The position numbers and the translations under genes are program-made. DNA of 64,000 nt from a virus: positions 64,001 through 128,000 of IMG/VR virus record IMGVR_UViG_3300047095_000811. One strand, given 5' to 3'. The notes beneath the pieces are model-generated. The model saw only the letters and a list, made by a program, of their open reading frames with translations. It made no database searches and had not been told where the DNA came from. This document shows positions 1 through 64,000 of this stretch, in pieces. How positions within the stretch are numbered: the stretch's first letter is position 1; every line of letters starts with the position of its first letter.

Positions 1-146
1 GGGAGCTGAAGGAGAAGGGCCACGATGGCGAAGACCTGCTCCAGCGCAAGGTCTTGGCCAAGTTCGACGTCACGGACTACGTCGCAGCAGTGATCGACGA
101 GAAGTGGCCCGAGGTTGAAGAAAAACCGGCAAAGAAAAAGAAATGA
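1..146 (+). CDS. 3' end of hypothetical protein (partial)
   Basis: Open frame from position 3 (ELKEKGHDGEDLLQRK...KPAKKKK*); its TGA overlaps the ATG of the next gene (ATGA). Confidence 0.7.
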   Translation, partial: ELKEKGHDGEDLLQRKVLAKFDVTDYVAAVIDEKWPEVEEKPAKKKK

Positions 147-505
147 TAGCGATTCGCGGGGCCGACGACGTTGATATGATCGCAGATGTCGATGTAGAGC
201 ATCACGCCATCATCAAGGACCACTTCGAGGCTTCGTTTCTGCGAGGCCGTGGACACTGGAACCCCGATATAGAGGGTCACGCCGCTTACTTCGAGGAAGC
301 GGATGCCCTTCGGATGTATCCAGTCCACAGCGACGAGTACGAGTGGCTAGACCCTACCATCTGGGAGAACGTCGAGCTGCTTTATGGAGAGGTCTACGCC
401 GTGTACGTGGTGTTGAACAACTCCAACTGCTCTGTCGCGTACGTTCCCAAAAGATCTTGGGTTCCATCGGTGATCGGCGACATGCTGGTCGCCTTCACGA
501 ACTGA
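143..505 (+). CDS. hypothetical protein
   Basis: 120-aa ORF with typical codon bias, coupled to the upstream gene and followed by a terminator. Confidence 0.75.
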   Translation: MIAIRGADDVDMIADVDVEHHAIIKDHFEASFLRGRGHWNPDIEGHAAYFEEADALRMYPVHSDEYEWLDPTIWENVELLYGEVYAVYVVLNNSNCSVAYVPKRSWVPSVIGDMLVAFTN

Positions 506-509
506 CATA

Positions 510-537
510 GGGCGGTCCAACCGCCCTTTTTTTTTTT
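510..537 (+). terminator. intrinsic terminator
   Basis: GGGCGG-tccaa-CCGCCC hairpin followed by an 11-T run. Confidence 0.75.
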
Positions 538-540
538 ATC

Positions 541-951
541 ATGCTCAAGCTCACCACACCAGTCGAAGAACTGCGAGGCGTAAGCGAGGCGACGCATAGT
601 CTGATCTCGACCTACGTGAGAGACCTACTGAGCGAGGATCACAGCGTCCTGCTCGAAGAGATTGGCGGGACCGAATTCTGTCCGTTGTTTCCGGAGAGTG
701 CGGATGAAATCCTCAGCCTCACCGACCCGGAAGACAACGACAACATTGTCAACCGGGCCTTCAATATTATCAGCGACCCACTGAACACAGTATTCTTTGT
801 GTTCACGGAACCGGATCGCAACAAAGTAATCAATGTCTACATCTTGAAGGCGAAGCACTGCCCGCAGGTCTTCTTGCGCTTCATCGACTACATCCACGAC
901 GACGTGGACGACGAGGAAGACAACTACGTTCCTCCCTACGAGGTATCGTGA
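541..951 (+). CDS. hypothetical protein
   Basis: 136-aa ORF with phage codon bias; no obvious RBS. Confidence 0.65.
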   Translation: MLKLTTPVEELRGVSEATHSLISTYVRDLLSEDHSVLLEEIGGTEFCPLFPESADEILSLTDPEDNDNIVNRAFNIISDPLNTVFFVFTEPDRNKVINVYILKAKHCPQVFLRFIDYIHDDVDDEEDNYVPPYEVS

Positions 952-1004
952 CTACCCCATACAGGCCGAATTGAATTGCAGTATGAGCGAAATGCTCATA
1001 CTGC

Positions 1005-1016
1005 AACAAGGCTTTA
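1005..1016 (+). promoter_or_regulatory. putative late promoter AACA-N6-TA
   Basis: AACAaggcttTA about 20 nt before ATG 1037, right after a 13-bp inverted repeat (976-1006); heads the operon containing the portal. Confidence 0.7.
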
Positions 1017-1036
1017 GTCATATCATTGGAGCTGTC

Positions 1037-1546
1037 ATGATTAACGTCTCCGAACTAAAACAGAAGTTCGACCTTCTGCCGGTAGACAAGAACAACTGGG
1101 ATCTCTACCAGAGCCTTCTTGACTTGGACATGTCCGTCTTCAAACCACTGATGGAAGAAATCCTTGAGGGTCGAATGGACATCGAGGACACCCGACCGAT
1201 CTTCTCCAAGTACATGCCGAAGGTGGTAAGCGCGGTCAGAAACGAGGTCGAGAATAAGCGTCGGTTGATCAACACCGAGGAAGAATTCCGGAAGAACCTC
1301 GTCCGGCGAGCTCTCACTCCGGACGAAGCGATCAAGGAAGTCCGAGTCACGAACCCGGCATACGAGGACATCAAAGGGGTGATGATCGACAAGTACGAAG
1401 AGGCCACCGGCGACAAGCTGACCGAGAGCCAGCGCAGAGCGATGCTCATTGCAATGGAGCAGACTCAGTACTTCGATATCGATCTGTATGGGAACAAAGA
1501 GAAGCAAGTCCGTCTCTCGGACATGCTTTCCGGTAGCCCTAGCTAA
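1037..1546 (+). CDS. hypothetical late protein
   Basis: GGAG RBS before ATG 1037, preferred over the 971 start. Confidence 0.7.
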   Translation: MINVSELKQKFDLLPVDKNNWDLYQSLLDLDMSVFKPLMEEILEGRMDIEDTRPIFSKYMPKVVSAVRNEVENKRRLINTEEEFRKNLVRRALTPDEAIKEVRVTNPAYEDIKGVMIDKYEEATGDKLTESQRRAMLIAMEQTQYFDIDLYGNKEKQVRLSDMLSGSPS

Positions 1547-1557
1547 AGGAAAACAAA

Positions 1558-2589
1558 ATGGCAGAATTGCTACTCACGCAGAACGAGCTGGACGCGTACC
1601 TCTCATCGGTCGATCTCTCCGACCCGGCGATCAACAGCGTCTTCAACTCGATTCAGTTGCTCACTACGAACAACTACAACGACATTCTCTACTACCTCGT
1701 CAATGGGCGGCTGACCATCCAGCAGCTGATTCAGACTCCGATCAACAACGCCACTGCTCGGAACCTCATTGCAGCCGCCGAGCAGGGCGGGAGTACAATC
1801 CTTGCGAGGAAAAAGTTCTACCAGAATTTCCTGTCTAAGCTGCCCAGCTTCATAGCCTTCGGGAACGACATGAAGAGCGTGCTGAGCACGTACATGTACT
1901 TTCTCGCATACCCGAGTTCGAATTTCGTCAAGACCGTCGAGATCGACTCCACCGGGCTCAGCACGACGAAATTCAACGGGATTGCTCCTATCAAGGAGAA
2001 GCACAATCAGATCCTTGCGTACTGTAAGGCACAGCCACAGTGGTCTGCGCTCACGGCGTACTGCAGCCGCTACAACTTGAACTCTCTGCTCGCAATCTTC
2101 GACAAAGAACTCAACACGTACGAGATGATCTCCACTGCGGATCGCAAGTATCTGTCGCTGAGAGCGTCTGCCAAGGACAGCATCTGCGGATACGCAATCC
2201 GTGGACTGTACGGATTTTCTTACCGGGTCTACTACGCCGAGTATCTGGACTACATCGTCAGCCAGATGGCAGCGAAGTACGATCAGGACGCCGCAAAGAA
2301 CGGCGCGGTCGGTCTGAGGTACGCCCAGACGCTCAATAATTGGGACGTACTCCCTCGGAGCTCAACCGCGTCGGAGCTCATCAAGAACCTCGGTCAGCTC
2401 TACATGGTGTTCTACAAGTTCCCGTCGATCTACGGTTCTTCGTACTTCACTCAAGCCGAAATAAACAGCGCACGAGCAATGCTCTCCATCTACATCGGAG
2501 ACGACGCGCTCAATCCGGGTTTCTTCGGGTACGTGAGGGCTTTCTTGGAGCTCTTCAACTCCCAGCTCGAAGCGCAGCTAGTTCCGTGA
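1558..2589 (+). CDS. putative virion structural protein
   Basis: 343 aa, AAGGA RBS, in the late operon leading to the portal. Confidence 0.55.
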   Translation: MAELLLTQNELDAYLSSVDLSDPAINSVFNSIQLLTTNNYNDILYYLVNGRLTIQQLIQTPINNATARNLIAAAEQGGSTILARKKFYQNFLSKLPSFIAFGNDMKSVLSTYMYFLAYPSSNFVKTVEIDSTGLSTTKFNGIAPIKEKHNQILAYCKAQPQWSALTAYCSRYNLNSLLAIFDKELNTYEMISTADRKYLSLRASAKDSICGYAIRGLYGFSYRVYYAEYLDYIVSQMAAKYDQDAAKNGAVGLRYAQTLNNWDVLPRSSTASELIKNLGQLYMVFYKFPSIYGSSYFTQAEINSARAMLSIYIGDDALNPGFFGYVRAFLELFNSQLEAQLVP

Positions 2590-2596
2590 GGAGATT

Positions 2597-3646
2597 ATGC
2601 CGAAACTTTCAATGTATGACCTTCGAAAATTCACTTCGAAGGTGGATCAGACAAATTTCCTGATCTTTGCAAAACTGCTGAACCTGACAGACCAAGACCT
2701 GTTCAACCTCGTCATAGAACTGCTGAATGACAACCGGATCAATCTGTTCATGCTCAGCGGTCTCCCCATGATCAGCGACCACACGGTCAAGAACTTCGTA
2801 GAAAGCTACCTCATCCACGTCGATCCTCAAGTCTTGCACACCTCGAATGTGTCGGACTTCAGCGTGTCGGACTACATGGAGGGGCTGAAGGACGGGGCGA
2901 ACGTCACCACCCTGATCGATCTGCTGAGAGCGTACAACGCTCAAGAGAACCTGAACTACGGTAAGCCCGGAAGGAAACTGATCGGAGACATCAAGCTCAC
3001 GCTCGACCGCTCAAGCTACTTCGGGTACAACAGTCTGCAGGACATCAAGACCGTCTTCGACCAGCACGTCAACTCCGACATCTGCAACGAGTTCCAGACG
3101 ATCGACATCCAGTACGTGTTCCCAACACCGCAGTCCCTCCCGACCCCGAATTCGGACCGGGCGACAGCAGTGCGGACGTGGTACTCCGACGTCTTTTCTC
3201 CGTTTCTGGGAGTCTTGAACAACCAGAGCCTACACGGCCTCCTGTACAGCGTCGACGAGACGATGGCAAAGTCGCAGGAGTACGTGGTCGAGTTCCACGA
3301 GATCTACAACTTCAAGCTCTACGGCGACAACATCCCGAAGCTGCACAACCAGACTGCGTTTGAGCTGGCTGCTCTCGGACGACCCTACAACGATGCCGAG
3401 ATCGCCGCCATCGAGGAGTCGATCTACAGCACATCGATCGTGCCGACGAGCCTGAGTGAGAGTATCTCCCTGAAGCTCTACAAGGCCCACATCGTTGCAC
3501 TCCACAAGGGTTACGCCGGAGATGCAGCCTACGCTAGTAAGATTATCGACGACCTCGAAGTGATCATCGAGATGATCGAACACTTCAAGAAAGTAGTCAA
3601 TATGATCTTGAACCAAACTCACGAGAATTTTAAAGTAGTGACATGA
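2597..3646 (+). CDS. putative virion structural protein
   Basis: 349 aa, GAGGAG RBS, directly upstream of the portal. Confidence 0.55.
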   Translation: MPKLSMYDLRKFTSKVDQTNFLIFAKLLNLTDQDLFNLVIELLNDNRINLFMLSGLPMISDHTVKNFVESYLIHVDPQVLHTSNVSDFSVSDYMEGLKDGANVTTLIDLLRAYNAQENLNYGKPGRKLIGDIKLTLDRSSYFGYNSLQDIKTVFDQHVNSDICNEFQTIDIQYVFPTPQSLPTPNSDRATAVRTWYSDVFSPFLGVLNNQSLHGLLYSVDETMAKSQEYVVEFHEIYNFKLYGDNIPKLHNQTAFELAALGRPYNDAEIAAIEESIYSTSIVPTSLSESISLKLYKAHIVALHKGYAGDAAYASKIIDDLEVIIEMIEHFKKVVNMILNQTHENFKVVT

Positions 3647-3656
3647 AGGATTCTAC

Positions 3657-6095
3657 ATGGCAAAGAAAGATGAAACAAGGCTCCCGCTGAAGGTGAGCCA
3701 GTCCGCCCTCAAGGCTCTTGACCGCATGAAGAAGAGCACCGATACGATCGTGTCCGTGCAATCCGGAGTGACTAAAGAGCTGATGAAGGCGGGTAGCGCA
3801 CTGGACGAGCTCAACCAGAGCATCAACCGGAGCGTCCTCAAGACTTACAACAACTTCGTCGGTCTAGGTCAAGATTTCAATGCGCAGGAAGTCAATCAGA
3901 TCCTCGCGCTGACCCAGAAGAACGCGACTCAGAAGAAGACCGACATGAAGAAGGTCGTCGCCGACTTCAAGAAATCGGTCCAGAGCAACGAGCAGACTCA
4001 AGAGCTGCTCAAGTCTCGCAAGGAGTACAAGGCGAGCCTCTACAGTTCGTACGACCTGATCGTCAGCATCATCCCGAAGATGAGACTGGCGCTGAACACG
4101 ATCACGAACAGCATCATTTCTCCGGATGACTTCTCGAAGCGTTCGATGTCGATCTACTTCGACGACAAGAATCTCGCTCCGCAAGATGCCGAAGAAATTC
4201 GTCGCCGCATGCAGCGCCTGATGGAGAAGTACGGCATCGAGAAGGACCTCAAGGAGGACGTCGTCGATACGCTGGTGAAGGGAGAGAAGTTCTGGGCGAT
4301 TCTGTCCATGAACGAGGAAATCAAATCTCTCCTCAAGGAAAGCGCGACCGAGAAGAACGGAGGGTATCACACCCTTGAAGGGACTTGCTCCTCGATGCTG
4401 AACGAGCACGTCGCCACGGTAGAAGAGACCTGTCTCCTCGACGAGGGCGTCTACCTCTTCTCGGAAGACAAGAGCAAGGCCGACCGCAGTAAGTTCGCCA
4501 GAGATCTCGACGATTTCATCGCCGATAACCTCGTCATCGGGTCTTCCACTCAGTTCCTCGCCGAGCACCAGTCTCTGACGGAAGAGCTTGAGAACTCCGC
4601 AGTCCTCAAGAGCACCCACGAGATGAGAGCTTCCGACCAGACGAAGCGCGAAGGAGACGTGCCGGACACCGCGATCGACGGCCTCCGTTTGGCCTCAGAC
4701 AACGCCATCCTGAAGAAGCTGAAGGCAGACCACGTCGTCAAGCTCGAATACGATGACCGAGTTTATGGTTATGTCTACGTCGATGCCATTGCCATCGACG
4801 AGAAGGATAAGACCGGAAAAGTCAAGAACTCGCCAGCAGAACAAGCCGGGAGCGATCAGAATCTGGTCACTGCCGGGGTGCAGGGCGTACTGTACTCGTC
4901 CTCCGACATCGACAAGGGCGTCACCGGCGAGAAGCGGGCGGTCATCAACGATCCGAAGCTGAAGTACATCGCAGACGTGTTCGTCAACCGTCTGTCGAAG
5001 AAGGAGAACATCCGCCTGCTCAAGAAGTCTGAGCAGCTGAAGCATGCGATCTACCACTCCTTGATCACCAAGCGGATCACGAAGGACGAGAAGATCCGCG
5101 TCGTGTTCTTCACTCCGGACGAGGTTGTCCACATCGACCGCAAGGAATCGATCTTCGACAACGTACTCTTCTTCGCCAAGTTGTACATCGCTACCCTGAT
5201 CACGATCCTGATGCAGAACATCGTTCGTGGCGCGGACAAGCGGGCGTACTACATCGATATCGGTCTGGAGAACGATGCAGCTAACGCCATCAACGGCGTC
5301 ATCCGAGACATCAAGTCCAAGGACCTGACGAACGTTCACAACATGGACATGACGTCCATGCTGAACATCCTCGGCGACTTCAACGACTACTACATCCCCT
5401 CCATCGACGGCGAGAAGCCGATCGAGATCAGCACCGTGGACGGGCTGCAGAATATCTCCCTCGACAACGAGTTCCTGAACTGGTTGTCCAACAACATCTT
5501 CTCTGGGATCGGCCTGCCTGCCGCGTACCTGACCGAAGTCGACAACGTGGACTTCGCCAAGGCGCTCTCCATGCAGAACGCTCGCTTCATCCGCGACATC
5601 GTCTCCGAACAGAACACGTTCGGTTACGGTTACTCGGAGCTCCTGAAGAAACTGTACATGAAGGAGTTCGCAGCAGAGCTCTCCAGCAAGGGCAATGATG
5701 ATGACTCCAACGGCAAAGAGAAGACCACGACTCGTCTCTTCGACGTAGACTCGATCGAGGCGAGGTTCCCCTCCCCGGTGAGCCTGAACATGACCAACCT
5801 CAACGACCAGATCGGCAACCTCACGACGCTGATCGATGCGCTGTCGGAGGTCATTGACGTCAAGTCCGAAGACAAGGACGCTGCGACACCCATCTTCAAG
5901 CGCGAGATGTTCCGCAAGTATCTGCCCAACGTCAACTGGGAGGATGTGGACGGAATCGTCGCGAAGGTGAAGAAGGAGATCCTCACGTCCAAGATCAAGG
6001 CAAAACAGCCCGAAGGCGACGGTTCGGAAGAACCCGACGCTCCTGACGCCACCAGTGCGCCTAGTACCGACGTCAGCATGGACGACATGGAGTAA
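3657..6095 (+). CDS. portal protein
   Basis: 812 aa; RGADKRAYYIDIG, DYYIPS and GLPAAYL segments resemble the T4 gp20-type portal (RRxFYIDVG, EDYWLP, LxVPxSR). Confidence 0.8.
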   Translation: MAKKDETRLPLKVSQSALKALDRMKKSTDTIVSVQSGVTKELMKAGSALDELNQSINRSVLKTYNNFVGLGQDFNAQEVNQILALTQKNATQKKTDMKKVVADFKKSVQSNEQTQELLKSRKEYKASLYSSYDLIVSIIPKMRLALNTITNSIISPDDFSKRSMSIYFDDKNLAPQDAEEIRRRMQRLMEKYGIEKDLKEDVVDTLVKGEKFWAILSMNEEIKSLLKESATEKNGGYHTLEGTCSSMLNEHVATVEETCLLDEGVYLFSEDKSKADRSKFARDLDDFIADNLVIGSSTQFLAEHQSLTEELENSAVLKSTHEMRASDQTKREGDVPDTAIDGLRLASDNAILKKLKADHVVKLEYDDRVYGYVYVDAIAIDEKDKTGKVKNSPAEQAGSDQNLVTAGVQGVLYSSSDIDKGVTGEKRAVINDPKLKYIADVFVNRLSKKENIRLLKKSEQLKHAIYHSLITKRITKDEKIRVVFFTPDEVVHIDRKESIFDNVLFFAKLYIATLITILMQNIVRGADKRAYYIDIGLENDAANAINGVIRDIKSKDLTNVHNMDMTSMLNILGDFNDYYIPSIDGEKPIEISTVDGLQNISLDNEFLNWLSNNIFSGIGLPAAYLTEVDNVDFAKALSMQNARFIRDIVSEQNTFGYGYSELLKKLYMKEFAAELSSKGNDDDSNGKEKTTTRLFDVDSIEARFPSPVSLNMTNLNDQIGNLTTLIDALSEVIDVKSEDKDAATPIFKREMFRKYLPNVNWEDVDGIVAKVKKEILTSKIKAKQPEGDGSEEPDAPDATSAPSTDVSMDDME

Positions 6096-6135
6096 AAGTG
6101 AAGCCCCCTTACGGATTGACCGTAAGGGGGATTTT
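6095..6135. terminator. bidirectional intrinsic terminator
   Basis: 11-bp stem CCCCCTTACGG/CCGTAAGGGGG flanked by A and T runs. Confidence 0.75.
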
Positions 6136-6230
6136 CACAGAGATTCTTGGCAGGATTGGCAGATCGGAAGTGACGGAAAGGTAGTCGTCTATGAATTTGG
6201 CCGACAACGCCAATTTCTGCTTCGTATCTC
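6095..6230 (-). ncRNA. candidate late small RNA 1
   Basis: AACA-N6-TA on the minus strand at 6231-6242, about 130 nt with two hairpins and no ORF, ending in the 6104-6130 terminator. Confidence 0.45.
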
Positions 6231-6268
6231 TATCAGGATGTTCGAATATCCCAACCGACCGTAGTGAC

Positions 6269-6312
6269 AAAAAAGAACCTCAATGGCCCCGAAGGACCAT
6301 TGAGGGTTCTTT
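6269..6312 (-). terminator. terminator of the sheath-tube operon
   Basis: AAAGAACC(C)TCAATGG inverted repeat with a T run on the minus strand. Confidence 0.75.
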
Positions 6313-6323
6313 CCGCGCCTCGA

Positions 6324-7106
6324 TTAGGCCGAAGGAACGCTGGAAGCGTATTCGGACAGGTTGAGGAAGTCGTTCTCGTTGTAGAACTTGTACACCTTGG
6401 AGGTGCTCATCTGGGCGGCTGCGAATGCTTCCACAGCTTGACCGAAGTTCATGTAACCCTTGAACTCCTGCTCGTTCTCAGCGAATTCGTGCGAGCCGGA
6501 TTCGTAGTTGAAGTGTTGCAGGAAGATCTTGGTCGGCATGACGTGGGTGAACAGACAAGCGAACTCGATGTTCGACTTGTCAGCGCCGACGCCGAAGTTG
6601 TCGGCGTCAGGACGGGTCACCACGTAGAGCAGGATGCCGGTGTGGTTGTTGGAGTGGTAAGGCACGTTGTGCTTCTTCGGGTACGTCGCGATGCCGGTCT
6701 TCGGATCGCGGATACCAGAGGTCCACTCGTTGTAGTACTTGGTGATCGGAGCGCCAGACTGCTCTTGGTACTTCAGGGTGAAGCCCTCGGCCTTCTGCAT
6801 GGTGCCCTTCGCGAACGACAGTTCGTTGTTCGTGAAGCCAGCGGTGATCGCGCCGGTATCCAGTTGGATGTCGGACAGACCGCTGAAAGCCTTGAAGTTG
6901 CGCTCGGTCAGCTGCTTGAATTCGGCACCGTTGTCGGCACCGATCCAGTCAGGGACTTTGATCCACTTGATGAAAGCGTAACCGGAAACGTACGGGTCCT
7001 TCATGTTGGCCCCGTGATGAACGTGACCGTTGAAGAACGACTCCTGAGACGGAGTCACGGTGTGGTTCGTCAGGTTCGGTTCGCGGATGAGGTTGGTGTT
7101 TGCCAT
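6324..7106 (-). CDS. tail tube protein
   Basis: 260 aa directly downstream of the sheath; YYNEWxSGIRDPKTG resembles gp19-type tube proteins. Confidence 0.7.
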   Translation of the reverse strand: MANTNLIREPNLTNHTVTPSQESFFNGHVHHGANMKDPYVSGYAFIKWIKVPDWIGADNGAEFKQLTERNFKAFSGLSDIQLDTGAITAGFTNNELSFAKGTMQKAEGFTLKYQEQSGAPITKYYNEWTSGIRDPKTGIATYPKKHNVPYHSNNHTGILLYVVTRPDADNFGVGADKSNIEFACLFTHVMPTKIFLQHFNYESGSHEFAENEQEFKGYMNFGQAVEAFAAAQMSTSKVYKFYNENDFLNLSEYASSVPSA

Positions 7107-7132
7107 AGCTTATTCCTTATCTCTCGACCAGA

Positions 7133-9169
7133 TTAGCGGTTCACGACGAAGTCGATGAAGATACGCTCGATCAGACCGGTGAAGATCATGTCCACGCGAA
7201 CGCGGGCAATCTTCTGTTGACGGTCGTAGTCGGAGGCGTAGACAGCACCGGAGATGGTCTTGCAGGTCCTGTTGGAAACCCACTTCTGCAGGTAGCTGTT
7301 CAGGTTGTAAGACATCGACTCGTGGGTGATCGCGTCGTTGAACTCGTCGCGGTACTCGTCCATCATCGCTTCGACGTCACGCTTGATGCGCATCAGCGCA
7401 CGGACGTTGTTGATGTTGGACAGAGCAGAGTTGACGGTCTGCGCAGTCAGCTGCGTACCGAAGTTGATGCGCTTCGGATCCTTCTCGACGTAGTTGACCT
7501 GCGCCTTGTAGAGGGATTCCTTCCACATCTCGTTCGGGAAGAAGTTGATCTGGTCGAAGCCGGAGATCGTGCCACGGCGGGGGCCGGTGAAGGACCACTG
7601 GACGCCAAACTGCTCGTCGTTTGCCGGAATCTTCTTGGCCAGGAAGTAGGTCATGGTGACCTTGATGTTCTGGCCGGTGTACTCGTCGTAAACCACCGCG
7701 TCTTGGCCGAAAATGGCAGTGCGGAAGTTGGACATGGAGATGGAACCGTGGCGGAAGTCGATCGTCTGCTGGGCGGTCGCTTGGAAGCCGCAGTCGAGGA
7801 TTGCCACGCAGTCTTCGCGCATCACGTCTGCGAACTCGGACATCGCGTTCTTCACGGAAGCCGGGTTGTTGCCGTCGAGCAGCACGTCGAAGAGGTACTG
7901 TTTCTTGTCGAGGATCACGCTGTCGATCTCGGCTTTGTAAGCCTTGTTCAGCAGGGACTCTTCGCTGAAGTCAGCGATCTGAACCCACAGAGCCGGGTTG
8001 GCACCAGTCGGATCGGCAGACTTGTCGTACACCGGACCCCAAGTGCCGTCGTGGCCACCCATCAGGTAGCAGACGTCGGACAGATCGGGAGCGAAAGACA
8101 GAGTCTTCCAGTTGTCCTGATAGTCTTCCGGGTTCGGCACGTCGACGTTGTTGACCTTGGGAGTCGCGAACTTGACGCCTTGGTTGTGGTGGATGGCGGC
8201 AGCGGTGAAGGACGGGGAGGCAGTGCCTTGGCCGGACGCATACACTTGAACGCCAGAACGCTCCTTGCCGAAGAAGACGTCCAGATGCAGCGGGTTGACG
8301 CCGCTGATGTCGGGATCGTGACCGGCAGTGCCATCAACGCCCATGTCGAAGTCGATGATGAAGGAACGAACTTCCTCCATGCGGTCTTCGTACTCGTCGG
8401 CGATGGCGACCTTCAGGAACTTGGAGTACTTGTTCAGCACGTTTGCGAAGAACAGGGACTCGCGGCTGCGATCCTTGGCGGTCTTCTCGAAGGAGACCGT
8501 GTAGGGACCGTCGACAACCACGTCAGCGCCGGTGATGTCCTTGGCGGTGATTTCCAGACCGTAGGTACGGAAGTCGTACGTATTGTCCAGACCGTCCTTC
8601 ACGGACAGGCGGATGCCCATCTTGTTGTACGCCTTGCCACGACCGTACGGGTAGAACACGGCCAGCGGGTACACCTTGGTGGTGGAGGGAACGGGATGGC
8701 CGGTGCCGAGCACGTCGGTCATGGCGGAGGTGTTCGCCATATCCGGTGCGGTGTTGACCAGAGTCTCCATCGCTTCCAGACTAGCGGCGGAAGTGCCGAC
8801 AGTGTTCTTGGAACCGACGTTGGAGATCAGAGGAACAACGGTTTTGGAACCGTTCACGTTGTCCAGACCGAGGGACAGGACGATGTTGGAGTACTCTGCA
8901 TCACCCGGCAGAACACGGATGAAGTAAGCCTCACCGCCTGCGCCCAGCCAGTTGTACACGTTGTACATGGACTGGCCGGTGATCGGCATGTTGGGTTCGC
9001 CGAAGATGAACTTGGCTTCATCCTTGGTGGTGAGTCTTGTCAGAATGTTGTCAGGGCCTTTCACGGCCTTGCCGCATGCGAAAAGAACCGTCGTACCCGC
9101 CGCAGTCTGGAAGACGAACGAGTTGTCGATGATTCTCGAATGCACTGACGGATGCAAATATTCAGGCAT
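7133..9169 (-). CDS. contractile tail sheath protein
   Basis: N-terminal YLHPSVHSRIIDNS and KGP; C-terminal GPRRG, LSNINNVRALMRIKR and IERIFIDFVV are typical of sheath proteins. Confidence 0.88.
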   Translation of the reverse strand: MPEYLHPSVHSRIIDNSFVFQTAAGTTVLFACGKAVKGPDNILTRLTTKDEAKFIFGEPNMPITGQSMYNVYNWLGAGGEAYFIRVLPGDAEYSNIVLSLGLDNVNGSKTVVPLISNVGSKNTVGTSAASLEAMETLVNTAPDMANTSAMTDVLGTGHPVPSTTKVYPLAVFYPYGRGKAYNKMGIRLSVKDGLDNTYDFRTYGLEITAKDITGADVVVDGPYTVSFEKTAKDRSRESLFFANVLNKYSKFLKVAIADEYEDRMEEVRSFIIDFDMGVDGTAGHDPDISGVNPLHLDVFFGKERSGVQVYASGQGTASPSFTAAAIHHNQGVKFATPKVNNVDVPNPEDYQDNWKTLSFAPDLSDVCYLMGGHDGTWGPVYDKSADPTGANPALWVQIADFSEESLLNKAYKAEIDSVILDKKQYLFDVLLDGNNPASVKNAMSEFADVMREDCVAILDCGFQATAQQTIDFRHGSISMSNFRTAIFGQDAVVYDEYTGQNIKVTMTYFLAKKIPANDEQFGVQWSFTGPRRGTISGFDQINFFPNEMWKESLYKAQVNYVEKDPKRINFGTQLTAQTVNSALSNINNVRALMRIKRDVEAMMDEYRDEFNDAITHESMSYNLNSYLQKWVSNRTCKTISGAVYASDYDRQQKIARVRVDMIFTGLIERIFIDFVVNR

Positions 9170-9247
9170 AGTTTCTTTCCTTAAGTGAGAAAGTGTGCAT
9201 AGCTTCCGAAGCCCTTGCACAATGTCAAAGGTTTTGGGATAGCCTTC

Positions 9248-9259
9248 TAAGTAGTTGTT
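9248..9259 (-). promoter_or_regulatory. putative late promoter (sheath)
   Basis: AACAactactTA. Confidence 0.7.
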
Positions 9260-9272
9260 TGGGAGGACCCTG

Positions 9273-9971
9273 TCAATATTTGAGGATCTTCTCTACCGGC
9301 GAGATGATCTGGTCCTTTTCGCCGCGAGACATGATGACTGCGGACTGCAACGACTTATTGATGTCTTCGAAGGAGATTGCGTTGAAGACGGAGGTGACGC
9401 GGGAGATCTCCTTGATCGAGATGAGCTTGAAATCCTTCGGCGAAACGCTCTTGTCCTTCAAGGCGAGGCGGAGAGGCTTCGTCTCATCCTTGTCCCAGCG
9501 GACCAACTCGGACGTGATAGCTTCGATGACGACCGGCTGAGACGCTACACGGGTGTCGTTCATCTGAGCGTTCTTGGAGAACAGGCCGATCAGCTCTTCC
9601 GGAGAATTCACGTTGATCTTTGCGGCGATCAAGTAGTTTAGGAACTTATTGACCGAATCGACCCGCTTGAAGTACGTGGTCGACTCGATGATTACGTCTT
9701 CCGGTTCGAACGTCACGTACTTCCCTTCGGAGTCGTCGGTGGCATTGAACGCGTTGATTTTGATGACAACAGGAAGGTTGACCTGATAGTCTTTGTACTT
9801 GGCGAAAGAGGCGTCGTCCGAGACCCTCATCACGAAGAAGCCGAGAGTCTGGATGTCGGTGTCGATCACCTCTGCCAGTTCATCCTCGAACATCTGCTTC
9901 GAGATGATCACTCGGATGTACTTCTTCGCGATCACCTTGTTGTCTTTCTGCTCTATGAAGGGAAACTTCAT
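9273..9971 (-). CDS. multisubunit RNA polymerase beta-prime C-terminal fragment (probably virion RNAP)
   Basis: IEAITSELVR...SVFNAISFEDINKSLQSAV aligns with the RpoC C-terminal HIEVIVRQM...SFISAASFQETTRVLTEAA; AAGGA RBS; late promoter at 9993-10004. Confidence 0.65.
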   Translation of the reverse strand: MKFPFIEQKDNKVIAKKYIRVIISKQMFEDELAEVIDTDIQTLGFFVMRVSDDASFAKYKDYQVNLPVVIKINAFNATDDSEGKYVTFEPEDVIIESTTYFKRVDSVNKFLNYLIAAKINVNSPEELIGLFSKNAQMNDTRVASQPVVIEAITSELVRWDKDETKPLRLALKDKSVSPKDFKLISIKEISRVTSVFNAISFEDINKSLQSAVIMSRGEKDQIISPVEKILKY

Positions 9972-10035
9972 CTTGAATTCCTTACAGTGATCTAGGTAGA
10001 TGTTCCCGTATGGCGTTAACCATACGGGAGACACA

Positions 10036-10635
10036 TCACACTTTCTTGAAGATCTCGTAAGCCTTACCGCCGAGTACCGGAATCAGGCCGAGGCGGGAGT
10101 TGGTGCGCATGATCATGAAGGCGAACTTCACGAAGACGGCGTACTCCTTCGGGTTAGCGCAGTTCTTGGCGAACAGGTTCACCGTGTTGAACATGCAGAT
10201 CATCTTCTCGCGGAACTCGGCGTCCTTGATAGAGTCGATGGTCTGCATCACCTTCTGGTAGTGGAGGCCGACGATCCGGTTGCGGCGGTACAGGGAGCGC
10301 ATTTCGCGTTCGTCCGTCAGGCGCAGGGAATTTAGGCGCTTCACCCCGGAGATGTCCACCATCTCCAGAATCTTCTCGGAGTTATTGATCAGATCGGCGT
10401 TCATCAAGACGTTCTTGGCTGCGGCAATCTGGTGGGGCTGGCTCTCGGGGTCGGCGATGTCGGCTTCTGCCTTCTTCGTCATCCCCTCAAGGTACATGTT
10501 CATCACATCGACGTAGCCCTTGCGGATGTCTTCCACGTCTTGCTTCAGCGCGGCCAGCTTGCCAGCCACGTCCTCTTGGAGGTCGAATTCTTCGCCCAAC
10601 TCTTCAAGAGTCACTTCGTCCTTTTGTTCTTGCAT
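10036..10635 (-). CDS. hypothetical protein
   Basis: 199 aa in the terminase operon. Confidence 0.7.
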   Translation of the reverse strand: MQEQKDEVTLEELGEEFDLQEDVAGKLAALKQDVEDIRKGYVDVMNMYLEGMTKKAEADIADPESQPHQIAAAKNVLMNADLINNSEKILEMVDISGVKRLNSLRLTDEREMRSLYRRNRIVGLHYQKVMQTIDSIKDAEFREKMICMFNTVNLFAKNCANPKEYAVFVKFAFMIMRTNSRLGLIPVLGGKAYEIFKKV

Positions 10636-11381
10636 CAGTTCAGTCCTTTTAGTTTTTCGACGAGTTCGTCGCGGAACTCGGTTGTGATGTGAGGGAAGTC
10701 GTCGTGCTCGGGGAAGTCGCAGACGTAGCGATGGAAAGCCTCGCAGACGTCCATCCCGTCAAAGATCTTGTGGATCGTGGAGACTTGGTCGTAGTTCAGC
10801 ACCAGTCCGTTGATTTCCTCGGTGAGGTCAGCTCCGCTGGAGATGTACTCTGCGGCAATTTCTTGATAGAACGCGACGAGGCTGATGTATGTCGGAGAGA
10901 TCTCCGGGACTTCTTCCTTCAGGCGTGGGAGCATGAAGTCTTTCTTCGTCTCTTTCTTGAACCGCTGGGCGAGATCTTTGCGCTGGGAGATTGCGGATGC
11001 AACCATCATGTCCAGAACGTTGCGGCGGCGGTTGAAGTAGAAGAAGTAGTAGACGAAGCGCATGTCGGACTGCGAGTCTACAGAGACTGCGGAGGGTTCG
11101 ATTACTCCTTCGTAGTCCTTGGTGAACTGTTCGTAGATCAGAGTCCACACGGTCTTCTTGAGCTCTTCGAGAGACTCGCGGTGGTCGTTTTCTTGGGCCA
11201 CCACGATGGACATGTTGATCTTCTCCAGAATCGCTTCTAGGTAGTCGGTGCTCTGGGTCTCAAGCTGGAGGCTTTTATTGGCGAGGAACTCCTGAAGCCC
11301 CTCGTGCAGAAGGGCGTAGGACTCCTCCATGTAAGCCTCGGGCTCGATGGCGCTAGGGCTCAGGGAGTCGAGATTGCTCAT
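10635..11381 (-). CDS. hypothetical protein
   Basis: 248 aa directly downstream of the terminase. Confidence 0.7.
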   Translation of the reverse strand: MSNLDSLSPSAIEPEAYMEESYALLHEGLQEFLANKSLQLETQSTDYLEAILEKINMSIVVAQENDHRESLEELKKTVWTLIYEQFTKDYEGVIEPSAVSVDSQSDMRFVYYFFYFNRRRNVLDMMVASAISQRKDLAQRFKKETKKDFMLPRLKEEVPEISPTYISLVAFYQEIAAEYISSGADLTEEINGLVLNYDQVSTIHKIFDGMDVCEAFHRYVCDFPEHDDFPHITTEFRDELVEKLKGLN

Positions 11382-11383
11382 TT

Positions 11384-13444
11384 TTATTTCCGTAGAATGC
11401 TGAGAGTTGATGTATTAATCACCAGTTCGCGTTTACCGTTCTTGGGTGAGAACTTGTCCTTGGCGTACTTCAATATGTCGATACCACGGTCGTGGAGGTC
11501 AATCATTTCTTGAAGAGAGAGACCGGACACGATCTCGGGTGCCTTCTGGACGCGGTTCAGGTCGGCGATCGAGCGCGGGACGCTCTTCCCTGAAGACACG
11601 ACCTGCGCGTTTGCCGAAATCGACGAGCTGGTGCGAAGGAAGTGCGAGATCGAGTTACCGTAGGCGACTGCGTAGCGGACGAAGAGGTATGCGAAGAGAA
11701 CGTCATCATGGCATCCCCGCTCGTGCTCCACCTTGCCCTTGGAGTCGTACACCAAGGTCTTGACCTCGTCGTACAGATCCTTGACGCCAAGCAGGTTCGG
11801 GTCCTCGTCGACGACCTGAACCAGCAGGTCGATCATCGCATCGCGGGACTGCTGCGTGGTGTTCACGCCGTACGTGATGTTGTCCTTCTTCGTCCGGTAG
11901 AGCTTATCCTTGTCCTTGTCCTTGATAGGGTAATCGTAGAAAAGGTTGTTAGGGATTCTCCGCACCAGATGGTCGACGAGCGACTTACCGTAGCTGTTCC
12001 GTTCGATCACTAGGACGGAGTCGGTCAGCAGGTTCTTTACCACCCACTCAAGCAGGGACGAGTAGTACGCGAGGTTGATCTTGTTGTTTCTGAAGATCGC
12101 ACAGGGGTACATGTCGATCGGATCGACCACGACGAAGGCAGACGAGTCGTTGCCCGTGCCGCCAGAAGTATCGACGCCGATCAGGTAGCGTTTGCTCTTC
12201 TCAAGCGGGCGGTACACCTTGAGCGGGTACTTCTCAAACACCTTCCCGGTCACCACGTCCGGGTCGTCGGTGACGGACATGAAGACCGTCTCGATCGGCT
12301 CCTCGACGAGGTGAGAGTAGATGACGTCCAGCTGCTCTTCAGAGAAGACCGAGTTATCGGAAGCCTTCGTCCATTCAAGGTCGATCTCTCGGCGGATGAC
12401 CAGCTGGTCGTTGGTCAGGGCGCGACATTCTTTGTTGTACCAAGCGTCGTCCAACCCAAGCTGCTGCCAAGTGAACTTGATGTACAAGAAGTCGTTGCTG
12501 GAGTTCGCGGTGATGTACGCTCTCGCATCCTCCTGATTCATGTCGTACAGCTCCTCGGTGAACTCGCAGGCCCCCATGATCATGGAGTGGCAGTATTCGC
12601 CCTCTGCGGAGTCGAGGTTGTTTGGCGTAGTCGTGATAATCTTGGAGAAGGGCTTGCCGTTATCCTTAGCGATCTCGGCGACCTTAGACTGCGCGGGGGC
12701 AGCAGATTTGTACACGACGCCGTTGTGGCGGAGGAAGGCAAACTCGTCCAGCCAGAGGATCGGGGTGGTCATACCGCGTCCCTGCTTGTCAGCAGCTTCG
12801 TGCGAATTCGGAGAGCCGGAGCACTTGATCGAGTTGTTGCGCTTGGCGTTGATGATGGACTCGATGTTGTTCGTGTCCTCGTCATTGAAGATTGCTTCCT
12901 GCACGTAGTCTGGCAGCAGGCCGCGAATATCCTTCAGGCGCTTGAGGTTGTTGTTCGCGTCAGCCACGCTCTTGTTGGAGAACAGCATCTGCGAGTTGGT
13001 GGTGCCGAAGTCGTAGATCCAAGCGAGGATCGCAGCCACCGACATGGTCTTGCCCTTCTGCCGTGGCAGCAGAAGGATCGGATTGAAATTGTTCAGCACA
13101 GCCCAGACCACGGCAAGGTTGCCGCGATGGAGCTCAAACCGAAGGGCCTTACCCGGAGCCGGGATGCGGGCCACCTCTCTCAGGAAGTACCAAGGATTGC
13201 GGACGATCTCAGTGATGACCCTTGCTTTCTCGTCCCTGGTGATGCGCTTGTTGTGCGGATCGACATTCATCAGGCTCTTGTCGTACAGGCGCAGGAAGAA
13301 CTTGTTGTTCGATACCCCCTGTTCCTTCAGGTGCTTAAAGAGCTTGACAAACGATATGTTCTTCGTTGTCGTATGAATGGTGTAGTCGTCGTACACCACT
13401 TTGCCGAAGTAAGGATCAACCTCACTCCGCTTTTTGGCCGTCAT
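11384..13444 (-). CDS. terL: terminase large subunit
   Basis: Walker A LLPRQKGKT, Walker B WLDEFAF, ITTT coupling motif, RNase H-like nuclease IGVDTSGG...HDDVLFA. Confidence 0.92.
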   Translation of the reverse strand: MTAKKRSEVDPYFGKVVYDDYTIHTTTKNISFVKLFKHLKEQGVSNNKFFLRLYDKSLMNVDPHNKRITRDEKARVITEIVRNPWYFLREVARIPAPGKALRFELHRGNLAVVWAVLNNFNPILLLPRQKGKTMSVAAILAWIYDFGTTNSQMLFSNKSVADANNNLKRLKDIRGLLPDYVQEAIFNDEDTNNIESIINAKRNNSIKCSGSPNSHEAADKQGRGMTTPILWLDEFAFLRHNGVVYKSAAPAQSKVAEIAKDNGKPFSKIITTTPNNLDSAEGEYCHSMIMGACEFTEELYDMNQEDARAYITANSSNDFLYIKFTWQQLGLDDAWYNKECRALTNDQLVIRREIDLEWTKASDNSVFSEEQLDVIYSHLVEEPIETVFMSVTDDPDVVTGKVFEKYPLKVYRPLEKSKRYLIGVDTSGGTGNDSSAFVVVDPIDMYPCAIFRNNKINLAYYSSLLEWVVKNLLTDSVLVIERNSYGKSLVDHLVRRIPNNLFYDYPIKDKDKDKLYRTKKDNITYGVNTTQQSRDAMIDLLVQVVDEDPNLLGVKDLYDEVKTLVYDSKGKVEHERGCHDDVLFAYLFVRYAVAYGNSISHFLRTSSSISANAQVVSSGKSVPRSIADLNRVQKAPEIVSGLSLQEMIDLHDRGIDILKYAKDKFSPKNGKRELVINTSTLSILRK

Positions 13445-13500
13445 GGTTACTCCGAAAAAAAAAGAGGACACTATCTAAGTGTCCTCTTTCTCGCAGAGGT

Positions 13501-13746
13501 TTACGCCTCTACGTGGAACATCCCGTCGCCTTGTGGGCAAAGGTCATCCAGTTCGTCGAGCTGAGAATCGAAGAATTCCTTGAAGGCTTTTTCGGCCTTC
13601 TGGACCATGCGCTTCACACCCGACATCGAGTCACGGCGCTTCTTCTTCGGCGCTTCAGTCTTGATACCCCAGTACTCCGGCATCTCCTGAAGCATCTCTT
13701 GCTGTTCGATCTCGTAAGTCGCCTTGGCTACCATCGATGCGTCCAT
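13501..13746 (-). CDS. hypothetical protein
   Basis: 81 aa, AAGGAG RBS. Confidence 0.7.
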   Translation of the reverse strand: MDASMVAKATYEIEQQEMLQEMPEYWGIKTEAPKKKRRDSMSGVKRMVQKAEKAFKEFFDSQLDELDDLCPQGDGMFHVEA

Positions 13747-13760
13747 CTCTGGTCTCCTTC

Positions 13761-13955
13761 TCAGTGGCGAGTTTGATTCAGTTCGACTTCCAGATAGCTC
13801 TGGACGTCAGACATCTTCTCTTCGCCGTCGAAGACGAACTGTTGCCCCGCGATCTCAACGATCACGCTGCTGCTTTCCGCCGGGAAAGTCATGGTGCCTT
13901 TGAGTGCCCCGATTTTGATCTTGGTGACCAAGTCTTTTTGTTGTACTGTTGCCAT
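13761..13955 (-). CDS. hypothetical protein
   Basis: 64 aa, AAGGA RBS. Confidence 0.65.
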   Translation of the reverse strand: MATVQQKDLVTKIKIGALKGTMTFPAESSSVIVEIAGQQFVFDGEEKMSDVQSYLEVELNQTRH

Positions 13956-14087
13956 TTCAAGGATTCCTTTGCAAAGAAAGGTATCGATAACGCACCGATA
14001 CCACGATAATAATATCTCCGAATCTGACGGGCAGTTACGGTAAAAGAAAAAAAGAACAGCGGATGCCGCAATGGCATCCGCTTCTTG

Positions 14088-14708
14088 TTACACCGTCTCG
14101 GTGTGCTCTTGGTGGTAGTGATCGCGGATCACAGAAATCTTGGCAAGGTAGTCGACAATCGTTCTCGGATTGACGTACTTACCGTTCCCGTTCCGCCAGA
14201 TCGCGTTAGCCATCTGGAGCACTTGGCGCTCCTTGGTGATGAAGTCGTCGTCGCGACCGATCCGAGCCATGCGGTCTTCCACGCTCAGCTCTTCGTAGTT
14301 GACGTCGAGGCCGATCGTCACGATGTTGTAACCAGAGGCAATGTGGTTGTTGCGCTGGTTCTTTTCCAGCAGATCCTGCAGACCCTCTTCGGCGAGGATG
14401 ATGGTGGCAATCTTGCCGTCCACGAAGTCGGGGAGTGAACCGTACAGGTCCTTGAAGATGGATCCGGGATTGGTGCCGAGTACCCCGATCAGGTCGTCCT
14501 GCAGGTACCCGAAGGTTTGGCGCTGGATGAAGATGTAGGGGTCGCCTTGGCGCTCACCGGGGCGCATGGCGCGGGTGGAGAACTGCTGCAGCTTGTAGAA
14601 CAGCTCCGGATAGTCAGAGATGAGGTTCTTTTCGAGGGTGCTCTTGCCAGAGCCGGAGACGCCGACGATCGCGAGGATGGTGGGCTTGAGAATCGAGAAG
14701 TGTTCCAT
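14088..14708 (-). CDS. gmk: guanylate kinase-like (d)NMP kinase
   Basis: P-loop GVSGSGKST and the STRAMRPGERQGDPYIF signature. Confidence 0.85.
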   Translation of the reverse strand: MEHFSILKPTILAIVGVSGSGKSTLEKNLISDYPELFYKLQQFSTRAMRPGERQGDPYIFIQRQTFGYLQDDLIGVLGTNPGSIFKDLYGSLPDFVDGKIATIILAEEGLQDLLEKNQRNNHIASGYNIVTIGLDVNYEELSVEDRMARIGRDDDFITKERQVLQMANAIWRNGNGKYVNPRTIVDYLAKISVIRDHYHQEHTETV

Positions 14709-14740
14709 CTGGGTTTCCTTTCACATTAGAGGACACATTC

Positions 14741-14805
14741 ATTATATATCCTAAAACGCTGTTTAGCTTTATGACGAATCTGCAAATGCGTCCCTCATAT
14801 ATGAT
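14741..14805. promoter_or_regulatory. divergent promoter region
   Basis: Minus strand: AACA-N6-TA 14752-14763 and GATATATAAT 14741-14750. Plus strand: CATATATGAT 14796-14805. Confidence 0.6.
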
Positions 14806-14837
14806 GCTTATGAGATTAAACCTATATGGGGTGTACA

Positions 14838-15101
14838 ATGAACAACTCGCAAATCGTTTCGTTCGAAGTAACAGAAGGTGAACTTCTGGAGATCATGACG
14901 CGCTCGGCTTCTCAAGAGACTCTTAAGAGACTGAACCGTGTGCGCAGCCAGATGGCCGATCTAGCCAGACAGGAAGCAGAACTTCTTGAGAGCCTTCAGA
15001 GAGACCGCCTCCGCTTGGATCAATTAGAGCGCCGCAACCAGCTGAATCGCGACATCACCAGGACAATTACGTATGATGCAATGGCACGTCGCCGCTTCTG
15101 A
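14838..15101 (+). CDS. small coiled-coil protein
   Basis: Heptad-rich 87-aa ORF downstream of an ATATATnAT motif. Confidence 0.6.
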   Translation: MNNSQIVSFEVTEGELLEIMTRSASQETLKRLNRVRSQMADLARQEAELLESLQRDRLRLDQLERRNQLNRDITRTITYDAMARRRF

Positions 15102-15159
15102 TGTAAGAAAAATCACCGGACATTACTATAGTACGGTGATTTTTTTTTGAGAGGTTATC

Positions 15160-15492
15160 ATGGGTACGCTAAGAGAACTTGGGTCGAAGCTCGACCATTC
15201 CATCAGAGAGGTGAACAGCCCTCACTGGTCTTTGACTAAGCTGGGCATGCTGTTCTTCCTTTTTCCGTCCATCACCGGCGTCTTCATCTACGACGCCATC
15301 ATCAATAAGCGCATGGACTGGATGAACACCGCCATCTTCATCACTGGCATCGTGACTCCCCGTCTCATCAGCCAGATCCTTGCAGCTCGCTTCGGCTATC
15401 AAGGGAAAAACGGCGAGAAGCTGGACGGAGACAACTCCATTGACGCCAGCCCTAAAGATGAAGGCGTCGTCGAACAAGCTGAGAAGAAGTAA
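15160..15492 (+). CDS. two-TM membrane protein, holin candidate
   Basis: Two hydrophobic segments, charged C-terminus, GACA-N6-TA late-type promoter. Confidence 0.4.
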   Translation: MGTLRELGSKLDHSIREVNSPHWSLTKLGMLFFLFPSITGVFIYDAIINKRMDWMNTAIFITGIVTPRLISQILAARFGYQGKNGEKLDGDNSIDASPKDEGVVEQAEKK

Positions 15493-15552
15493 TTAAAACC
15501 CCCATACCCGCGAAGGGTATGGGGATCTAACGCTGAAGGTCACCAGAGGCGA

Positions 15553-15963
15553 TTACTTCTTGGCGACGGGCTTCTTGGTCGGCAGCTTCGGAGCGACCTT
15601 CTTGACCGGAGCAGCTTCAGCCTTGGCGGCGGGCTTGGCAGCAGCCTTGGCCGGAGCCTTCTTGGCCTTCTTCTCGGAGTCCAGAACGCGGACGGCCTTG
15701 GCGACCTTGAACTTCAGGGTGCTGTAGGCTTCGACGGCGACGGTCTCGCCGGTACGGGGGTTGATGCGATCGCGAGCCGGGTTGTGAGCCCAACGGAAGG
15801 TGCCCAGCTTGGTGCGGACGCTTTCCTTCTCTTGGCAGACAGCCAGCAGGCCGGACAGGGTGGCTTCCACGTACTGTTCGGTTTCCTTCTTGTTGGCGGT
15901 CACACCGGCCTTGGCCAGCTCGGCTTGAACGGAGGCGATCAGATCGTCTTTGATGGCAGACAT
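15553..15963 (-). CDS. HU/IHF-family DNA-binding protein with PAKK-rich tail
   Basis: LGTF...ARDRINPRTGETV...KFK HU arm plus a Lys/Ala/Pro-rich C-terminus. Confidence 0.88.
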   Translation of the reverse strand: MSAIKDDLIASVQAELAKAGVTANKKETEQYVEATLSGLLAVCQEKESVRTKLGTFRWAHNPARDRINPRTGETVAVEAYSTLKFKVAKAVRVLDSEKKAKKAPAKAAAKPAAKAEAAPVKKVAPKLPTKKPVAKK

Positions 15964-16204
15964 GCTTTTATCCTTTTTGGAAATTGATGAAACGGGTGAG
16001 TTGTGAAGTGGTGCCCGTTGCCCTTACGGTCTATTGGGCGACCACAGGCTACTATTATGTTAGGCTTGCGCGGCATCGAAAAAGTCCGAACTAAGTACCG
16101 AAACTAGTTATGACCAATGAGATTGCGTGGCGCAAATCTGGTCTCATCAAGAAAAATGACGGAATGGCCGAAAATGGCCATTCCGCAGTTCACAAACATT
16201 CTTT

Positions 16205-16852
16205 TCAGTCCGCGAGCAGATGAGTCTCGATGATTTCCAGCAGGGTCTTCTTGCTGATGTTGCGTTCCGTCTCGATCTGCTTGACGATCTCGTCCGGCAG
16301 CGAGGCGGTCAGCGCCTTCAGGAACTTCAGCAGTTCTGCCTTGGTGTAGACGGCATACTGATCTGCAGTTAGAAGGTGGAGGCTGATGGAGTCGTCAGAG
16401 GTCTCGATGGTGTCCAGCAGACTTTCGGGGAGCTTGACTTCCTCTTCAGCCTGCTCTTCGGGAGCAGATTCCTCTTCAGAGGATTCCTCTTCGGAAGGAG
16501 CATCCTCTTCGGATTTTTCTTCCTCGGAAGGTTGCTCTTCCTCGGTCGATTCTTGCTGCTCCGGCTGCTCTACCACTTCGGTCTGAGACGCTGCTTCTTC
16601 AACAACGGTCTCTTCGACCTTTTCTTCGAACACTTCAGGAGCCTTTACTGCCTCGGTGTGATCGATGTTCTCGATGCCACCATCGGCGTAAACTACCTGC
16701 TTCACGATGACCTCGAAACCGTTCTCGGTCAGGAAGCGGTACTCACTCTTGGGAATGGTGACGTTGTGCAGAGGTCCAGTACGGCGGAAATACCCAACGA
16801 ATTTGTTGTCAAGGATGTCCACCTTCAGGAATGTGATTTTCGAAAGATCCAT
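16205..16852 (-). CDS. acidic hypothetical late protein
   Basis: 215 aa with a Glu-rich middle region. Confidence 0.7.
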   Translation of the reverse strand: MDLSKITFLKVDILDNKFVGYFRRTGPLHNVTIPKSEYRFLTENGFEVIVKQVVYADGGIENIDHTEAVKAPEVFEEKVEETVVEEAASQTEVVEQPEQQESTEEEQPSEEEKSEEDAPSEEESSEEESAPEEQAEEEVKLPESLLDTIETSDDSISLHLLTADQYAVYTKAELLKFLKALTASLPDEIVKQIETERNISKKTLLEIIETHLLAD

Positions 16853-16925
16853 TTGTTTTCCTTTGGGTTAGAAACGATCTTACTGTGCGATGACAGTAAG
16901 ATCGTTCCGTGAATCAAACCGTTGA

Positions 16926-17837
16926 TCAGTCTTCGCTGTCGTCGCCGGTGGAGTCGTCGCTTGCCAACTCGTCGATGCTGGACAGGAAGTCGTCCTCATC
17001 GAAGTTGTCGGGCAGGTCGCCGCCTTCGTCATCGTCACAACCTTCGTCGTCGATGTCATCGTCATCTTCGACGCCGTCATCATCGGTGGGCAGGTCGTTG
17101 TTGTCGGTGATCGCGTTGTCCGCAGATTCGCCGAGCAGGTAGCTCAGATAAGCGGGACCATTCAGGGTCTCGCCGAGGTTGTCGGCGGTCTTCAGGGTGT
17201 CGTTCTGATGGGTACCGACGGGGTGATCGACGGTTGTCTCGATGCTGTTCTCTTCAGCACTGCCTTCTTTATCGTTGACTTCGTCAGCAACGTTGGATGC
17301 AGTGATCTTGCCAGCAATCAGGTCATCCAGTTCGATCGGAACGCCAGCAGCTTCAGCATGTTTGGTGGAAACGCTGCGGCGAAGAGTGTTGCCGCCAGTC
17401 AGAATCTCATCGAAGCTCGTCGGCATGTCATTGAACTGCACGGAGAGATCGGAGTTGATGGAATCGGCGCTATTACGAACCACAAAATCGTGGTTCAGCT
17501 GACCGGGGCCACCGGGAATCATCGCTTCGTTCAGGTCCTTGTCACCTTCGGAAGCATGGCCACCGTGGTTGTCCGGATCATACAGATCGGCGAGGTCGTC
17601 GTTGGTGATGCCAGCGATCTGGTCTTGGTTGAAGAATTGGTACTTGTCGAAGTCACCGACGCCGCCGAGTTCCTTGACGGAGTTCGGGTTAACCGGCAGG
17701 TCAGCGGTTTCGACGAGGAAGGCCATGTCGGAAACGTCGCAGATCGCTTCTTCCACGGAGAGGGTCTCTCTCAGGGACAGTTCGGCGAGTTCAGCTTCGC
17801 TGAGGACATCGATCTTCTCTTTCAAAAGTGTGCTCAT
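16926..17837 (-). CDS. acidic protein, possible prohead core/scaffold
   Basis: 303 aa, Asp/Glu-rich, several LxE motifs, late promoter at 17884-17895. Confidence 0.5.
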   Translation of the reverse strand: MSTLLKEKIDVLSEAELAELSLRETLSVEEAICDVSDMAFLVETADLPVNPNSVKELGGVGDFDKYQFFNQDQIAGITNDDLADLYDPDNHGGHASEGDKDLNEAMIPGGPGQLNHDFVVRNSADSINSDLSVQFNDMPTSFDEILTGGNTLRRSVSTKHAEAAGVPIELDDLIAGKITASNVADEVNDKEGSAEENSIETTVDHPVGTHQNDTLKTADNLGETLNGPAYLSYLLGESADNAITDNNDLPTDDDGVEDDDDIDDEGCDDDEGGDLPDNFDEDDFLSSIDELASDDSTGDDSED

Positions 17838-17904
17838 GTTTGATTTCCTTGTGAACTTAAGGCGGGAGCCAATAGAGAAATTCTAAATTTCTGTTTGGCG
17901 AAAT

Positions 17905-19143
17905 TCAGTTTACGTTGGGTCTGCCAATGATCTCCTTGCGATAGTGTTTGATCGCATAGAGAACCAGCGGTACGACCCGGTAATCATCGACTGACTCCTC
18001 AGTGTCGTCGAGATCTTGGAGCAACTCGGAGAAGTTCTCCTTGTTGTAGTAGGCGTTGAGGTAGCGCACGACAAACGTCTGAAGCTTTCCGAGGTCCGTT
18101 GTGTCGTTTGCTTTGATTTTCGATATGAGCTCCGGAGAGAATGGAGAGATGACGATGTCCTCGGGTCTCTCGACCGCGCCGCTCTCCAGAGGCGTGGCTA
18201 AATAATGGTTCGTCTTCGAGAACCAATCTTGAGAGTACCTGGATGCACCGCACCCGACAACTACATACCGCGTCTCGGTGTTTGTAGAGTCGATATCGAC
18301 TCCACTGGAAGGGGCCTTCTCGGCAAAGGAGTACAGAGACTTCTTGTAGCGAGAGGGCTTCACCTTCTTCAAGATGTCAAGGTCGAGGTACTTGAACCGT
18401 CTGTAGATCTTGAAGCTTTCCTCCAGCTTGTTATGGAGCACGAAGTAGTTCAGCATGACGTCGATGATCGGACGACCGAGCGGATCCGACTCACTGTCAA
18501 CGTAGCAGCTGGTCTCCTTCGAGTAGTAGGTGTCGTCGTAACGCTCCAAGAGCGAGTCGTACACACCCTCCATCGCAAGGTAGAGATCGAAGTCGGTGCG
18601 CTTGATGATCGGGTTCGAGGTCTTGCCGATCAAGTTGTAGTCCACCGTGTATTCTTCGGCCACCTGTTCCTCGACGTCCTCGATGTTGAAGGACGAGAGT
18701 TTGAAGGTGATCTTGAAGTACTTCGAGTTGTTGTAATTGTCTTGTTCGACGTCTGTGACGATGAAGACCTTCCGCTCGTTCTGGTATTCGATCTCGAATA
18801 CGTCGTCGGAGCTAGGGACGATTGTGTCCGGAAGGATGATCGCGGAGGACGACACGTTGCCCACGACGCCGAAGTCGGTGATCTCGGTGCCGAACGAGGC
18901 GTTCTCCACCTTGTAAATCGGCAGGTTGTCGATCTGGTCGAACTCGACTGGAGAGTCGGCTCCGATCACTTCGTTGATGTTCTCCAGCCCTCTGTCGTAC
19001 GTGCTCTTGAGATGGTTCTTCGAGAAGTACGTGCAGAACGTCGGAGCGGAGTTCAGGAAGGTCGAGTAGTCCTTCGTCGCTTGCTCGATGTAGTGCCGGA
19101 CGTTGGCGTTCGTGACCCTCGTGTTGGGTAGAATTCTTCCCAT
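17905..19143 (-). CDS. putative virion structural protein
   Basis: 412 aa, late promoter at 19165-19176. Confidence 0.55.
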   Translation of the reverse strand: MGRILPNTRVTNANVRHYIEQATKDYSTFLNSAPTFCTYFSKNHLKSTYDRGLENINEVIGADSPVEFDQIDNLPIYKVENASFGTEITDFGVVGNVSSSAIILPDTIVPSSDDVFEIEYQNERKVFIVTDVEQDNYNNSKYFKITFKLSSFNIEDVEEQVAEEYTVDYNLIGKTSNPIIKRTDFDLYLAMEGVYDSLLERYDDTYYSKETSCYVDSESDPLGRPIIDVMLNYFVLHNKLEESFKIYRRFKYLDLDILKKVKPSRYKKSLYSFAEKAPSSGVDIDSTNTETRYVVVGCGASRYSQDWFSKTNHYLATPLESGAVERPEDIVISPFSPELISKIKANDTTDLGKLQTFVVRYLNAYYNKENFSELLQDLDDTEESVDDYRVVPLVLYAIKHYRKEIIGRPNVN

Positions 19144-19235
19144 GCAGGATCTCCTGATGATAGCTATTTTCTTGTTGAACGAACGAAGAAAAAGAAGCTC
19201 CCCATAGGCGCACGATGACGCCTATGGGTAAGCCT

Positions 19236-19382
19236 TCAGCCGTTCAGAATGAAGCGTTGGTCTTCACTCTTCTTCTCTTCATTCTCCTGCAAGAGGCCGT
19301 CCGCTTGTTCGTTCAGACCGTTTTTCTTCTCGGTCTGCATCAGGCCCTCGTTGAAGGGCATCTCCGGAACTTCGTTGCTCAT
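19236..19382 (-). CDS. 48-aa small protein (not in ORF track)
   Basis: MSNEVPEMPFNEGLMQ...QRFILNG*; AAGGA RBS, ATGA overlap with the upstream gene, terminator 19188-19229 follows. Confidence 0.65.
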   Translation of the reverse strand: MSNEVPEMPFNEGLMQTEKKNGLNEQADGLLQENEEKKSEDQRFILNG

Positions 19383-19867
19383 GATTTTTCCTTGATGTTC
19401 AGTATTTCTTCGCAGCGGTCAGAAAGCTTCCCAATCCTCACCAGCAGCACAGATATGTCGTCGTACAGATCGACTCCGTGTCGGTAGAACGACTGGAACT
19501 CCTCGTAGATGAACTCGTTGGAGTTGTGGACGATGCTCTTTGCCTGCTGACTCTTGCTCTTGAAGGAGCTAAGCCATCCAGTGTAAGCTCCGGCCCACTT
19601 GTCGACGAAGAGGTTGATCTCGATGATGAGGTCGAGCACCTCTCTGATGACGGTTGCTTCCTCCTTGGAGAACGCTCTGGACGCGTCTACCCCGTGGAGC
19701 GACTTTCTCAGAGCTTCCACGTACGGGAAGCAGTTATTGATAAATTCGAGGAAGTTGATTGACCCCCTCGGATTCATGCCGCCGAAGCGGGTGGTCGAGT
19801 CCAAATAGATCGACCAAAGGAGAGACCTCGTTCGAGACCTCCCCTTCAACCAGTTCCAAAATTTCAT
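19379..19867 (-). CDS. hypothetical protein
   Basis: 162 aa, translationally coupled to neighbours. Confidence 0.65.
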   Translation of the reverse strand: MKFWNWLKGRSRTRSLLWSIYLDSTTRFGGMNPRGSINFLEFINNCFPYVEALRKSLHGVDASRAFSKEEATVIREVLDLIIEINLFVDKWAGAYTGWLSSFKSKSQQAKSIVHNSNEFIYEEFQSFYRHGVDLYDDISVLLVRIGKLSDRCEEILNIKEKS

Positions 19868-20508
19868 TACTCTTCCTCAGTTACCTTTCTGGATGACGAT
19901 GAACCCTTCCTCCTGCGTCCGGGCAGTGCTGCGGTGAGCATCATCAGGCTGTCGAAGTCCAGCTTCCGAAGCTTGTATTCGACGGCTCTGATGATTCTCA
20001 GCGGCAAGAAGACGAGTTCCTCTTTAGACCCGATGAAGATGTTGACGCCCTGTTGGACCTCTCCGGTCTTTGGGTCCTCGCTGACGGCAAAGGAGATCAT
20101 GATCGCCTTGCCTTCTTCATTGGACACCTTCTCTTTGATCGACTTGAACTCTTCGTTCACGAAGCACTCGTATCCGTGATCGCTGTCTTCGACTTCGCCG
20201 AAGACTTCGTTGTCTCGCATCACGATCATGAAGTTCTTGAATGCTTCGCATAGGTCGACGATGGTCGTGCAAGAGAAAGCTATTTCGCTGCCCTTGACTT
20301 GTCTCTTCTTTTCCGGGTCGTAAGACTCGTATCCGAAGATCAAGTAAGAGCTGTAGTTGTATGTGTCGTACACGTTCCCGTTGTCGGAAGCGAACGAGTA
20401 TGACGGCCCGAAGTCGGACGAGTCAGACTTGACTACAAACTTGAGCCGCAGGTTGGAGTACCGGAATAGTGGTACTGTTTTGGAGTGCCATGTCTTGTTT
20501 GATGCCAT
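19867..20508 (-). CDS. hypothetical protein
   Basis: About 213 aa; GGAAGGA RBS before ATG 20508. Confidence 0.7.
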   Translation of the reverse strand: MASNKTWHSKTVPLFRYSNLRLKFVVKSDSSDFGPSYSFASDNGNVYDTYNYSSYLIFGYESYDPEKKRQVKGSEIAFSCTTIVDLCEAFKNFMIVMRDNEVFGEVEDSDHGYECFVNEEFKSIKEKVSNEEGKAIMISFAVSEDPKTGEVQQGVNIFIGSKEELVFLPLRIIRAVEYKLRKLDFDSLMMLTAALPGRRRKGSSSSRKVTEEE

Positions 20509-20725
20509 CGTAGTCCTTCCCATTATTGCATTTGCCCGTAGCCAGATCCCAAGTCAGATTGGGAGCCGGGTCGTCTCCGGACACGTTGTAGCGATCGATG
20601 AAGCCGGTCAGCGTGTTGCCGACCGGATCATACGAAAGCGGGAAGATCTGCTCGCCTTCCTCTGTCTGGAAGGCGTACATCTCACGAGGAAGCCGGGGCT
20701 TACCGTCGCTATTCGTCATCTTCAT
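20423..20725 (-). CDS. hypothetical protein
   Basis: 100-aa ORF filling the gap after the helicase; overlaps the next gene by about 85 nt. Confidence 0.45.
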   Translation of the reverse strand: MKMTNSDGKPRLPREMYAFQTEEGEQIFPLSYDPVGNTLTGFIDRYNVSGDDPAPNLTWDLATGKCNNGKDYDGIKQDMALQNSTTIPVLQPAAQVCSQV

Positions 20726-22229
20726 CTACCTTTCTGGTCGGCTTGCCTACCACGAATTTGGTGTACGAAACGGATACCGGGTCCATCACCTTGCGCTCCC
20801 GGTACATCATGTTGCGGCACTTCTTGAAGGTGAAGTCCGCTAGCTGGATGAACATGCGCTTCTTGTCACCTTCCTTGCGCAGACGACCTGCGATCTGCAG
20901 GAGGTGCGCTTCGGAGGTGATAGGAGTAACGTTGATGATCATCTCAAGACATGATATATTTATGATTCCCGAGAAGGACTTGTCCGTCGTTATGATGAGA
21001 TTCTTGTCGGTTTCTTTCATCCGCTCGTCCATGTCCTTGATGTCGCTGTTGAAGAAGCCGACTGTCAGGTCAGGGTACTGCTGGATGAGGTACTCGCCGA
21101 TCGCCCTGCCAGCCTCGTTCGTCTTCACGATGACCGCGATCTTGTTCGTCTCGGCAGTGCGGTGTTTCAGCGCGTAGTTCACGGTGCGACGCAGCACTTC
21201 CTTGCAGAAGAAATCGAAGTATGGTAGGTCGGGGTGGGTGAGCATCTTCAGGTACACCAGAGCATCGAAACCGTTCGGCTTGTTGATGCCTTTTTGGTGT
21301 TCTTTGGCGGCGTTCGAGTAGTACTGGACCTCCACGAAGTCGAACTTCTCCACCTTGTCTTGGCGGTAAACGCACTCGTCTCCGGGCGTCATGTTCTGGA
21401 GGATGATCTGCTCGCCATAGATGCGGCGGGAGTCTGTCGCCGTCAGATACAGCGTCTTGTAGGACACGACGTGCATCTCAAGGTTGAAGATCGTTTGGAG
21501 CTTCAGATGCATCTCGTCGATGATCTTGACCGAGATCTTGAGCTCCTCGAAGAGCTTGGTCACCAGCTCCGCATCCCCGTTCTTGAAGATGCTGCTCAGG
21601 GTCGGAGCAGAGCAGATCATGAGCTTGTACTGGCTCTTGTTCTCGATGATCTTCTTGATCGAAGCCGACCCCTTGACGATGGCAACCTCGCTGGCGATGT
21701 CGATGTCTGAGAACTTGTCGAACTCCTCCAGCCAAGTAGTGATGGCTCTGTCGTCGGGACAGATGATGCCTGCCATCTGCTTCGAAGCGCAGATGTACGA
21801 GATGGTGACGAAAGTTTTTCCTTCGCCAGTGTCAACAAACATCGCTCTTCTGGGTTTGTCCTTGATGTCGGAGAAGTCGTTCTTTCCGTGAAGGAAATCC
21901 GAGAGGGTCAGCTGCAACTCGGATCTGGCGGAGACTCCCGGCTTGAGCGCGATGTTGCACTTACCCCTAGGGATAAAGTACTCTGGTTCCTTGATGATTT
22001 CTTTCTCGTCTTCCTCAAGGTACTTCATCAGGTACTTGGGAGGGAAGTTGCGGGGAATCGCGTAGTACGACTCTCCATTGTAGTTTACCTGTGCGAGGGC
22101 GGTCCAAAGCTCCTCGTACCCGAACGTGATCTTCTTTGCGAAGACCGTGTTCTTTTTTACGAATTCGTCGAAGCTGTCTTCCTTGAACCCACGCACGAGA
22201 ATCCTGTTACGGTGCAGCACTATCGCCAT
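20709..22229 (-). CDS. superfamily 2 DExH helicase (UvsW-like)
   Basis: DTGEGKT, IIDEMH, LTAT, QIAGRLRK motifs. Confidence 0.88.
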   Translation of the reverse strand: MAIVLHRNRILVRGFKEDSFDEFVKKNTVFAKKITFGYEELWTALAQVNYNGESYYAIPRNFPPKYLMKYLEEDEKEIIKEPEYFIPRGKCNIALKPGVSARSELQLTLSDFLHGKNDFSDIKDKPRRAMFVDTGEGKTFVTISYICASKQMAGIICPDDRAITTWLEEFDKFSDIDIASEVAIVKGSASIKKIIENKSQYKLMICSAPTLSSIFKNGDAELVTKLFEELKISVKIIDEMHLKLQTIFNLEMHVVSYKTLYLTATDSRRIYGEQIILQNMTPGDECVYRQDKVEKFDFVEVQYYSNAAKEHQKGINKPNGFDALVYLKMLTHPDLPYFDFFCKEVLRRTVNYALKHRTAETNKIAVIVKTNEAGRAIGEYLIQQYPDLTVGFFNSDIKDMDERMKETDKNLIITTDKSFSGIINISCLEMIINVTPITSEAHLLQIAGRLRKEGDKKRMFIQLADFTFKKCRNMMYRERKVMDPVSVSYTKFVVGKPTRKVDEDDE

Positions 22230-22344
22230 GATAGATACTCCTCTCGATGTGTTCACACTAAATTATTATTCGAGAGATGGCGATTTTGCAAAAAAGAACC
22301 CATGCCGCCTTGCGGGCAGCATGGGTTTAATGGGTTTTTCGCAA

Positions 22345-22902
22345 CTACTCTGTCATGCTGTCGAAGTGGTCTTCAAGATCCTCTTGGTCGATGATTTTCT
22401 GATCAGCTTCTTCGGAGACTCCGACTACCTGGATCAGGTCGATCCCGTGGTCGAGAAGCATGTCGTGGGACATACCGTTCTTAAACTCTTCGATGTAGTA
22501 GATGCGCTTCACCTTCGCCCTGATGAGCCTTGCGGCGCATCGGGTGCAGGGCGAATGGGTGATGTAGAGGGTGGCTCCCTCCAGCGACCTTCCGATCTCT
22601 GCGGCTCTCTGAAGCACTTCGTCTTCTGCGTGGAGCGTGGAGTCTTTGGTCTTCCCGTTGAGGTCAACCGTGTAGGGGTCTCTGGAGTCCACGTTGTGGT
22701 TGAAGCCATACCCGAGAACGTTACCGTTCCGGTCCACTGCCACGGCTCCGACTTGCTTGTCAGGAGCCGGAGAGCGGGACGCGATCTGCATCGCAACGTT
22801 CAGCCACACGCGCAGTGCGCTCGAAGGCTTTCTGTACCGGACGATCGGAGGGGCTTCCTGCAGATCTTCGTTTTCTTCAATTACGTGGTAGTCGTTTTCC
22901 AC
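22345..22902 (-). CDS. dCMP deaminase
   Basis: QVGAV, GFN, HAE and HSPCTRC zinc motifs. Confidence 0.85.
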   Translation of the reverse strand: MENDYHVIEENEDLQEAPPIVRYRKPSSALRVWLNVAMQIASRSPAPDKQVGAVAVDRNGNVLGYGFNHNVDSRDPYTVDLNGKTKDSTLHAEDEVLQRAAEIGRSLEGATLYITHSPCTRCAARLIRAKVKRIYYIEEFKNGMSHDMLLDHGIDLIQVVGVSEEADQKIIDQEDLEDHFDSMTE

Positions 22903-22925
22903 TGTGGCTCCTCTTCTCTTGGCCG

Positions 22926-24833
22926 TCAGTACAGGCCGTCGATGATGCTTTCTTCATCCTTGCTGAACATGTTGTTCTCCACAACGTAGTTCAGACGCTC
23001 GAAGGCGAGGGTGATCGCCGCCGATGGATGATTGACGAGCGCGTTGGTGAGTTTGAGGAACTTCAACTTCTCGGGGTTGTCAAAGTTCTTCGGGCGGTGT
23101 TGAATGTCGTCCACATCCCTGAGCAACTCGCGGAGGATCAGCTCGATGGTGAGGCTGCTGGCGCGGATGTTCGAACGTTCGAGAAGGCCGAGGAACTCAG
23201 GAAGGATGAGGTGATAATTGCCGGGGTCGGAAATCTTCACCTTCTTCTTGGGCTCCTCTTCAATCACTTCTTCGATGTTGAGACGGGCCTCGCTCTCCAG
23301 AAGGTGGATGATGTTCTTCAGGGGGGTGGAGAGCTCGCTGTTCTCGACGTTGATCCGGAAGAGGTTCTCCTGACCGTCGTTCGAAACTTCGATGATGTTG
23401 TCTGCCTTGTACTTGGAAACCATGTCGGGGTTCTCAAGCACCACCAGCTCTTCTCCGTCGGCGAACTCGAACTCGACCTGACGGTCTCCGTCGAGCACCA
23501 CCATGCGCTTGATGACCGTCTCCTCCTCATCGTTGACGATGATCTCGGTTACGTTCACCTTGAAGTGCTTCTTGCCGATCAGGTTGGAGCCGTCGATCTC
23601 GAAGTACTCGTACATCTTCTGAGGGAGCTTCACCTTCTCCGGGTTGATCTGGAGCAGGTGCTTCGAGGACAGCAGCATCTGGGTCAGCTGCTCGGTGAGG
23701 CTGAGCACGCTGCTGATGCCGATATGGAACGGGTTCACCTTCACCAGATCGCCGTAGCAGGTGTGGCATATGCCGTCTTCGGCGCAGCAGGTGATCGGAG
23801 TGCGGAGCCGGATCTTCTTGCCGACCATACTCTGGTCCCGACCGTCGATCTTGACCAGCTTGCCCTTGACAGAGCGGTAGCGACCGTTGAGCCGCTTGAG
23901 CGCCGACTTGGACTCGATGACCATTTCGAGGTAGTTGTCGGACCCGCAGTCCTTGGTCTCAGACAGCTTCTGATTCAGCACCAGGAGCAGGAGCTTCCGC
24001 GACATGTAACCAGCGCGGCGCACTTGCAGCGAGTTGGTGATCAGCGCCTTGCGGGCACCCATCGCCGAGACGAAGTAGTCCATCTCGTTGCGGAACCCGT
24101 AGAAGAGGTTCGTGTCCACGCAGTGCGGGAAGATCGCAGATGAGGTCACCTCGGGCTTGTAGCCGACGTTGCAGAACACCTGCTGGAACTGTCCGATTGA
24201 CACAGCCGACAGGAGGTTCTTGTAACAGTTGTACTCGTCATCCTTGATGATAGCTTCGAGCAGCTGGCGGTTTGCGTTCTTGACCTTCTCGTTGCCTTCG
24301 AAGTAGTCGACCTTGGAGCCGGTCTCCTCCCGCACCTTGGTCTTCAGCAGAGCTGCTACTTCCGGATTTCGCTGCATCATCTGCAGCATGTCGTAGATGT
24401 TGATGCTGTTGCCAGCGGACTGGTTGACCTCGAATGCCATGTCTGCCAGCTCTTCGAGGCAGCGGGCGATGATCGCCTTGAGACCAGTGAGGTCAGCGTC
24501 CTCGTCGGTCGCCATGCGGATGGTGTCCGTGAAGTACGAGGACACCATCTTCGCCGCATTGTCTTCTGCGGAACACAGAAGAAGATCGCCCTCGTCGAGA
24601 TCCCGTTCCAGCACGTAGCGGGCCTTGATCGCGACGAGGGCGAGGACCAAGGCACCGAACCGCTGGCTCAGTACCTTGCCCATGAACTTGAACTTCGTTT
24701 CCCGACGACGAATCGAGAAGTCGGCCTTCAGGAGAGCGATACACTCGTCCGTGAAGTTAATCGTCGCTTCCAGATCTTTCTGCTCGACGAAGTTCAGATT
24801 TAGAACTTTTTCCTTTTCGTTTTTTGCCACCAT
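22926..24833 (-). CDS. multisubunit RNA polymerase beta-prime C-terminal half (probably non-virion RNAP)
   Basis: Bridge helix YFVSAMGARKAL...AGYMSRKL, KDCG, LRTPITC...GICHTCYG zinc site, trigger loop LTEQLTQMLLSSKH. Confidence 0.9.
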   Translation of the reverse strand: MVAKNEKEKVLNLNFVEQKDLEATINFTDECIALLKADFSIRRRETKFKFMGKVLSQRFGALVLALVAIKARYVLERDLDEGDLLLCSAEDNAAKMVSSYFTDTIRMATDEDADLTGLKAIIARCLEELADMAFEVNQSAGNSINIYDMLQMMQRNPEVAALLKTKVREETGSKVDYFEGNEKVKNANRQLLEAIIKDDEYNCYKNLLSAVSIGQFQQVFCNVGYKPEVTSSAIFPHCVDTNLFYGFRNEMDYFVSAMGARKALITNSLQVRRAGYMSRKLLLLVLNQKLSETKDCGSDNYLEMVIESKSALKRLNGRYRSVKGKLVKIDGRDQSMVGKKIRLRTPITCCAEDGICHTCYGDLVKVNPFHIGISSVLSLTEQLTQMLLSSKHLLQINPEKVKLPQKMYEYFEIDGSNLIGKKHFKVNVTEIIVNDEEETVIKRMVVLDGDRQVEFEFADGEELVVLENPDMVSKYKADNIIEVSNDGQENLFRINVENSELSTPLKNIIHLLESEARLNIEEVIEEEPKKKVKISDPGNYHLILPEFLGLLERSNIRASSLTIELILRELLRDVDDIQHRPKNFDNPEKLKFLKLTNALVNHPSAAITLAFERLNYVVENNMFSKDEESIIDGLY

Positions 24834-24960
24834 TTTTCCCCTTCTCGAACGACAAATTGAACTTGAAACTGTGATGCTTGAGACTCAGGTTTAGTCTCTT
24901 GTCCGCCGCGTCGCCGAAGAGCGCGTTGGTAACGCCTGTGATTACTTCGCCTATGATCAT
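24757..24960 (-). CDS. small basic ORF with FKFNLxFEKG motif
   Basis: 67 aa, overlaps the beta-prime start; shares a motif with 31905..32111. Confidence 0.45.
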   Translation of the reverse strand: MIIGEVITGVTNALFGDAADKRLNLSLKHHSFKFNLSFEKGKNGGKKRKGKSSKSELRRAERSGSDD

Positions 24961-25099
24961 TCCTAGCCTCTCTTTGGGAGGTTAGGAAGCGCCGGAGAGT
25001 CCTGCAGCGGAGGCGTCACCAGCTCTGAACTGGATCTAGTCCCGCCCGGATTTTGCACCTCCTGTACGCACTACCTTCATTCCTCAATAAAAATGATGG

Positions 25100-25136
25100 A
25101 AACATCCGCTACACCCTCGTGAGGTGTAGCGGATGA
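25100..25136 (-). terminator. intrinsic terminator
   Basis: CATCCGCTACACC/GGTGTAGCGGATG 13-bp stem. Confidence 0.65.
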
Positions 25137-25151
25137 ACGCATCAGAAGATG

Positions 25152-26198
25152 TTACTTCTTCTTCTTGGCCGGAGTGAAGGTCTCATTGCCTTCGTCGTCG
25201 GTGCCCCACTTGCCGTTGACGAAGTTGCCCTTGGCGTCGAACTGACCTTCGACGAACTCGCCGTCATCGGTAGTCGTGCCCTTGGTCATGGTCTTGCCGT
25301 AGTACAGGTTCAGGCTGACCTTGGTGTGCGGGCTGACGAGGGTGTGGTACGGAGTAGCGACTTGCGCCAGCTCGGTGTTCGGGGCGTACACGCGAGCTTC
25401 CATTTCGCGGCGCTTGAACTTCGCCACGAACTTCACATCGTACTCGGCCAGAGTCTCTTCGAGGAAGGTCTCGAAAGCCTTGACGACTTGGATGGTGACG
25501 CTCTTGGTCGGAGGAGCGATGCCCAGCTCGACCAGCTTGTCGTGGAAGCGGCTGAACAGTTCGTCCTGCGGCATCCAGGAACCCGGCTTCAATTCCTTGC
25601 GCTCTTTCTCCTTCTTGGCGCCCCAAGCGGAGTTCTTGCCGGTCTTGGTCTGCTTGCCGGTCGGGACTTCGTCGTCGCCTTCGTCGTCAGCGGCGGGCTT
25701 CGCAGCCTTCTTGGCGGGAGCAGCGGCCTTGACCGGGGCCTTGGCGGCAGCCTTCACGGGAGCCTTGGCAGGGGCCTTCTTCGGAGCCGGAGCTTCTTCT
25801 TCGGCTTCTTCCTCTTCGCCGTCTTCTTCCGAGGATTCTTCTTCCTCTTCTTCTTCCGGCTCAGGGGCCTTCGGAGCGGCCTTCTTGGCAGGGGCCTTGG
25901 CGGCGGGCTTCACGACCTTCTTCGGAGCCGGAGCTTCTTCTTCGGCTTCTTCCTCTTCGCCGTCCTCGTCGCCTTCTTCCTCTTCTTCTTCCGGCTCAAC
26001 GGCCTTCGGAGCGGCCTTCTTGGCCAGGACTTTCTTCACCGGCTTGGCCGGAGCTTCTTCTTCCTCGCCTTCGCCTTCACCGCCCTCGACTTGGGAGTCT
26101 TCCTCTTCGTCGTCGGCGGGCTTGCTCACCTTCTTGGAGGCGGTAGCGGGGGAAGCGCCGTTCTTCTTCTTGGCCAGCAGGTCTTTGATCGATGCCAT
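25152..26198 (-). CDS. DNA-binding protein: acidic/PAKK repeats plus divergent HU-like domain
   Basis: Alternating poly-Glu and KKAPAK blocks; C-terminal VKAFETFLEETL...KFKRREMEARV...KVSL has the HU pattern. Confidence 0.6.
   Translation of the reverse strand: MASIKDLLAKKKNGASPATASKKVSKPADDEEEDSQVEGGEGEGEEEEAPAKPVKKVLAKKAAPKAVEPEEEEEEGDEDGEEEEAEEEAPAPKKVVKPAAKAPAKKAAPKAPEPEEEEEEESSEEDGEEEEAEEEAPAPKKAPAKAPVKAAAKAPVKAAAPAKKAAKPAADDEGDDEVPTGKQTKTGKNSAWGAKKEKERKELKPGSWMPQDELFSRFHDKLVELGIAPPTKSVTIQVVKAFETFLEETLAEYDVKFVAKFKRREMEARVYAPNTELAQVATPYHTLVSPHTKVSLNLYYGKTMTKGTTTDDGEFVEGQFDAKGNFVNGKWGTDDEGNETFTPAKKKK
25690..26110 (-). repeat. intragenic imperfect tandem repeats
   Basis: Repeated gccggagcttcttcttcggcttcttcctcttcgccgtc and ttcggagcggccttcttggc units encoding EEDGEEEEAEEEAPAPKK / AKKAAPKA. 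Confidence 0.8.
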
Positions 26199-26463
26199 TT
26201 TTCAGTCCTTTCTAGTGACTTGGTACACAGGTAAATTTCCAATCGATTGGAGGCTCTTGTCAGGCTGACCCTTTTGAGTTAGTATCAGCCTGGAACCACG
26301 TAGATTATATCTACGCGATTTCAGGTTTGACGTTTACCGCAGGGTAGTCTAGCCAGATGTTGGATACGCTGAAACCACATGAATGCACCTTTCTCAATTA
26401 GTTACATCCAGAATCGGGTTCCAGCGCTTTCTTTCAAATACGTTCTAAGACGTTTTTGGTTCT

Positions 26464-27405
26464 CTATGCCAGCTTGATGAGCAGGTCAATGATGGCCCGC
26501 GTCATAGCGATGGAACGGTGATTCCACTTGAGTCTCTCCGAGATCGACACGTCGCTTAGGGAGCAGAACTGCTCCTCGTCTTTAGACTTGCCGTTGACGA
26601 AGAAGATCGAATTATAGCCGAAATCTCGATGCAGCGCACGGAGACTTTCGCGGTCGTTGAGGGAAAAGCCATTCGGAACAACGACCTCTCCAAAGAGGGT
26701 TCCGATGCCTGACGCCGCGATCTTGCCGGACGGCTCGGCGATGGTCGCCACAGTCTGGAAGTACGCCGGAACCTCACCGTGCTTCCCGACCACGCTCATG
26801 ACGCGAGTCAGCAGCATGACCTTGTTCAGGAAGTCCTTCGCGTCCTTGGTTTTCACCGACTCGGGCTTCCCTTCTTCCGAAAGGATCTCGTGGTAGATGA
26901 TACCGGCATCCACGAAGCTCTCGGGGTTGTAACGACCGATGTTTCGGTCGAAGTACCGAGCGGAGTAGACACCCGGCTCGTCTCCAAGCAGCGGAACACA
27001 GATACCGGAGTCCTCTGCCATGACGTAGGACGACAAGTGTGCTGCGGTCTGGGTGCTCTTCAGGACGGAGTTCGCGTAGAGGGTGCTCCCCGTCTCGTCC
27101 ACTTCCGGTAGCGGAACCTTCGGCACGTCGAACTCCAGCAGCCCGTCCAGCAGCTCCTTCAGATGACCGCTGTTCTCGATGAATCCCTTGAATTCGAGCA
27201 CCTTCCCGTAGTTGCCGGTGGCGAACCAGATTCGAGGATCGCGCTTCAGGGTGATTGGCAGGTAGTCGAGGATGCGTCCCTTGATCGGCAGCAGGTATGC
27301 CATCACGCTCTCGATCTCACTCCGGAAGGAGCTGTAGTTTTCTTGCTGGCGCAGAACCGTCGTGCGGTGCCCGTCCAGATCGATGAGGTCAATCACTTCT
27401 TCCAT
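26464..27405 (-). CDS. rdgB: HAM1/RdgB-family non-canonical NTP pyrophosphatase
   Basis: FATGNxGKxxE, ETGST..N..K, EDSG, PGVYSARY, FGY, HR motifs. Confidence 0.85.
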   Translation of the reverse strand: MEEVIDLIDLDGHRTTVLRQQENYSSFRSEIESVMAYLLPIKGRILDYLPITLKRDPRIWFATGNYGKVLEFKGFIENSGHLKELLDGLLEFDVPKVPLPEVDETGSTLYANSVLKSTQTAAHLSSYVMAEDSGICVPLLGDEPGVYSARYFDRNIGRYNPESFVDAGIIYHEILSEEGKPESVKTKDAKDFLNKVMLLTRVMSVVGKHGEVPAYFQTVATIAEPSGKIAASGIGTLFGEVVVPNGFSLNDRESLRALHRDFGYNSIFFVNGKSKDEEQFCSLSDVSISERLKWNHRSIAMTRAIIDLLIKLA

Positions 27406-27689
27406 GCTTCTTCCTTTTGCTTCATTTGCCGTAGTGGCTAAATCGTACCATCGATACGTTCCTTTCAGTTTTCCTCTCAGTCGCAGTTGTATTCGGGAAT
27501 ATCTCTTTAGCACATCCCGAGGGGGACTTTAGGGGGTGATAGAGTACGAGATCATCTTTAAATAAATAATGATACCGTAACCCAGATCATCCTCTAGGAG
27601 CACTGATATGATATATGAGTAATAGTGGATTTGCTTTGTAACTACTCATTAATCATGAAACACTTTCATTTTTCTAGGGGATAACCACC

Positions 27690-30600
27690 ATGATGGTTTC
27701 AATGGAAAAGATCATCCCGAACAAGATCTACTTCTCGTCTTCTCTCCAGATCAATGTGGAAAAGGAAGGGAAGTACATCCTTACTTCGACGGATCCAGAG
27801 GATCCACAAAGACTGAAGTCCTTGACGGACTCCATGAAATTCGTGCCTCAAGGGAAGATGTACCTGTACTTCCCAGAGATGCTGCTGAACCCGGCGACTC
27901 TCGCTTCGATCAGCTCCACCAAGGAACGCAACGACTTCTTCAAGGACATCGCAGAGATCAACCTCGGCCATCAGGCCACCAAGGTCATGAAGCTCTCCGA
28001 TCTCTCTCAGGAGCAGAAGAGTGACAACCATCCGCTGGTCGTCAACGTCGGCGGGTACTTCTCCAAGCTGGACTCGTACATCTCGGTCCACAAGAAGACC
28101 CCTCAGCAGAAGTACGCTTACCTCAAGCTCGTACTGAAGAAGATCCTGGCAGACACCGCGAGGGACATCCCGGAAGGCAAGAAGACGCTGGTCGTGGACA
28201 TCCAAGGTAACAGCCCGAGAATCGACCCGGTGCTGTTCACCATCGTATACGGCCTGAAGAAGGACTTCGAGGGGTGCTCCGGTATCTTCTCCGGAGTGGA
28301 CGTGATCTTGGTCGATCCCGACCACAACCTCTTCGTCAAACTGAATCTGACCGACCGCAAGAAAGCCATCCAGTCGGTGAACCTGTCTGCGAAGATGGCT
28401 GCTCTCAGCAAGTCGTTCGATCCCAAGAAGGTCATCACCGACAAGGACGTCCAAGTCGGCGACACTGTGGTATCAGACGACGCCGAAGTGATCGGATCCA
28501 CCGAAGAGACCCCGATCGACAAGACCGGAGAGGTCACCAATCAGGAAGCTGCCAAGGCTTCCGAACAGACCAAGGAAGAAGCAGACCACACTGACGTGGA
28601 CGGCGTATCCCGAGTCGAAGACCTCGATCTCAGCGAGATCATGGCGACCGACACCTCTGCCGAGTTCGACCGGCTCGAAAAGGAGAACGCCGAGTTTGTG
28701 GCAAAGTTCAAGCCGCAGCAGGACAAAGCCTTCGGCGACGTCCAGAAGAGGGAAGAAGACTTCGTTCTCCATGTGGAATCGGCAAAGGACGACGCGGTAC
28801 TCAACCCGAGCATCAAGACCGCCAAGACGGTGGCCCTGACCAACTCCTACCACAAGAACCTCTTCAGGAAGGATGTTGCCTCCCTCCTCCAGTCCCTCAA
28901 TAACGACTCAGAATTCCCTGCCGTCGTGATCTCGCACGAGATGAAGGACTCTTCGGACCCGCTGAACCTGAAGGACGAGCTTTCCGTCGTCTTCATGGAC
29001 AAGCAGGGTAAGAAGCACAACTTCACTGTTGACGTTCCCAAACTGTCCTCCGACGGCTTCCTGTACATCAACGGCAATAAAAAGTTCATCGCCAAGCAGA
29101 CGACGCTTTTGCCGCTCATCAAGGAAGCTCCCGACCGAGTCCAGATCACCACGTCGTACTCGAAGACCTTCTTGTACCGCAAGGGCGACAAGACTAACCC
29201 GATGATCGACAGGATCTTTAAGACTCTCATCGGTAAGTCGTACACCGGGGTGAAGCCCATGTACGGCAATTCCTTCGCGTCCAACATCAAGTACGGCGTC
29301 AGTATCCCCTACAACTACCTCTCGAAGCGTCTCTTCACGCTCAGCTTCGATCTGGGAGCGAAGGCTTCTCTGGACTTCCACTTCAGCCAGAAGCGGATCC
29401 GTTCGGTGATGGAGGATGCCGGGATGTCGATCCCGGAAGGGAAGCTGCCGGTTGCACTGCGGATGATGAACGGCAAGATTGATGCGGTCTACTTCGAGGA
29501 TGCGTCCACCAGAAAGGTGGAGCAGGTCAGCGGCAAGACGGTCATGAAGACCTATCAGAACCTGCAGGACCTGCTCGTCGAGACGATCAGGAACTACAAG
29601 AACACCGACGTCCTGAAGGCTTTCGAGGCCACCAATGCAGGCAAGGCGTACAGCTACACCGACATCAAGCTCGCCGGGACCAGCGTCCCTCTGGGCATCC
29701 TCGTCAGCTTCTACCAAGGTCTGCTTCCAGCTCTCGACGGGTACGGCATCAAGTACACCGTCTCCGCTGAGAAGCGCCGTGCTGCAGAGAACGAGACTCT
29801 CATCCAGTTCAAGGACATGAATGTGTACCTGAATCTGGAAGGGGATACTGCTAAGGAGCTCTTTGCCAACGGTCTGTACTTCCTGAATACCAAGGAGTTC
29901 TCCTACCGGGACGCTGAGCGTCGTGGGTCTGTGTTCATCGAGTACTTCGGAGAGGCAATCGGATCCCGCAACATCGCCAAGGCATACATCAACTTCGAGA
30001 CCTCGATGATCGACCCGATCACGAAGGAGATCCTCATCGATCTGAAACTGCCAACGGAGTTCGTCCCTCTGCTTTACAAGGCGAACGACATGCTGGCGGG
30101 GTACTCCCACAAGCGCAAGAACGACATGACGAACTTCCGGGTCAGAGACTCTGAGGTGCTGTCCGTGGCGATCTACGACGTACTCATGAAGTCCTTCAAC
30201 GAGTACAAGCGCACCGTGAAGACCGGCGTGGTGACTCCGATCTCTGCGCCGAAGGACGCCGTGGTCAAGAAGGTGCAGGCTCTCCCGAACGTGGAGGACT
30301 ATTCGGTTCTGTCTCCGTTCCTCGAAATGGAGCTGAAGTCCAAGACGACATTCAAAGGTCCGTCCGGCCTCAACAGCTCCGACGCCTACACCGCCGAGAT
30401 TCGTTCTTACGATCCGTCGATGATCGGCCTGTTCGGCATCTTCTCCCCGGTCTCCGGGGAGATCGGCGTCAACCGCTCTCTGGTGCTGAACCCGAAGATC
30501 CGAAACAACCGTGGGTACCTCGACCATCCGGACGTGGACTCGATGAACATGGACAACCTGTTCGCCTCCGGCGAGCTGCTGAACCTGTTCTCCGCGAACC

Positions 30601-31805
30601 ACTCCGACCCGATGCGTACCGGCATGGCTACCACTCAGGGCAAGCACATCGTCTCGACGAAGGTGCAGCACAACTACCTGATCGGTACCGGTCTCGACAA
30701 GACCATCTCCCAGCTCATCGGGCAAGATTTTGCCTGGAAGGCGGCGGAGGACGGCGAGATCGTCAAGATCGACCAGCGGAACAAGCTCGTCTTCGTGAAG
30801 TACAAGACCGGGCAGACTACCGCGATCGACGTCAGCGACAAGCCCGCCAAGAACTCTTCTTCCGGCTTCTGGATCAAGAACAAGCTCGAACTCATCGATG
30901 GCCTGAAGGTCGGCTCCAAGTTCAAAAAGGGTCAGACCCTAGCTACTAACCGCAGCTTCTTCCGGCAGGACATGGACGGATCCCACGGATTTGCCCCCGG
31001 AAGGCTCACGAAAGTGGCGATGATGTGCCTCCCAACCACTTACGAAGACTCCGCCCCTGTCATCGAAAAAGTGGCAAAGGAGATGGCTTCCGACATCATC
31101 ACCGAGAAGCAGGTGGCGCTGAAAGAGAACTCCAAGATCATCAAGATCGCCAGCGAAGGCCAGAAGCTCAACGTCAACGACCCCCTCATCATCTTCGAGG
31201 AGATCGGCGACAGCGAGAAGGATGCCCTGAGCGCGATCGAGAAGGCGGCTAAAGCTGCCGAGGGAGACGAGGACTTGGAGCACCTCGGAAGAAACATCAT
31301 CAAGTCGAAGTACTCCGGTACGATCACCAACGTCAAAGTCTACTACAACTGCGACTTGGAGTCCGACGCGATCCACCCGACTCTGAAGGAGTACGTCAAG
31401 GGGTACATCTCCAAGGTGAAGTCCCGCTCCGACGCTCTGAAGGGTAACAAGGAGGACGACCTGATCGAGATGCCGTCCATCGAGCGCATCGACTCTGACA
31501 AGATCCTCGGCAACGAGATGTCTGGCGTCCTGATCGTGTTCTACATCGCACACGAGGAGAAGATGGACGTTGGCAACAAGCTGGCATTCTTCTCAGCCTG
31601 TAAAGGGATCGTCTCGGAAGTCATTCCTGACGACTTGGCTCCTCTGACGGAGTACCGAGAGGAAGAGCCTATCGAGGCGGTCGTCTCTCCGATGTCTTTG
31701 ATCTCTCGTAACACTCCTGACCTTCCGCTCATGGGGTTCTCCAACAAGGTGATCCTTGAGCTGAAGAAGCAGTGTATCGAAGAGCTCTTCGGCGACAAGA
31801 AGTAA
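27690..31805 (+). CDS. multisubunit RNA polymerase beta subunit (probably virion RNAP)
   Basis: GFLYING, TFKGPSG, DPMRTGMATTQGKH, YEDS, VGNK...KGIVS, VSPMSLISRN correspond to conserved RpoB regions. Confidence 0.9.
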   Translation: MMVSMEKIIPNKIYFSSSLQINVEKEGKYILTSTDPEDPQRLKSLTDSMKFVPQGKMYLYFPEMLLNPATLASISSTKERNDFFKDIAEINLGHQATKVMKLSDLSQEQKSDNHPLVVNVGGYFSKLDSYISVHKKTPQQKYAYLKLVLKKILADTARDIPEGKKTLVVDIQGNSPRIDPVLFTIVYGLKKDFEGCSGIFSGVDVILVDPDHNLFVKLNLTDRKKAIQSVNLSAKMAALSKSFDPKKVITDKDVQVGDTVVSDDAEVIGSTEETPIDKTGEVTNQEAAKASEQTKEEADHTDVDGVSRVEDLDLSEIMATDTSAEFDRLEKENAEFVAKFKPQQDKAFGDVQKREEDFVLHVESAKDDAVLNPSIKTAKTVALTNSYHKNLFRKDVASLLQSLNNDSEFPAVVISHEMKDSSDPLNLKDELSVVFMDKQGKKHNFTVDVPKLSSDGFLYINGNKKFIAKQTTLLPLIKEAPDRVQITTSYSKTFLYRKGDKTNPMIDRIFKTLIGKSYTGVKPMYGNSFASNIKYGVSIPYNYLSKRLFTLSFDLGAKASLDFHFSQKRIRSVMEDAGMSIPEGKLPVALRMMNGKIDAVYFEDASTRKVEQVSGKTVMKTYQNLQDLLVETIRNYKNTDVLKAFEATNAGKAYSYTDIKLAGTSVPLGILVSFYQGLLPALDGYGIKYTVSAEKRRAAENETLIQFKDMNVYLNLEGDTAKELFANGLYFLNTKEFSYRDAERRGSVFIEYFGEAIGSRNIAKAYINFETSMIDPITKEILIDLKLPTEFVPLLYKANDMLAGYSHKRKNDMTNFRVRDSEVLSVAIYDVLMKSFNEYKRTVKTGVVTPISAPKDAVVKKVQALPNVEDYSVLSPFLEMELKSKTTFKGPSGLNSSDAYTAEIRSYDPSMIGLFGIFSPVSGEIGVNRSLVLNPKIRNNRGYLDHPDVDSMNMDNLFASGELLNLFSANHSDPMRTGMATTQGKHIVSTKVQHNYLIGTGLDKTISQLIGQDFAWKAAEDGEIVKIDQRNKLVFVKYKTGQTTAIDVSDKPAKNSSSGFWIKNKLELIDGLKVGSKFKKGQTLATNRSFFRQDMDGSHGFAPGRLTKVAMMCLPTTYEDSAPVIEKVAKEMASDIITEKQVALKENSKIIKIASEGQKLNVNDPLIIFEEIGDSEKDALSAIEKAAKAAEGDEDLEHLGRNIIKSKYSGTITNVKVYYNCDLESDAIHPTLKEYVKGYISKVKSRSDALKGNKEDDLIEMPSIERIDSDKILGNEMSGVLIVFYIAHEEKMDVGNKLAFFSACKGIVSEVIPDDLAPLTEYREEEPIEAVVSPMSLISRNTPDLPLMGFSNKVILELKKQCIEELFGDKK

Positions 31806-31810
31806 CGAGG

Positions 31811-31860
31811 TGTGGGTAATGGTCGAAATGACCATTACCCACATCACATTTTTCATTTTT
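31811..31860 (+). terminator. intrinsic terminator
   Basis: TGTGGGTAATGGTC/GACCATTACCCACA 14-bp stem plus T runs. Confidence 0.75.
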
Positions 31861-31904
31861 AGTACTCCTGACTGCCACAACTCAGTGATAGAAAGGAGTC
31901 CACG

Positions 31905-32111
31905 ATGAACAGAAACAACATGCTCAAGGCGATGATGCTGACCGCGCTAGTGGTCAGAAGAAACCAAGCAGAGGACGATCTCTGCCAAGCAGTCGCCGGT
32001 ACCAGAATCCAAATCGGAGGAAACAAAAGACAAGTTTCCGACGGCAACACATTCAAGTTCAATCTTCCTTTCGAGAAGGGAAGAAGGACGCCGAAATGCA
32101 AGAAAAATTAA
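31905..32111 (+). CDS. small basic protein with FKFNLxFEKG motif
   Basis: 68 aa, AAAGGAG RBS, AACT-N6-TA upstream, terminator downstream. Confidence 0.55.
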   Translation: MNRNNMLKAMMLTALVVRRNQAEDDLCQAVAGTRIQIGGNKRQVSDGNTFKFNLPFEKGRRTPKCKKN

Positions 32112-32260
32112 TGATAACCCCTACTGCCACATAGCAGTAGGGGTCTTTCATCGTTTCGAGGTTATCACACTTCCGGACGCTAATCTTGTCCTTACCAGTT
32201 CGGGGTCCACCTAGCATATCGGTTGCTAGTGCTACTACCTCCACCTGAATTGTGCCTCAG
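32110..32260 (-). ncRNA. candidate late structured small RNA 2
   Basis: AACA-N6-TA at 32261-32272 on the minus strand; several hairpins; ends in the 32117-32144 hairpin. Confidence 0.45.
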
Positions 32261-32270
32261 TATAGATATG

Positions 32271-32819
32271 TTAGTATTTTCGGCTGTCGTAAGCCCACTG
32301 TAGCAGGGCCTGACGCTGTACGGGACGGCAAGTGGCATCCCCTTTCTTGCAGTTCTTGGTGAGCTGCGCCTTGTGCCTCACAAAAGACTTCCAGCGGGCG
32401 CACTGTTTTGCATCGACCTTCTCGTCGCGGCGTCCCATGTACGCCCGACAATACCACTGGAACCATCCGCGAGGGTCGTCGCCCACGATCCACCCTTGCT
32501 TCCTCCAGTGCGACAGCGGCTTTCTGGATTTCACCTTGAAGTAGTTCAGCTCAGGATCAGCATCTCCGCCATCCTTCACCACCTTGGCACCACTGAACCA
32601 AGAAGAGGGGAACTCTCCGTGGCAATCGTTGAGGTACTTACCTTCGAAGACACCGAGAGCCAGCATCTCTTTTGGAGTCAGCTCAGGGTCGAAGCCATAT
32701 TTCTCCTTCAAGTCAGAGAGGTCGCCTTCCTTGACAGTCAGCTCATAAGAGTAACCCTTCTGCATCTTGTCGCTAACCTTGACGGTCTTTCGTTTACCTT
32801 CAAGAAGAATGAATTTCAT
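32271..32819 (-). CDS. conserved uncharacterised protein (DPRGWFQWYCR family)
   Basis: LTPKEMLALGVFEGKY, DPRGWFQWYCR..GRR, RQALLQWAYD. Confidence 0.75.
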   Translation of the reverse strand: MKFILLEGKRKTVKVSDKMQKGYSYELTVKEGDLSDLKEKYGFDPELTPKEMLALGVFEGKYLNDCHGEFPSSWFSGAKVVKDGGDADPELNYFKVKSRKPLSHWRKQGWIVGDDPRGWFQWYCRAYMGRRDEKVDAKQCARWKSFVRHKAQLTKNCKKGDATCRPVQRQALLQWAYDSRKY

Positions 32820-32882
32820 GTTTTCCCCAAGAAAAAAGTACACACTAAGGAAAAGTTAGAGGGGCGCAGAGGCCCCTCCTCC

Positions 32883-33548
32883 TTACTTCCGATGACGGAA
32901 GGAAACCCGCTTGTCGAAGCCGTGCTGCACCAGCCGGTCTGTATCCGAGATCTTCACAGGCGGGTCCATGTCCGGAGACGGATAGATCACGTTGCCCATG
33001 AAGTAAGAAATCTCTTGGTACAGAGAGTTCTGATCGATGATCTTAGAGACCCCGAGCTCCGACAAGACAGGCATCTTGTTAGAGATTCGGAATTGAGTCT
33101 TCCGGTTCCCGTAATTGACTTGGATGCTACTCACCCGAAAGATGGGCTGCTTCAAGATACGGCTGAGTTCAACCAGCATTGGATGCGTCCCTCCGTCGAA
33201 GAAGCGCATGTCGAGCTCTCTCAGAAAGTACTTGGATCTTACGAATCTGATCGACTCGTCAGTAGTGAGTACTCTCACTTCGTCTGGAAGACCGGAGCCG
33301 AACTCGGCCTGCTTGATCTTCATGAGATGAGGCTTCCCGCAGATCGACAGCAGCTCGGTCCGAGTCCTCGAATGGAAGTCGCTGTGGGTCGAGAGGGGGA
33401 AGTTTCCGTTCATCTCAATTTGGATGTCGCGATAGTCCGGTTCCTCCAGCTTGATGAGCGCCGGTCGTTCGTAGACCACCTTCGGGTCGATCCCGTAGAC
33501 GTTCGAAATGTGGTCGTAGTAGTCTCTGAATTTGGAGATGATTCTCAT
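32883..33548 (-). CDS. conserved phage hypothetical protein
   Basis: MRIISKFRDYYD...HGFDKRVSFR termini. Confidence 0.75.
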   Translation of the reverse strand: MRIISKFRDYYDHISNVYGIDPKVVYERPALIKLEEPDYRDIQIEMNGNFPLSTHSDFHSRTRTELLSICGKPHLMKIKQAEFGSGLPDEVRVLTTDESIRFVRSKYFLRELDMRFFDGGTHPMLVELSRILKQPIFRVSSIQVNYGNRKTQFRISNKMPVLSELGVSKIIDQNSLYQEISYFMGNVIYPSPDMDPPVKISDTDRLVQHGFDKRVSFRHRK

Positions 33549-33787
33549 TGCTTCTTCCTCACAATCTTGTAGTCGTTCGGAGCGTACTTGTTGTACAGCT
33601 CATCGGCTTCCTCTTGTCCGACCAGCGCAGTGTACTTCTTCATCAAACCGCTGATCTTGTCTGCGTGAGCTTGACCTCGACGCCATGTGCCGCCGTCATC
33701 GCTGTAGTTGTAGTACCAGTCATGCCGAGACAGGCTCTCTTCGAGTTCTTTCCTGACCAGCAGGACATCATCTTTCTCGTTGCTCAT
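33545..33787 (-). CDS. small conserved phage protein
   Basis: HDWYYNYSDD motif; coupled to neighbours. Confidence 0.7.
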   Translation of the reverse strand: MSNEKDDVLLVRKELEESLSRHDWYYNYSDDGGTWRRGQAHADKISGLMKKYTALVGQEEADELYNKYAPNDYKIVRKKQ

Positions 33788-34193
33788 TTCTCTTCCTTTC
33801 AACATAGGACTTTAGGACTCCGTCCGTCGGTTCAAAGTCCATCTTTCCCTCTACGAAAATCCGGTACGACTCTAGGGCATACCAGCCGATTCCATGCATC
33901 TTGCTCAGTTCGTCTATGCTTGACGGCGGATTGGCTACCCACTCCGCAGCTAGGCGGATTATCATTTTCGATCGCCGGTTCATCAATCCTAGCGACCTGA
34001 TCGTCTCCACCATCTTCGGCAGGTCTTCTTCCTTCACACATTTGGGAGTAGGCCAATGTCGGAAGAACTCATCTACTACGCTCTTTACCTGCTCACCAGT
34101 GGTCCTGTTCAACAGGATGCTACTGATGACTACCCGCCAAGCATCGCCGTGATAACTCTCTTGAACTAACTTGTATTCGGTATTGCGTCGCAT
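33768..34193 (-). CDS. MBD4-like HhH DNA glycosylase
   Basis: W..VISSILLNRT, SLGL..RR, HGIGWYALESYRIF, PTD match the MBD4 catalytic domain (LNRT, PLGL, HGIGKYGNDSYRIF, PED). Confidence 0.85.
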   Translation of the reverse strand: MRRNTEYKLVQESYHGDAWRVVISSILLNRTTGEQVKSVVDEFFRHWPTPKCVKEEDLPKMVETIRSLGLMNRRSKMIIRLAAEWVANPPSSIDELSKMHGIGWYALESYRIFVEGKMDFEPTDGVLKSYVERKRNEQRER

Positions 34194-34306
34194 GGTTGTC
34201 CTCCTTACCATATGACACCGCATCTCTCGGCGTTATCCTTCCGCCACGCTAATGATATATCAAGAAAAAAAGATTCGAGCGAACTCGAATCTTTTCTCCT
34301 GCATCC

Positions 34307-34444
34307 TTACCACTGGAACCACCACTGGCAGAAAGAGTATGTAAATGCCGAGAAGGTGACAATGGAAACACCGATCGTCATGCGGGTGTTGAAACGTTCG
34401 GTTTCAGCCTCGCGACGGGGGCTGTAAGAGTAGTGGACGTTCAT
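34307..34444 (-). CDS. 45-aa single-TM peptide (not in ORF track)
   Basis: MNVHYSYSPRREAETERFNTRMTIGVSIVTFSAFTYSFCQWWFQW*; GGAG RBS, AGATATAAT upstream, terminator 34263-34296. Confidence 0.6.
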   Translation of the reverse strand: MNVHYSYSPRREAETERFNTRMTIGVSIVTFSAFTYSFCQWWFQW

Positions 34445-34547
34445 TTCGGTTCTCCAATTAGAAGGTTGATATCACAAGAATTATATCTGCCGGACTGGGT
34501 TGCAGATACGGGAACACAGAAATAGCTAACTTACAAGGAGAGCTGTA

Positions 34548-34907
34548 ATGGAAAAAATCATCATTCTTCTCATGCAATCTCGTACCCTTGTCCACACGTA
34601 CCACCTGAAGGCGAAGAATCTTGCTCCTCATCTGGCACTCGACGAGCTGTACAACGCGCTGACCGACCACATCGACGATCTCACCGAAGTGTATCAGGGC
34701 TTCGCGGAGCGTCTGCTCGATCTGAATTCCTATCCGGGTTTCACCGTAGACGACGACCCTCTCGGCCAAGTGAGAGAGATCGCCAGTGCCATCGAATCGA
34801 TGAGAAACCAAATCACCCCCAACTGTTCGACGATCCAGAACATGATCGACGAAGCACTTCAGACTCTGTACAAGACCAAGTACAAGCTGATGTTCCTGCC
34901 GATCTAA
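34548..34907 (+). CDS. ferritin/Dps-like protein
   Basis: HxxH...HLALDELY...IDDLTEVYQG...IQNMIDE four-helix metal-binding pattern; late promoter 34513-34524. Confidence 0.75.
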   Translation: MEKIIILLMQSRTLVHTYHLKAKNLAPHLALDELYNALTDHIDDLTEVYQGFAERLLDLNSYPGFTVDDDPLGQVREIASAIESMRNQITPNCSTIQNMIDEALQTLYKTKYKLMFLPI

Positions 34908-34960
34908 GAAAAAAAAAGAACCCTACCGCGATGGTAGGGTTCTTTCACGCTCTATAGGAG

Positions 34961-35299
34961 CTACGACGCCGCAAGCGCCTGTCGGTCGTTCTTGAGAACT
35001 TCCCGGAGCGCATTGGCGATGTCGGTCGGGCTGACTTGTTGGGCGGGGCGCGGTTCTTGAGTCTGCTCCCAAGGCATTCCACGAGTCAGATCCTCGTAAA
35101 CCTTGTTGATGCCAGTCTCATTGACGAAAGCATACGCTTCGTCGACCGAATTAAATTGTCGCGGTTCCACCGTCCCATCTTCCTTCTTCATCTTTACCAC
35201 CGTCCAGGTTGCGAAAACCACGAAGTGATTCTTCATGAATTCGATTACCCAGTGACCGTTTTGATGGTCGAAGGTGATGCGGAAAGCGCGATTCTTCAT
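34961..35299 (-). CDS. hypothetical protein
   Basis: 112 aa, AAGGAG RBS, overlapping early and late motifs at 35347-35362. Confidence 0.7.
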   Translation of the reverse strand: MKNRAFRITFDHQNGHWVIEFMKNHFVVFATWTVVKMKKEDGTVEPRQFNSVDEAYAFVNETGINKVYEDLTRGMPWEQTQEPRPAQQVSPTDIANALREVLKNDRQALAAS

Positions 35300-35420
35300 T
35301 TGAAACTCCTTGCAAAGATACGGTAATCCGGATGGCTACCACGAAAATTATATATCACTGTTGGGAGCTTACTTCCGGTACGGCAACAACACCTTAGACC
35401 TCATAATAAAAGGAAGAACC

Positions 35421-35972
35421 ATGCATAAAGAGCGGACGTTCTCCGAGACTTCACTTGAGCTAGCCGACGAGCTCATGAAAGAGCTCGGAGTCAAAGACAA
35501 GGACGTGCGGCTCATCGATCAGGCGATTGATGAGTGGCAGAACGAGAAGAACTACACGAAGATATCCCTGACATACTACGGAGAGCCGAAGGCTCAGGCC
35601 CGTCCGAGGTCTTCCAGTCAGCACGGCGGGTTCTTCTATGATCCGAGTAAGAGCCTCAAGCAATGGGTGCTCTCTCAGATCGTGGCGCAGCTCCCGCCCA
35701 ATTTCAAGCCCATCGATCGATCCATCGAGGTCACGCTGCGCTTCTACCGGACTATGCCAAAGGGCGGATCCAAGAAGGACAAGATCCTGATGGAGCTCGG
35801 AGTCATCCAGCCTTGCGGTCGTCCCGACATCGACAACTTCATCAAACTCGTTCAAGACGCGCTGAACAAGACGCTGTATACGGACGACTCCAACATAGTC
35901 ACGCTGTACGCCGAGAAGTTCTATTCCTGCAAGCCCAGAGTGGAACTTGACATCAAATTCCGTAAAGCCTAA
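35421..35972 (+). CDS. rusA: RusA-like Holliday junction resolvase
   Basis: GEPKAQARPR, RPDIDNFIK...DAL...DDSNIV. Confidence 0.88.
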   Translation: MHKERTFSETSLELADELMKELGVKDKDVRLIDQAIDEWQNEKNYTKISLTYYGEPKAQARPRSSSQHGGFFYDPSKSLKQWVLSQIVAQLPPNFKPIDRSIEVTLRFYRTMPKGGSKKDKILMELGVIQPCGRPDIDNFIKLVQDALNKTLYTDDSNIVTLYAEKFYSCKPRVELDIKFRKA

Positions 35973-35986
35973 GAAACAACTTGTTA

Positions 35987-36067
35987 GTGTGGGACAGTTG
36001 TTCTGCACTTGCATCATGCTTTGTCCTTTCTTTTCCCCTAACCCTTTGCCGGGTTAGGGGTCTTTTT
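35987..36067 (+). ncRNA. candidate late small RNA 3
   Basis: AACA-N6-TA 35975-35986, about 80 nt, terminator 36034-36067; the next gene has its own GACA-N6-TA at 36077. Confidence 0.4.
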
Positions 36068-36110
36068 ACTTCGAAGGACATCTGTATAGACCAAATAATC
36101 GGAGCTAGAA

Positions 36111-37529
36111 ATGCCGACCAACAACGTATACATTCGAGATCTTCCTTACGAGTTCTTGAAGTCAAAGGGAGATGCTTTCCTAGATTCCGCAAGCCTGACG
36201 AATCACGAGAGCATCTTCATAGGAACAAAGGCAAGTGCGCCGCTGATGGCAGCTCCCAAGACGAAGGAGGAGATTCCAGACGTCGTGCTGAAAAGCCTCA
36301 GAGAGCTGATCGTCAGAAAGTACACCGACAACACTTCATTCACGAAGGTGGAAGAAGACACTCTGCTGATGTCGTACTACTACCTGCAGTCCAAGGCCAT
36401 CCTCGCCAACGACTTCAAGAAGGAAAAGAAGAAGCTCCATCCGGTGACAAACAAGGCATCGAACTTCAAGACCGGAGAGCCACCACTGATGCTTCGCCGG
36501 GTGCTGGAGAACCCTCTGGTGAAGAAGCTTCGGAAAGGGTACACCGCTTCGCCAGACAAGAGCAGCCTCAAGCTCCGCCCGGAGAAGACGGGAAAATCCG
36601 TCAAGGATATCATCAAGTCCAGCAAGTTCTACCAAGAGACGGCGAGCTCTCTGGTGTACGACGACGTCCAATACGCCGCGCACGTCATGAATGAGGCGAT
36701 CAGGAACGCTGGAGTCCAAGGGAGCTTCCCCGCGTGGGTTTACGAGATTCCATCTGGTAGCGCCCAGCAATCGACGGAGTACAAGTTCAAGTACGAAAAC
36801 GTCGCAGAGATGGTGAAGTTGGTCCGCAGTTTGATCGAAGACAAGTACAACTTCGGCTTCCAGACGATGACTCAGGGGAATATCGACACCGCTGAGATCC
36901 TGAAGGAGTCGATGCTCGCTAGACTTCGGAGTCCAAGCGCCGACCCGGCGTACGTCTTCCTGAAGTTCGAGACCACCGGAAACGACCCGATCGGCGGGAC
37001 GTACAACTTCAGAGTGCAGGACTTCTCGTCTGACAGGTATTTCTTGGCGGGGGTGCTGAACTACTCCTCTCTTGAGATCGACCTGAACCCTCGTCTGAGC
37101 CAGGACACGGTTAATTCCACCCTGAGATTCTCGCCGAGAGCCGGTGACGCGTCTGTCTGCGTCCTTCTAGGCAAGGACAGAACTCCATTCCGCATTTCAG
37201 GAATGGATAAGAAGCTCTTCAACATCGACACGTTCACCGTCGATGAGGCAATGAACACTTGGACGATCGACTTCGACGGTGCTGATGATAACTTCGTCTT
37301 CCAAGTCGAGTCGAACGGCAGCATCGTCACACCGACTTCCGCCCGCCTGCTCTCCGACTCAAGGATCGAACTGCGCTTCAGGACTGCTGTTAGCGGGAAG
37401 CTGTTCATTCTCTCTTGCGCTAAGAACTGGCCGAACGACGCGATGCTAGTGGTCACTGAGGAGAATGTCGAACGGATCCTTGCAACCACGAATTTCCACA
37501 AGAAGGTGTACAGGAAATGGATACAGTAG
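36111..37529 (+). CDS. putative virion structural protein
   Basis: 472 aa, late-type promoter, beta-rich C-terminus. Confidence 0.55.
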   Translation: MPTNNVYIRDLPYEFLKSKGDAFLDSASLTNHESIFIGTKASAPLMAAPKTKEEIPDVVLKSLRELIVRKYTDNTSFTKVEEDTLLMSYYYLQSKAILANDFKKEKKKLHPVTNKASNFKTGEPPLMLRRVLENPLVKKLRKGYTASPDKSSLKLRPEKTGKSVKDIIKSSKFYQETASSLVYDDVQYAAHVMNEAIRNAGVQGSFPAWVYEIPSGSAQQSTEYKFKYENVAEMVKLVRSLIEDKYNFGFQTMTQGNIDTAEILKESMLARLRSPSADPAYVFLKFETTGNDPIGGTYNFRVQDFSSDRYFLAGVLNYSSLEIDLNPRLSQDTVNSTLRFSPRAGDASVCVLLGKDRTPFRISGMDKKLFNIDTFTVDEAMNTWTIDFDGADDNFVFQVESNGSIVTPTSARLLSDSRIELRFRTAVSGKLFILSCAKNWPNDAMLVVTEENVERILATTNFHKKVYRKWIQ

Positions 37530-37783
37530 TCACTGTGGCGAAGATGAAGGCAGATATCGCAAAGAGCGTAGCCAAGAACCTCGCCGTCAACTCAATAGAA
37601 GCTCTCGGGTCAATTCTAGAGGGTAAGAAAGACTCCGGTCTGGATGCCAAACTTGAGAAGAGATACGCCGCGATGCGGCTCAAGCTCTTCCTCAAGTACA
37701 CGATGATCGACTACGAAGTTCTCGCATCCAGAGTGCAGCGGAACGACGTCTACGCCGAGCTCATGGAAGGATCCAAGCTATGA
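37517..37783 (+). CDS. hypothetical protein
   Basis: 88 aa, coupled to neighbours. Confidence 0.65.
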   Translation: MDTVVTVAKMKADIAKSVAKNLAVNSIEALGSILEGKKDSGLDAKLEKRYAAMRLKLFLKYTMIDYEVLASRVQRNDVYAELMEGSKL

Positions 37784-38859
37784 TCAGAAACTGTCTCGGT
37801 CTGACCGTTGACGACCTCAAGAACGACCTCTTCGGAAGGCTGGACTCTTGGACGCTGGACTGGCTGCTGGACCAAGAGTGCGGCGGTGGCGGAGCTGGCG
37901 AAGCGGCCCTCGCGAAGTACGACGCCTTCTCCGTCTACACCGCGAAGCAAGGTCTCAATTACCTCAACAACCTCGACAAGAACGACGGGTCCGTCAGCGG
38001 AGCGGACCCGTTCGGCTTCCTTCGGGACAACATGGGGAACTACCTGAAGGACTTCGGCGACCGGGAGTGCTCTGGGCAGAACGTCGCCATAGACGACCTA
38101 GTGTCTCAATACAAGCCGGACCCCTACGTCTCGATGTACCCGGACACCCTATCCGACTCCAAGAAGGCGCTGCTCTTGGACCAGCTGCGAAAGTCTAACT
38201 TCAACGCCGCTGTCACCAACGGCCTCAACCCTACAGCAGACAACAACTCGCCGTACATGATCCTCGACGACTCTGAGCGCGGCGACGACATGATGCTGAT
38301 AAAGACAGGGAACCTGTTCGGTCCTTCCATTCTCAGCAAGATCCCGGTGTCGGTAATCGAGAATTTCGACCCAGACAAGATGATCTACACGAAGTGCTTC
38401 AGGACGCTTTTTGCTCTTGAGAACTACTTCGTGCCGGACAATCCGAAGTCGAAGCCCATCGTCACCGAAGGGAAGCTCCGTAGCATCCGAAGGCTTCACG
38501 AAGATGTGATTCTGCCGATCTACCGTTTCTACTACGGAAATGAAGACGACTCCACTTGCAAGCTTCGGATCCACGGCGGGCTGATGTCTATGGAGACTGC
38601 GGTCTCTAGGATGGGGGCGTCTCTGGCGACAAGACACGTCTACGGTCAGTCTGCTAACTTCAGTCTCGTGTCAATCTCGAACGACAAGGTGCTCGAAGAT
38701 CTGAGGTCCGGAGCCATCGGCGTAGACTTCGGCGTGGCGGCTCTGGTGAACGGCATCTACATCACGCTGCCTTACACTTACGAGAACTACGAGGTTCGGA
38801 ACGTGATTCTGTCCTCCCCGAACTTCGATTCCGATGATATCCGTGCGCAATTCTTATGA
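37780..38859 (+). CDS. virion protein with degenerate M15A-like peptidase domain
   Basis: LHEDVILPI...RIHGGLMS...TRHVYGQSANF resembles the M15A pattern LxPxR...ISSGYR...SxHxxGxAxD. Confidence 0.4.
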   Translation: MIRNCLGLTVDDLKNDLFGRLDSWTLDWLLDQECGGGGAGEAALAKYDAFSVYTAKQGLNYLNNLDKNDGSVSGADPFGFLRDNMGNYLKDFGDRECSGQNVAIDDLVSQYKPDPYVSMYPDTLSDSKKALLLDQLRKSNFNAAVTNGLNPTADNNSPYMILDDSERGDDMMLIKTGNLFGPSILSKIPVSVIENFDPDKMIYTKCFRTLFALENYFVPDNPKSKPIVTEGKLRSIRRLHEDVILPIYRFYYGNEDDSTCKLRIHGGLMSMETAVSRMGASLATRHVYGQSANFSLVSISNDKVLEDLRSGAIGVDFGVAALVNGIYITLPYTYENYEVRNVILSSPNFDSDDIRAQFL

Positions 38860-38938
38860 ATTGGCAAGGAAGTTTCGTGGCTACACTCGGGGTAGCCATG
38901 CAACACCGGAATAGTCTCATCATCTTAGCGAAACTCCA

Positions 38939-39562
38939 ATGACCACCAACAACATCACCCCGGACGACATTTTGTCGGACGCGGACAACAGACGTTTGTC
39001 CGAGATGATGGCAATCAAGAAGCACGTCTACGCCTTCATCAATAAGAAAGAACTGCTCAAGTTCATCCTCCACATCATCGACTCCACCGAAGTGGTGACG
39101 TTCGAGCGCAAGCACGACCGCCGCTTCCTGAATCTGATGAACCTCTCGATGGCGCTCCAGCTCGACGTCAAGAAGGCAACCGAGAAGTACGAGGTCTCCG
39201 ACCTCAAGGATCCGAAGAAGAACGGCAGCCGAGAAACAACGATGACCGCTCGCGCCAATTTCCTACGCGAGTTGATCGTTGTACCGTTCACCGACCTGAT
39301 GGGCAACATGCTGAGCACCATCATCGACAAGGAGCCGGACGAGGACTACCAGTACTCCGAGTGGATCTTCAACATCCTCCCGGAGAACTACAAAGAACTT
39401 CGCAATTCTGTCAGCAGCTTCATCGAGCTGGAGGACGGAGACAAAGAAAAGATCAAGAACGACCTGAAGTTCATGTACGGCATGTGCTCCGCGTTCGTCT
39501 TCCCTCCCGAGGAAGTTGACCTCAACGAGGACACCGGCTTCACCCTCGAATTTCTGCTGTAA
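38939..39562 (+). CDS. hypothetical late protein
   Basis: 207 aa, AACA-N6-TA at 38902-38913. Confidence 0.7.
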   Translation: MTTNNITPDDILSDADNRRLSEMMAIKKHVYAFINKKELLKFILHIIDSTEVVTFERKHDRRFLNLMNLSMALQLDVKKATEKYEVSDLKDPKKNGSRETTMTARANFLRELIVVPFTDLMGNMLSTIIDKEPDEDYQYSEWIFNILPENYKELRNSVSSFIELEDGDKEKIKNDLKFMYGMCSAFVFPPEEVDLNEDTGFTLEFLL

Positions 39563-39647
39563 AGACATGACGTATGAGACTCGTTCTCATACGTCATTAC
39601 TTTTTTTGCAAATATATTATCACCATGTGAGATTCTCGGAGAAATAA

Positions 39648-40019
39648 ATGATACCAATAATGAAGCCGCTTACAGTGATATCGATGGATATCGAAAGGGA
39701 AGAGTCCCCGATCACCTTCATCGACCACTTCGCGTCTGTCGGCGGGTTGCAGCCTGTCTACTCTCGATCTTCTACGACGACGATGAAAATCGTGACTCCT
39801 TCCTTAGACGATCCGTCCGTTTACCATGCCGATTTTTTCGTTGTGGCGAACCCTCGCCTCCAAAGGCACCCAGTCAGTCTCGGAAACCCGACCAGCGAGC
39901 ACGACGAGAAGGTGCAACAACTCAATACTTTCCTGGAGATTCTTCAATTCGCTAGGACAAACCCAGTTGCAAGAGAGAAGTTGGAGGACCTGTTCAAGCT
40001 CCGACAGCTTCTCGGATGA
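39648..40019 (+). CDS. hypothetical protein
   Basis: 123 aa after AATATATTAT at 39611-39620. Confidence 0.6.
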   Translation: MIPIMKPLTVISMDIEREESPITFIDHFASVGGLQPVYSRSSTTTMKIVTPSLDDPSVYHADFFVVANPRLQRHPVSLGNPTSEHDEKVQQLNTFLEILQFARTNPVAREKLEDLFKLRQLLG

Positions 40020-40031
40020 TTCGAGGAAAAT

Positions 40032-41183
40032 ATGTCAACTTTCATCTCTATCTCAGACGTCCATCACGGCGCAAAGTCCCACGAGAGCATGCGGGAAGAG
40101 TTCTACGCCGAGGGTGGATTCTTCGACGTTCTCGATGCCACCCTACCGGAAGAAGATTTCATCGGGGTGGCCGTTACCGGGGACTGGTTCGACAAGAAAC
40201 TGGACATGAACGACCCGAGAGCAAAGCTCGGAGTCTCCGTCATGGTGGATATCCTGAACCGCTGCATCCAGTACGACAAGCACCTCGTCGTGATCCGTGG
40301 AACCTACTCCCACGACCTCAACCAGCTGAATGTGTTTGAGGAGTTCGGCGCTCTCTACGAGAAGTTCCACCTCGTCAACACGGTGCGAGAGATCAAGTTC
40401 GGTCCTCTGAGAACTCTCTGCATCCCGGAGGAGTACCCGCAAGACAGCGACGAGTACTACGCCGACTGGTTCTCCAAGAAATACGATCTGATACTCGGCC
40501 ACGGCTTCTTCGATTTCAACTGCTTCGACAGCAACGACGCCGAGCGCAACATCCCGCAGATGCCGGTATTCGAGGCAGACGTGATCTGCAAGCTGGCACC
40601 GCTCACGATCTTCGGCCACGATCATACCCACAAGGACTACAAGAACAAGATCTTCTACAACGGATCTTTCTCTCGGCTCTGCCACAATGAAGAGACTCCC
40701 AAGGGGTTCATCTACGCAGAGTGGGACAGGAAGAACCCGTCAGTACACCTCATGGAGAACGCGCTTGCTCCGAGGTACATCACCGTCGTACTCGACGTCA
40801 TCGTGAAGCGAGCAAAGATTGACGTCAACTTCGAGGAACTGGTGAAGCTCATCGAACGCACCAAGGTAAAAGCAAACGCATACGACCTGAAAGTGAAGGT
40901 CACGGACTACTTCACCAAAGAGCACAAGGTCACCGTCGAGCTGGTCAAGAACCACTTCTTGAACCAGCCTGGGTATCGGATAGAATCCGGTCGGCTGAAC
41001 GTCCTGAGAGATTCGGAAAACGTGATAGAAGACTCCGACGAAGGAGAGGGTGATACTACGTATGACTTCCTCTTCGAGCCCACCAATATTGTCGACAAGG
41101 TTCTCAAGTTCATCGAAGTGAAGCACGAGGGGCAGTACAACCTGACGCGGGACCAAGTGGCTCAGTCGATTTCACCCGTCTAA
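40032..41183 (+). CDS. sbcD: SbcD/Mre11-like nuclease
   Basis: Metallophosphoesterase motifs SDVH, GDWFD, GTYSHD, GH, FGHDH, YNGS. Confidence 0.85.
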   Translation: MSTFISISDVHHGAKSHESMREEFYAEGGFFDVLDATLPEEDFIGVAVTGDWFDKKLDMNDPRAKLGVSVMVDILNRCIQYDKHLVVIRGTYSHDLNQLNVFEEFGALYEKFHLVNTVREIKFGPLRTLCIPEEYPQDSDEYYADWFSKKYDLILGHGFFDFNCFDSNDAERNIPQMPVFEADVICKLAPLTIFGHDHTHKDYKNKIFYNGSFSRLCHNEETPKGFIYAEWDRKNPSVHLMENALAPRYITVVLDVIVKRAKIDVNFEELVKLIERTKVKANAYDLKVKVTDYFTKEHKVTVELVKNHFLNQPGYRIESGRLNVLRDSENVIEDSDEGEGDTTYDFLFEPTNIVDKVLKFIEVKHEGQYNLTRDQVAQSISPV

Positions 41184-41199
41184 GGACGAAAGGAGTGCA

Positions 41200-42855
41200 A
41201 TGAAAAAAAGAGAAAGAAGCGGAAGCAAGAAAGCCTCCAACCGGGTAAAGATGGAGCTGAAGACGTCGCTGATGAAGAATCTGCTGGCGTACCTGCTCGG
41301 AGAGACCAAGTCGAGGAACTTCGTCAAGAAGCTCAACATCTTCTTCCAGCTAGTCGACGAGACGGTGTATCTCAGCGATGCAGATATGGAGATGCCGTAC
41401 GCTGCAGTGCGACGCGTTCTGAAGACGATCCTCGAAGACAACGTAGACGACCAAGAACTCATCATGGACCGTCTGCTCTCGATGCCGAAGTACGAGGAAG
41501 AGATGCCTGACCTGATCGAGGAGATTAGCGGCATCGACATGAACGAGGACCTCGTCGTTTATATCGAGAACGAGTTCATTGACCGTCTCAACTACGTCAC
41601 TGCTATCCCGGTCATATCTCAGCTCAAGCTGGCGATATCTCAGTTTGACAAGCAGGAGTATGAGTCCTATAACGAGATCATCCAAGAGATCCGTGGCTAT
41701 ACCTCCATCTTCAACAAGGCGGTGAACCTTCGTTCGTCGGCTTCTCTGACTTATCCAGAGATCGACTTCAACAGTGAGCAGTTCGAAGTTATTCTCGAAA
41801 AGGTCTACAAAAACCTCACGAACGAGAAGAAGTACTTGATGACAGGAGTCAAGGAGCTAAACAAGATGCTGCAGGGCGGCTTCCAACCCGGTCGCGTCTA
41901 CGTGTTCATGGCTGTGTCTGGCGGTTGGAAGTCTGGCCTGCTGCTGAACGCGTTCATTTGGGCTGCGCGGTACAACCGGAACCTCCGGTGCAGGGATCAG
42001 GCCAAGAAGCCGATGTTCCTCTATCTGACGCAGGAGAACGATTCCGAAGAGACGCTCGACCGCATGTTCAGCTACATGAACTGTGTCAAAGACAGCAAGT
42101 ACACCCCGCTCGACCAGATCAAGGAGGCGTTCATCGAAGAGGGGATCGTGGACCCCGGACACCACGGCTTCAAGATCCACTACTTTCGAAAGAACGAGAT
42201 CTGCGCTAACGACATTGAGAACCTCGTCCACGACATCGAGGCCGACGGAGAGTACGAGGTCAAGTTGATCGTTCACGATTACCTGAAGCGTCTGCGTCCG
42301 AACGTGGCAGCCAATGACATCCGGGTCGATCTCGGCTCCGCCACGAACGATCTGTCCGAATTGGCGAAGCTGCTGAAGATCCCGATCGTCACCGCCAACC
42401 AGCTCAACAAGGAGGCATACACCGTTCTCATGCAGCAGGGCAACAACGAGAACAAGAATGACCTCGGCAAGAAGGCGTCCCTGACGATGCAATCGGAGTC
42501 TCAGCTCATCACCGAGAACGCCGACTGCGTCATTGCGATCAACAAGGAGTACCAGCGGGCCACCGACAAGTGGTTCCTGACCTTCACCGATCTCAAGAAC
42601 CGGGCATCTAAGACCAACCGTTCGTACGCCAACAGGTACTTCGCAATACCCTTCGTAGAGGGGAACTCGATGCGCCTAATGGAAGATCTGAACACGGATG
42701 ATAATTACGCCTTGCAATCCATCTCGGATGGTCTGGCGGATTTCGACCCGAACGGCCACAACGACGACACCGAACCGGAAAACCGCCCCAAGACTCAGCG
42801 CAAGGGGCAGCACAAGAAGGTTCTGGCTGACGACGCATTTGAGGACGAAGACTGA
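41200..42855 (+). CDS. DnaB-like replicative helicase
   Basis: TGVKELNKMLQGGFQPG, AVSGGWKS, IVHDYL, IVTANQLN, KNR. Confidence 0.85.
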   Translation: MKKRERSGSKKASNRVKMELKTSLMKNLLAYLLGETKSRNFVKKLNIFFQLVDETVYLSDADMEMPYAAVRRVLKTILEDNVDDQELIMDRLLSMPKYEEEMPDLIEEISGIDMNEDLVVYIENEFIDRLNYVTAIPVISQLKLAISQFDKQEYESYNEIIQEIRGYTSIFNKAVNLRSSASLTYPEIDFNSEQFEVILEKVYKNLTNEKKYLMTGVKELNKMLQGGFQPGRVYVFMAVSGGWKSGLLLNAFIWAARYNRNLRCRDQAKKPMFLYLTQENDSEETLDRMFSYMNCVKDSKYTPLDQIKEAFIEEGIVDPGHHGFKIHYFRKNEICANDIENLVHDIEADGEYEVKLIVHDYLKRLRPNVAANDIRVDLGSATNDLSELAKLLKIPIVTANQLNKEAYTVLMQQGNNENKNDLGKKASLTMQSESQLITENADCVIAINKEYQRATDKWFLTFTDLKNRASKTNRSYANRYFAIPFVEGNSMRLMEDLNTDDNYALQSISDGLADFDPNGHNDDTEPENRPKTQRKGQHKKVLADDAFEDED

Positions 42856-42905
42856 CATCAGTCCGGATGGGTAAAACCATCCGGACTTTTTTTTTTGGAG
42901 GAATC

Positions 42906-43160
42906 ATGGAATACGTTGCTTCCGTATTCGACAAGCTGGAGAACATCCCGCACGTAGTCCGAGTCCAGTGCGACAGCGAGGATCTGACCGATGTCATTCT
43001 GGCGGTGTACACCAAGCTGATAGGGCAAGAAGAGCCTCTCACCAAAGGTGAAGTAGAAGCCCAGGAAGACCTCTTCGCAGACTACGTGGTGATCTCCATC
43101 TTCAGAGAAGCTGGTGAGAACCTGATCCCCGACCTCGAACAAGAAGGAGAAGACGAATGA
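42906..43160 (+). CDS. hypothetical protein
   Basis: GGAGG RBS, 84 aa. Confidence 0.65.
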   Translation: MEYVASVFDKLENIPHVVRVQCDSEDLTDVILAVYTKLIGQEEPLTKGEVEAQEDLFADYVVISIFREAGENLIPDLEQEGEDE

Positions 43161-43633
43161 ACTACCAAGAATTCATCAACGAAGTGAAGAAATTCGAGCT
43201 GCTGAAGTACGGCGAGGACATGGAGCACAAGTTCCAGTATCCGGTTGCCATCCGGGCTGCGCCCAGCGTTGAGGCGCTGCTCGACGCTCTGGAGGAGTAC
43301 GTCTTCCCCGTCTTCAACCAATTCGACGTGGCGAAGCGCGAACAGTTCGCTCTCCTCAAGCAACTCCTGCAAGAGAACAACTGCGGATACACCGCAAAGG
43401 CACCGTCGTACCTCAACGGATTCGGCACGGGTAGCTCGATCATGAGCAACATGCCAGCGCACATCGTCCGGAACGTCTCGAACAACAACGGCTACTCGCA
43501 ACACTTGCGAGAACCAGTGAACATCGAGTTCGACAACATGTCTTCGAGCAGCAATTCGGTCATGATCAACTGCCCGGAACTCCAAATGATCATGGTGGAT
43601 TCCATCGTGATGAACCTCCTGCAATTTGTTTGA
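43157..43633 (+). CDS. hypothetical protein
   Basis: 158 aa, ATGA coupled. Confidence 0.7.
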   Translation: MNYQEFINEVKKFELLKYGEDMEHKFQYPVAIRAAPSVEALLDALEEYVFPVFNQFDVAKREQFALLKQLLQENNCGYTAKAPSYLNGFGTGSSIMSNMPAHIVRNVSNNNGYSQHLREPVNIEFDNMSSSSNSVMINCPELQMIMVDSIVMNLLQFV

Positions 43634-43674
43634 CAAAGCAACACCAGATTAGCTTATTGATCTGGAAGGTTCTC

Positions 43675-44649
43675 ATGAGTATTTCACTGATATCCGCTTT
43701 CCTGCTTTTCGCATCGGGCCTCTCGATCACGATAGCAGGGGCGTTCTTCTCCGTGAAGGGCGTAGTCATGCTCATCCCGGACCCAGAAATCTACTACGGT
43801 CTGCTGGTGTTGGCCATCGCTTTCGAGGGGGCCAAGATCACTGCGTCGACGTTCCTCTTCCACGAGTACCGAGACTCTCAGTATCCTACCGCCTTGAAGG
43901 TGATCCTCAGCGCGGCAGTCGCTGCTCTTGTCTTGCTTTCTTCCATCGCAACCTACTCCCACCTGAACGCCTCGATATCCAAGTCGATGAGCACCGTGAC
44001 TTCCAACAGCGCGGAGCGAACTCGGCTGACCGAGGACCGGGATCAGCTGCAGCAGACCATCCGGAACATAGAAACCCAGATGAACTCTCTGCCGCCAAAC
44101 ACCGGGGCGAATGCTAGAATCCGAATGATGAAGGCGTTCGAAGGAGAGAAGGCCGAGGCGAAGGCGAGATTGGACTCGGTGTCCGAGAAGATCCAGCAGC
44201 TCGACCAGAAGAACGTGGAAGAGGACAAGTTCCTATTCCTCAATTCCCTCTCTGCCCTGACCGGCCTGAACCGAGACAAGCTCTACACCGTGATCGTGCT
44301 GTCAATCGTCGCTCTGATCGACCCGCTTGCGATCACCTTGATCCTCAGCGGCTCGTTCATCGTGGCGAACATCCGAAAGGAAAAAGACGTCATCGCCGAG
44401 CAGCAGAAAGAGATAGAGATTCTCAAGGAAGAGGAGCAGGCTCTTGAGGAGACTCTGGAGGAAACGACCGAGCAGCTGATCGAGAGGATCGAGGAATCGA
44501 TCGAGGAACACGGCGGAAACATCACAAAGGAAGACGTCGAAGCTCTCCTCAAGATCGAGCAGAGTGCCGACTCCATCCCGGCCCGTTCTCGCAAGAAACT
44601 CATCAAGATCCGCGATTTTCTGAAGGGTTCCAATGACAATCCAAAGTAA
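43675..44649 (+). CDS. multi-TM coiled-coil membrane protein
   Basis: Three N-terminal TMs, coiled coil, VALIDPLA TM, acidic tail; late promoter 43640-43651. Confidence 0.7.
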   Translation: MSISLISAFLLFASGLSITIAGAFFSVKGVVMLIPDPEIYYGLLVLAIAFEGAKITASTFLFHEYRDSQYPTALKVILSAAVAALVLLSSIATYSHLNASISKSMSTVTSNSAERTRLTEDRDQLQQTIRNIETQMNSLPPNTGANARIRMMKAFEGEKAEAKARLDSVSEKIQQLDQKNVEEDKFLFLNSLSALTGLNRDKLYTVIVLSIVALIDPLAITLILSGSFIVANIRKEKDVIAEQQKEIEILKEEEQALEETLEETTEQLIERIEESIEEHGGNITKEDVEALLKIEQSADSIPARSRKKLIKIRDFLKGSNDNPK

Positions 44650-45235
44650 ATTCTACCCGGTAAACCAGCTGGACCAAAGGAAGACGAACCGCTTCATCGT
44701 GCTTTCGCATGTGTCGAACTTCGTCCTGAAGACCCACGCTTTCCCGCCGGACCTCAGAAACAAGACGAACTACCACTGCCTCCCGGACCTGCGAGAGTAC
44801 TACCGCGAGAAGGTCGAGATGCGGCAGATGCCGTTCCACTACCACGTCTGCCGACTCAAGGGAGAGTGGGAAGCCTTCGGCACAGCCCCGGAGCACTACC
44901 GCTCTCCGATCATCGACAAGGCGGCTGAGAACTACTACATCGAGGATAAGTTCAAGGACGCGATCATCATCTGCGTCCAAGACAACTTCGCCTTGAACAC
45001 CCCGGACGAGCGGATGCACCAGCTGATCTCCTCGACGCTGATCGCTCCGATGCTGAAGCAGTTCAGGGTGAACTTCAGGGACTCGGTCTTCTGGTGGGAC
45101 GAGATCTTCAACTGGGACAAGTACCAGTACGACCGGAAGAACAACCCTCTGGACTGGTCTTACCCTTGGGAGGTGAACAGGATGCTCTATTTCGATCGAG
45201 TCATCTTCAACCTCGAATCCATCAAGTACTTCTGA
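44633..45235 (+). CDS. hypothetical protein, possibly degenerate amidase-2 fold
   Basis: IVLSH...MPFHYHV...AIIIC...DNF weakly resembles amidase-2. Confidence 0.35.
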   Translation: MTIQSKFYPVNQLDQRKTNRFIVLSHVSNFVLKTHAFPPDLRNKTNYHCLPDLREYYREKVEMRQMPFHYHVCRLKGEWEAFGTAPEHYRSPIIDKAAENYYIEDKFKDAIIICVQDNFALNTPDERMHQLISSTLIAPMLKQFRVNFRDSVFWWDEIFNWDKYQYDRKNNPLDWSYPWEVNRMLYFDRVIFNLESIKYF

Positions 45236-45245
45236 GAGGCTAATT

Positions 45246-45689
45246 ATGGCACTGTCATTCGCCTCCTACGACTCGGCGGAGTTTCCGACGATCGAGGAGT
45301 CCATAGCCAGCTCGAAGACCAACCCCTTTCTGCTGAACAACTTCTCCGACAAGCTCGTTGCGCTTGTCGAGGGCCAGAACACGATCGTCTACGAGCCGTA
45401 CAACGTGCTCCAGTCCTTCGTGTGGATGCTGGATGACTTCCTAGTCACCTATCCGATGCCCCCGGACGAGCACTACATGCCGGAGAAGACTGCGAAGAGG
45501 CTCTACGACTCGCACGACTTCTGGTACATCTGCATGCTGGTCAACAACGTCTCGAACGTCAAGGACTACAGGTTCGAGACGTACAAGGTGCTGCCTGCCG
45601 AGAGCCTGTACCACGTCGAGACTTTCCTCGACCGAGCCAAGGGCGAGCTGAGAGTCTACACTCCGGAAACGGACACGGTCTTCAAGTAA
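45246..45689 (+). CDS. baseplate wedge protein (gp53-like)
   Basis: PEKTAKRLYDSHDFWYICMLVNNV LysM-like gp53 motif. Confidence 0.7.
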   Translation: MALSFASYDSAEFPTIEESIASSKTNPFLLNNFSDKLVALVEGQNTIVYEPYNVLQSFVWMLDDFLVTYPMPPDEHYMPEKTAKRLYDSHDFWYICMLVNNVSNVKDYRFETYKVLPAESLYHVETFLDRAKGELRVYTPETDTVFK

Positions 45690-45730
45690 AAAAAAACGGA
45701 ACTAGCAAATCGCTAGTTCCGTTTTTACTG

Positions 45731-45994
45731 TCACTTCTTCCTGTCAGGATAATGCTTGTTGAGGTAAGTCTGTGAGACAACCCTCAGCGCAATGTACCAG
45801 ACGATGACTTGCACCAACAGATCCCACCAAGGAGTCATCTCTCCTTCGCCGAAGAACTGGATCAGCAGGTTCAGCATGAAGAGGACGCCGATCCCGTGCT
45901 TCGTCAGGAAGGAAACCGGCATCACCACTTGGAGGACGGGATCTTCCCGCATTCTCTTTAGGACCTGCGGATTGTACTTGGGCTTACTTCTCAT
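45731..45994 (-). CDS. small membrane protein
   Basis: 87 aa, two hydrophobic segments. Confidence 0.6.
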   Translation of the reverse strand: MRSKPKYNPQVLKRMREDPVLQVVMPVSFLTKHGIGVLFMLNLLIQFFGEGEMTPWWDLLVQVIVWYIALRVVSQTYLNKHYPDRKK

Positions 45995-48734
45995 TCTTTC
46001 TCCTGAAGTCCGCTACGACCGTCTTGTTGAACATCGTCGTCTCGTCGCTGGTGTCGAAGTTCGCCCCCTTGAGGAGGACGACCCCGATCTCCGCGCTGGC
46101 GAAAGCCTCGTTGTGTGTGATCACGAAGCATTGCTCGCAGGCCAGAGCGTCCAGCTGTTTTTCGAGGATGTCAAGGAACTTGTAGCGATTGGTGGTATCG
46201 AGTTCCGCGTCAACTTCGTCGAGGTAGACGAGGTTGTACTTGGTGTCAGATTGTCTGATCGCCCTGCTGGTGATCCCCAACGACAGAGAGCACTTGACCA
46301 GCGCGGTCTCGCCTTGGCTGCACTCAGTGATATCCTTGGCGTACGGGAACCCGTTCTTGTAAACCGGGATGCTGAAGTCGGTGTCGGACACGTTGAAGTC
46401 GATGGCAAAGCCGTCGCCGAGCGCCAGCGTCAGGAGCCGGTTCGTCTCTTCCTTGATGCCGTCGAGGTAGGAACCGAGGATGTGGAGGGGAATGCCGGTC
46501 TTGATGTCGAGCGCGTCTTTGACGACTTTCAGAACTTCCCGGCTGTCCATCAGATTCGCCTTCCGCTCCTCGTATTCCTCGATTCTGGCCAGTTTGGTGG
46601 AGTAGGTTGCCACCTCCTTGGTCAGCTCAGTCACGCTCTCGTCGAGGGTCTCCTTCTCCCCTTCCAGATCTTTCACCTTCTGCTCGGCGGTCGAGATGCG
46701 CTCGATGTTTTCGAGGTTGTTCTCGTAGATCTTGTTGAGGGCCTTGAGATCCTTCTCGATCGCGGCGACTTCGGCGAGAATACTCTGCAGGGTTTCGATC
46801 AGGTCTTTGGCGGATTCCTTCTTCTCCAGCGACTCCTTGGCGTCCGCCAGTCCCTCCTTCACCTCGGCCTCTTTCGGAGTGATCCGGGTGATCTCGTCGT
46901 TTGCCTTAGAGATCCGGTCGTTGATTTCCCCGACGAACGATTCCACATCGCTCATGGACTCAATCTTCGACGCGGTGTTCTCGATTGCAGCTTTCTTGTC
47001 CTCGATCTTCTTGGCCAGATTGACCTTGCGCACGACGGGGGACATATCGAAGAGGCTTTGGACTTCCTCTGCGGTCATGTCGTACACCGCCATCCCGATG
47101 TCTCGGTTGTGCTCTTTGAAGACTTCAGCAAGTTTGGTCTTGGCCAGAACCGAAGGACTCATCTCGACGAACATGTAAACGCCAGACTGGAACAGCTGGG
47201 CCTTCGTCCTTATGGCTTTGAGACATGCGATTCTTGTCTGGATTTTCTGGAGGGCAATCTCGGCCTTCTCGATCGTCTCCTTCTTCTCGGTCAACTCGTC
47301 GGCTTTCTCCTTGTGGGAGAGGCCGATCTTGTAGACCTCGCAGGTCTTGCTCCGGCAGAGCGAAGCGACGTCGATGGTGGTCTTGGAGGCGATGCGCTCG
47401 TCTTCGGCAGAGCGAAGCTCACGCTTCAGCTTGGAGATCTCGGCTTCCTTCTTCTCGGCGAGGAGCTCGTCCGATTCGATGCGCTCCTTGAGGGACTGCT
47501 CCGACGCCGTGAACATCAGCTCGATGTACTCCTCGTCGAAGTCTGCAACGAGGCGCTTGCCCTCAACGATGTCCATCGCCAGACGCTGGGCCTGGGCGCT
47601 GTCGGAAGTGGCGTCCTCGACGACGATGCCGTCGATGATCCCGACGCCCTTGATCTCCTTGAACTGCTTCTCGACTTCCTTCAGTTCTCCTCTGTACTTC
47701 GATAGCAGTTCCTTCAGCTCGTCGACCGACGTGGTGGAGCTCTTCGAGTACTTCTTCAGCTCGATCTGAGCGGCATTGCGGTTGTTTGTCGCTGCGACCC
47801 TCGCCCCTTGGAGGCGTTCGAGTTCGAGAGTCAGCTCGTTCACCCGCTTAGTGAGATCCTTGATCTCGGAGTTCAGGCTTCCGATCTTCTTGGCGATCGT
47901 CGCCTTGTCGTACTCCCTCAGCTTCGGATAGTCGGAGTAGACCTCTTCGAGTTCGCCCTGCTTCTCGGCGAGCTCCTTGGTCTTCGCTTCCCGCTCCGCA
48001 AGCTCTTCGGCGAACTCGGCCACCGCCTTCTTAGCGGTCTCCACCTCTCGCTGCGTCGAGATGATCTCGGCGGCAAGCTTGGCGACGTTCTGGCTGGTCT
48101 TCTTGAGAGTCTTCCCGATGACGTCGATGCGGGACTTGACTTCTTCCTTGTCCTCCAGCTTCGACATCTCGTCGGTGATGTACTTGATCTCCTTATTGGA
48201 GAGATTCAGCTTGTCGTTGACGACCTTGTATGCGTTGATGTACATGTCGATCGAGGGGGTGAACTTCCCCAAGAACTGCTTGCGGGCGCTGGCCTGCAGG
48301 TCGATGAAGTTCTTGCTATTGGATCCGATCTTGACGATCTTGAAGAACTCCGCGTTCACCCCGAGCTCTTCCTCCACGATGGCGATGAACGTGCGGATGC
48401 CGCCAGACTCGTTCAGGGACTCGTCGTTCTTGTAGATGAAGGACTTGTTCTTCCCCTTGCCGTAGTAGTGCTCGATGCGATACAGGTCGCCGCCCTTGCG
48501 GATGTGGATCTCCTTATATCCCTCGTGGTCGTCGAGGATCAGGCTGTCCCGGCTATCGAAGGACTCCATGAACGGATGGAGGGTAGACATGATGGTCGAC
48601 TTGCCCGACCCGTTCGCGCCTAGGAAGAGGATGATGCGCTTCTCACACTTCGTGAAGTCGATCTCGATCTCTTTGCGTCCCATCCCTGCCATGATTCCTT
48701 TGAAGTTTTTCAACTTCAGGTACTCGATTATCAT
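45984..48734 (-). CDS. sbcC: SbcC/Rad50-like ATPase
   Basis: GANGSGKST, long coiled coil with central CxxxxC, CSQGE signature, YLDE, ITH. Confidence 0.9.
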   Translation of the reverse strand: MIIEYLKLKNFKGIMAGMGRKEIEIDFTKCEKRIILFLGANGSGKSTIMSTLHPFMESFDSRDSLILDDHEGYKEIHIRKGGDLYRIEHYYGKGKNKSFIYKNDESLNESGGIRTFIAIVEEELGVNAEFFKIVKIGSNSKNFIDLQASARKQFLGKFTPSIDMYINAYKVVNDKLNLSNKEIKYITDEMSKLEDKEEVKSRIDVIGKTLKKTSQNVAKLAAEIISTQREVETAKKAVAEFAEELAEREAKTKELAEKQGELEEVYSDYPKLREYDKATIAKKIGSLNSEIKDLTKRVNELTLELERLQGARVAATNNRNAAQIELKKYSKSSTTSVDELKELLSKYRGELKEVEKQFKEIKGVGIIDGIVVEDATSDSAQAQRLAMDIVEGKRLVADFDEEYIELMFTASEQSLKERIESDELLAEKKEAEISKLKRELRSAEDERIASKTTIDVASLCRSKTCEVYKIGLSHKEKADELTEKKETIEKAEIALQKIQTRIACLKAIRTKAQLFQSGVYMFVEMSPSVLAKTKLAEVFKEHNRDIGMAVYDMTAEEVQSLFDMSPVVRKVNLAKKIEDKKAAIENTASKIESMSDVESFVGEINDRISKANDEITRITPKEAEVKEGLADAKESLEKKESAKDLIETLQSILAEVAAIEKDLKALNKIYENNLENIERISTAEQKVKDLEGEKETLDESVTELTKEVATYSTKLARIEEYEERKANLMDSREVLKVVKDALDIKTGIPLHILGSYLDGIKEETNRLLTLALGDGFAIDFNVSDTDFSIPVYKNGFPYAKDITECSQGETALVKCSLSLGITSRAIRQSDTKYNLVYLDEVDAELDTTNRYKFLDILEKQLDALACEQCFVITHNEAFASAEIGVVLLKGANFDTSDETTMFNKTVVADFRRKNEK

Positions 48735-48835
48735 GCTTGGTTCCTTTCTTCTTGAACACGCATATCATATATGTCATATTTTTCTGTTGCACAGATAAAA
48801 ATCTCCATACGGCGCTAACCGTATGGAGATCCGTA

Positions 48836-49708
48836 TCACTGCAGTGCGGGGTTCACAGTGTAGCGACTGACCGGGGCCGGGAAGTCGGTGTCCAGCCGGA
48901 ACTTCGTCACAAAGTTCAGCAGGTTGTTTGCCGTAGTGCCGGTGCTCAGGGATCCGGTGGTAATCCGGTTGAAGACCCAAGAGATGTGCGACAGGTCTCG
49001 CAGGTTCCCAAGCACATGCTCCGAAATCACGCTCTGTTCGGCGACGATGAACTTGAAGAAGAGCATGTACGCCTTCAGCTTCGACTCGATGGCGCTCACG
49101 TCGTGGCTGGCGTGAAAAGCTCTCACCCCGTCCGGGACGTTTCTGCCAGCTGCCGAGATGAACTCGTGCAGGAGGTAAGCCTTGTACAGGGAGGTGATGT
49201 CGTCGGCGGTTCTGAGCTTGAGGAAGAGATTGTGCATCTTGTCAAAGCACATGTTCTCACCGAGGGCGTTCCTCTCCCCGTACATCACGTACCCGAGCAG
49301 GACATCCCGGAAGATCGTTCCACGGTACTCGATGGCCAGCTCCCCGGAATCAGAGAGGGAGAGGAGGTCGCTCGCCAAGAAGTTTCCAGCTAGCTGGGAA
49401 TTCAGGAAGCGATCCTCGAAGTGTATGACGAAGTCGCTGGGGATGAGTCGGAAGTACCAGTTCAGATCCACCAGATTTCTGTGTTCCGTGCCGAAGCAGT
49501 CCAAGAGCTGTTCGACTTCTGAGTGGTGGACCGAAGCGCCTATCACGTCGTATCCGATGGAGCGGACTGCCTCTCGGATGTAGATCCTAGCGATAGAGGG
49601 CATGCGCCCTGCCATAGCACCGTAGTAGTTCTCTAGGTTTGTCTTTGTGTCGAAGAGCCCGTAGAATGGCTCCATGTCCGACATGAATTCTTCGAGAGTT
49701 CTTGCCAT
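48836..49708 (-). CDS. hypothetical (probably structural) protein
   Basis: 290 aa in a late operon. Confidence 0.65.
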   Translation of the reverse strand: MARTLEEFMSDMEPFYGLFDTKTNLENYYGAMAGRMPSIARIYIREAVRSIGYDVIGASVHHSEVEQLLDCFGTEHRNLVDLNWYFRLIPSDFVIHFEDRFLNSQLAGNFLASDLLSLSDSGELAIEYRGTIFRDVLLGYVMYGERNALGENMCFDKMHNLFLKLRTADDITSLYKAYLLHEFISAAGRNVPDGVRAFHASHDVSAIESKLKAYMLFFKFIVAEQSVISEHVLGNLRDLSHISWVFNRITTGSLSTGTTANNLLNFVTKFRLDTDFPAPVSRYTVNPALQ

Positions 49709-49715
49709 ATTTTCC

Positions 49716-51218
49716 TCAAGCCATCAGGCTGTAAGCAGTTTCCGAGAGATCTTCGATGTTCGCCAAGTTATTGGTCACGAGATCCTCGTTCAGGTCGTGG
49801 ACGTACTTAAGATCGGCGGTCGCCTCGGACTCGAACTCACCGTACTTGGAGAAATCCACCGACAGCTCGGACATGTTACCCTGCAGCTTCCGGGCCAGCC
49901 TGTAGGTTTCTAGGTTAGTCCCGATAGAGCTGGTGAGCATGTTGTCGTCTCTGAAGCCGTAGGTCGCCAGAGTCCGGGAGTGCTCGTCTGCCGGGATGTT
50001 GCCCGTCTTGACGTAGATCGGAGAGTTCATGTCTCCGTTCAGGGAGCCCCGGTACGACTTGGTGAGGTCGTAGGTGTTCCGGTTCATCAGAGCGTATCTC
50101 TCGTCGGCGAGATACTTCTCCTTCTTCTTCGCACAGCACTTGCAAGAGTTGTCGGACGCGTTCGGGTTGTACCCGCCGTACATCGTGGCGTTTGCGGTAT
50201 TGAGACCCTTCACCCCGAAGACCGACGAGATGAACGGGTCGTAGTTCCCAAACTTGTTTAAGCTCTGTGCGGTGCTACAGGCGGTATACGACTTACTCGA
50301 AGAGAAGGCGTTCCGCATGGAGTCGGAGAGAGCGGTGTTGACCAGAGACGGCACTCCGAGCTGCTGGAGGAAGCCGCCGAGTTTCGGGTTCAGGCCGGAC
50401 AGCATGGCATTCGCCTGACCAGTCAGACCGTTGACGAAACCCCCGGCTTGCGAGGCCAGACCGTTGATGCCACCCTGCACGGCGTTGATCGCGTTCAGAG
50501 CGCCGCCCACCCCACCCTGCACGGCGTTGACGACCGCCATAGTCCCGCTGAGAGGATTGACGTTGTCTAGGCCCTCGAAGCTTCCTCCGAGCATGTTGGT
50601 CAAGCCGGTCTCCAGAAGGGCGAGAGCGTCGTCGCTCTGACATTCGAGCATCTTCGCCAGAGACGAGATAGGGTCGTCGGGAAGAGGGATGTCGAAGTCG
50701 AAGTCTGTCAGCTTGTCCATCAAGTTCTCAGGGCTGAAGTTGCTCAGCGCGGTGAGCGCGCTGTCGATCATGTTCGAGAGACCAGTGCTGATCTTGTTGA
50801 ACATGTTCTTTATGTCCGTTGCGTCCGGGAGGCTGATCTTGAGGTTCAGGTCAGGCATCCGAAAGTCCAGATTCTTCAGCTTCTCGACGCTGTTGAGGCC
50901 GAGAGAGGTCAGCTTGTCGGTCAGAGCAGAGATGGTGTCCAGCACTCCTGCAGCCGCGATGGCTGCGTTGAATCCGGCGTTCACGCAGCCGTCCAGAACC
51001 TTGATTGCGCTCCCTACGTCTCTCAGTGCCCCGTTGATCTGGTTGTTGGACGAGTTGATGAGCATCTTGAGGTTATTCAGTTCCGGCCCACCGCAGGCAA
51101 GGTTCCGGGACACGTAGTCCTCGACCATGTAGCCTTGAGGGTAGACCCTTGGAATGTCGCCAGCTTGGATTCTATCGAAGGGCTTGACGATCGAGTTCCT
51201 TATGTCAAATACATTCAT
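49716..51218 (-). CDS. putative tail/baseplate structural protein
   Basis: 500 aa, Gly/Asn-rich, late promoter 51250-51261. Confidence 0.55.
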   Translation of the reverse strand: MNVFDIRNSIVKPFDRIQAGDIPRVYPQGYMVEDYVSRNLACGGPELNNLKMLINSSNNQINGALRDVGSAIKVLDGCVNAGFNAAIAAAGVLDTISALTDKLTSLGLNSVEKLKNLDFRMPDLNLKISLPDATDIKNMFNKISTGLSNMIDSALTALSNFSPENLMDKLTDFDFDIPLPDDPISSLAKMLECQSDDALALLETGLTNMLGGSFEGLDNVNPLSGTMAVVNAVQGGVGGALNAINAVQGGINGLASQAGGFVNGLTGQANAMLSGLNPKLGGFLQQLGVPSLVNTALSDSMRNAFSSSKSYTACSTAQSLNKFGNYDPFISSVFGVKGLNTANATMYGGYNPNASDNSCKCCAKKKEKYLADERYALMNRNTYDLTKSYRGSLNGDMNSPIYVKTGNIPADEHSRTLATYGFRDDNMLTSSIGTNLETYRLARKLQGNMSELSVDFSKYGEFESEATADLKYVHDLNEDLVTNNLANIEDLSETAYSLMA

Positions 51219-51249
51219 GATTTTCCTTCCAGGAAATCCTTTTGCAAAT

Positions 51250-51285
51250 TATTTCAATGTTCTTTGAGAATTTAACAGGTAGATA
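51250..51285. promoter_or_regulatory. back-to-back late promoters
   Basis: AACAttgaaaTA (minus, 51250-51261) and AACAggtagaTA (plus, 51274-51285). Confidence 0.75.
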
Positions 51286-51318
51286 ATCACCATTTTAGGT
51301 TTCTAGAAGGAAAACGTC

Positions 51319-54300
51319 ATGGCTGTGTTCCTAAAGAACGTGGCGAAGTCCTTGTTGACTAATACCCTCCCGGAGGGTACCACGAGGCTCTTCCCCGGAA
51401 CCGCAGAAGTCATGTCCCGCTTTAAGCAGGACGTGGACAAGTCTGAGGGTATCGTAGACGAACTACGAGAGAAAGCATCAAAGTTCAGCCAAGCCGCAAA
51501 CTTCGCTGGATTCAAGCGGATCCACAAGACCGCGTTCAAGCAGCTCTCCACCGGCAAGTTCGGCATCTCCAAGGAGGAAGCCGACTCCGACATGATGAAG
51601 AGCATGGGCTTCGACATGGAGGGGATGGACCTCTCCGGAGACTTTGACTTCGACGCTGCAAACGGTGCAGGCGGCGATTCTTCGTCTTCCGCCGAGTCCT
51701 CGACCAGCCCGGATGGCTCGGTCACTGAGATTACCAACAAGAACTATTACACTAACATCAACAAAGGCAGCTCCGACAACGGAGAAGTCGTTAGTGCGAT
51801 CGCTTCCGGGGCAATCACCGGATTGGGCGGTCTAGCCGCAATCGGCGGCATTTTGTCTGAGATCAACAAGAACATCGGTCTGCTCGACGCCTTCCAGAAG
51901 GAAAAGACGTCGATGTACTACGACCTTTCACTGGAGGCTTCTAAAGCTCTGGTGGCGGCGCAGGAGAAGCAGAGCGCCGACTCCGCGAAGATGTACCAGT
52001 ACTTCGCGGACTTGCAAGATCAAAAAACTTTGAAGGCTGCTCAAGAGCAAACCGGGATCGACATGGGCTCCATGCTCGACCCCTCCAGACTGCTCGGGAA
52101 GATCAACGATAGCTTCTTCACCAGCGACATGGTGCTCGGCGGTCTCGGAAACGAGATTGGGAAGATCGCCAAGGATCCGATCGGATTCCTCGCGTCAGCT
52201 GCTCTTTTCGGGTCTGCGTTCGGTGGCGGTCGCGGTCTAGTTGGGGAGATGTTTGGTTCGCAGATCGATAAGGTCGAGCGGATGGCAAAGAACCTTCCGT
52301 ACTTGGCCCAGAACAAGCTCGAAAGCTGGTCTGCCGGTCGCGACTACGGTAAGAGTGGTTTCTCCATCGAGAACATTCTTGCCTCGATTGGCGACAACCT
52401 GAAGCTGGACATCGCTAACCCGAAGCTCAAGCTGAATCAGGATGCCGACGGAGCGACCTCGTTCGACACCGTGACCAGACGCTCCATCATCACCGAGATC
52501 CCAGGATACCTGTCTAAGATCTTGATGACGCTACAGCAGTTGACTGACATCACCAGCCGTGCGCACAACCTCCAGCCGGACTCCAAAATCGGTCACACCG
52601 TCTACGACAGGGAGACCGGGAAGTTCGAGGGAGAACACAAGTACAAGAGCGCGATCGCTTCAAGATTCCGCAAGATCAATCGCGGTGAGACTTCCGAGGG
52701 CTTTGGCACTAACTTGAAGCAGGCGATGACCGCCTCCGGCGTCAAGGGCCACGACGCTCGTCGCCTGCAGGCCAGCTTGCTCGGTCTCGCCAACTCCAAC
52801 TTCGCCGGGATGACGGACCTGAAGGACTCCAAGTCCGTCAAGGAAATGCTCGGTCGGATGTGGGATCAGGAGATCAAGAAGCGCAAGGGTCAGACCAACG
52901 AAGAGTACGAGGACTTCAAGAAGCGCACGATCGCCAAGCGGATCAGCAAGATCTCTCCGCATCTGGATTCCGTCATCGGGACCATGAATGCGTCTGGCAA
53001 GTCGGACGACATTCTGGCTGCTGACTTGGCTACTCGCAAGGCGGCGCTGGACAAGATCCGCGTTGAGAAGGGCGAGGCGCAGTACAAGGCGGAACACGCC
53101 AAGTTCCTTGAGTACAAGAAGCGCGTCGAGAAGCTGAAGGCTTCCGGCGACCTCGGAACCCACTACTCCAACAACCTCGAAGACTCCTTCATCCGCCACG
53201 GAGCGGACACGTACCAAGCCGTCGTGGACGAAGGCAAGCGCATGTCCGGGAAGACTTCCGGTATGGTTGCCGCTCTGAACGGAGACATCACCGAAGTCAA
53301 GGGTAAGAAGGACTACACTGTCAAGAATAAGGATGCTGACAAGCTCCGTAAGATGGCAGAGCAGTTCCGAGACAGAGCCAAGGCTTCTAGAGCTGCGTCC
53401 GGCTCCGATTCCGGCTTCTTCGACTCCATCGTCGACAAGATCGGCGGCGTCGGCACCAAGGTCTACGAGAAGATCGGCAAGGCCGGTGACAGCATCGCCA
53501 AGAGCGTGAAGTCCGGCATCACCAGCGTCTTCGGTCTAGACAAGAAGGAGACCAAAGGCAAGAGCCTGCTGGAGACCATGTCGTTTGCGTTCGACCAGAA
53601 GGCGCTTCTGCCGTTTAAGCGGATGCTCATCGGGAAGTCAGAGGGAGACGCGACCAAGATGTCGTTCCTCGACACCGTCAAGCTTCGCTGGGACACCAGC
53701 ATCTTGACGCCAATGAAGAAGGCGATGCTTGGAGAGGGAGCCACCGCTGAAGAGGCTCAGAAGACATCTTTCTTCGAGTCGCTGAACAAGGGCATGAACC
53801 GCACCGTTCTGATGCCGCTCAAGACGTGGCTCATCGGAGACGAGAAGGCCGCAAAGAGAGTTGGCTTCTTCAAGGCCATCGAGATCTCTTGGAATAAGAA
53901 TGTCATGCTCCCGGTGAAAACCTGGATGATGGGCGGCGACAAGAAGTCTGCCCGCAAGATGACATTCCTCCAAGTCGTCGGCGACAAGCTTGAGAAATCG
54001 GTGTTCCTCCCGCTCCGCACGAGCCTGCTCGGCGGGAACGAGAAGAAGGCCAAGAATCTGTCGATGTGGGGAGCGATCTCCCACAGCTTCGACCGCAACA
54101 TCACTCACCCGCTGAAGAAGCTCATGCTTCCTGACGCGGACGTCCGCACTCTCCGCAAGACGTCATTCCTGACCGCGATGCGTACCTCCTTCGACCAGAA
54201 GGTGCTGCAGCCGATCAAGGGGTGGCTGTTCGGCGAGGAGGGCAAGAAGAAGTCATTCTTCAAGAACTTCTCCGAATGGATGGGTCCGAGGATCAACAAG

Positions 54301-57300
54301 ATCCTCTTCGGCGACAAGGCCAAGGACAACACCCTGTGGGGCAACATCAAGAACACCCTGAAGGGAGTCGGCACGTTCATCTCCGACAAGGTATTCAAGC
54401 CCCTCAAGGGATGGTTCCTTGACGAGCTCATGCCCTCCATGAAGGACATGTTCAAGGAAGTCGGAGCAGAGGTCAAGCGTTTCTTCGGGAAGGCCAAGGA
54501 CTTCTTCACCAAGGATCTCGTGAAAGGTGCCAAGGGCATCATGAAGGAGATCTTGGGCGATGACATGATCAAGACGATCCGCGAGAAGGTCGTGGATCCG
54601 TTCAAGAATGCGATCGCTAAGCTCGGCGAAACGCTGGGCGGCTTCTTCAAGTTCTTCCTGAGACTGCCAGTGAACCTCTTCAAGGGTATTGCTGACTCGA
54701 TCAAGCTGAACCGCATGAAGCGCGGCGAGGGCAACTTCTCCGACGACGAGCGAAACCGCCTCGAAGCACTGGACAAGAAGGGTTCCACCTTCGACTTCAT
54801 GGCTGGCGTCCGCAAGAAGGCTGAAGACACCAAGAAGGCGGTTGACGACGCGTTGACTCCTCCGGCTGATGTTGGTCAACGCTTCAAGAAAGCCGGGGAA
54901 CAGGTCTCCGAGGGCTTCGAAGAAGGGATCGTTGACGGCACCAAGACCATCTGGGAGAAAGTCAAGGACATGGGCACTGGCGTGTTGGACAAGGTGAAAG
55001 CCGTGTTCGACATTCACTCTCCGTCCCGCAAGATGAGAGAGCTCGGCGAACACGTCGTCGAGGGCTTCATCGAGGGCCTGAAGAGGAAGGAACAAGAGGC
55101 TCTGGCGATCATCGACCGTCTGAGCAACTCCCTCCAGAATCGTAAGCTCGAACTGTCCGGAGAGATCACTGCCAAGGTGGACGAGGGCGCTGAGAAGGGT
55201 GGCCGCTTCGGCGAGATCATCAAACAGCTCCACGCCAACGTCACCGAGACGAAGAAGACCACGTCGATCCTCGACAAGATCCACGACTTCATGAAGGGCA
55301 ACCTATCCGAAGTCGACAAGACCACCAAGAAGATCCTCTACGCCATGAAGAACGGCGGCAAGGGTGCTGGCGAAATCGACCTGTACTCCAGTCCGCTGAG
55401 CTGGATGGGCAACAAGCTCGACAGTCTGCTCTCGACCGGCCTGAAGACCATCAAGGGATTCGTGGACGGCGCAGCGAACGTGCTGAAGAGCTTTTCCGAC
55501 CTGCCCAAGAAGGTGCTTGGGATGTTCGGCGATCTGGCGAAGTCTGCCATGAGCGTCGTGACCAACCTGCTCCCGAACATCGGCGATCTGGCGGCAAGCG
55601 CCATGAAGACGCTGAGCAACCTTGCGAAGAATGCTGGCGACACGTTCGTCAACATGACCGACAAGGTACTCCAAGCCGGTCTCAAGCTGGCCGGACAGAT
55701 CGGCAATGCGATCAAGCCTTTGACCGATGCGTTCGTCGACGTAACCTCAACTCTGATCAGCGGCCTGAAGCCTGCTGTTACGAGTCTGACGACTGCGCTA
55801 ACTAGCGCCGTGCAGGGTCTGGCTACTTTTGCTGGCAAGCTTCTGGACTTTGCGGGTCAGCTCGGGAACAAGGTTCTCGACTTCTCCGCCAAGCACCTCG
55901 GCATCTCTATCGGCAAGGGCCGGACCGGCGGAGGTCTCATGGACCCCAACGCCATCGTCAAGGTGTCGCTGGTGAATAGCTTCGTCGGCGGGTCTGCTGC
56001 GAATCCGATGTACGTACACGTTGTAGACGGTAAGGTTCAGGTTTACAGGAAGGAAAAGCCTTCCGTGAAGATGACCGACAACATCGAGGACGTGACTGCC
56101 GCAGCCGACAAGCTCAAAGGTAAGAAGGACGCCGAGAAGAAAGAAGACAAGAAGGACGATACTCTCGATAAGCTGAAGGATGTCGCTGGCACCGTTGCGG
56201 GTGCTGCTGCTCCGGGGCTGATTGGGAAGGCAGCTACTACTGTCGGTGCCAAGGTCGCTGCGGCCAAGGCTGGCGCGAGTAGTATCCTTGGTAAGATCGT
56301 CGATCGCGGCGATTACACCAAGGCAAAGGCAATCGACAAGTTCCGTACTGCGGATAAGATCAACGTTCGTTCCGACGAATGGAAGAATCTGAGCAAGGCC
56401 GACAGATCGAAGATTCTGAGCGAACGGAAGGCAGCTGCGAAGGCAGGGGAGACCCTGAAGTCGAGCCGCACTGTCAGGATCAACGAGGGTCTGAAGAAGG
56501 CCGGAGGTAAGGTCACCGGAGCCATCGACAAGGTTGGCAAGGGTGCTTCTTGGATTGGAGACAAAATCTCAGGTGCAGGGAAGGCCGTCACCAAAGCTAC
56601 GACCGGCAAGTTCGGGACTGGCGGTGCAGGGAACCTGATCTCCAAGGCGACTTCTGGCGCTGTCGACAAGATCGGCGGGCTGGCAAAGACTAGCATCGAG
56701 AAGGTTGGTTCTTCGAGAATCGGTCAGGCAGTGGGCGGCGCTCTGGAGAAAGTTCCGGGCGGAGCTATCGCCAAGACTGTCGGTGGCGCTGCCGGGAAAC
56801 TTGGCGGTGCTGCTGCGTCCATGACCGGGAAAGCCTTTGGTGGCGTGGTTGGCACTGGCGTGAAAGCCATTGGCAGCACCGTTGCCAATGTCGGCGTCCG
56901 GATGCCTACGGCTATCGCTGGCGGTGCCATGAACATGGCGGGCAAAGCCGTCAGCGGCGTTGCTGGCATGGCAGGCAAGATGGCGGGCTCGGTCATGAAG
57001 ATCGGTGCCAAGGGTCTCACGATCGGCGGCGTAGTCGGCGGTCTGGGCGAAGTCATCTCCGACACCATCTTCGAGAAGGGTGGCCACGCTCACAAGATCT
57101 TCACGAACTCCTTCAAGACGCTCGGCGGTGCATCCACCGGTGCTATGATCGGCAGTATGATCCTTCCGGGGGTCGGCACGCTGATCGGCGGCGTCATTGG
57201 TGCTGCTGCGTCCGGTCTGACGGATGCTCTGGCGGGCGTCAAGGACTGGCTGGAGGACACCTTCAAAGACGAGATCCAGAATGCGACCGGCTTCTTCCTT

Positions 57301-59676
57301 GAATTCCCGGAGAAGCTGAGCGGTTGGATCGAGAAGCTGCCGGAGAAGGTTGACAAGTTCGCGGAAGAGATTCCCAATAAGATCATGGCGTTCTTCTCGA
57401 CTCCGACGACCTCGGAGCTCGACCCGACGACTGGCCTACCGAAGGAAGAGAAACCCTCTATCCTCTGGAAGATGGTCAAGGCGCTCGGGAACGCTGGCAT
57501 GAGTCTCGTTGCTCAGGCACCTAAGCTGGCGATCACCCTCGGGGAGTCTCTGACTAAGGTTCTGGTGGCGGGCATCATCACTGCCGGTGGGTTCATGTTG
57601 AAGGGCTTCGCTCGTTTCGGCAACATGATCCAGAACGCTTTCGAAGATAACGTCTACTTGCCGCTCAAGGGCAGCGTCCAGAAGCAGCTCATCAAGTTGG
57701 GCGACTTCGTCAGCGGCGTGTTCGAGGACGGCTTCGGCGGTTCCATCAACCGCGTCAGACAGTCTCTCGCCGACATGAAGATCAGCATCTTCGGCAAGGA
57801 ATTCGCACCGTTCAGCTTCCTCGCGGTCTCCGACCAAGAGAAGGCAGACATGGCGGCGAAGGCCAAGGCGAGAGAAGAATCGACTAACCAGAAGCTCAAG
57901 GCCGTCGACACCGAGCAAGACCAGTACAAGCTCGCTAGAGACAAGCGCCAGCAGGCCAGCCTGCAGGCCATCGACGACGGTACGAAGGGCGCGATTGCCA
58001 CAAGCAACAAGCTCGTCGGAGGTCTCGGTGATGCCCTCCGCTCCGCCACAGGGGCTAACGCCGCTGCCGAGTGGGGTAAGGGTCTGGGCAAGGGAGACCG
58101 AAACCAGAACCGCTACGCTCAGGCGATGGAAGCCGCGAAGGGCGACGAGAAGAAGGCCAAGGAAGAGTACGCCAAGAAGTTCCTGATCTCCGAAGAGGAG
58201 GCGGCTACAGCCAAGGCGAAGAACGACGGCAGCTACGAAAGATTGGTTGCCGAACGCACCGCAAGTGTGGACAAGGACGCGAACTGGAGTCAGGGCAAGA
58301 CCTCGTACGGAGCAGCGAAATCTGCTGCAAACGAGGAACGCTACAAGACTTGGCTGCAGTCTCAGGGTCTCAAGGACAACGAGCAGTCGCGTAACAAGTT
58401 CGATCTACTCGTCCAGTCGGAGCAATCCGGCAGAGTGATCATGGCCAGCGGCAAGGCTTTCGGTAAGCCAGAAGTGGAAGACGCCATCACGAAGGCGGCT
58501 AACGCGTACGGCATCCCGAGAGACCTGATGGTCAAGATGGCGCTGATCGAGTCGAACATGAATCCTTCGGCAAGCCGTGGCCCGAACGGCGCGAAGGGTC
58601 TGTACCAGTTCGTGCCCGACACCGCAGCTGCCTACGGGATCAAGGGTCGCGAGTTGGATCCGTATGCCAATGCTGAAGCGGCAGCTCGTCTGTTCCGCGA
58701 CAACATGAAGCAGATGACCAACAAGGGCATCCCCATCACCCCGACCACCATGTACCTTGCTCACCAGCAGGGTGCGGGCGGTCTCGGCGCTATCTGGTAC
58801 TCGGCCAAGTCTGGCATGGGCATTAGCAGCAAAGAGATCGCGGGGAACATGGCGAACAACGACCCGCTCGGCGAGAGCAAGTACAGGGATCCGAAATTGT
58901 TCCTCGCTGCTTGGGAGAAGAAGCTTGGAGAAGGCAACCAGCTGGCGAGCATGTTCGGGGTCTCCCCGGATGTCGTCGCTGGCGTCAAGCTGAACTCCAA
59001 CATTGCGGCAATGAGCGGAGGCAGTCCTGCTTCCACCGCTATGGCTGCAGTGGCTTCGGCTCCTGCGCCGAAGGTCGCTCCTGCGGCTACCGCCATGACT
59101 GCTCTGGCTGCGGCTCCGTCCGTTGCGCCTCAGACTAAGGCGTCTCCTGCTGCTACCGCTAACACGGTTTCCGACAAGGTGATGACTGCAGCTACGACCC
59201 CAACGGTCTCCGCTGCGCCATCCACTGCGAAGGGCAACGTCATGGGCGGTATTGCGGTGGCGACGGCTGCAGGTCTGGCCGGAACTGCGGCGAGAGAGTC
59301 TGTCCAAGACCGTCAGCTCAACACGAGCTCGATTCAGGCTGCTATGGCTCCGACTGGCGGCGTGGATCCGGCTCTGGCGGAACTGCGTCAGCAGACTACT
59401 CTCCTTGCCGCGATTGCGGGCAACACCAAGGAACTCGGTGGGATGTCGAACAGCATCGTGTCTGCGGTGAACAATGTGACGAACAACAATGGCGCGGCCA
59501 CGAAGGTGGCCGAGAACGTCGAGAGATCTAACACGTTCGTCAATAATGCTAGGAAGACGGACATCTTCGGAAATCTGACCAACAGAGGTGACGCTGGAGT
59601 GCTGAGGCCCTCGGTCGATGCTCTTCGCATTGCCTCTGGTGGGAATATCCCGAACATGAGCCCGATCACTGTCTGA
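51319..59676 (+). CDS. tape measure protein with lytic transglycosylase domain
   Basis: 2785 aa, helical repeats, DIHSPSR motif, Gly-rich hydrophobic region, SLT motifs IESNMNP...AKGLYQF...YLAHQQG. Confidence 0.85.
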   Translation: MAVFLKNVAKSLLTNTLPEGTTRLFPGTAEVMSRFKQDVDKSEGIVDELREKASKFSQAANFAGFKRIHKTAFKQLSTGKFGISKEEADSDMMKSMGFDMEGMDLSGDFDFDAANGAGGDSSSSAESSTSPDGSVTEITNKNYYTNINKGSSDNGEVVSAIASGAITGLGGLAAIGGILSEINKNIGLLDAFQKEKTSMYYDLSLEASKALVAAQEKQSADSAKMYQYFADLQDQKTLKAAQEQTGIDMGSMLDPSRLLGKINDSFFTSDMVLGGLGNEIGKIAKDPIGFLASAALFGSAFGGGRGLVGEMFGSQIDKVERMAKNLPYLAQNKLESWSAGRDYGKSGFSIENILASIGDNLKLDIANPKLKLNQDADGATSFDTVTRRSIITEIPGYLSKILMTLQQLTDITSRAHNLQPDSKIGHTVYDRETGKFEGEHKYKSAIASRFRKINRGETSEGFGTNLKQAMTASGVKGHDARRLQASLLGLANSNFAGMTDLKDSKSVKEMLGRMWDQEIKKRKGQTNEEYEDFKKRTIAKRISKISPHLDSVIGTMNASGKSDDILAADLATRKAALDKIRVEKGEAQYKAEHAKFLEYKKRVEKLKASGDLGTHYSNNLEDSFIRHGADTYQAVVDEGKRMSGKTSGMVAALNGDITEVKGKKDYTVKNKDADKLRKMAEQFRDRAKASRAASGSDSGFFDSIVDKIGGVGTKVYEKIGKAGDSIAKSVKSGITSVFGLDKKETKGKSLLETMSFAFDQKALLPFKRMLIGKSEGDATKMSFLDTVKLRWDTSILTPMKKAMLGEGATAEEAQKTSFFESLNKGMNRTVLMPLKTWLIGDEKAAKRVGFFKAIEISWNKNVMLPVKTWMMGGDKKSARKMTFLQVVGDKLEKSVFLPLRTSLLGGNEKKAKNLSMWGAISHSFDRNITHPLKKLMLPDADVRTLRKTSFLTAMRTSFDQKVLQPIKGWLFGEEGKKKSFFKNFSEWMGPRINKILFGDKAKDNTLWGNIKNTLKGVGTFISDKVFKPLKGWFLDELMPSMKDMFKEVGAEVKRFFGKAKDFFTKDLVKGAKGIMKEILGDDMIKTIREKVVDPFKNAIAKLGETLGGFFKFFLRLPVNLFKGIADSIKLNRMKRGEGNFSDDERNRLEALDKKGSTFDFMAGVRKKAEDTKKAVDDALTPPADVGQRFKKAGEQVSEGFEEGIVDGTKTIWEKVKDMGTGVLDKVKAVFDIHSPSRKMRELGEHVVEGFIEGLKRKEQEALAIIDRLSNSLQNRKLELSGEITAKVDEGAEKGGRFGEIIKQLHANVTETKKTTSILDKIHDFMKGNLSEVDKTTKKILYAMKNGGKGAGEIDLYSSPLSWMGNKLDSLLSTGLKTIKGFVDGAANVLKSFSDLPKKVLGMFGDLAKSAMSVVTNLLPNIGDLAASAMKTLSNLAKNAGDTFVNMTDKVLQAGLKLAGQIGNAIKPLTDAFVDVTSTLISGLKPAVTSLTTALTSAVQGLATFAGKLLDFAGQLGNKVLDFSAKHLGISIGKGRTGGGLMDPNAIVKVSLVNSFVGGSAANPMYVHVVDGKVQVYRKEKPSVKMTDNIEDVTAAADKLKGKKDAEKKEDKKDDTLDKLKDVAGTVAGAAAPGLIGKAATTVGAKVAAAKAGASSILGKIVDRGDYTKAKAIDKFRTADKINVRSDEWKNLSKADRSKILSERKAAAKAGETLKSSRTVRINEGLKKAGGKVTGAIDKVGKGASWIGDKISGAGKAVTKATTGKFGTGGAGNLISKATSGAVDKIGGLAKTSIEKVGSSRIGQAVGGALEKVPGGAIAKTVGGAAGKLGGAAASMTGKAFGGVVGTGVKAIGSTVANVGVRMPTAIAGGAMNMAGKAVSGVAGMAGKMAGSVMKIGAKGLTIGGVVGGLGEVISDTIFEKGGHAHKIFTNSFKTLGGASTGAMIGSMILPGVGTLIGGVIGAAASGLTDALAGVKDWLEDTFKDEIQNATGFFLEFPEKLSGWIEKLPEKVDKFAEEIPNKIMAFFSTPTTSELDPTTGLPKEEKPSILWKMVKALGNAGMSLVAQAPKLAITLGESLTKVLVAGIITAGGFMLKGFARFGNMIQNAFEDNVYLPLKGSVQKQLIKLGDFVSGVFEDGFGGSINRVRQSLADMKISIFGKEFAPFSFLAVSDQEKADMAAKAKAREESTNQKLKAVDTEQDQYKLARDKRQQASLQAIDDGTKGAIATSNKLVGGLGDALRSATGANAAAEWGKGLGKGDRNQNRYAQAMEAAKGDEKKAKEEYAKKFLISEEEAATAKAKNDGSYERLVAERTASVDKDANWSQGKTSYGAAKSAANEERYKTWLQSQGLKDNEQSRNKFDLLVQSEQSGRVIMASGKAFGKPEVEDAITKAANAYGIPRDLMVKMALIESNMNPSASRGPNGAKGLYQFVPDTAAAYGIKGRELDPYANAEAAARLFRDNMKQMTNKGIPITPTTMYLAHQQGAGGLGAIWYSAKSGMGISSKEIAGNMANNDPLGESKYRDPKLFLAAWEKKLGEGNQLASMFGVSPDVVAGVKLNSNIAAMSGGSPASTAMAAVASAPAPKVAPAATAMTALAAAPSVAPQTKASPAATANTVSDKVMTAATTPTVSAAPSTAKGNVMGGIAVATAAGLAGTAARESVQDRQLNTSSIQAAMAPTGGVDPALAELRQQTTLLAAIAGNTKELGGMSNSIVSAVNNVTNNNGAATKVAENVERSNTFVNNARKTDIFGNLTNRGDAGVLRPSVDALRIASGGNIPNMSPITV
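53550..54420 (+). repeat. about 33-aa degenerate repeats in the tape measure protein
   Basis: Eight or nine copies of K(M/T)SF(L/F)...(W/F)D+xVLxP(L/I)KxWLxG. Confidence 0.75.
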
Positions 59677-59770
59677 TGAAGTCGGTAACGATTAATTAGA
59701 CAGGTATTCACGGATGGCCCTACAGGTGAAAAGCCTGTAGGGCCTCCTCATTTCTTCGCATGGTGACCAA

Positions 59771-61180
59771 ATGGCCGACGAAAACAATCCGTATTCTCAA
59801 TTCTACCAGCCGGGGTTCGGTACCATCATCGGTCGGCCCCTTGCTTTCAATCCTCGGTGCGATCCTCACCAGAGGATCTTCCAAGAGACGCTGCTGCAGA
59901 ACAACACAATCATCCGCGTCACCCCCGGAGTCTATCACTTCGAGAAGGACAAGCTGGAGGCGGCTGATCTGATCCTCAAGGATCATTCCAAGCAGGTCGA
60001 CGAGATCAAGAAGTCCAGAAGAACCACTGCGGCAGAAGAGCTCGACCAGCTCAACGCCCAGACCCAGCAGATTCTCATCAAGGAAGGTATCGACATGCGA
60101 TACCTGACCTTCAAGCCAGCGTTCGCCGAGTTCTTGACCGCCTACCAGCTTCTGGTGAACCGGGCAGGCACCTCTCTGACCGGGCGGTCCAATGCCAGCA
60201 CGATGACGAAGTTCACGACTAACATCATGGACTTCATGCTGCACAACGACGCCAAGCAAAGCTCCAAGTACCGTGGGTTCAACCTGTGGGTGGAGAAGTC
60301 TACGTCTATCTCCGAGACGGTGTCTAACTCCTTCTCGGACTCCGTCTTCCAGGGTCTGACCGACAAGATCGGCAACGCCGCGAGAGAGTTCCAGGTTCTG
60401 ACGGGGATGAACTTCGGCACCTTCAACGAGTCGAACAACGTCGAGGTGACGACTCAGAACAACATCGGGTCCAACGAGGCTTCCACGGTTGGCCGTCTGG
60501 TCCAGACTGCCGCGACGACTGCCTCCGGCGCGAAGGTCGTCCTTCCGCAGATCTGGAATGACAGCAAGTTCGACCGCAGCTACAACGTGTCGTTCCGTTT
60601 CATGTCCCCGTACGGCGACGACCGATCCGTCTTTGTGAACGTCATCCTGCCGTTCCTCTTCATCTTGGCCTGCGCACTTCCGACTCAGGACGGTCCTTCC
60701 GGCATGAAGTTCCCTTTCCTGCTACAGATGGACTGCCCCGGCTACTTCAGCTGCCCTATGGGCGTGATCAGCAACCTGAGCTTCACCAAGGGCGGCTCCG
60801 ATGCGCTCTTCAATCGCTCCGGACTCCCTCTGATCATCGAGGGTACCTTCAGCGTGATGGATCTGTACAGCTCTCTGTCTCTGCCCATCAACGATTCTCA
60901 GTTTGTGACTAACCTCGGAACTGCTGCGTTCATCAACAACTTGGTTGGTGCGTCGCTGTATCAGGCGATCGACACCGGCATCAAGGACAACCTGCAGAAC
61001 TATGTCAAGGGCGGTCTCTTGAAAATGGTCAGTCCGTTCAATTCTCTAGACGCCAAACAGCTAGACCTGATGCGTTACGCTGGCATTGCCACCGACCAGA
61101 CGACTCCGCTAGGATCTACCGTCGCCAACAAGATCGGTCAGGCCGTGAACAACGTGATGGGAATGCTATCGAAGTACTGA
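59771..61180 (+). CDS. putative baseplate/tail-tube-initiator-like structural protein
   Basis: 469 aa after the tape measure gene; PQIWNDSKFDRSYNVSFRF...PFL...GVISNLSFTKGG. Confidence 0.55.
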   Translation: MADENNPYSQFYQPGFGTIIGRPLAFNPRCDPHQRIFQETLLQNNTIIRVTPGVYHFEKDKLEAADLILKDHSKQVDEIKKSRRTTAAEELDQLNAQTQQILIKEGIDMRYLTFKPAFAEFLTAYQLLVNRAGTSLTGRSNASTMTKFTTNIMDFMLHNDAKQSSKYRGFNLWVEKSTSISETVSNSFSDSVFQGLTDKIGNAAREFQVLTGMNFGTFNESNNVEVTTQNNIGSNEASTVGRLVQTAATTASGAKVVLPQIWNDSKFDRSYNVSFRFMSPYGDDRSVFVNVILPFLFILACALPTQDGPSGMKFPFLLQMDCPGYFSCPMGVISNLSFTKGGSDALFNRSGLPLIIEGTFSVMDLYSSLSLPINDSQFVTNLGTAAFINNLVGASLYQAIDTGIKDNLQNYVKGGLLKMVSPFNSLDAKQLDLMRYAGIATDQTTPLGSTVANKIGQAVNNVMGMLSKY

Positions 61181-61235
61181 CCGCCACGGAACAGCAGTTT
61201 AGTAGAATCGTCATCCTTTCCAGAAGGAATTCAAA

Positions 61236-62030
61236 ATGTCCGAAAAGATCATTGGCTACGTATTTCACGAAGCCGCAATGAACGAGGGCGAGATCCGTTC
61301 CATGCAGCGCCAGCGCAACGGCGTAGTCCGCATGGTGGCCGTCCTCCAAGAAGCCAACCTGCCCAACCGAAACGGTCGTGTCTACCCGAAGGCTGTCATC
61401 GAGAAGGCTCTCCAAGCTCCCTTCGTGAAGGAAAAGCTCGGCACGAACTCTTTGCTCGGCGAGTCCAACCACCCGGCGAACGCAGACATGCAGCGCCAGA
61501 TGTCCATCGACCTGAACAACGTGTCCCACGTCATCAAGAAGGTCTGGTGGGATCCGCAGGACAGCAACCTGCTGCTCGGCGAGGTGGAGACCGCCTCCAC
61601 CGAGACCGGCAAGAACTTCGCCGGTCTGATCTCCGAGAACGGCATGCAGGCTTCCTTCTCCATGCGTGGCCTCGGCGACGTGGTTAAGGCAGGTGGCAAG
61701 GTTACTGTCAAGGATCCTCTCCGTATCGTGACCTACGACAGCGTTCATTTCCCTTCCCACCAGAAGGCGTACATGCGCAACGTGGTGAACGAGTCCGCAG
61801 TGCCGGTCGGCATCGACGCACTGGCGAAGTACGCCGCCGAGAACTCCAAGGACTTCGCGCAGCTGAACGAGAACGTCCTGTGCATCGCCCAAGACAAGCT
61901 CGACTTCAAGCTCGAAGAGGGCGGCAAGCTCGTCATCATCGACCGCGAGATCCAGCGTCCGGCTGCAGTGGTGCTGATCGAGTCGAAGCTGGAGAAGGAA
62001 GTAACTTCCGCTCTCCGTCGTCTGTTCTAA
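61236..62030 (+). CDS. prohead protease (T4 gp21-like)
   Basis: NRNGRVYP, GESNHP, SHVI, FSMRGLG, TYDSV..PS; late promoter 61190-61201. Confidence 0.9.
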   Translation: MSEKIIGYVFHEAAMNEGEIRSMQRQRNGVVRMVAVLQEANLPNRNGRVYPKAVIEKALQAPFVKEKLGTNSLLGESNHPANADMQRQMSIDLNNVSHVIKKVWWDPQDSNLLLGEVETASTETGKNFAGLISENGMQASFSMRGLGDVVKAGGKVTVKDPLRIVTYDSVHFPSHQKAYMRNVVNESAVPVGIDALAKYAAENSKDFAQLNENVLCIAQDKLDFKLEEGGKLVIIDREIQRPAAVVLIESKLEKEVTSALRRLF

Positions 62031-62074
62031 GAAAAGAAACCCCCTATGGCGTAATTGCCATAGGGGTTCTTTTT
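62031..62074. terminator. bidirectional terminator
   Basis: ACCCCTATGGC/GCCATAGGGGT flanked by A and T runs. Confidence 0.75.
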
Positions 62075-62447
62075 ACCCTTTGAGGGTCACGCCGAGCTCT
62101 TTCGCTCTGGCTCTGATCATGGGGATCACTTCGCCTTCCATCGACTTGTACAAGTCGATCATGTCGTCGTCACTGTGAGCGAGATTGTGGATCCCGGTCG
62201 TGCCGACTCTGGACTTGAAGTCCGCGATGGAGGCTTTGTAGTTGTCTAGGACTTGCTGGAGATCTTCTTGCTTGTCCATGTGCTGGAGGGCCTTCTTGAC
62301 GATGGCGATGCCAGCGTCTTTCCCGATCTTGTGGCCGAAACTCCGGAAGAGCGAGAACGGCCAGAAATCGAGACGGAAAGCCTTGAAGGCGATGTTGTCT
62401 TCCGAGAGGAAGAAGTTCTTGTAATCGTGGACGGACGTTGCCATCAT
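62073..62447 (-). CDS. hypothetical late protein
   Basis: 124 aa, coupled to the upstream gene. Confidence 0.65.
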   Translation of the reverse strand: MMATSVHDYKNFFLSEDNIAFKAFRLDFWPFSLFRSFGHKIGKDAGIAIVKKALQHMDKQEDLQQVLDNYKASIADFKSRVGTTGIHNLAHSDDDMIDLYKSMEGEVIPMIRARAKELGVTLKG

Positions 62448-62914
62448 TTCACCTTCAGCATCTTGTCCTTCGCTTCCATGCGAAGGTGCTTCAACTTCGT
62501 GACGTGGTGGTCAACGATAGACTTCTGGTCGTCCTTGATGAAGTGAGCGGCCAGCAAGCCAGCGCCCAGCCCAATCAGAGCACCAGTCCCTTCGTGACCG
62601 CGATCTGCAGCCAGTGCGCCGACCAGCGCGCCGCCCTGCATGTAAGCTCCGACTCGTTCGCCGCTGCGCTTGTTCTCGGTGTACCCGCAGTCTTCCAGAG
62701 CGTCCTCGATATCCTGGGTGAGGATTTCAATTTCGGTACGGTTCTTTGCGGTTCCAAGGCGAAGCTCGAAGCGGCGAGCTAGATCGTCGCCCTGACCGTT
62801 CATCACCTTACGGAAGTACGGATTGTCCTGACTATGGGAGTACTCGTTCAGAGCCTCCGCATCGGTCACTTCTCCGCTGAGGAAGAAGCCGACCAAATCT
62901 TGCACTCTTGACAT
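62444..62914 (-). CDS. glycine-zipper late protein
   Basis: GGALVGALAA...GTGALIGLGAGLLAA; AACA-N6-TA at 62944-62955. Confidence 0.65.
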   Translation of the reverse strand: MSRVQDLVGFFLSGEVTDAEALNEYSHSQDNPYFRKVMNGQGDDLARRFELRLGTAKNRTEIEILTQDIEDALEDCGYTENKRSGERVGAYMQGGALVGALAADRGHEGTGALIGLGAGLLAAHFIKDDQKSIVDHHVTKLKHLRMEAKDKMLKVK

Positions 62915-63330
62915 GATTTACCTTTGGTGGTGGATCTACAGACTAATGCAGTGTTCTTGTCGCACTTGAACAGTTTGTCGAGAACTTTCACCAAAGTTTC
63001 GGGTTTGAACGGCTTGATGATGTAGCCGTTCACCCCGAGTTTCACCATCTCTTCGATGCGCTTCTTCTCGCACTCGGCGGTCAGCATGACCACAGGAGTC
63101 CTTTCCATGCCGGGAGTCTGCCGCACCTTGGCGACTAGGTCTCCCCCTGTCATGTTCGGCATGTTCCAGTCGCTGATGACTAGATCGTACTTGCTGAGCT
63201 GGAGAGATTCGAACGCTTCCCTCCCGCAGCTAGCCTCGGAGACGGTGCATCCGTACTCCTTGACGATGGCCGAAACGATGCGCCTCATCGTGGACATGTC
63301 GTCCACGACCAATACTCTTTTGCTCTTCAA
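62866..63330 (-). CDS. cheY: CheY-type single-domain response regulator
   Basis: VLVVDDMSTMRRIV, ISDWNMPNM, MLTAE, GYIIKPF; TTG start with AGAGG RBS. Confidence 0.88.
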   Translation of the reverse strand: MKSKRVLVVDDMSTMRRIVSAIVKEYGCTVSEASCGREAFESLQLSKYDLVISDWNMPNMTGGDLVAKVRQTPGMERTPVVMLTAECEKKRIEEMVKLGVNGYIIKPFKPETLVKVLDKLFKCDKNTALVCRSTTKGKSCQECKIWSASSSAEK

Positions 63331-63336
63331 GGCATC

Positions 63337-64000
63337 TTACCTCTTTTTCACTTTTTTCTTGATGGTGAATCCGCTCTTGGGAGAGGGAACCGCCGCTGTG
63401 GTTGTCTTCTTCTCTTCGGCGAAATCCATGATCTCCACCTTGGTGCGAAGCGGCTTGGAGAAATCGACTTTCTCAATCGGAATCTCGTTGTCCGGACCCG
63501 GTCTCACCCAGTTCTCGAACTCCTCGTCGGTCATCGGCTTGCTCATCTCCGGATCGGAGAAAGACACCATGTCGATGGGAATGTCATTGCAGTGATCGAA
63601 ATTGCATCCCGGCGGCGGGAGATCCTCGCTGGTTGCCTCTCGGATCTCATGAAAAGGGAACGCTCCACCACCGGGAACGACCGTCACTTTCTCTTCCAGA
63701 GCCCCAGCTTTTTCAGCAGATCCTTGTACATCTTCTTCCTGAACTGCTTCAGCGTCTTCGGTGTCGCCTTCTTCATTTTCGGTTCTCGCTAGGATTCTGT
63801 CGAGCGCGTCTTGGAGTTTCTTCTTGTCCTCATCGGTGGGCTCCGAGTCAGACTTCAGGCCGAGCCTCTTCATCTCGCAAGGGCAGTGGGGGTCATTGCC
63901 CACTTTTCCGATGCAGGCGCACATGCTGAGCTTACCGGACTCAAGACCGGCGATGACTTCCTTCACTTCGGAGTGAGCTGGGTGATCGGGATCGTTCAAG
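63337..64000 (-). CDS. acidic hypothetical protein with Cys cluster (partial)
   Basis: CACIG...HCPCEM; runs off the window end. Confidence 0.65.
   Translation of the reverse strand, partial: LNDPDHPAHSEVKEVIAGLESGKLSMCACIGKVGNDPHCPCEMKRLGLKSDSEPTDEDKKKLQDALDRILARTENEEGDTEDAEAVQEEDVQGSAEKAGALEEKVTVVPGGGAFPFHEIREATSEDLPPPGCNFDHCNDIPIDMVSFSDPEMSKPMTDEEFENWVRPGPDNEIPIEKVDFSKPLRTKVEIMDFAEEKKTTTAAVPSPKSGFTIKKKVKKR

Follow-up and report, generated by a model that had tools for sequence, protein, structure and literature searches.

Two short gene-less intervals in the genome of a jumbo phage, unit 1 at the portal/tail-tube junction and unit 3 behind a RusA-like gene, are probably new small late RNA genes. 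The original prediction had named three such units, each with an exact AACA-N6-TA promoter pointing into an interval of 80-150 nt that closes with a hairpin and holds no credible open reading frame (ORF), and had read them together as a late-expressed RNA layer. The three exact sites are all present (Table 1), and the intervals from start to hairpin measure ~138, ~150 and ~82 nt. Two of the three units look real because relatives keep their layout, so that the proposed layer is supported for units 1 and 3. Unit 2 is without comparative or structural support and ranks at most as a weaker third case of the 3'UTR type.

The best explanation, that short non-coding RNAs are made from units 1 and 3 as late genes in their own right, is put forward tentatively from sequence comparison. 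An AR9-type non-virion RNA polymerase would transcribe both from AACA-N6-TAG, with the transcripts ending at intrinsic terminators. The unit 1 RNA (~138 nt) would come from the space where the portal and tail-tube genes converge, with its 5' end locked in a long imperfect rod followed by the terminator hairpin, from which a stable shape is expected. The unit 3 RNA (~82 nt) would carry an unpaired C/U-rich tract and CAU, the mirror of a ribosome-binding site (RBS) and start codon, between its 5' hairpin and the terminator. If such RNAs accumulate, they would most likely act by base pairing with the translation starts of other messages late in infection, while some other RNA-level role is possible for unit 1.

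Table 1. Positions of the three units and their neighbours in the window (the whole 64,000-nt stretch of DNA analysed).
Feature	Position	Strand	Basis or remark
Portal vertex protein gene, convergent on unit 1	3657..6095	+	PHROG portal / virion structural protein; tblastn
Two-way terminator hairpin	6104..6130	-	11 pairs, 8 GC, tail CTTCACTTTT; scan lists it as terminator-like (minus)
Unit 1 RNA body, closed rod-like domain (predicted)	6139..6231	-	Fold, shuffles
Unit 1 late promoter AACATCCTGATAG (predicted)	6230..6242	-	AACA-N6-TA at 6231-6242; predicted start A 6231
Own terminator of 260-aa virion gene, upstream of unit 1 promoter	6278..6305	-	12 pairs, tail TTCTTTTTTG
260-aa virion structural gene, adjoins tail sheath gene	6324..7106	-	phrog_21257, E 9e-83
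10-bp hairpin common to the 68-aa gene (plus) and unit 2/190-aa gene (minus)	32118..32143	-	Sequence reading
Unit 2 candidate RNA body	32148..32261	-	Identical to 190-aa gene 3'UTR
Unit 2 candidate late promoter AACATATCTATA(C)	32261..32272	-	Overlaps stop codon of ORF 32271-32843 (190-aa gene)
RusA gene's own late promoter AACAACACCTTAG (predicted)	35385..35397	+	24 nt before probable true start ATG 35421
RusA-like Holliday junction resolvase gene; 3'UTR is unit 3	35421..35972	+	Pfam RusA E 1.9e-24; PHROG 140
Unit 3 late promoter P1 AACAACTTGTTAG (predicted)	35975..35987	+	Motif 35975-35986, 3 nt past RusA stop; predicted start A 35986
Unit 3 RNA body (predicted)	35986..36034	+	5' hairpin 35986-36009, then unpaired tract CAUCAUG...UCCUUUCUUUU
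Terminator of RusA and unit 3 (predicted)	36035..36060	+	10 pairs, 7 GC, tail TCTTTTTACT
Second promoter P2 GACATCTGTATAG (predicted)	36077..36089	+	GACA-N6-TAG type, 22 nt before 472-aa gene
472-aa gene, downstream of unit 3	36111..37529	+	30%-identical homologue at matching place in G002

Genome setting and the late-promoter motif

The window comes from a contig of 136,853 nt that belongs to an AR9/phiR1-37-like jumbo phage with a GC content of 55%, whose RNAP beta is 33-39% identical to those of AR9/phiR1-37-type relatives; the nearest cultured relative is phiR1-37 (39%). In AR9, the late consensus is AACA-(6N)-TA/G with the start site at its last base, and predicted terminators stop polymerases of this type (Lavysh et al., 2017, PMC5312081). 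A homologue of the AR9 non-virion polymerase subunit gp226 is encoded in the genome of the relative G002 (E 7.8e-37). In the window, AACA-N6-TA occurs 23 times against 9.47 ± 3.11 expected, and none of 100 shuffles reached at least 23. Across the contig, of which 9.3% is intergenic, 20 of the 29 AACA-N6-TAG copies are intergenic, and the forms with A, C or T after the TA are enriched there too (10/13). Intergenic copies of AACA-N6-TA number 47 of 83 in G002 and 14 of 20 in the relative G001. With sites preceding the sheath and other virion genes, AACA-N6-TAG behaves as the late promoter of the AR9/phiR1-37-like clade. By chance, a single gap would contain the TAG form with a probability of 0.006-0.018 and the TA form with one of 0.026-0.061.

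When ranked by profile score against 65 gene-proximal promoters, the orphan promoters fall in the low range (11th, 2nd and 9th percentiles for units 1, 2 and 3), with five other scored orphan sites at the 9th to 29th percentiles. The spacer between stop codon and terminator is 39 nt or less for 42 of 47 genes in the contig; it is unusually long for the RusA gene (62 nt) and for the 190-aa gene (125 nt, the third longest of the 47).

Unit 1 at the portal/tail-tube junction

The gene facing the portal gene across unit 1, a 260-aa virion gene, is probably the tail tube, and it is 76-81% identical in the related loci L001 and L003. The portal gene itself matches by tblastn the annotated portal vertex protein of AR9 and Staphylococcus jumbo phages. 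The hairpin between the portal gene and unit 1 is predicted to end both the portal transcript and the unit 1 RNA, and L001 and L003 possess hairpins at the corresponding place. The unit 1 promoter is kept as a minus-strand AACA-N6-TAG at the matching place in L001 (6581-6592; portal 69% identical) and in L002/L003 (57%), in both cases between two separate terminators. Promoter position, strand, terminator and 5'-3' closing helix are conserved in both of the GC-rich relatives, with sequence between the flanking features that is barely alignable. The chance of the motif is ~0.009 per relative. More distant relatives have a portal junction with a single two-way terminator and no unit (L004, L005, L022 and L026; four loci on three distinct contigs).

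The unit 1 body has a minimum free energy of -26.1 kcal/mol (z -3.44), and its first bases, AGAGAU, pair with AUCUCU directly before the terminator. The RNAs of the window and its two relatives all fold as a closed rod and then a terminator, with body z-scores of -3.4, -3.75 and -1.46, the last (G002) not significantly stable. Their closing helices are matched by 5, 20 and 23 of 300 mononucleotide shuffles, respectively, under a criterion that was picked after the folds had been inspected. RNAalifold on the three sequences, the window and two independent relatives, recovered little besides the terminator. Tracts antisense to an RBS plus AUG had been predicted for two of the units and are present in units 1 and 3; that of unit 1 (the complement of 6175-6193) is absent from relatives, as the G001 and G002 counterparts contain no anti-RBS tract with CAU when read. 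Unit 1 has no Rfam match near threshold.

Unit 3 behind the RusA gene

The first 36 residues of the long RusA ORF are not common to the G002 homologue in the alignment, and the true start is probably the later ATG. Since its RNA would start at the RusA stop codon and use the terminator of RusA, unit 3 would be a small RNA of the 3'UTR type that has a separate promoter. It counts as a separate unit because P2, located after the terminator, would serve the 472-aa gene, which has no PHROG or Pfam match. The unpaired pyrimidine tract at 36012-36034 mirrors SD-N6-AUG (SD, Shine-Dalgarno). In G002, the sole relative with this junction and hence the one compared, the promoter AACATCGGGATAG overlaps the RusA stop codon (L019:6013-6025), and the counterpart RNA reads CAUCUUG...UUCCUCUUCUUU with 7-nt spacing, so that a CAU...CCUYUYUUU tract is kept between the two phages. 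A hairpin equivalent to the unit 3 terminator follows with a T10 run. The P2 block is likewise conserved, its distance to the start codon being 22-25 nt in the two phages, and the contig holds two further intergenic GACA-N6-TAG sites 0-29 nt before gene starts.

Unit 2 in the 3'UTR of the 190-aa gene

The terminator scan that picked up the closing hairpins of units 1 and 3 passed over that of unit 2 on both strands, owing to an imperfect T-run. This hairpin is part of the minimum-free-energy fold and has a weak U-tract on both strands; it is accepted only under a looser terminator rule. In the unit 2 promoter, C follows the TA, which is the case for 11% of the 65 gene-proximal promoters. Unit 2 had been described as multi-hairpin and GGA-rich, and as possibly titrating an RNA-binding protein. 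Its body folds no better than shuffles (z = -0.65), and its four GGA motifs in 114 nt compare with 3.1 expected, 37% of shuffles reaching at least four, so that the count is what composition predicts and neither description nor the titration idea is upheld. No syntenic relative of unit 2 was found among the relatives compared, and the only homologue of the 190-aa gene, in an AT-rich phage, is without the motif. Since the promoters of units 2 and 3 overlap or directly follow the stop codon of the upstream gene, the RNA in each case equals the 3'UTR of that gene and does not come from a free-standing gap.

Coding potential and targets

In agreement with the original prediction, no ATG-started or SD-preceded ORF starts after the predicted start site in any of the three units, and none of the five interval ORFs is a called protein in a collection of 15 billion. 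Among the seven sequences looked up there, only the neighbouring 68-aa gene (31905-32111) is a called protein. Many antisense shadow frames exist among the ORFs of the window. Neither an Rfam family nor supporting RNA reads were found for any unit, and no unit is complementary to another. Shut-down of early or host mRNAs by pairing had also been proposed; none of the window units is more complementary to phage translation starts than shuffles are (observed values reached by 5, 22 and 38 of 40 shuffles for units 1, 2 and 3), and neither are the G002 counterparts of units 1 (11/40) and 3 (10/40). A 13-bp match between the G002 unit 1 RNA and the sheath start region has no counterpart in the window or G001.

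Alternative explanations

Unit 1 shares with a fourth unit, which lies at G000:C1:57110-57424 beyond the window and is conserved in G001, a position at a convergent junction with two terminators, as opposed to one in distant relatives. This would also suit units that manage transcription at gene ends and yield the RNA only incidentally: transcription from a late promoter into the rear of a terminator would block, collide or pair with read-through from the highly expressed late gene that converges on it or precedes it, and the portal, tube and sheath genes would be spared antisense or run-on transcripts. In AR9, abundant late antisense RNA is reported over the sheath gene g126 and the adjoining g125 (PMC5312081), which by annotation adjoin the portal/tube junction, and no target was found here for an RNA-level role. 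However, the conserved closed-rod fold of unit 1 and the conserved unpaired CAU and C/U tract of unit 3 are left unexplained, and unit 3 is co-directional with its neighbours and has nothing to collide with, making this account unlikely. Somewhat less likely still is the absence of separate transcripts, the motifs being chance or decaying look-alikes and the intervals ordinary spacers or 3'UTRs. About one AACA-N6-TAG is expected in 2 x 12.7 kb of intergenic DNA by a rough base-composition estimate, and the account applies above all to unit 2, given its C after TA, 2nd-percentile score, lack of a canonical U-tract, unremarkable fold and lack of a syntenic relative. For units 1 and 3, in contrast, relatives with otherwise unalignable intergenic DNA have the motif again at the expected place and on the expected strand, with joint chances of ~7e-5 and ~0.012, respectively, and the intergenic enrichment of the non-G forms also argues against chance.

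For unit 3 only, P1 and the terminator could form a leader/attenuator of the 472-aa gene resembling lambda PR'-tR', in which the short RNA would be the terminated leader and regulated read-through would add to expression from P2. The succession of late promoter, ~50 nt, terminator and late gene is of this kind and is kept in G002, and Shiga-toxin phages offer a precedent in which the early-terminated short RNA from a late promoter is a regulatory small RNA (PMC7547250). This reading is nonetheless improbable, as the conserved promoter-like block GAAGGACA-N6-TAGA past the terminator means that the 472-aa gene needs no P1, and the upstream late promoter of RusA would give equal read-through. The AR9-like phage group is not known to have an antiterminator. 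It is very improbable that the intervals encode very small proteins, whether as 32-34-aa peptides starting at TTG in unit 1 or through a gene on the minus strand opened by the mirrored RBS plus ATG of unit 3. A TTGGCGTTG-started frame of 33-34 codons does occur in the unit 1 RNAs of the window and G001, with spacing differences that stay in frame (45 versus 42 nt and 18 versus 12 nt), and in both phages the strand opposite unit 3 has the order SD-N6/7-ATG, from which a 185-aa ORF runs antisense to RusA. Yet the TTG starts have no SD, the frames continue into the terminator stem, and the window and G001 peptides are dissimilar, with that of G002 unrelated; the antisense ORF shares its codon register with RusA, as is usual for shadow frames in GC-rich DNA, and has no minus-strand promoter ahead of it. 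None of these candidates is a called protein.

Comparison with known systems

The original prediction knew of no such RNA layer in this phage group, which was too strong, as non-coding RNAs have been reported for both phiR1-37 (PMC4848604) and AR9 (PMC5312081). Differential RNA-seq of AR9 found that late promoters also drive non-mRNA transcripts, 7 antisense and 13 internal (PMC5312081). The units proposed here are similar in consensus, last-base start, late non-mRNA output and ends at predicted terminators, whereas the main text of that study presents antisense and internal starts and not gene-less intergenic promoter-to-terminator units (PMC5312081). By annotation, the AR9 gap at the portal/tube junction is only 51 nt, unlike that of the phage here. 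RNA-seq of the Yersinia phage phiR1-37 yielded ten discrete non-coding RNAs, of which one, misc_4, is intergenic, lying between g099 (RNAP beta) and g100 without an ORF (Leskinen et al., 2016, PMC4848604). In contrast to units 1-3, misc_4 occupies a divergent gap that precedes the RNAP beta gene; no homology to the units was found in either sequence or position, and gene order in the phiR1-37 portal region differs from that of the phage here.

CsrB/RsmZ-type RNAs, to which the original titration idea for unit 2 corresponds, titrate proteins through many GGA motifs in hairpin loops, unlike the few of unit 2. The small RNAs RsaE/RoxS and LhrC mask Shine-Dalgarno sites with C/U-rich seeds. Unit 3 resembles them in the unpaired C/U-rich tract between hairpin and terminator; it differs in having a single tract rather than repeated C-rich loops and in lacking above-chance target complementarity. 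The 6S RNA of phage lambda is a short terminated RNA from a late promoter of a lambdoid phage. It and StxS (PMC7547250) share with unit 3 a late promoter, a terminator close behind and late genes after it, and such a short RNA can itself be regulatory, as for StxS; unit 3 differs from the lambdoid case in its second promoter past the terminator. With regard to position, units 2 and 3 and the fourth unit, whose promoter also overlaps or directly follows the upstream stop codon and whose terminator is common with that gene, resemble DapZ and MicL of enterobacteria. Both are small RNAs derived from 3'UTRs, each transcribed from a promoter of its own that sits within the upstream coding sequence or at its end. 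They are host-encoded, sigma-factor driven and Hfq-dependent, whereas the units described here would use the promoter of a phage polymerase.

Probable Small Late RNA Genes at Orphan Promoters

Three candidate units in the window, each running from an AACA-N6-TA promoter to a hairpin, had been proposed to form a layer of late small RNAs acting antisense to a ribosome-binding site (RBS) plus AUG or titrating a protein. For two of these, units 1 and 3, a genuine gene for a small late RNA is probable, and the two would constitute new phage-encoded small RNAs; in both, the promoter, the intrinsic terminator, and the absence of an ORF are conserved as sequence signals. The status of unit 2 as a late RNA gene is unproven.

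Candidate RNA units, promoter variants, and tRNA genes (window coordinates unless a contig is named)
Feature	Position	Strand	Context
Unit 1	6242 to ~6094	minus	gap between portal gene (3′ end at 6095) and 260-aa virion gene (3′ end at 6324), which converge
Unit 2	32272 to ~32110	minus	motif AACATATCTATA, then C
Unit 3	35975 to ~36072	plus	first promoter (P1), 5′ hairpin, unpaired tract, terminator 36035-36060
Fourth unit	G000:C1:57110-57424 (L061:61-375)	minus	outside the window, 6.6-6.9 kb before its start
GACA-N6-TAG	13471-13483	minus	intergenic, 0-29 nt before gene start (range for all three copies)
GACA-N6-TAG	15119-15131	plus	intergenic, as above
GACA-N6-TAG	36077-36089	plus	intergenic, as above
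Four tRNA genes	G000:C1:21317-22482 (L048:318-1483)	minus	Rfam, 54-67 bits

The Phage and Its Late Promoter

The window covers bases 64001-128000 of a single virus contig (G000), which is 136,853 nt long and has an estimated completeness of 52%. Its RNA polymerase (RNAP) beta-like protein (1371 aa) shares 39% identity with g099 of Yersinia phage phiR1-37 and about 33% with the counterparts in AR9, PBS1, and Staphylococcus jumbo phages, and the neighboring genes in the window encode a portal protein, a tube-like virion protein, a tail sheath, and a RusA resolvase. The phage, which has not been cultured, belongs to the AR9/phiR1-37 group and is GC-rich (55%). Its GC-rich relatives used here are G001 and G002, the latter a complete genome of 263,413 nt with terminal repeats. 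Genes were called with our own codon-usage script rather than a standard caller, giving 135 genes in G000 and 284 in G002.

According to the available text of the AR9 transcriptome report, the late consensus is AACA-(6N)-TA/G with the start site at the last base, and the late promoters include 13 internal and seven antisense ones (PMC5312081). All three exact AACA-N6-TA sites of the original proposal match this consensus; units 1 and 3 carry the clade-preferred G after TA, and unit 2 has a C. AACA-N6-TA occurs 23 times in the window against an expected 9.47 ± 3.11, a count reached by none of 100 shuffles. In the contig, 20 of the 29 copies of AACA-N6-TAG are intergenic, in the 9.3% of sequence left between our 135 gene calls, and most of these lie 8-150 nt upstream of a same-strand gene start. 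Copies of AACA-N6-TA ending in A, C, or T are also enriched in intergenic sequence (10/13), and the motif is intergenic in 47 of 83 copies in G002 and 14 of 20 in G001. The minus strand of G002 encodes a homolog of the AR9 non-virion polymerase subunit gp226 (C1:223921-225255, L066; 29% identity, E 7.8e-37), while no gp226-like promoter-specificity subunit was found in the estimated 52% of the genome that G000 represents. Since the motif matches the AR9 consensus, is enriched in intergenic sequence, shows the same pattern in relatives, and is accompanied by a gp226 homolog in G002, AACA-N6-TA(G) is accepted as the late promoter of the clade, as predicted by homology and distribution. A functional variant of it seems to be GACA-N6-TAG, whose copy at 36077-36089 is kept in G002. 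When scored with a promoter profile among 65 gene-proximal promoter sites pooled from three genomes, the promoters of units 1, 2, and 3 fall at the 11th, 2nd, and 9th percentiles, respectively.

Unit 1 at the Portal/Tube Junction

Each of the two converging genes at this junction has a hairpin of its own (6104-6130 and 6278-6305), and both hairpins are terminator-like on the minus strand in a terminator scan. The unit 1 promoter, AACATCCTGATAG, sits between them and is directed toward the portal-side hairpin. Downstream of the predicted start there is no ATG ORF, and the sole frame begins with TTG, spans 34 codons, lacks a Shine-Dalgarno (SD) sequence, and extends into the stem of the terminator. 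None of the ORFs in the gap occurs as a called protein in a collection of 15 billion proteins.

A two-terminator junction with a minus-strand AACA-N6-TAG also occurs in the G001 lineage (L001, portal 69% identical; AACATAAATATAG) and in the G002 lineage (L002 and L003, portal 57% identical; AACATACCTATAG), the last two loci being counted as one lineage because they are near-identical to each other. The remainder of the gap is barely alignable among relatives, and AACA-N6-TAG would occur on that strand by chance with a probability of about 0.009 for each relative's gap (mononucleotide shuffles). The unit 1 RNA is predicted to fold alike in all three lineages, with its 5′ bases pairing with those just before the terminator, to give a long imperfect rod closed by this end pairing and followed by the terminator hairpin. 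The body alone has z-scores of -3.44 in the window and -3.75 and -1.46 in the relatives, and in each lineage it beats the opposite strand. The closing helix, a criterion picked after the folds had been inspected, is matched by 5, 20, and 23 of 300 mononucleotide shuffles of the body.

The predicted unit 1 is confined to the GC-rich clade, since the distant relatives (L004, L005, L022, and L026; portal 36-45% identical) have a single two-way terminator without the unit. In AR9, the portal/tube junction is a 51-nt gap. The portal alignment covered 16 viral loci and seven metagenome loci, with none in genome contigs. No further relatives came from a single-protein scan of viral contigs, nor a new close relative with junctions from alignments of the tube, RusA, and 359-aa genes, where locus L060 ends before the gap, and ENA/Logan yielded ten to twelve proteins at 63-70% portal identity.

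The main alternative to an RNA-level role is that unit 1 serves as an insulator at the convergent junction, where one hairpin belongs to each converging gene. Unit 1 has no seed common to the three lineages, and the anti-RBS tract with CAU that had been read in it is not present in G001 or G002; the rod, by comparison of predicted folds, recurs in all three. A small late RNA gene is the reading of unit 1 that we consider probable.

Unit 3 Downstream of RusA

Alignment with G002 places the probable true start of RusA at ATG 35421, with a late promoter of its own upstream at 35385. The first promoter of unit 3 (P1, AACAACTTGTTAG) starts 3 nt past the RusA stop codon, and the predicted RNA consists of a 5′ hairpin, the unpaired tract CAUCAUGCUUUGUCCUUUCUUUU, and the terminator. 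Past this terminator lies a second promoter (P2, GACATCTGTATAG), 22 nt before a 472-aa gene. In G002, AACATCGGGATAG, the counterpart of P1, overlaps the stop codon of RusA; the RNA reads CAUCUUG...UUCCUCUUCUUU and then enters a terminator with a long T run, and ahead of the homolog of the 472-aa gene stand the block GAAGGACA-N6-TAGA and, after it, an SD sequence. The 472-aa gene thus has its own predicted promoter, and P1 with the terminator makes up a separate unit of 82 nt. By chance, the motif would occur in the G002 gap with a probability of about 0.012 (mononucleotide shuffles).

The spacer from the RusA stop to the terminator is 62 nt, compared with at most 39 nt in 42 of the 47 terminated genes of the contig. 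The features of 3′UTR-type RNAs, namely a promoter that sits within or at the end of the preceding gene's coding sequence and a terminator common to the two, are found in both units 2 and 3, and unit 3 is probably a 3′UTR-type small RNA with its own promoter, judging from these signals. On the complementary strand, the unpaired tract of each phage reads as an SD sequence, 6-7 nt, and AUG, and in both phages the CAU and C/U tract is predicted to be unpaired (n = 2); an anti-RBS role is our best guess for unit 3. An SD-preceded start codon with a conserved peptide was found neither in unit 3 nor in units 1 and 2, which bears out the expectation that the intervals hold no credible ORF in the direction of the promoters.

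Two further observations concern RusA. The 220-aa RusA ORF is over-extended by 37 codons, and between 35300 and 35421 late promoters stand divergent and back to back, with AACAGTGATATA at 35351-35362(-) for a 112-aa gene and AACAACACCTTAG at 35385-35397(+) for RusA.

Unit 2 and Other Orphan Promoters

The unit 2 motif overlaps the stop codon (32271-32273) of a 190-aa ORF. Its hairpin (32118-32143) is strong, yet it is not terminator-like on either strand in a consensus scan, and the fold of the body is no more stable than those of shuffles (z -0.65). The GGA-rich character ascribed to unit 2 does not go beyond composition, with four GGA against 3.11 ± 1.42 in mononucleotide shuffles (units 1 and 3 contain zero and one, respectively), and a titrating RNA like CsrB/RsmZ is not supported on this count. 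The 190-aa protein has a homolog only in an AT-rich relative, where the motif is absent, and in G002 the stretch from RNAP beta to RusA holds other genes. The sole point in favor of unit 2 is its 125-nt spacer, the third longest of 47. The homolog (L028, G003:C1:199535-200080) is 57% identical and belongs to a distant genome with 32% GC; its matched frame has one in-frame TAA. The 190-aa gene looks like a mobile accessory gene, possibly broken in G003.

A fourth unit has the promoter AACAACTGAGTAG, whose TAG doubles as the stop codon of a 142-aa gene. The unit continues for about 215 nt without a credible ORF to a hairpin of its own, followed by the two-way terminator of a converging 527-aa gene. 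G001 keeps this layout after its 88%-identical 527-aa gene, with the patch CACCAAUAUGCA in common, and G002 has a co-directional gene in place of the unit.

The site at G000:C1:22961-22973 was dismissed as an orphan promoter, for four tRNA genes lie downstream; it probably drives the tRNA operon with a predicted leader of about 480 nt. The position of these genes behind a late promoter argues that late promoters here probably drive RNA genes.

Most other apparent orphans in G002 were discarded because they precede genes missed by the crude gene caller. The regions around the G002 orphans at 150128, 155868, and 23136 have no counterpart in G000 or G001. At G002:C1:155840-155880(-), a terminator hairpin of 12 bp comes immediately after the late promoter AACAGTAGTATAG; it occupies RNA positions 9-39 and lies about 165 nt ahead of the next gene. 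This is either a ~40-nt promoter-terminator unit or an attenuator. At G002:C1:22800-23148(-), the orphan AACACGGGGCTAG precedes a GC-rich stretch of over 300 nt in which there is no called gene, tRNA, or Rfam match.

Targets, Known Phage RNAs, and Implications

No window sequence matches Rfam at the gathering score, and in E-value mode the unit regions reach at best 15-18 bits against thresholds of 44-140. The suggestion that the units are antisense to phage translation starts did not hold up in an ungapped comparison with the start regions of all 135 (G000) and 284 (G002) called genes, where the best scores were not above mononucleotide shuffles: the observed complementarity was reached by 5, 22, and 38 of 40 shuffles for units 1, 2, and 3 of the window and by 11 and 10 of 40 for units 1 and 3 of G002. 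Pairing between units was likewise not above mononucleotide shuffles. The unit 1 RNA of G002 has a 13-bp match to the sheath start region, with no counterpart in the other two lineages. Pairings with neighboring gene starts obtained from RNAduplex were set aside as unrealistic duplexes with long loops. Four sequencing runs compared with 30501-37500 consisted of fragmentary contigs, the two labeled RNA-Seq being probably DNA, and gave no information on transcript starts, ends, or strand.

The view that no such RNA layer had been described for this phage group is too sweeping given the RNA-seq of phiR1-37, for which the available part of the report gives nine antisense RNAs and one intergenic sRNA adjoining the RNAP beta gene (PMC4848604). 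The contexts of the phiR1-37 RNAs misc_4 and misc_6 differ from those of units 1-3. In AR9, by the accessible portion of the transcriptome study, transcription stops at predicted terminators, and late antisense RNA is most abundant over g125 and g126 (PMC5312081). According to the AR9 annotation, these are the sheath gene and its neighbor, adjoining the same portal/tube junction.

The mechanisms proposed for the units are inferred. We regard as unlikely, and put forward only tentatively, a general and so far undescribed late RNA layer in AR9-like jumbo phages, in which the non-virion polymerase would make clade-specific small RNAs from orphan AACA-N6-TA promoters. These would include a stable rod at the portal/tail-tube junction and 3′UTR-type RNAs with exposed anti-RBS seeds, would shut off early or host translation or bind protein at the switch to virion assembly, and would be represented here by the GC-rich, Gram-negative-type branch.

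Giant phages that encode RNA polymerases of their own follow a gene program independent of the host. To our knowledge, the timing of translation and the silencing of early and host messages late in their infection are poorly known. Should orphan late promoters be markers of small RNA genes, AACA-N6-TA plus a terminator would be a cheap means of finding riboregulators in uncultured genomes, and the RNA of the portal/tube junction would offer a concrete and conserved candidate. If the units are insulators, they would show how AR9-type polymerases handle converging late operons. Either way, annotation of the clade gains corrected start codons, the GACA-N6-TAG form, and a late promoter before the tRNA cluster.

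The tail sheath gene (start region 9140-9260, minus strand) probably begins at ATG 9169 rather than GTG 9220. Across the window, G001, and G002, the start region of this gene, CACUUUCUC...AAGGAAAGAAAC-AUG, hardly differs, and it can adopt a fold in which the SD sequence is paired; the modeled hairpin may represent conserved translational control.

Follow-up and report, generated by a model that had tools for sequence, protein, structure and literature searches.

A stand-alone CheY-like receiver gene behind an Acb1 homolog in a phiR1-37-like jumbo phage

A phiR1-37-like jumbo phage of freshwater and wastewater encodes a CheY-like protein that, by its sequence, is an intact receiver with every phospho-acceptor residue and should be phosphorylatable. 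The gene lies in a 64,000-nucleotide window (positions 64,001 to 128,000 of IMG/VR record IMGVR_UViG_3300047095_000811); the whole record is a 136,853-bp phage fragment, estimated to be 52% complete. Our preferred explanation, to which we assign a probability of about 0.45, is that the product is a phage-borne, divergent receiver of the CheY subfamily that would be phosphorylated by a CheA-type donor of the host and would disturb chemotaxis mainly as a phosphate sink.

In the program-made list of open reading frames, the CheY-like ORF, with a product of 154 amino acids, is a minus-strand frame at 62866..63330. It starts with a TTG codon (63330-63328) and ends with a TGA (62866-62868). A Shine-Dalgarno-like AAGAGG, read from the sequence at 63340-63345 on the same strand, lies 9 nt 5' of the TTG, within the 3' end of the upstream gene. 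The product consists of one receiver domain and carries no output domain. From the AF2 model, Foldseek and alignment columns, the (β/α)5 domain spans residues 1-122 (62965..63330, minus strand), and residues 123-154 (62869..62964, minus strand) form a C-terminal extension. The GC3 of the gene is 0.73, inside the 0.65-0.82 range of five neighboring genes, which bears out the phage-like codon style described in the initial annotation.

Residues 6-117 match the Pfam family Response_reg (PF00072) with an E-value of 7.6e-29 and a score of 100.6 bits, well above the cut-off of 30.2. In BLASTP, 57 of 122 residues (47%) are identical to E. coli K-12 CheY (E 6e-38). The best PDB sequence matches are E. 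coli and Salmonella CheY chains at about 1e-29, headed by the A113P chains 3oo0 and 3myy. When 102 NCBIfam families were compared, CheY (NF007901) scored best with 115.6 bits, followed by PhoB with 69.7, indicating that the protein is nearer CheY than any other named family. Nevertheless, it misses the CheY equivalog cut-off of 189 bits and falls in a divergent clade, and it does not appear to be a standard chemotaxis CheY.

The motifs that first suggested a CheY are all found: DDMSTMRRIV at residues 10-19 (DDFSTMRRIV in E. coli CheY), SDWNMPNM at residues 53-60 (identical in E. coli) and TAECEKK, which holds the TAE..K pattern, at residues 84-90 (TAEAKKE in E. coli). Alignment to E. coli CheY likewise confirms the acidic pocket, phospho-Asp, Thr, Tyr and Lys-Pro. 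Residues D10, D11, D54, T84, Y103 and K106-P107 align with D12, D13, D57, T87, Y106 and K109-P110, and the domain also carries A85 and E86. In E. coli numbering, the residues of CheY chemistry are all kept: D12, D13, D57, T87, K109, W58-N59-M60-P61, A88 (T+1) and E89 (T+2). Helix α1 is part of the surface of CheY that docks the phosphodonor, and its STMRRIV stretch is the same as in E. coli, letter for letter.

Predicted structure agrees with this assignment. The AF2 model contains five strands and five helices, with block-mean pLDDT values of 87-98 across residues 1-120. Its best Foldseek match in the PDB is 3myy_A (TM by target 0.92, rmsd 1.2 Å), and CheY chains make up 48 of the 50 best matches. 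With CheY also the best NCBIfam family, the protein is CheY-like and not a generic receiver, as had been proposed.

The protein resembles E. coli and Salmonella CheY (3CHY, 3MYY, 1F4V; NF007901) in sequence over those 122 residues, in fold and in active site, down to the D+2 Asn, T+1 Ala and T+2 Glu, the α1 STMRRIV and the SDWNMPNM motif. It differs from E. coli CheY by a one-residue deletion at N32 and by N23A, L69V, N94R, T112K, A113P and K119V; it also has a 33-residue Cys-rich tail and comes from a record without che genes. N94R, T112K, A113P and K119V (E. coli numbering) alter the α4-β5-α5 face across the clade. On the same face, the equivalents of E. coli Y106, I95 and K122 are kept (Y103, I92 and K119 of the phage protein) and V108 is replaced by isoleucine (I105). 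K119 of E. coli CheY contacts FliM and CheA-P2, and A113P is an activating substitution; residue 110 of the phage protein is the corresponding proline.

Phylogenetically, the protein belongs to a clade of 18 rows on a long stem (UFBoot/SH-aLRT 99/98). The clade lies among che-operon CheYs, and the joining forks are weak (7/38, 5/0 and 66/90). The four members whose context is known are all bacterial orphans that neighbor housekeeping genes, outside che operons. These clade-mates are 'KPFKP' receivers of Proteobacteria (L086, from a Zoogloea MAG, L009, L006, L012 and the P0023 group). They are stand-alone, tail-less proteins of about 120-135 residues, 45-53% identical to the phage protein and encoded on bacterial chromosomes beside gpmI, LysR/topA/dprA or trpE-like genes. 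They share with it DDM, the one-residue deletion and the K-P after KPF, except that L006 (KPFSQ) is without the last of these. The initial annotation's name "CheY" is right for an intact CheY-type receiver and is not supported for a motor-controlling CheY, given 115.6 against 189 bits, the orphan clade and the altered α4-β5-α5 face.

Cellular relatives are at most 53% identical among the matches listed, and those in 201 genomes of the Zoogloea MAG's order reach at most 50%. The nearest relatives, P0003-P0013, are 52-67% identical proteins encoded on ENA, Logan, NCBI or JGI contigs. A tblastn search of 50,697 GenBank phage records matched 115, all below 60% identity, the best at 42% in an unannotated 2.5-kb record; many of the matched records are multi-contig "phage" entries that look bacterial. 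Megablast with 12 kb of the window returned nothing. Scanning IMG/VR with the CheY-like protein alone as query gave no relatives, and with the clade alignment 3 of 76 stretches were confirmed, at 28-39% identity.

Stand-alone CheY-like genes have already been listed in phages, and the gene in the window adds one more. Two reports describe CheY-like 'class II auxiliary metabolic genes', by annotation only, in Alteromonas phages V22 (gp30, 149 aa) and A5 (gp11, 147 aa) (PMC7289586, PMC10579305). Similar to the window's protein, these are stand-alone receivers of lytic tailed phages; they lie in a host-recognition (tail fiber) module, whereas the window's gene follows an anti-defense gene. V22 gp30 is 20% identical to the window's protein and matches it only at the level of fold (Foldseek E 7.1e-10); the V22/A5 type is the same sort of protein, acquired independently. 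Two IMG/VR phages carry CheY-type proteins with the DWNM motif: a T4-like fragment (L003, 132 aa, 39% identical) and a complete 94-kb phage (L004, 128 aa, 37% identical), the latter missing the conserved Thr, with IVPES for VTAEA. Both phages are unrelated to ours and fall outside the clade in a 296-row FastTree, in which L003 sits on a long branch of unsure place.

The gene is the second of a four-gene minus-strand operon comprising an Acb1 homolog, the CheY-like gene, orf156 and orf124, spaced in that order by a 6-nt gap, a 49-nt overlap and a 4-nt overlap and followed by a terminator. The upstream gene fills 63337..64000 of the window with its 3' part (whole gene 127337-128605 of the record, 422 aa), and its TAA lies at 63337-63339. 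Residues 5-150 of its product match Pfam PF23474, Acb1, an anti-CBASS 2H phosphodiesterase (E 4.8e-23); residues 151-422 (about 270 aa) gave no usable match in an Atlas search. Downstream, orf156 (62444..62914, minus strand, 156 aa) matches no Pfam, PHROG, NCBIfam or PADLOC family, and its best Atlas score of 0.75 is a lead at most. It has two relatives, at 94% and 59% identity, both of which keep its N-terminus, and was not found in phiR1-37 or in G001, the other of the two nearest complete relatives. A crude hydropathy scan gave it no clear membrane helix (top 19-residue mean 1.31). Joint fold prediction of the CheY-like protein with orf156 scored 0.00 with a mark of 0.32, which is evidence neither way. 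The last gene, orf124 (62073..62447, minus strand, 124 aa), matches no Pfam, NCBIfam or PHROG family and was also not found in G001 or phiR1-37. PADLOC v2.0.0 returned nothing meaningful for the four operon proteins (best E-value 0.007).

A bidirectional terminator-like hairpin of 10-11 pairs, 7 of them G-C (62041..62066, located by a scan at positions 562-587 of L001), separates the operon from a convergent plus-strand gene for a head maturation protease (61236..62030; Pfam Peptidase_S77, 4.9e-17; phrog_3014, 2.9e-34). Beyond it lies a virion structural protein gene (59771..61180, plus strand; phrog_20401, 1.3e-102), which was used to place the phage: its product shares 43.6% identity with g085 of phiR1-37 and 53% with the corresponding G001 protein. 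Among isolates, the Yersinia jumbo phage phiR1-37 is nearest, and wider kin include PBS1 and AR9. The window also encodes a terminase, a piece of RNA polymerase β', a DnaB-like helicase and a 2785-aa SLT protein, and no tRNA gene was found in it. With the head protease, virion protein and Acb1 homolog as neighbors, the operon context is that of a phage, as the initial annotation held. Its further statement that no kinase or che gene is nearby extends to the 136,853-bp record, itself about 52% complete: a search for other signaling genes gave no matches for PF02518 (HATPase_c), PF01627 (Hpt), PF01584 (CheW), PF04344 (CheZ) or PF00015 (MCPsignal), and the record holds a single receiver.

In the scheme that we favor, an ancestor of the jumbo phage would have taken the gene from a proteobacterium, and the gene would now be expressed as the second in an accessory operon under the Acb1 anti-CBASS homolog. 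Its most likely phosphodonor would be the P1 (HPt) domain of a host CheA-type kinase. The protein would then compete with host CheY for phosphoryl groups, chemotactic control of the flagellar motor would be disturbed in the infected cell, and the main action would be that of a phosphate sink. What the analysis shows is the gene itself, an active site left intact, its setting in a phage and its confinement to this lineage; we infer the phosphodonor, the sink action and any effect on motility. The effects suggested in the initial annotation, which are drainage of CheA, a biased motor and a block to flagellotropic superinfection, are plausible hypotheses. Because no kinase was found in the phage's 137-kb record, phosphorylation would come only from a host donor; the record covers about half of a genome of about 260 kb, and the other half could hold a kinase. 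The bacterial clade members are encoded away from che operons, so that CheA may not be their donor at all, and since no cellular homolog exceeds 53% identity among the matches listed, no cognate CheA can be named. Two observations favor a sink over a motor binder: compared with the CheYs of che operons, the clade has diverged on the α4-β5-α5 face and not in the active site or α1, and the members of known context are orphans without exception.

The same face is central to the best-placed alternative, an unlikely one in our estimate, in which the protein would shift the bias of flagellar rotation by binding FliM/FliN, either constitutively or in its phosphorylated state. The motor might, for example, be stopped or reversed against flagellum-dependent superinfection, or the dispersal of infected cells altered. 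Retention of Y103, I92, I105 and K119 as identical or conservative equivalents of the E. coli residues is consistent with motor binding, as are P110 and the rank of the A113P chains, with 3myy best by structure and 3oo0 and 3myy best by sequence. PBS1, among the wider kin, is a flagellotropic phage. On the other side, the E. coli K119 position has become valine, T112K and N94R alter the same surface, and the bacterial clade members are orphans and not che-operon genes. In addition, phiR1-37, the closest isolate, reportedly has LPS and not flagella as its receptor (PMC13030884). Proline 110 would itself suit motor binding as well as a sink.

Sequence variation bears on whether the gene does anything for the phage. 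A 96%-identical variant of the protein has six substitutions that leave the key sites untouched, and contigs of other runs show seven variant sites inside the gene, five of them synonymous. Together with the matching GC3, this pattern suggests that selection maintains the gene, if not throughout the lineage then in part of it. One wastewater run yielded contigs with Y103C and P107S and another contig, at about half depth, with a 1-nt deletion at 63115; some strains can therefore do without the gene, which is perhaps in decay there. These contigs are among the reasons to consider a passenger, a host gene caught by chance, now neutral or in decay, that contributes nothing to infection. The receiver gene is also absent from both nearest complete relatives, and the protein ends in a predicted disordered tail beyond a lost stop codon. 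Against a passenger are the intact key residues of both the window's protein and the 96% variant, the mostly synonymous variation, and tight operon coupling with a ribosome-binding site of its own. Furthermore, phage-matched codon use in a gene with no cellular relative above 53% identity among the matches listed argues for long residence in the phage. We judge a passenger to be improbable, somewhat more so than a motor effector.

Slightly less probable still is that the receiver is an anti-defense or anti-signaling decoy draining a host kinase other than CheA, such as that of a Detocs-type two-component defense. The precedent is DtcB, a stand-alone receiver which, in the proposal of the Detocs preprint, takes up phosphate that strays from the kinase DtcA and in effect serves as a phosphate buffer (10.1101/2023.01.24.525353). 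Per that description, the likeness is one of working principle only: DtcB sits in a bacterial dtcA-dtcB-dtcC operon, whereas the phage record has no kinase or second receiver. A decoy would fit the 6-nt gap behind the Acb1 homolog, in one operon of lineage-specific cargo, and the orphan state of the bacterial clade-mates, which have no assigned partner. It fits less well with chemotaxis CheYs being, by a wide margin, the closest characterized relatives. The literature searched holds no report of a phage receiver blocking Detocs, and the excerpted preprint mentions no phage homolog. The PADLOC negative counts little here because its library seems to be without a DtcB model. The journal version of the Detocs work reportedly may say more on phage homologs.

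Phages are known for host-derived genes of metabolic reprogramming and for immune inhibitors. The literature searched contains no demonstration of phages directly interfering with two-component phosphorelays or chemotaxis. At its most ambitious, and with a low probability much like that of a passenger, the gene would be a counter-signaling weapon: a diffusible phosphate sink, released from the Acb1 anti-defense operon, that shuts down a host phosphorelay. The target would be either chemotaxis, with motility frozen or flagellum-dependent superinfection blocked, or a Detocs-type defense, and in either case no earlier phage protein would have been shown to disarm two-component signaling via receiver mimicry. 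The protein makes a good test case, being small, with its phosphorylation residues intact, so similar to E. coli CheY (47%) that standard assays apply, and encoded next to a recognizable anti-defense gene. If it is functional, phages would steer host behavior or signaling by receiver mimicry; if it is without effect, 'CheY-like AMG' annotations would be marked as passengers.

The same 154-residue protein occurs in records of four data sources (NCBI, Logan, JGI and ENA). Two runs contain all sampled words of a 3-kb stretch, though they are possibly the source runs, and two further studies have contigs that match most of the gene with 95-100% identity. Contigs of independent runs do not reach the 31 nt required to bridge a boundary of the gene, at either end. 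In a 662-bp contig, P0002, a Xanthomonadales-type CheY N-terminus is joined to this gene's C-terminus at GVNGYIIKPF, so such chimeras are possible at this site. It is nevertheless very improbable that the segment is itself an assembly chimera or phage DNA fused to contaminating bacterial DNA, given the recurrence of the protein in four data sources and in the further studies' contigs, GC3 and gene packing like those of the neighbors, and a ribosome-binding site inside the upstream phage gene. In X3, X5 and X8, some parts of the stretch are without cover, and X5 has one weak joint, 62152 to 63447 (side 21). The RNA run X17 has no real cover of the gene; its lone 36-nt match inside it belongs to another organism.

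The Cys-rich extension described in the initial annotation is present, with 33 residues after F121, and overlaps orf156, whose ATG lies at 62914-62912, by 49 nt including the stop codon (46 coding nt). It is also lineage-confined and predicted to be disordered. Its cysteines are C123, C131, C140 and C143, of seven in the whole protein; AF2 gives residues 124-154 a pLDDT below 50 except at residue 146, and Pfam has no family for the tail. It is limited to variants 96-100% identical and to P0002, whose C-terminal third is this gene's, and is absent from P0003-P0013 and all other aligned relatives. A zinc-binding module was considered and rejected: C-x7-C-x8-C-x2-C is no standard knuckle and is conserved only in near-identical strains. 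Most simply, the tail arose as a side effect when a stop codon was lost. With stop codons as frequent as they are in the window, the chance of 33 open codons after such a loss is 0.39, and the length of the tail is unremarkable as read-through.

The CheY-like gene occupies window positions 62866-63330 on the minus strand, an open frame of 154 codons that begins at a TTG and ends at a TGA (62866-62868, minus strand, read from the sequence). Pfam Response_reg aligns to residues 6-117 of its product at 100.6 bits (cut-off 30.2; E 7.6e-29). CheY (NF007901) is by far the best of 102 matching NCBIfam families at 115.6 bits, with PhoB second at 69.7; the curated equivalog cut-off, 189, is not reached. 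BLASTP finds 57 of 122 residues identical to E. coli K-12 CheY (E 6e-38), and the closest solved chains are the E. coli and Salmonella CheYs (E about 1e-29). In the alignment, D10, D11, D54, T84, Y103 and K106-P107 correspond to D12, D13, D57, T87, Y106 and K109-P110 of E. coli, and every motif named by the initial annotation is exactly present. N59, A88 and E89 (E. coli numbering), which lie beside the phosphorylation site and tune the kinetics of E. coli CheY, are also the same. An AlphaFold2 model built from a 68-row alignment shows a (beta/alpha)5 fold; block means of pLDDT lie between 87 and 98 across residues 1-120. Foldseek returns 3myy_A as its top match (TM by target 0.92, rmsd 1.2 Å), and CheY chains make up 48 of the top 50 in its PDB list. 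Together with the phage neighbours, these searches confirm an intact CheY-like gene in a phage.

Those neighbours leave little doubt about the setting. The 136,853-bp IMG/VR record (CheckV completeness 52%), whose bases 64001-128000 make up the window, carries a head maturation protease (Peptidase_S77; phrog_3014) that adjoins the operon and is convergent to it, and the window holds a virion structural protein (phrog_20401, E 1.3e-102), a T4-type large terminase, a DnaB-like helicase and part of an RNA polymerase beta' subunit. The virion protein shares 53% identity with the corresponding protein of G001, a complete IMG/VR phage of 263,413 bp with terminal repeats, and 43.6% with g085 of Yersinia phage phiR1-37 (262 kb); its kinship with AR9, PBS1 and staphylococcal jumbo phage proteins is more distant. 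The gene at 51319-59676 (plus strand) encodes 2785 aa with an SLT lytic transglycosylase domain around residue 2400, and it matches in position g083 of phiR1-37 (the 'tape measure tail fibre protein') and a 2333-aa protein of G001. We also noted that a 635-aa protein (22926-24833, minus strand) matches RNA polymerase Rpb1 domain 5, in keeping with jumbo phages of the phiR1-37/AR9 type, whose multisubunit RNA polymerases are split. Contigs from lake-water, wastewater and river runs of several studies contain near-identical DNA.

The operon consists of four closely spaced minus-strand genes in tandem: an Acb1-domain gene, the CheY-like gene, orf156 (62444-62914) and orf124. Only 6 nt separate the TAA of the first from the TTG of the second, and an AAGAGG 9 nt 5' of this TTG sits within the final codons of the preceding gene; the overlaps are 49 nt for orf156 and 4 nt for orf124. 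Between the operon and the convergent protease gene lies a strong bidirectional hairpin (62041-62066). The leading gene encodes 422 aa (window 63337-64000 and beyond; 127337-128605 of the whole record, G000; 1858-3126 of L001, the locus stretch cut from it; minus strand), and the first 150 residues form an Acb1 anti-CBASS phosphodiesterase domain (PF23474, E 4.8e-23) in which both HxT/S motifs are visible (HVTLLYS, HITLSC). The remaining 270 or so residues, partly Cys-rich, have no family or Atlas match. Unlike this fused protein, the Acb1-like gene of G001 is stand-alone (170 aa; 12496-13008 of its locus stretch, L002); it sits at the corresponding place after the protease, and the small genes between differ from those of the window. 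A collection of 5.8 billion proteins holds just two relatives of orf156, 94% and 59% identical. Its Gly/Ala-rich hydrophobic patch, GGALVGALAA...GALIGLGAGLLAAHF, is glycine-zipper-like, and a hydropathy scan found no clear membrane helix. Because orf156 and orf124 have zero matches in G001 and phiR1-37, and neither phage has a receiver domain anywhere, we regard the CheY-like gene as lineage-specific cargo of a variable accessory region. Just past the window, divergent from the operon, a 389-aa ORF (128676-129845 of G000, plus strand) has a CxxxCxxC-like motif, GCAKNCSYCNW, that suggests a radical SAM enzyme.

In the same protein collection, 6815 of 6874 candidates match the CheY-like protein. 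The nearest outside its own cluster are metagenomic proteins of 119-121 aa (P0003-P0005, 63-67% identical), followed by P0008-P0013 at 52-57%. The best relative reaches 53% among JGI metagenome contigs, 51% in a one-genome-per-GTDB-species set (Zoogloea, Asticcacaulis, Bradyrhizobium and others) and 50% in 201 genomes of the order of a Zoogloea MAG. We labelled 163 loci by flanking homologues of E. coli CheA, CheW, CheR, CheB (C-terminal part), CheZ or MCP and built two trees. The FastTree tree has 296 rows and omits P0002, P0136, P0137 and proteins > 170 aa. The IQ-TREE tree has 79 rows: 19 core sequences, 8 further proteins and, once 11 long-branch rows had been removed, the first 30 loci with che context plus 22 picked at random from those lacking che genes. 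Both trees place the CheY-like protein within one group. In the IQ-TREE tree this is an 18-row clade on a long stem (UFBoot/SH-aLRT 99/98), which lies among che-operon CheYs through weak joining forks. No che gene flanks any of the four members of known context within the DNA around each. Two are on bacterial chromosomes beside housekeeping genes: L086, from the Zoogloea MAG, adjoins a phosphoglycerate mutase gene and a dihydroorotase-like one (read from translations), and L009 is flanked by a LysR regulator and topA/dprA. L006 adjoins an anthranilate-synthase-like gene in 1.1 kb of context, and L012 has 2.4 kb.

Compared with 42 che-context CheYs, the nine sequences nearest the window's show N23A, loss of N32, L69V, N94R, N105G, A113P and K119V, and T112 is Lys in all nine (E. 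coli numbering); neither the active site nor helix alpha1 differs. A113P is an activating mutant of E. coli CheY. The top PDB sequence matches, 3oo0 and 3myy, are E. coli CheY engineered to carry it; the available text of one paper only names A113P among studied CheY mutants (PMC7395124).

The initial annotation had proposed an intact phage CheY, possibly draining phosphate from CheA or biasing the flagellar motor. Its core holds, in that the phage does encode an intact CheY-like receiver; the receiver comes from an orphan subfamily, and any functional role is proposed from sequence. The CheY-like protein is the sole receiver in the 136,853-bp record, about half of the genome (52% complete), where searches for HATPase_c, Hpt, CheW, CheZ and MCP signalling domains were empty, in agreement with the earlier remark that no kinase or che gene is nearby. 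Within this record, the phage encodes an intact CheY-type phospho-acceptor without its own donor. A histidine-phosphotransfer donor of the host would have to phosphorylate it, and since the active site, the alpha1 helix and the fast-turnover residues match E. coli CheY, CheA would be the likeliest. The simplest effect would be rivalry with host CheY, that is, a phosphate sink. We tentatively favor such CheA-linked interference with chemotaxis, at a probability of roughly 0.45. Direct action on the motor seems unlikely; binding to it is less certain because the alpha4-beta5-alpha5 face is altered and the bacterial relatives are orphans.

It is improbable that the gene is a passenger. P0138, a 96% identical variant, differs by S48N, V70I, C87A, K90R, L98I and E153K, with key residues untouched, and five of the seven variant sites within the gene in contigs of other runs are synonymous third positions. 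The other two, Y103C and P107S, share one 187-nt contig of wastewater run X3, and a second contig from that run, with roughly half the local depth, has a single-base deletion at 63115; some strains may therefore have a damaged copy. The variant positions of run X3 in the window are 63012, 63023 and 63115.

The adjacent Acb1 gene prompts another reading, in which the receiver would be a decoy for a defensive or regulatory two-component target. A possible precedent by analogy is Detocs, whose DtcB, in the available part of the preprint, is a stand-alone receiver that buffers phosphate inside a two-component-type system (10.1101/2023.01.24.525353). We consider a decoy quite improbable.

An assembly chimera, finally, is very improbable given how the genes are packed, the codon style (GC3 0.73; neighbours 0.65-0.82) and the position of the ribosome-binding site within the upstream gene, even though no independent-run contig was found to span either gene boundary with 31 nt on both sides. 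The identical protein is recorded from NCBI, Logan, JGI and ENA. Outside the window, P0002 (a 662-bp ENA contig) is 85-93% identical to Xanthomonadales CheY over its first 100 residues, and its last third, tail included, is that of the CheY-like gene. The two parts join at a common GVNGYIIKPF stretch, and bacterial contigs of two runs match the window solely over the same 36-40 nt. P0002 is probably an assembly chimera; less probably, it is a true recombinant with host cheY, which would point to a Xanthomonadales host.

The C-terminal extension overlapping the next gene, also reported earlier, is present. Relatives stop 0-5 residues past the F121 position; the CheY-like protein adds 33 residues after F121 (KCDKNTALVCRSTTKGKSCQECKIWSASSSAEK), reaching into the 5' end of orf156. 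This tail occurs in none of P0003-P0005 and P0008-P0013 and is present in P0138 and the fragment P0137, with substitutions Q141H, S147L and E153K among variants. It is predicted to be disordered, with AlphaFold2 pLDDT < 50 at residues 124-145 and 147-154. Because the N-terminus of orf156 is kept in the 59% homologue, the overlap is genuine orf156 coding sequence. Given how often stop codons occur in the window, a run of 33 open codons would arise by chance with probability 0.39. We read the tail as read-through of a lost stop and found no sign of function in it.

Stand-alone CheY-like genes are already annotated in phages, and this gene adds to them. In the available text, Alteromonas phages V22 (gp30) and A5 (gp11) carry such proteins, called class II auxiliary metabolic genes by annotation alone (PMC7289586, PMC10579305), and CheY, CheR and an MCP are listed among genes of phages of ammonia oxidisers (10.64898/2026.05.02.722434). 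The literature searched yielded no study of how a CheY encoded by a phage functions. In BFVD, 29 viral proteins have the receiver fold at E <= 0.001, all <= 30% identical to ours; the V22 receiver is 20% identical. At least three other viral contigs in IMG/VR have stand-alone receivers (L003, L004 and L005). That of L004, from the complete 94,430-bp phage G002 (7977-8363, plus strand; 128 aa, CheY-like), keeps DWNM, and IVPES replaces VTAEA, so that the conserved Thr is absent; it may be a variant unable to switch. On the T4-like fragment L003, a 7.7-kb AT-rich contig, the 132-aa receiver (1796-2194, plus strand) looks like a canonical CheY (DDFSTMRRII, SDWNMPGVTG, KPFT) beside T4-like, clamp-loader-like replication genes (read from translations). 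We count it as another independent capture of CheY by a phage.
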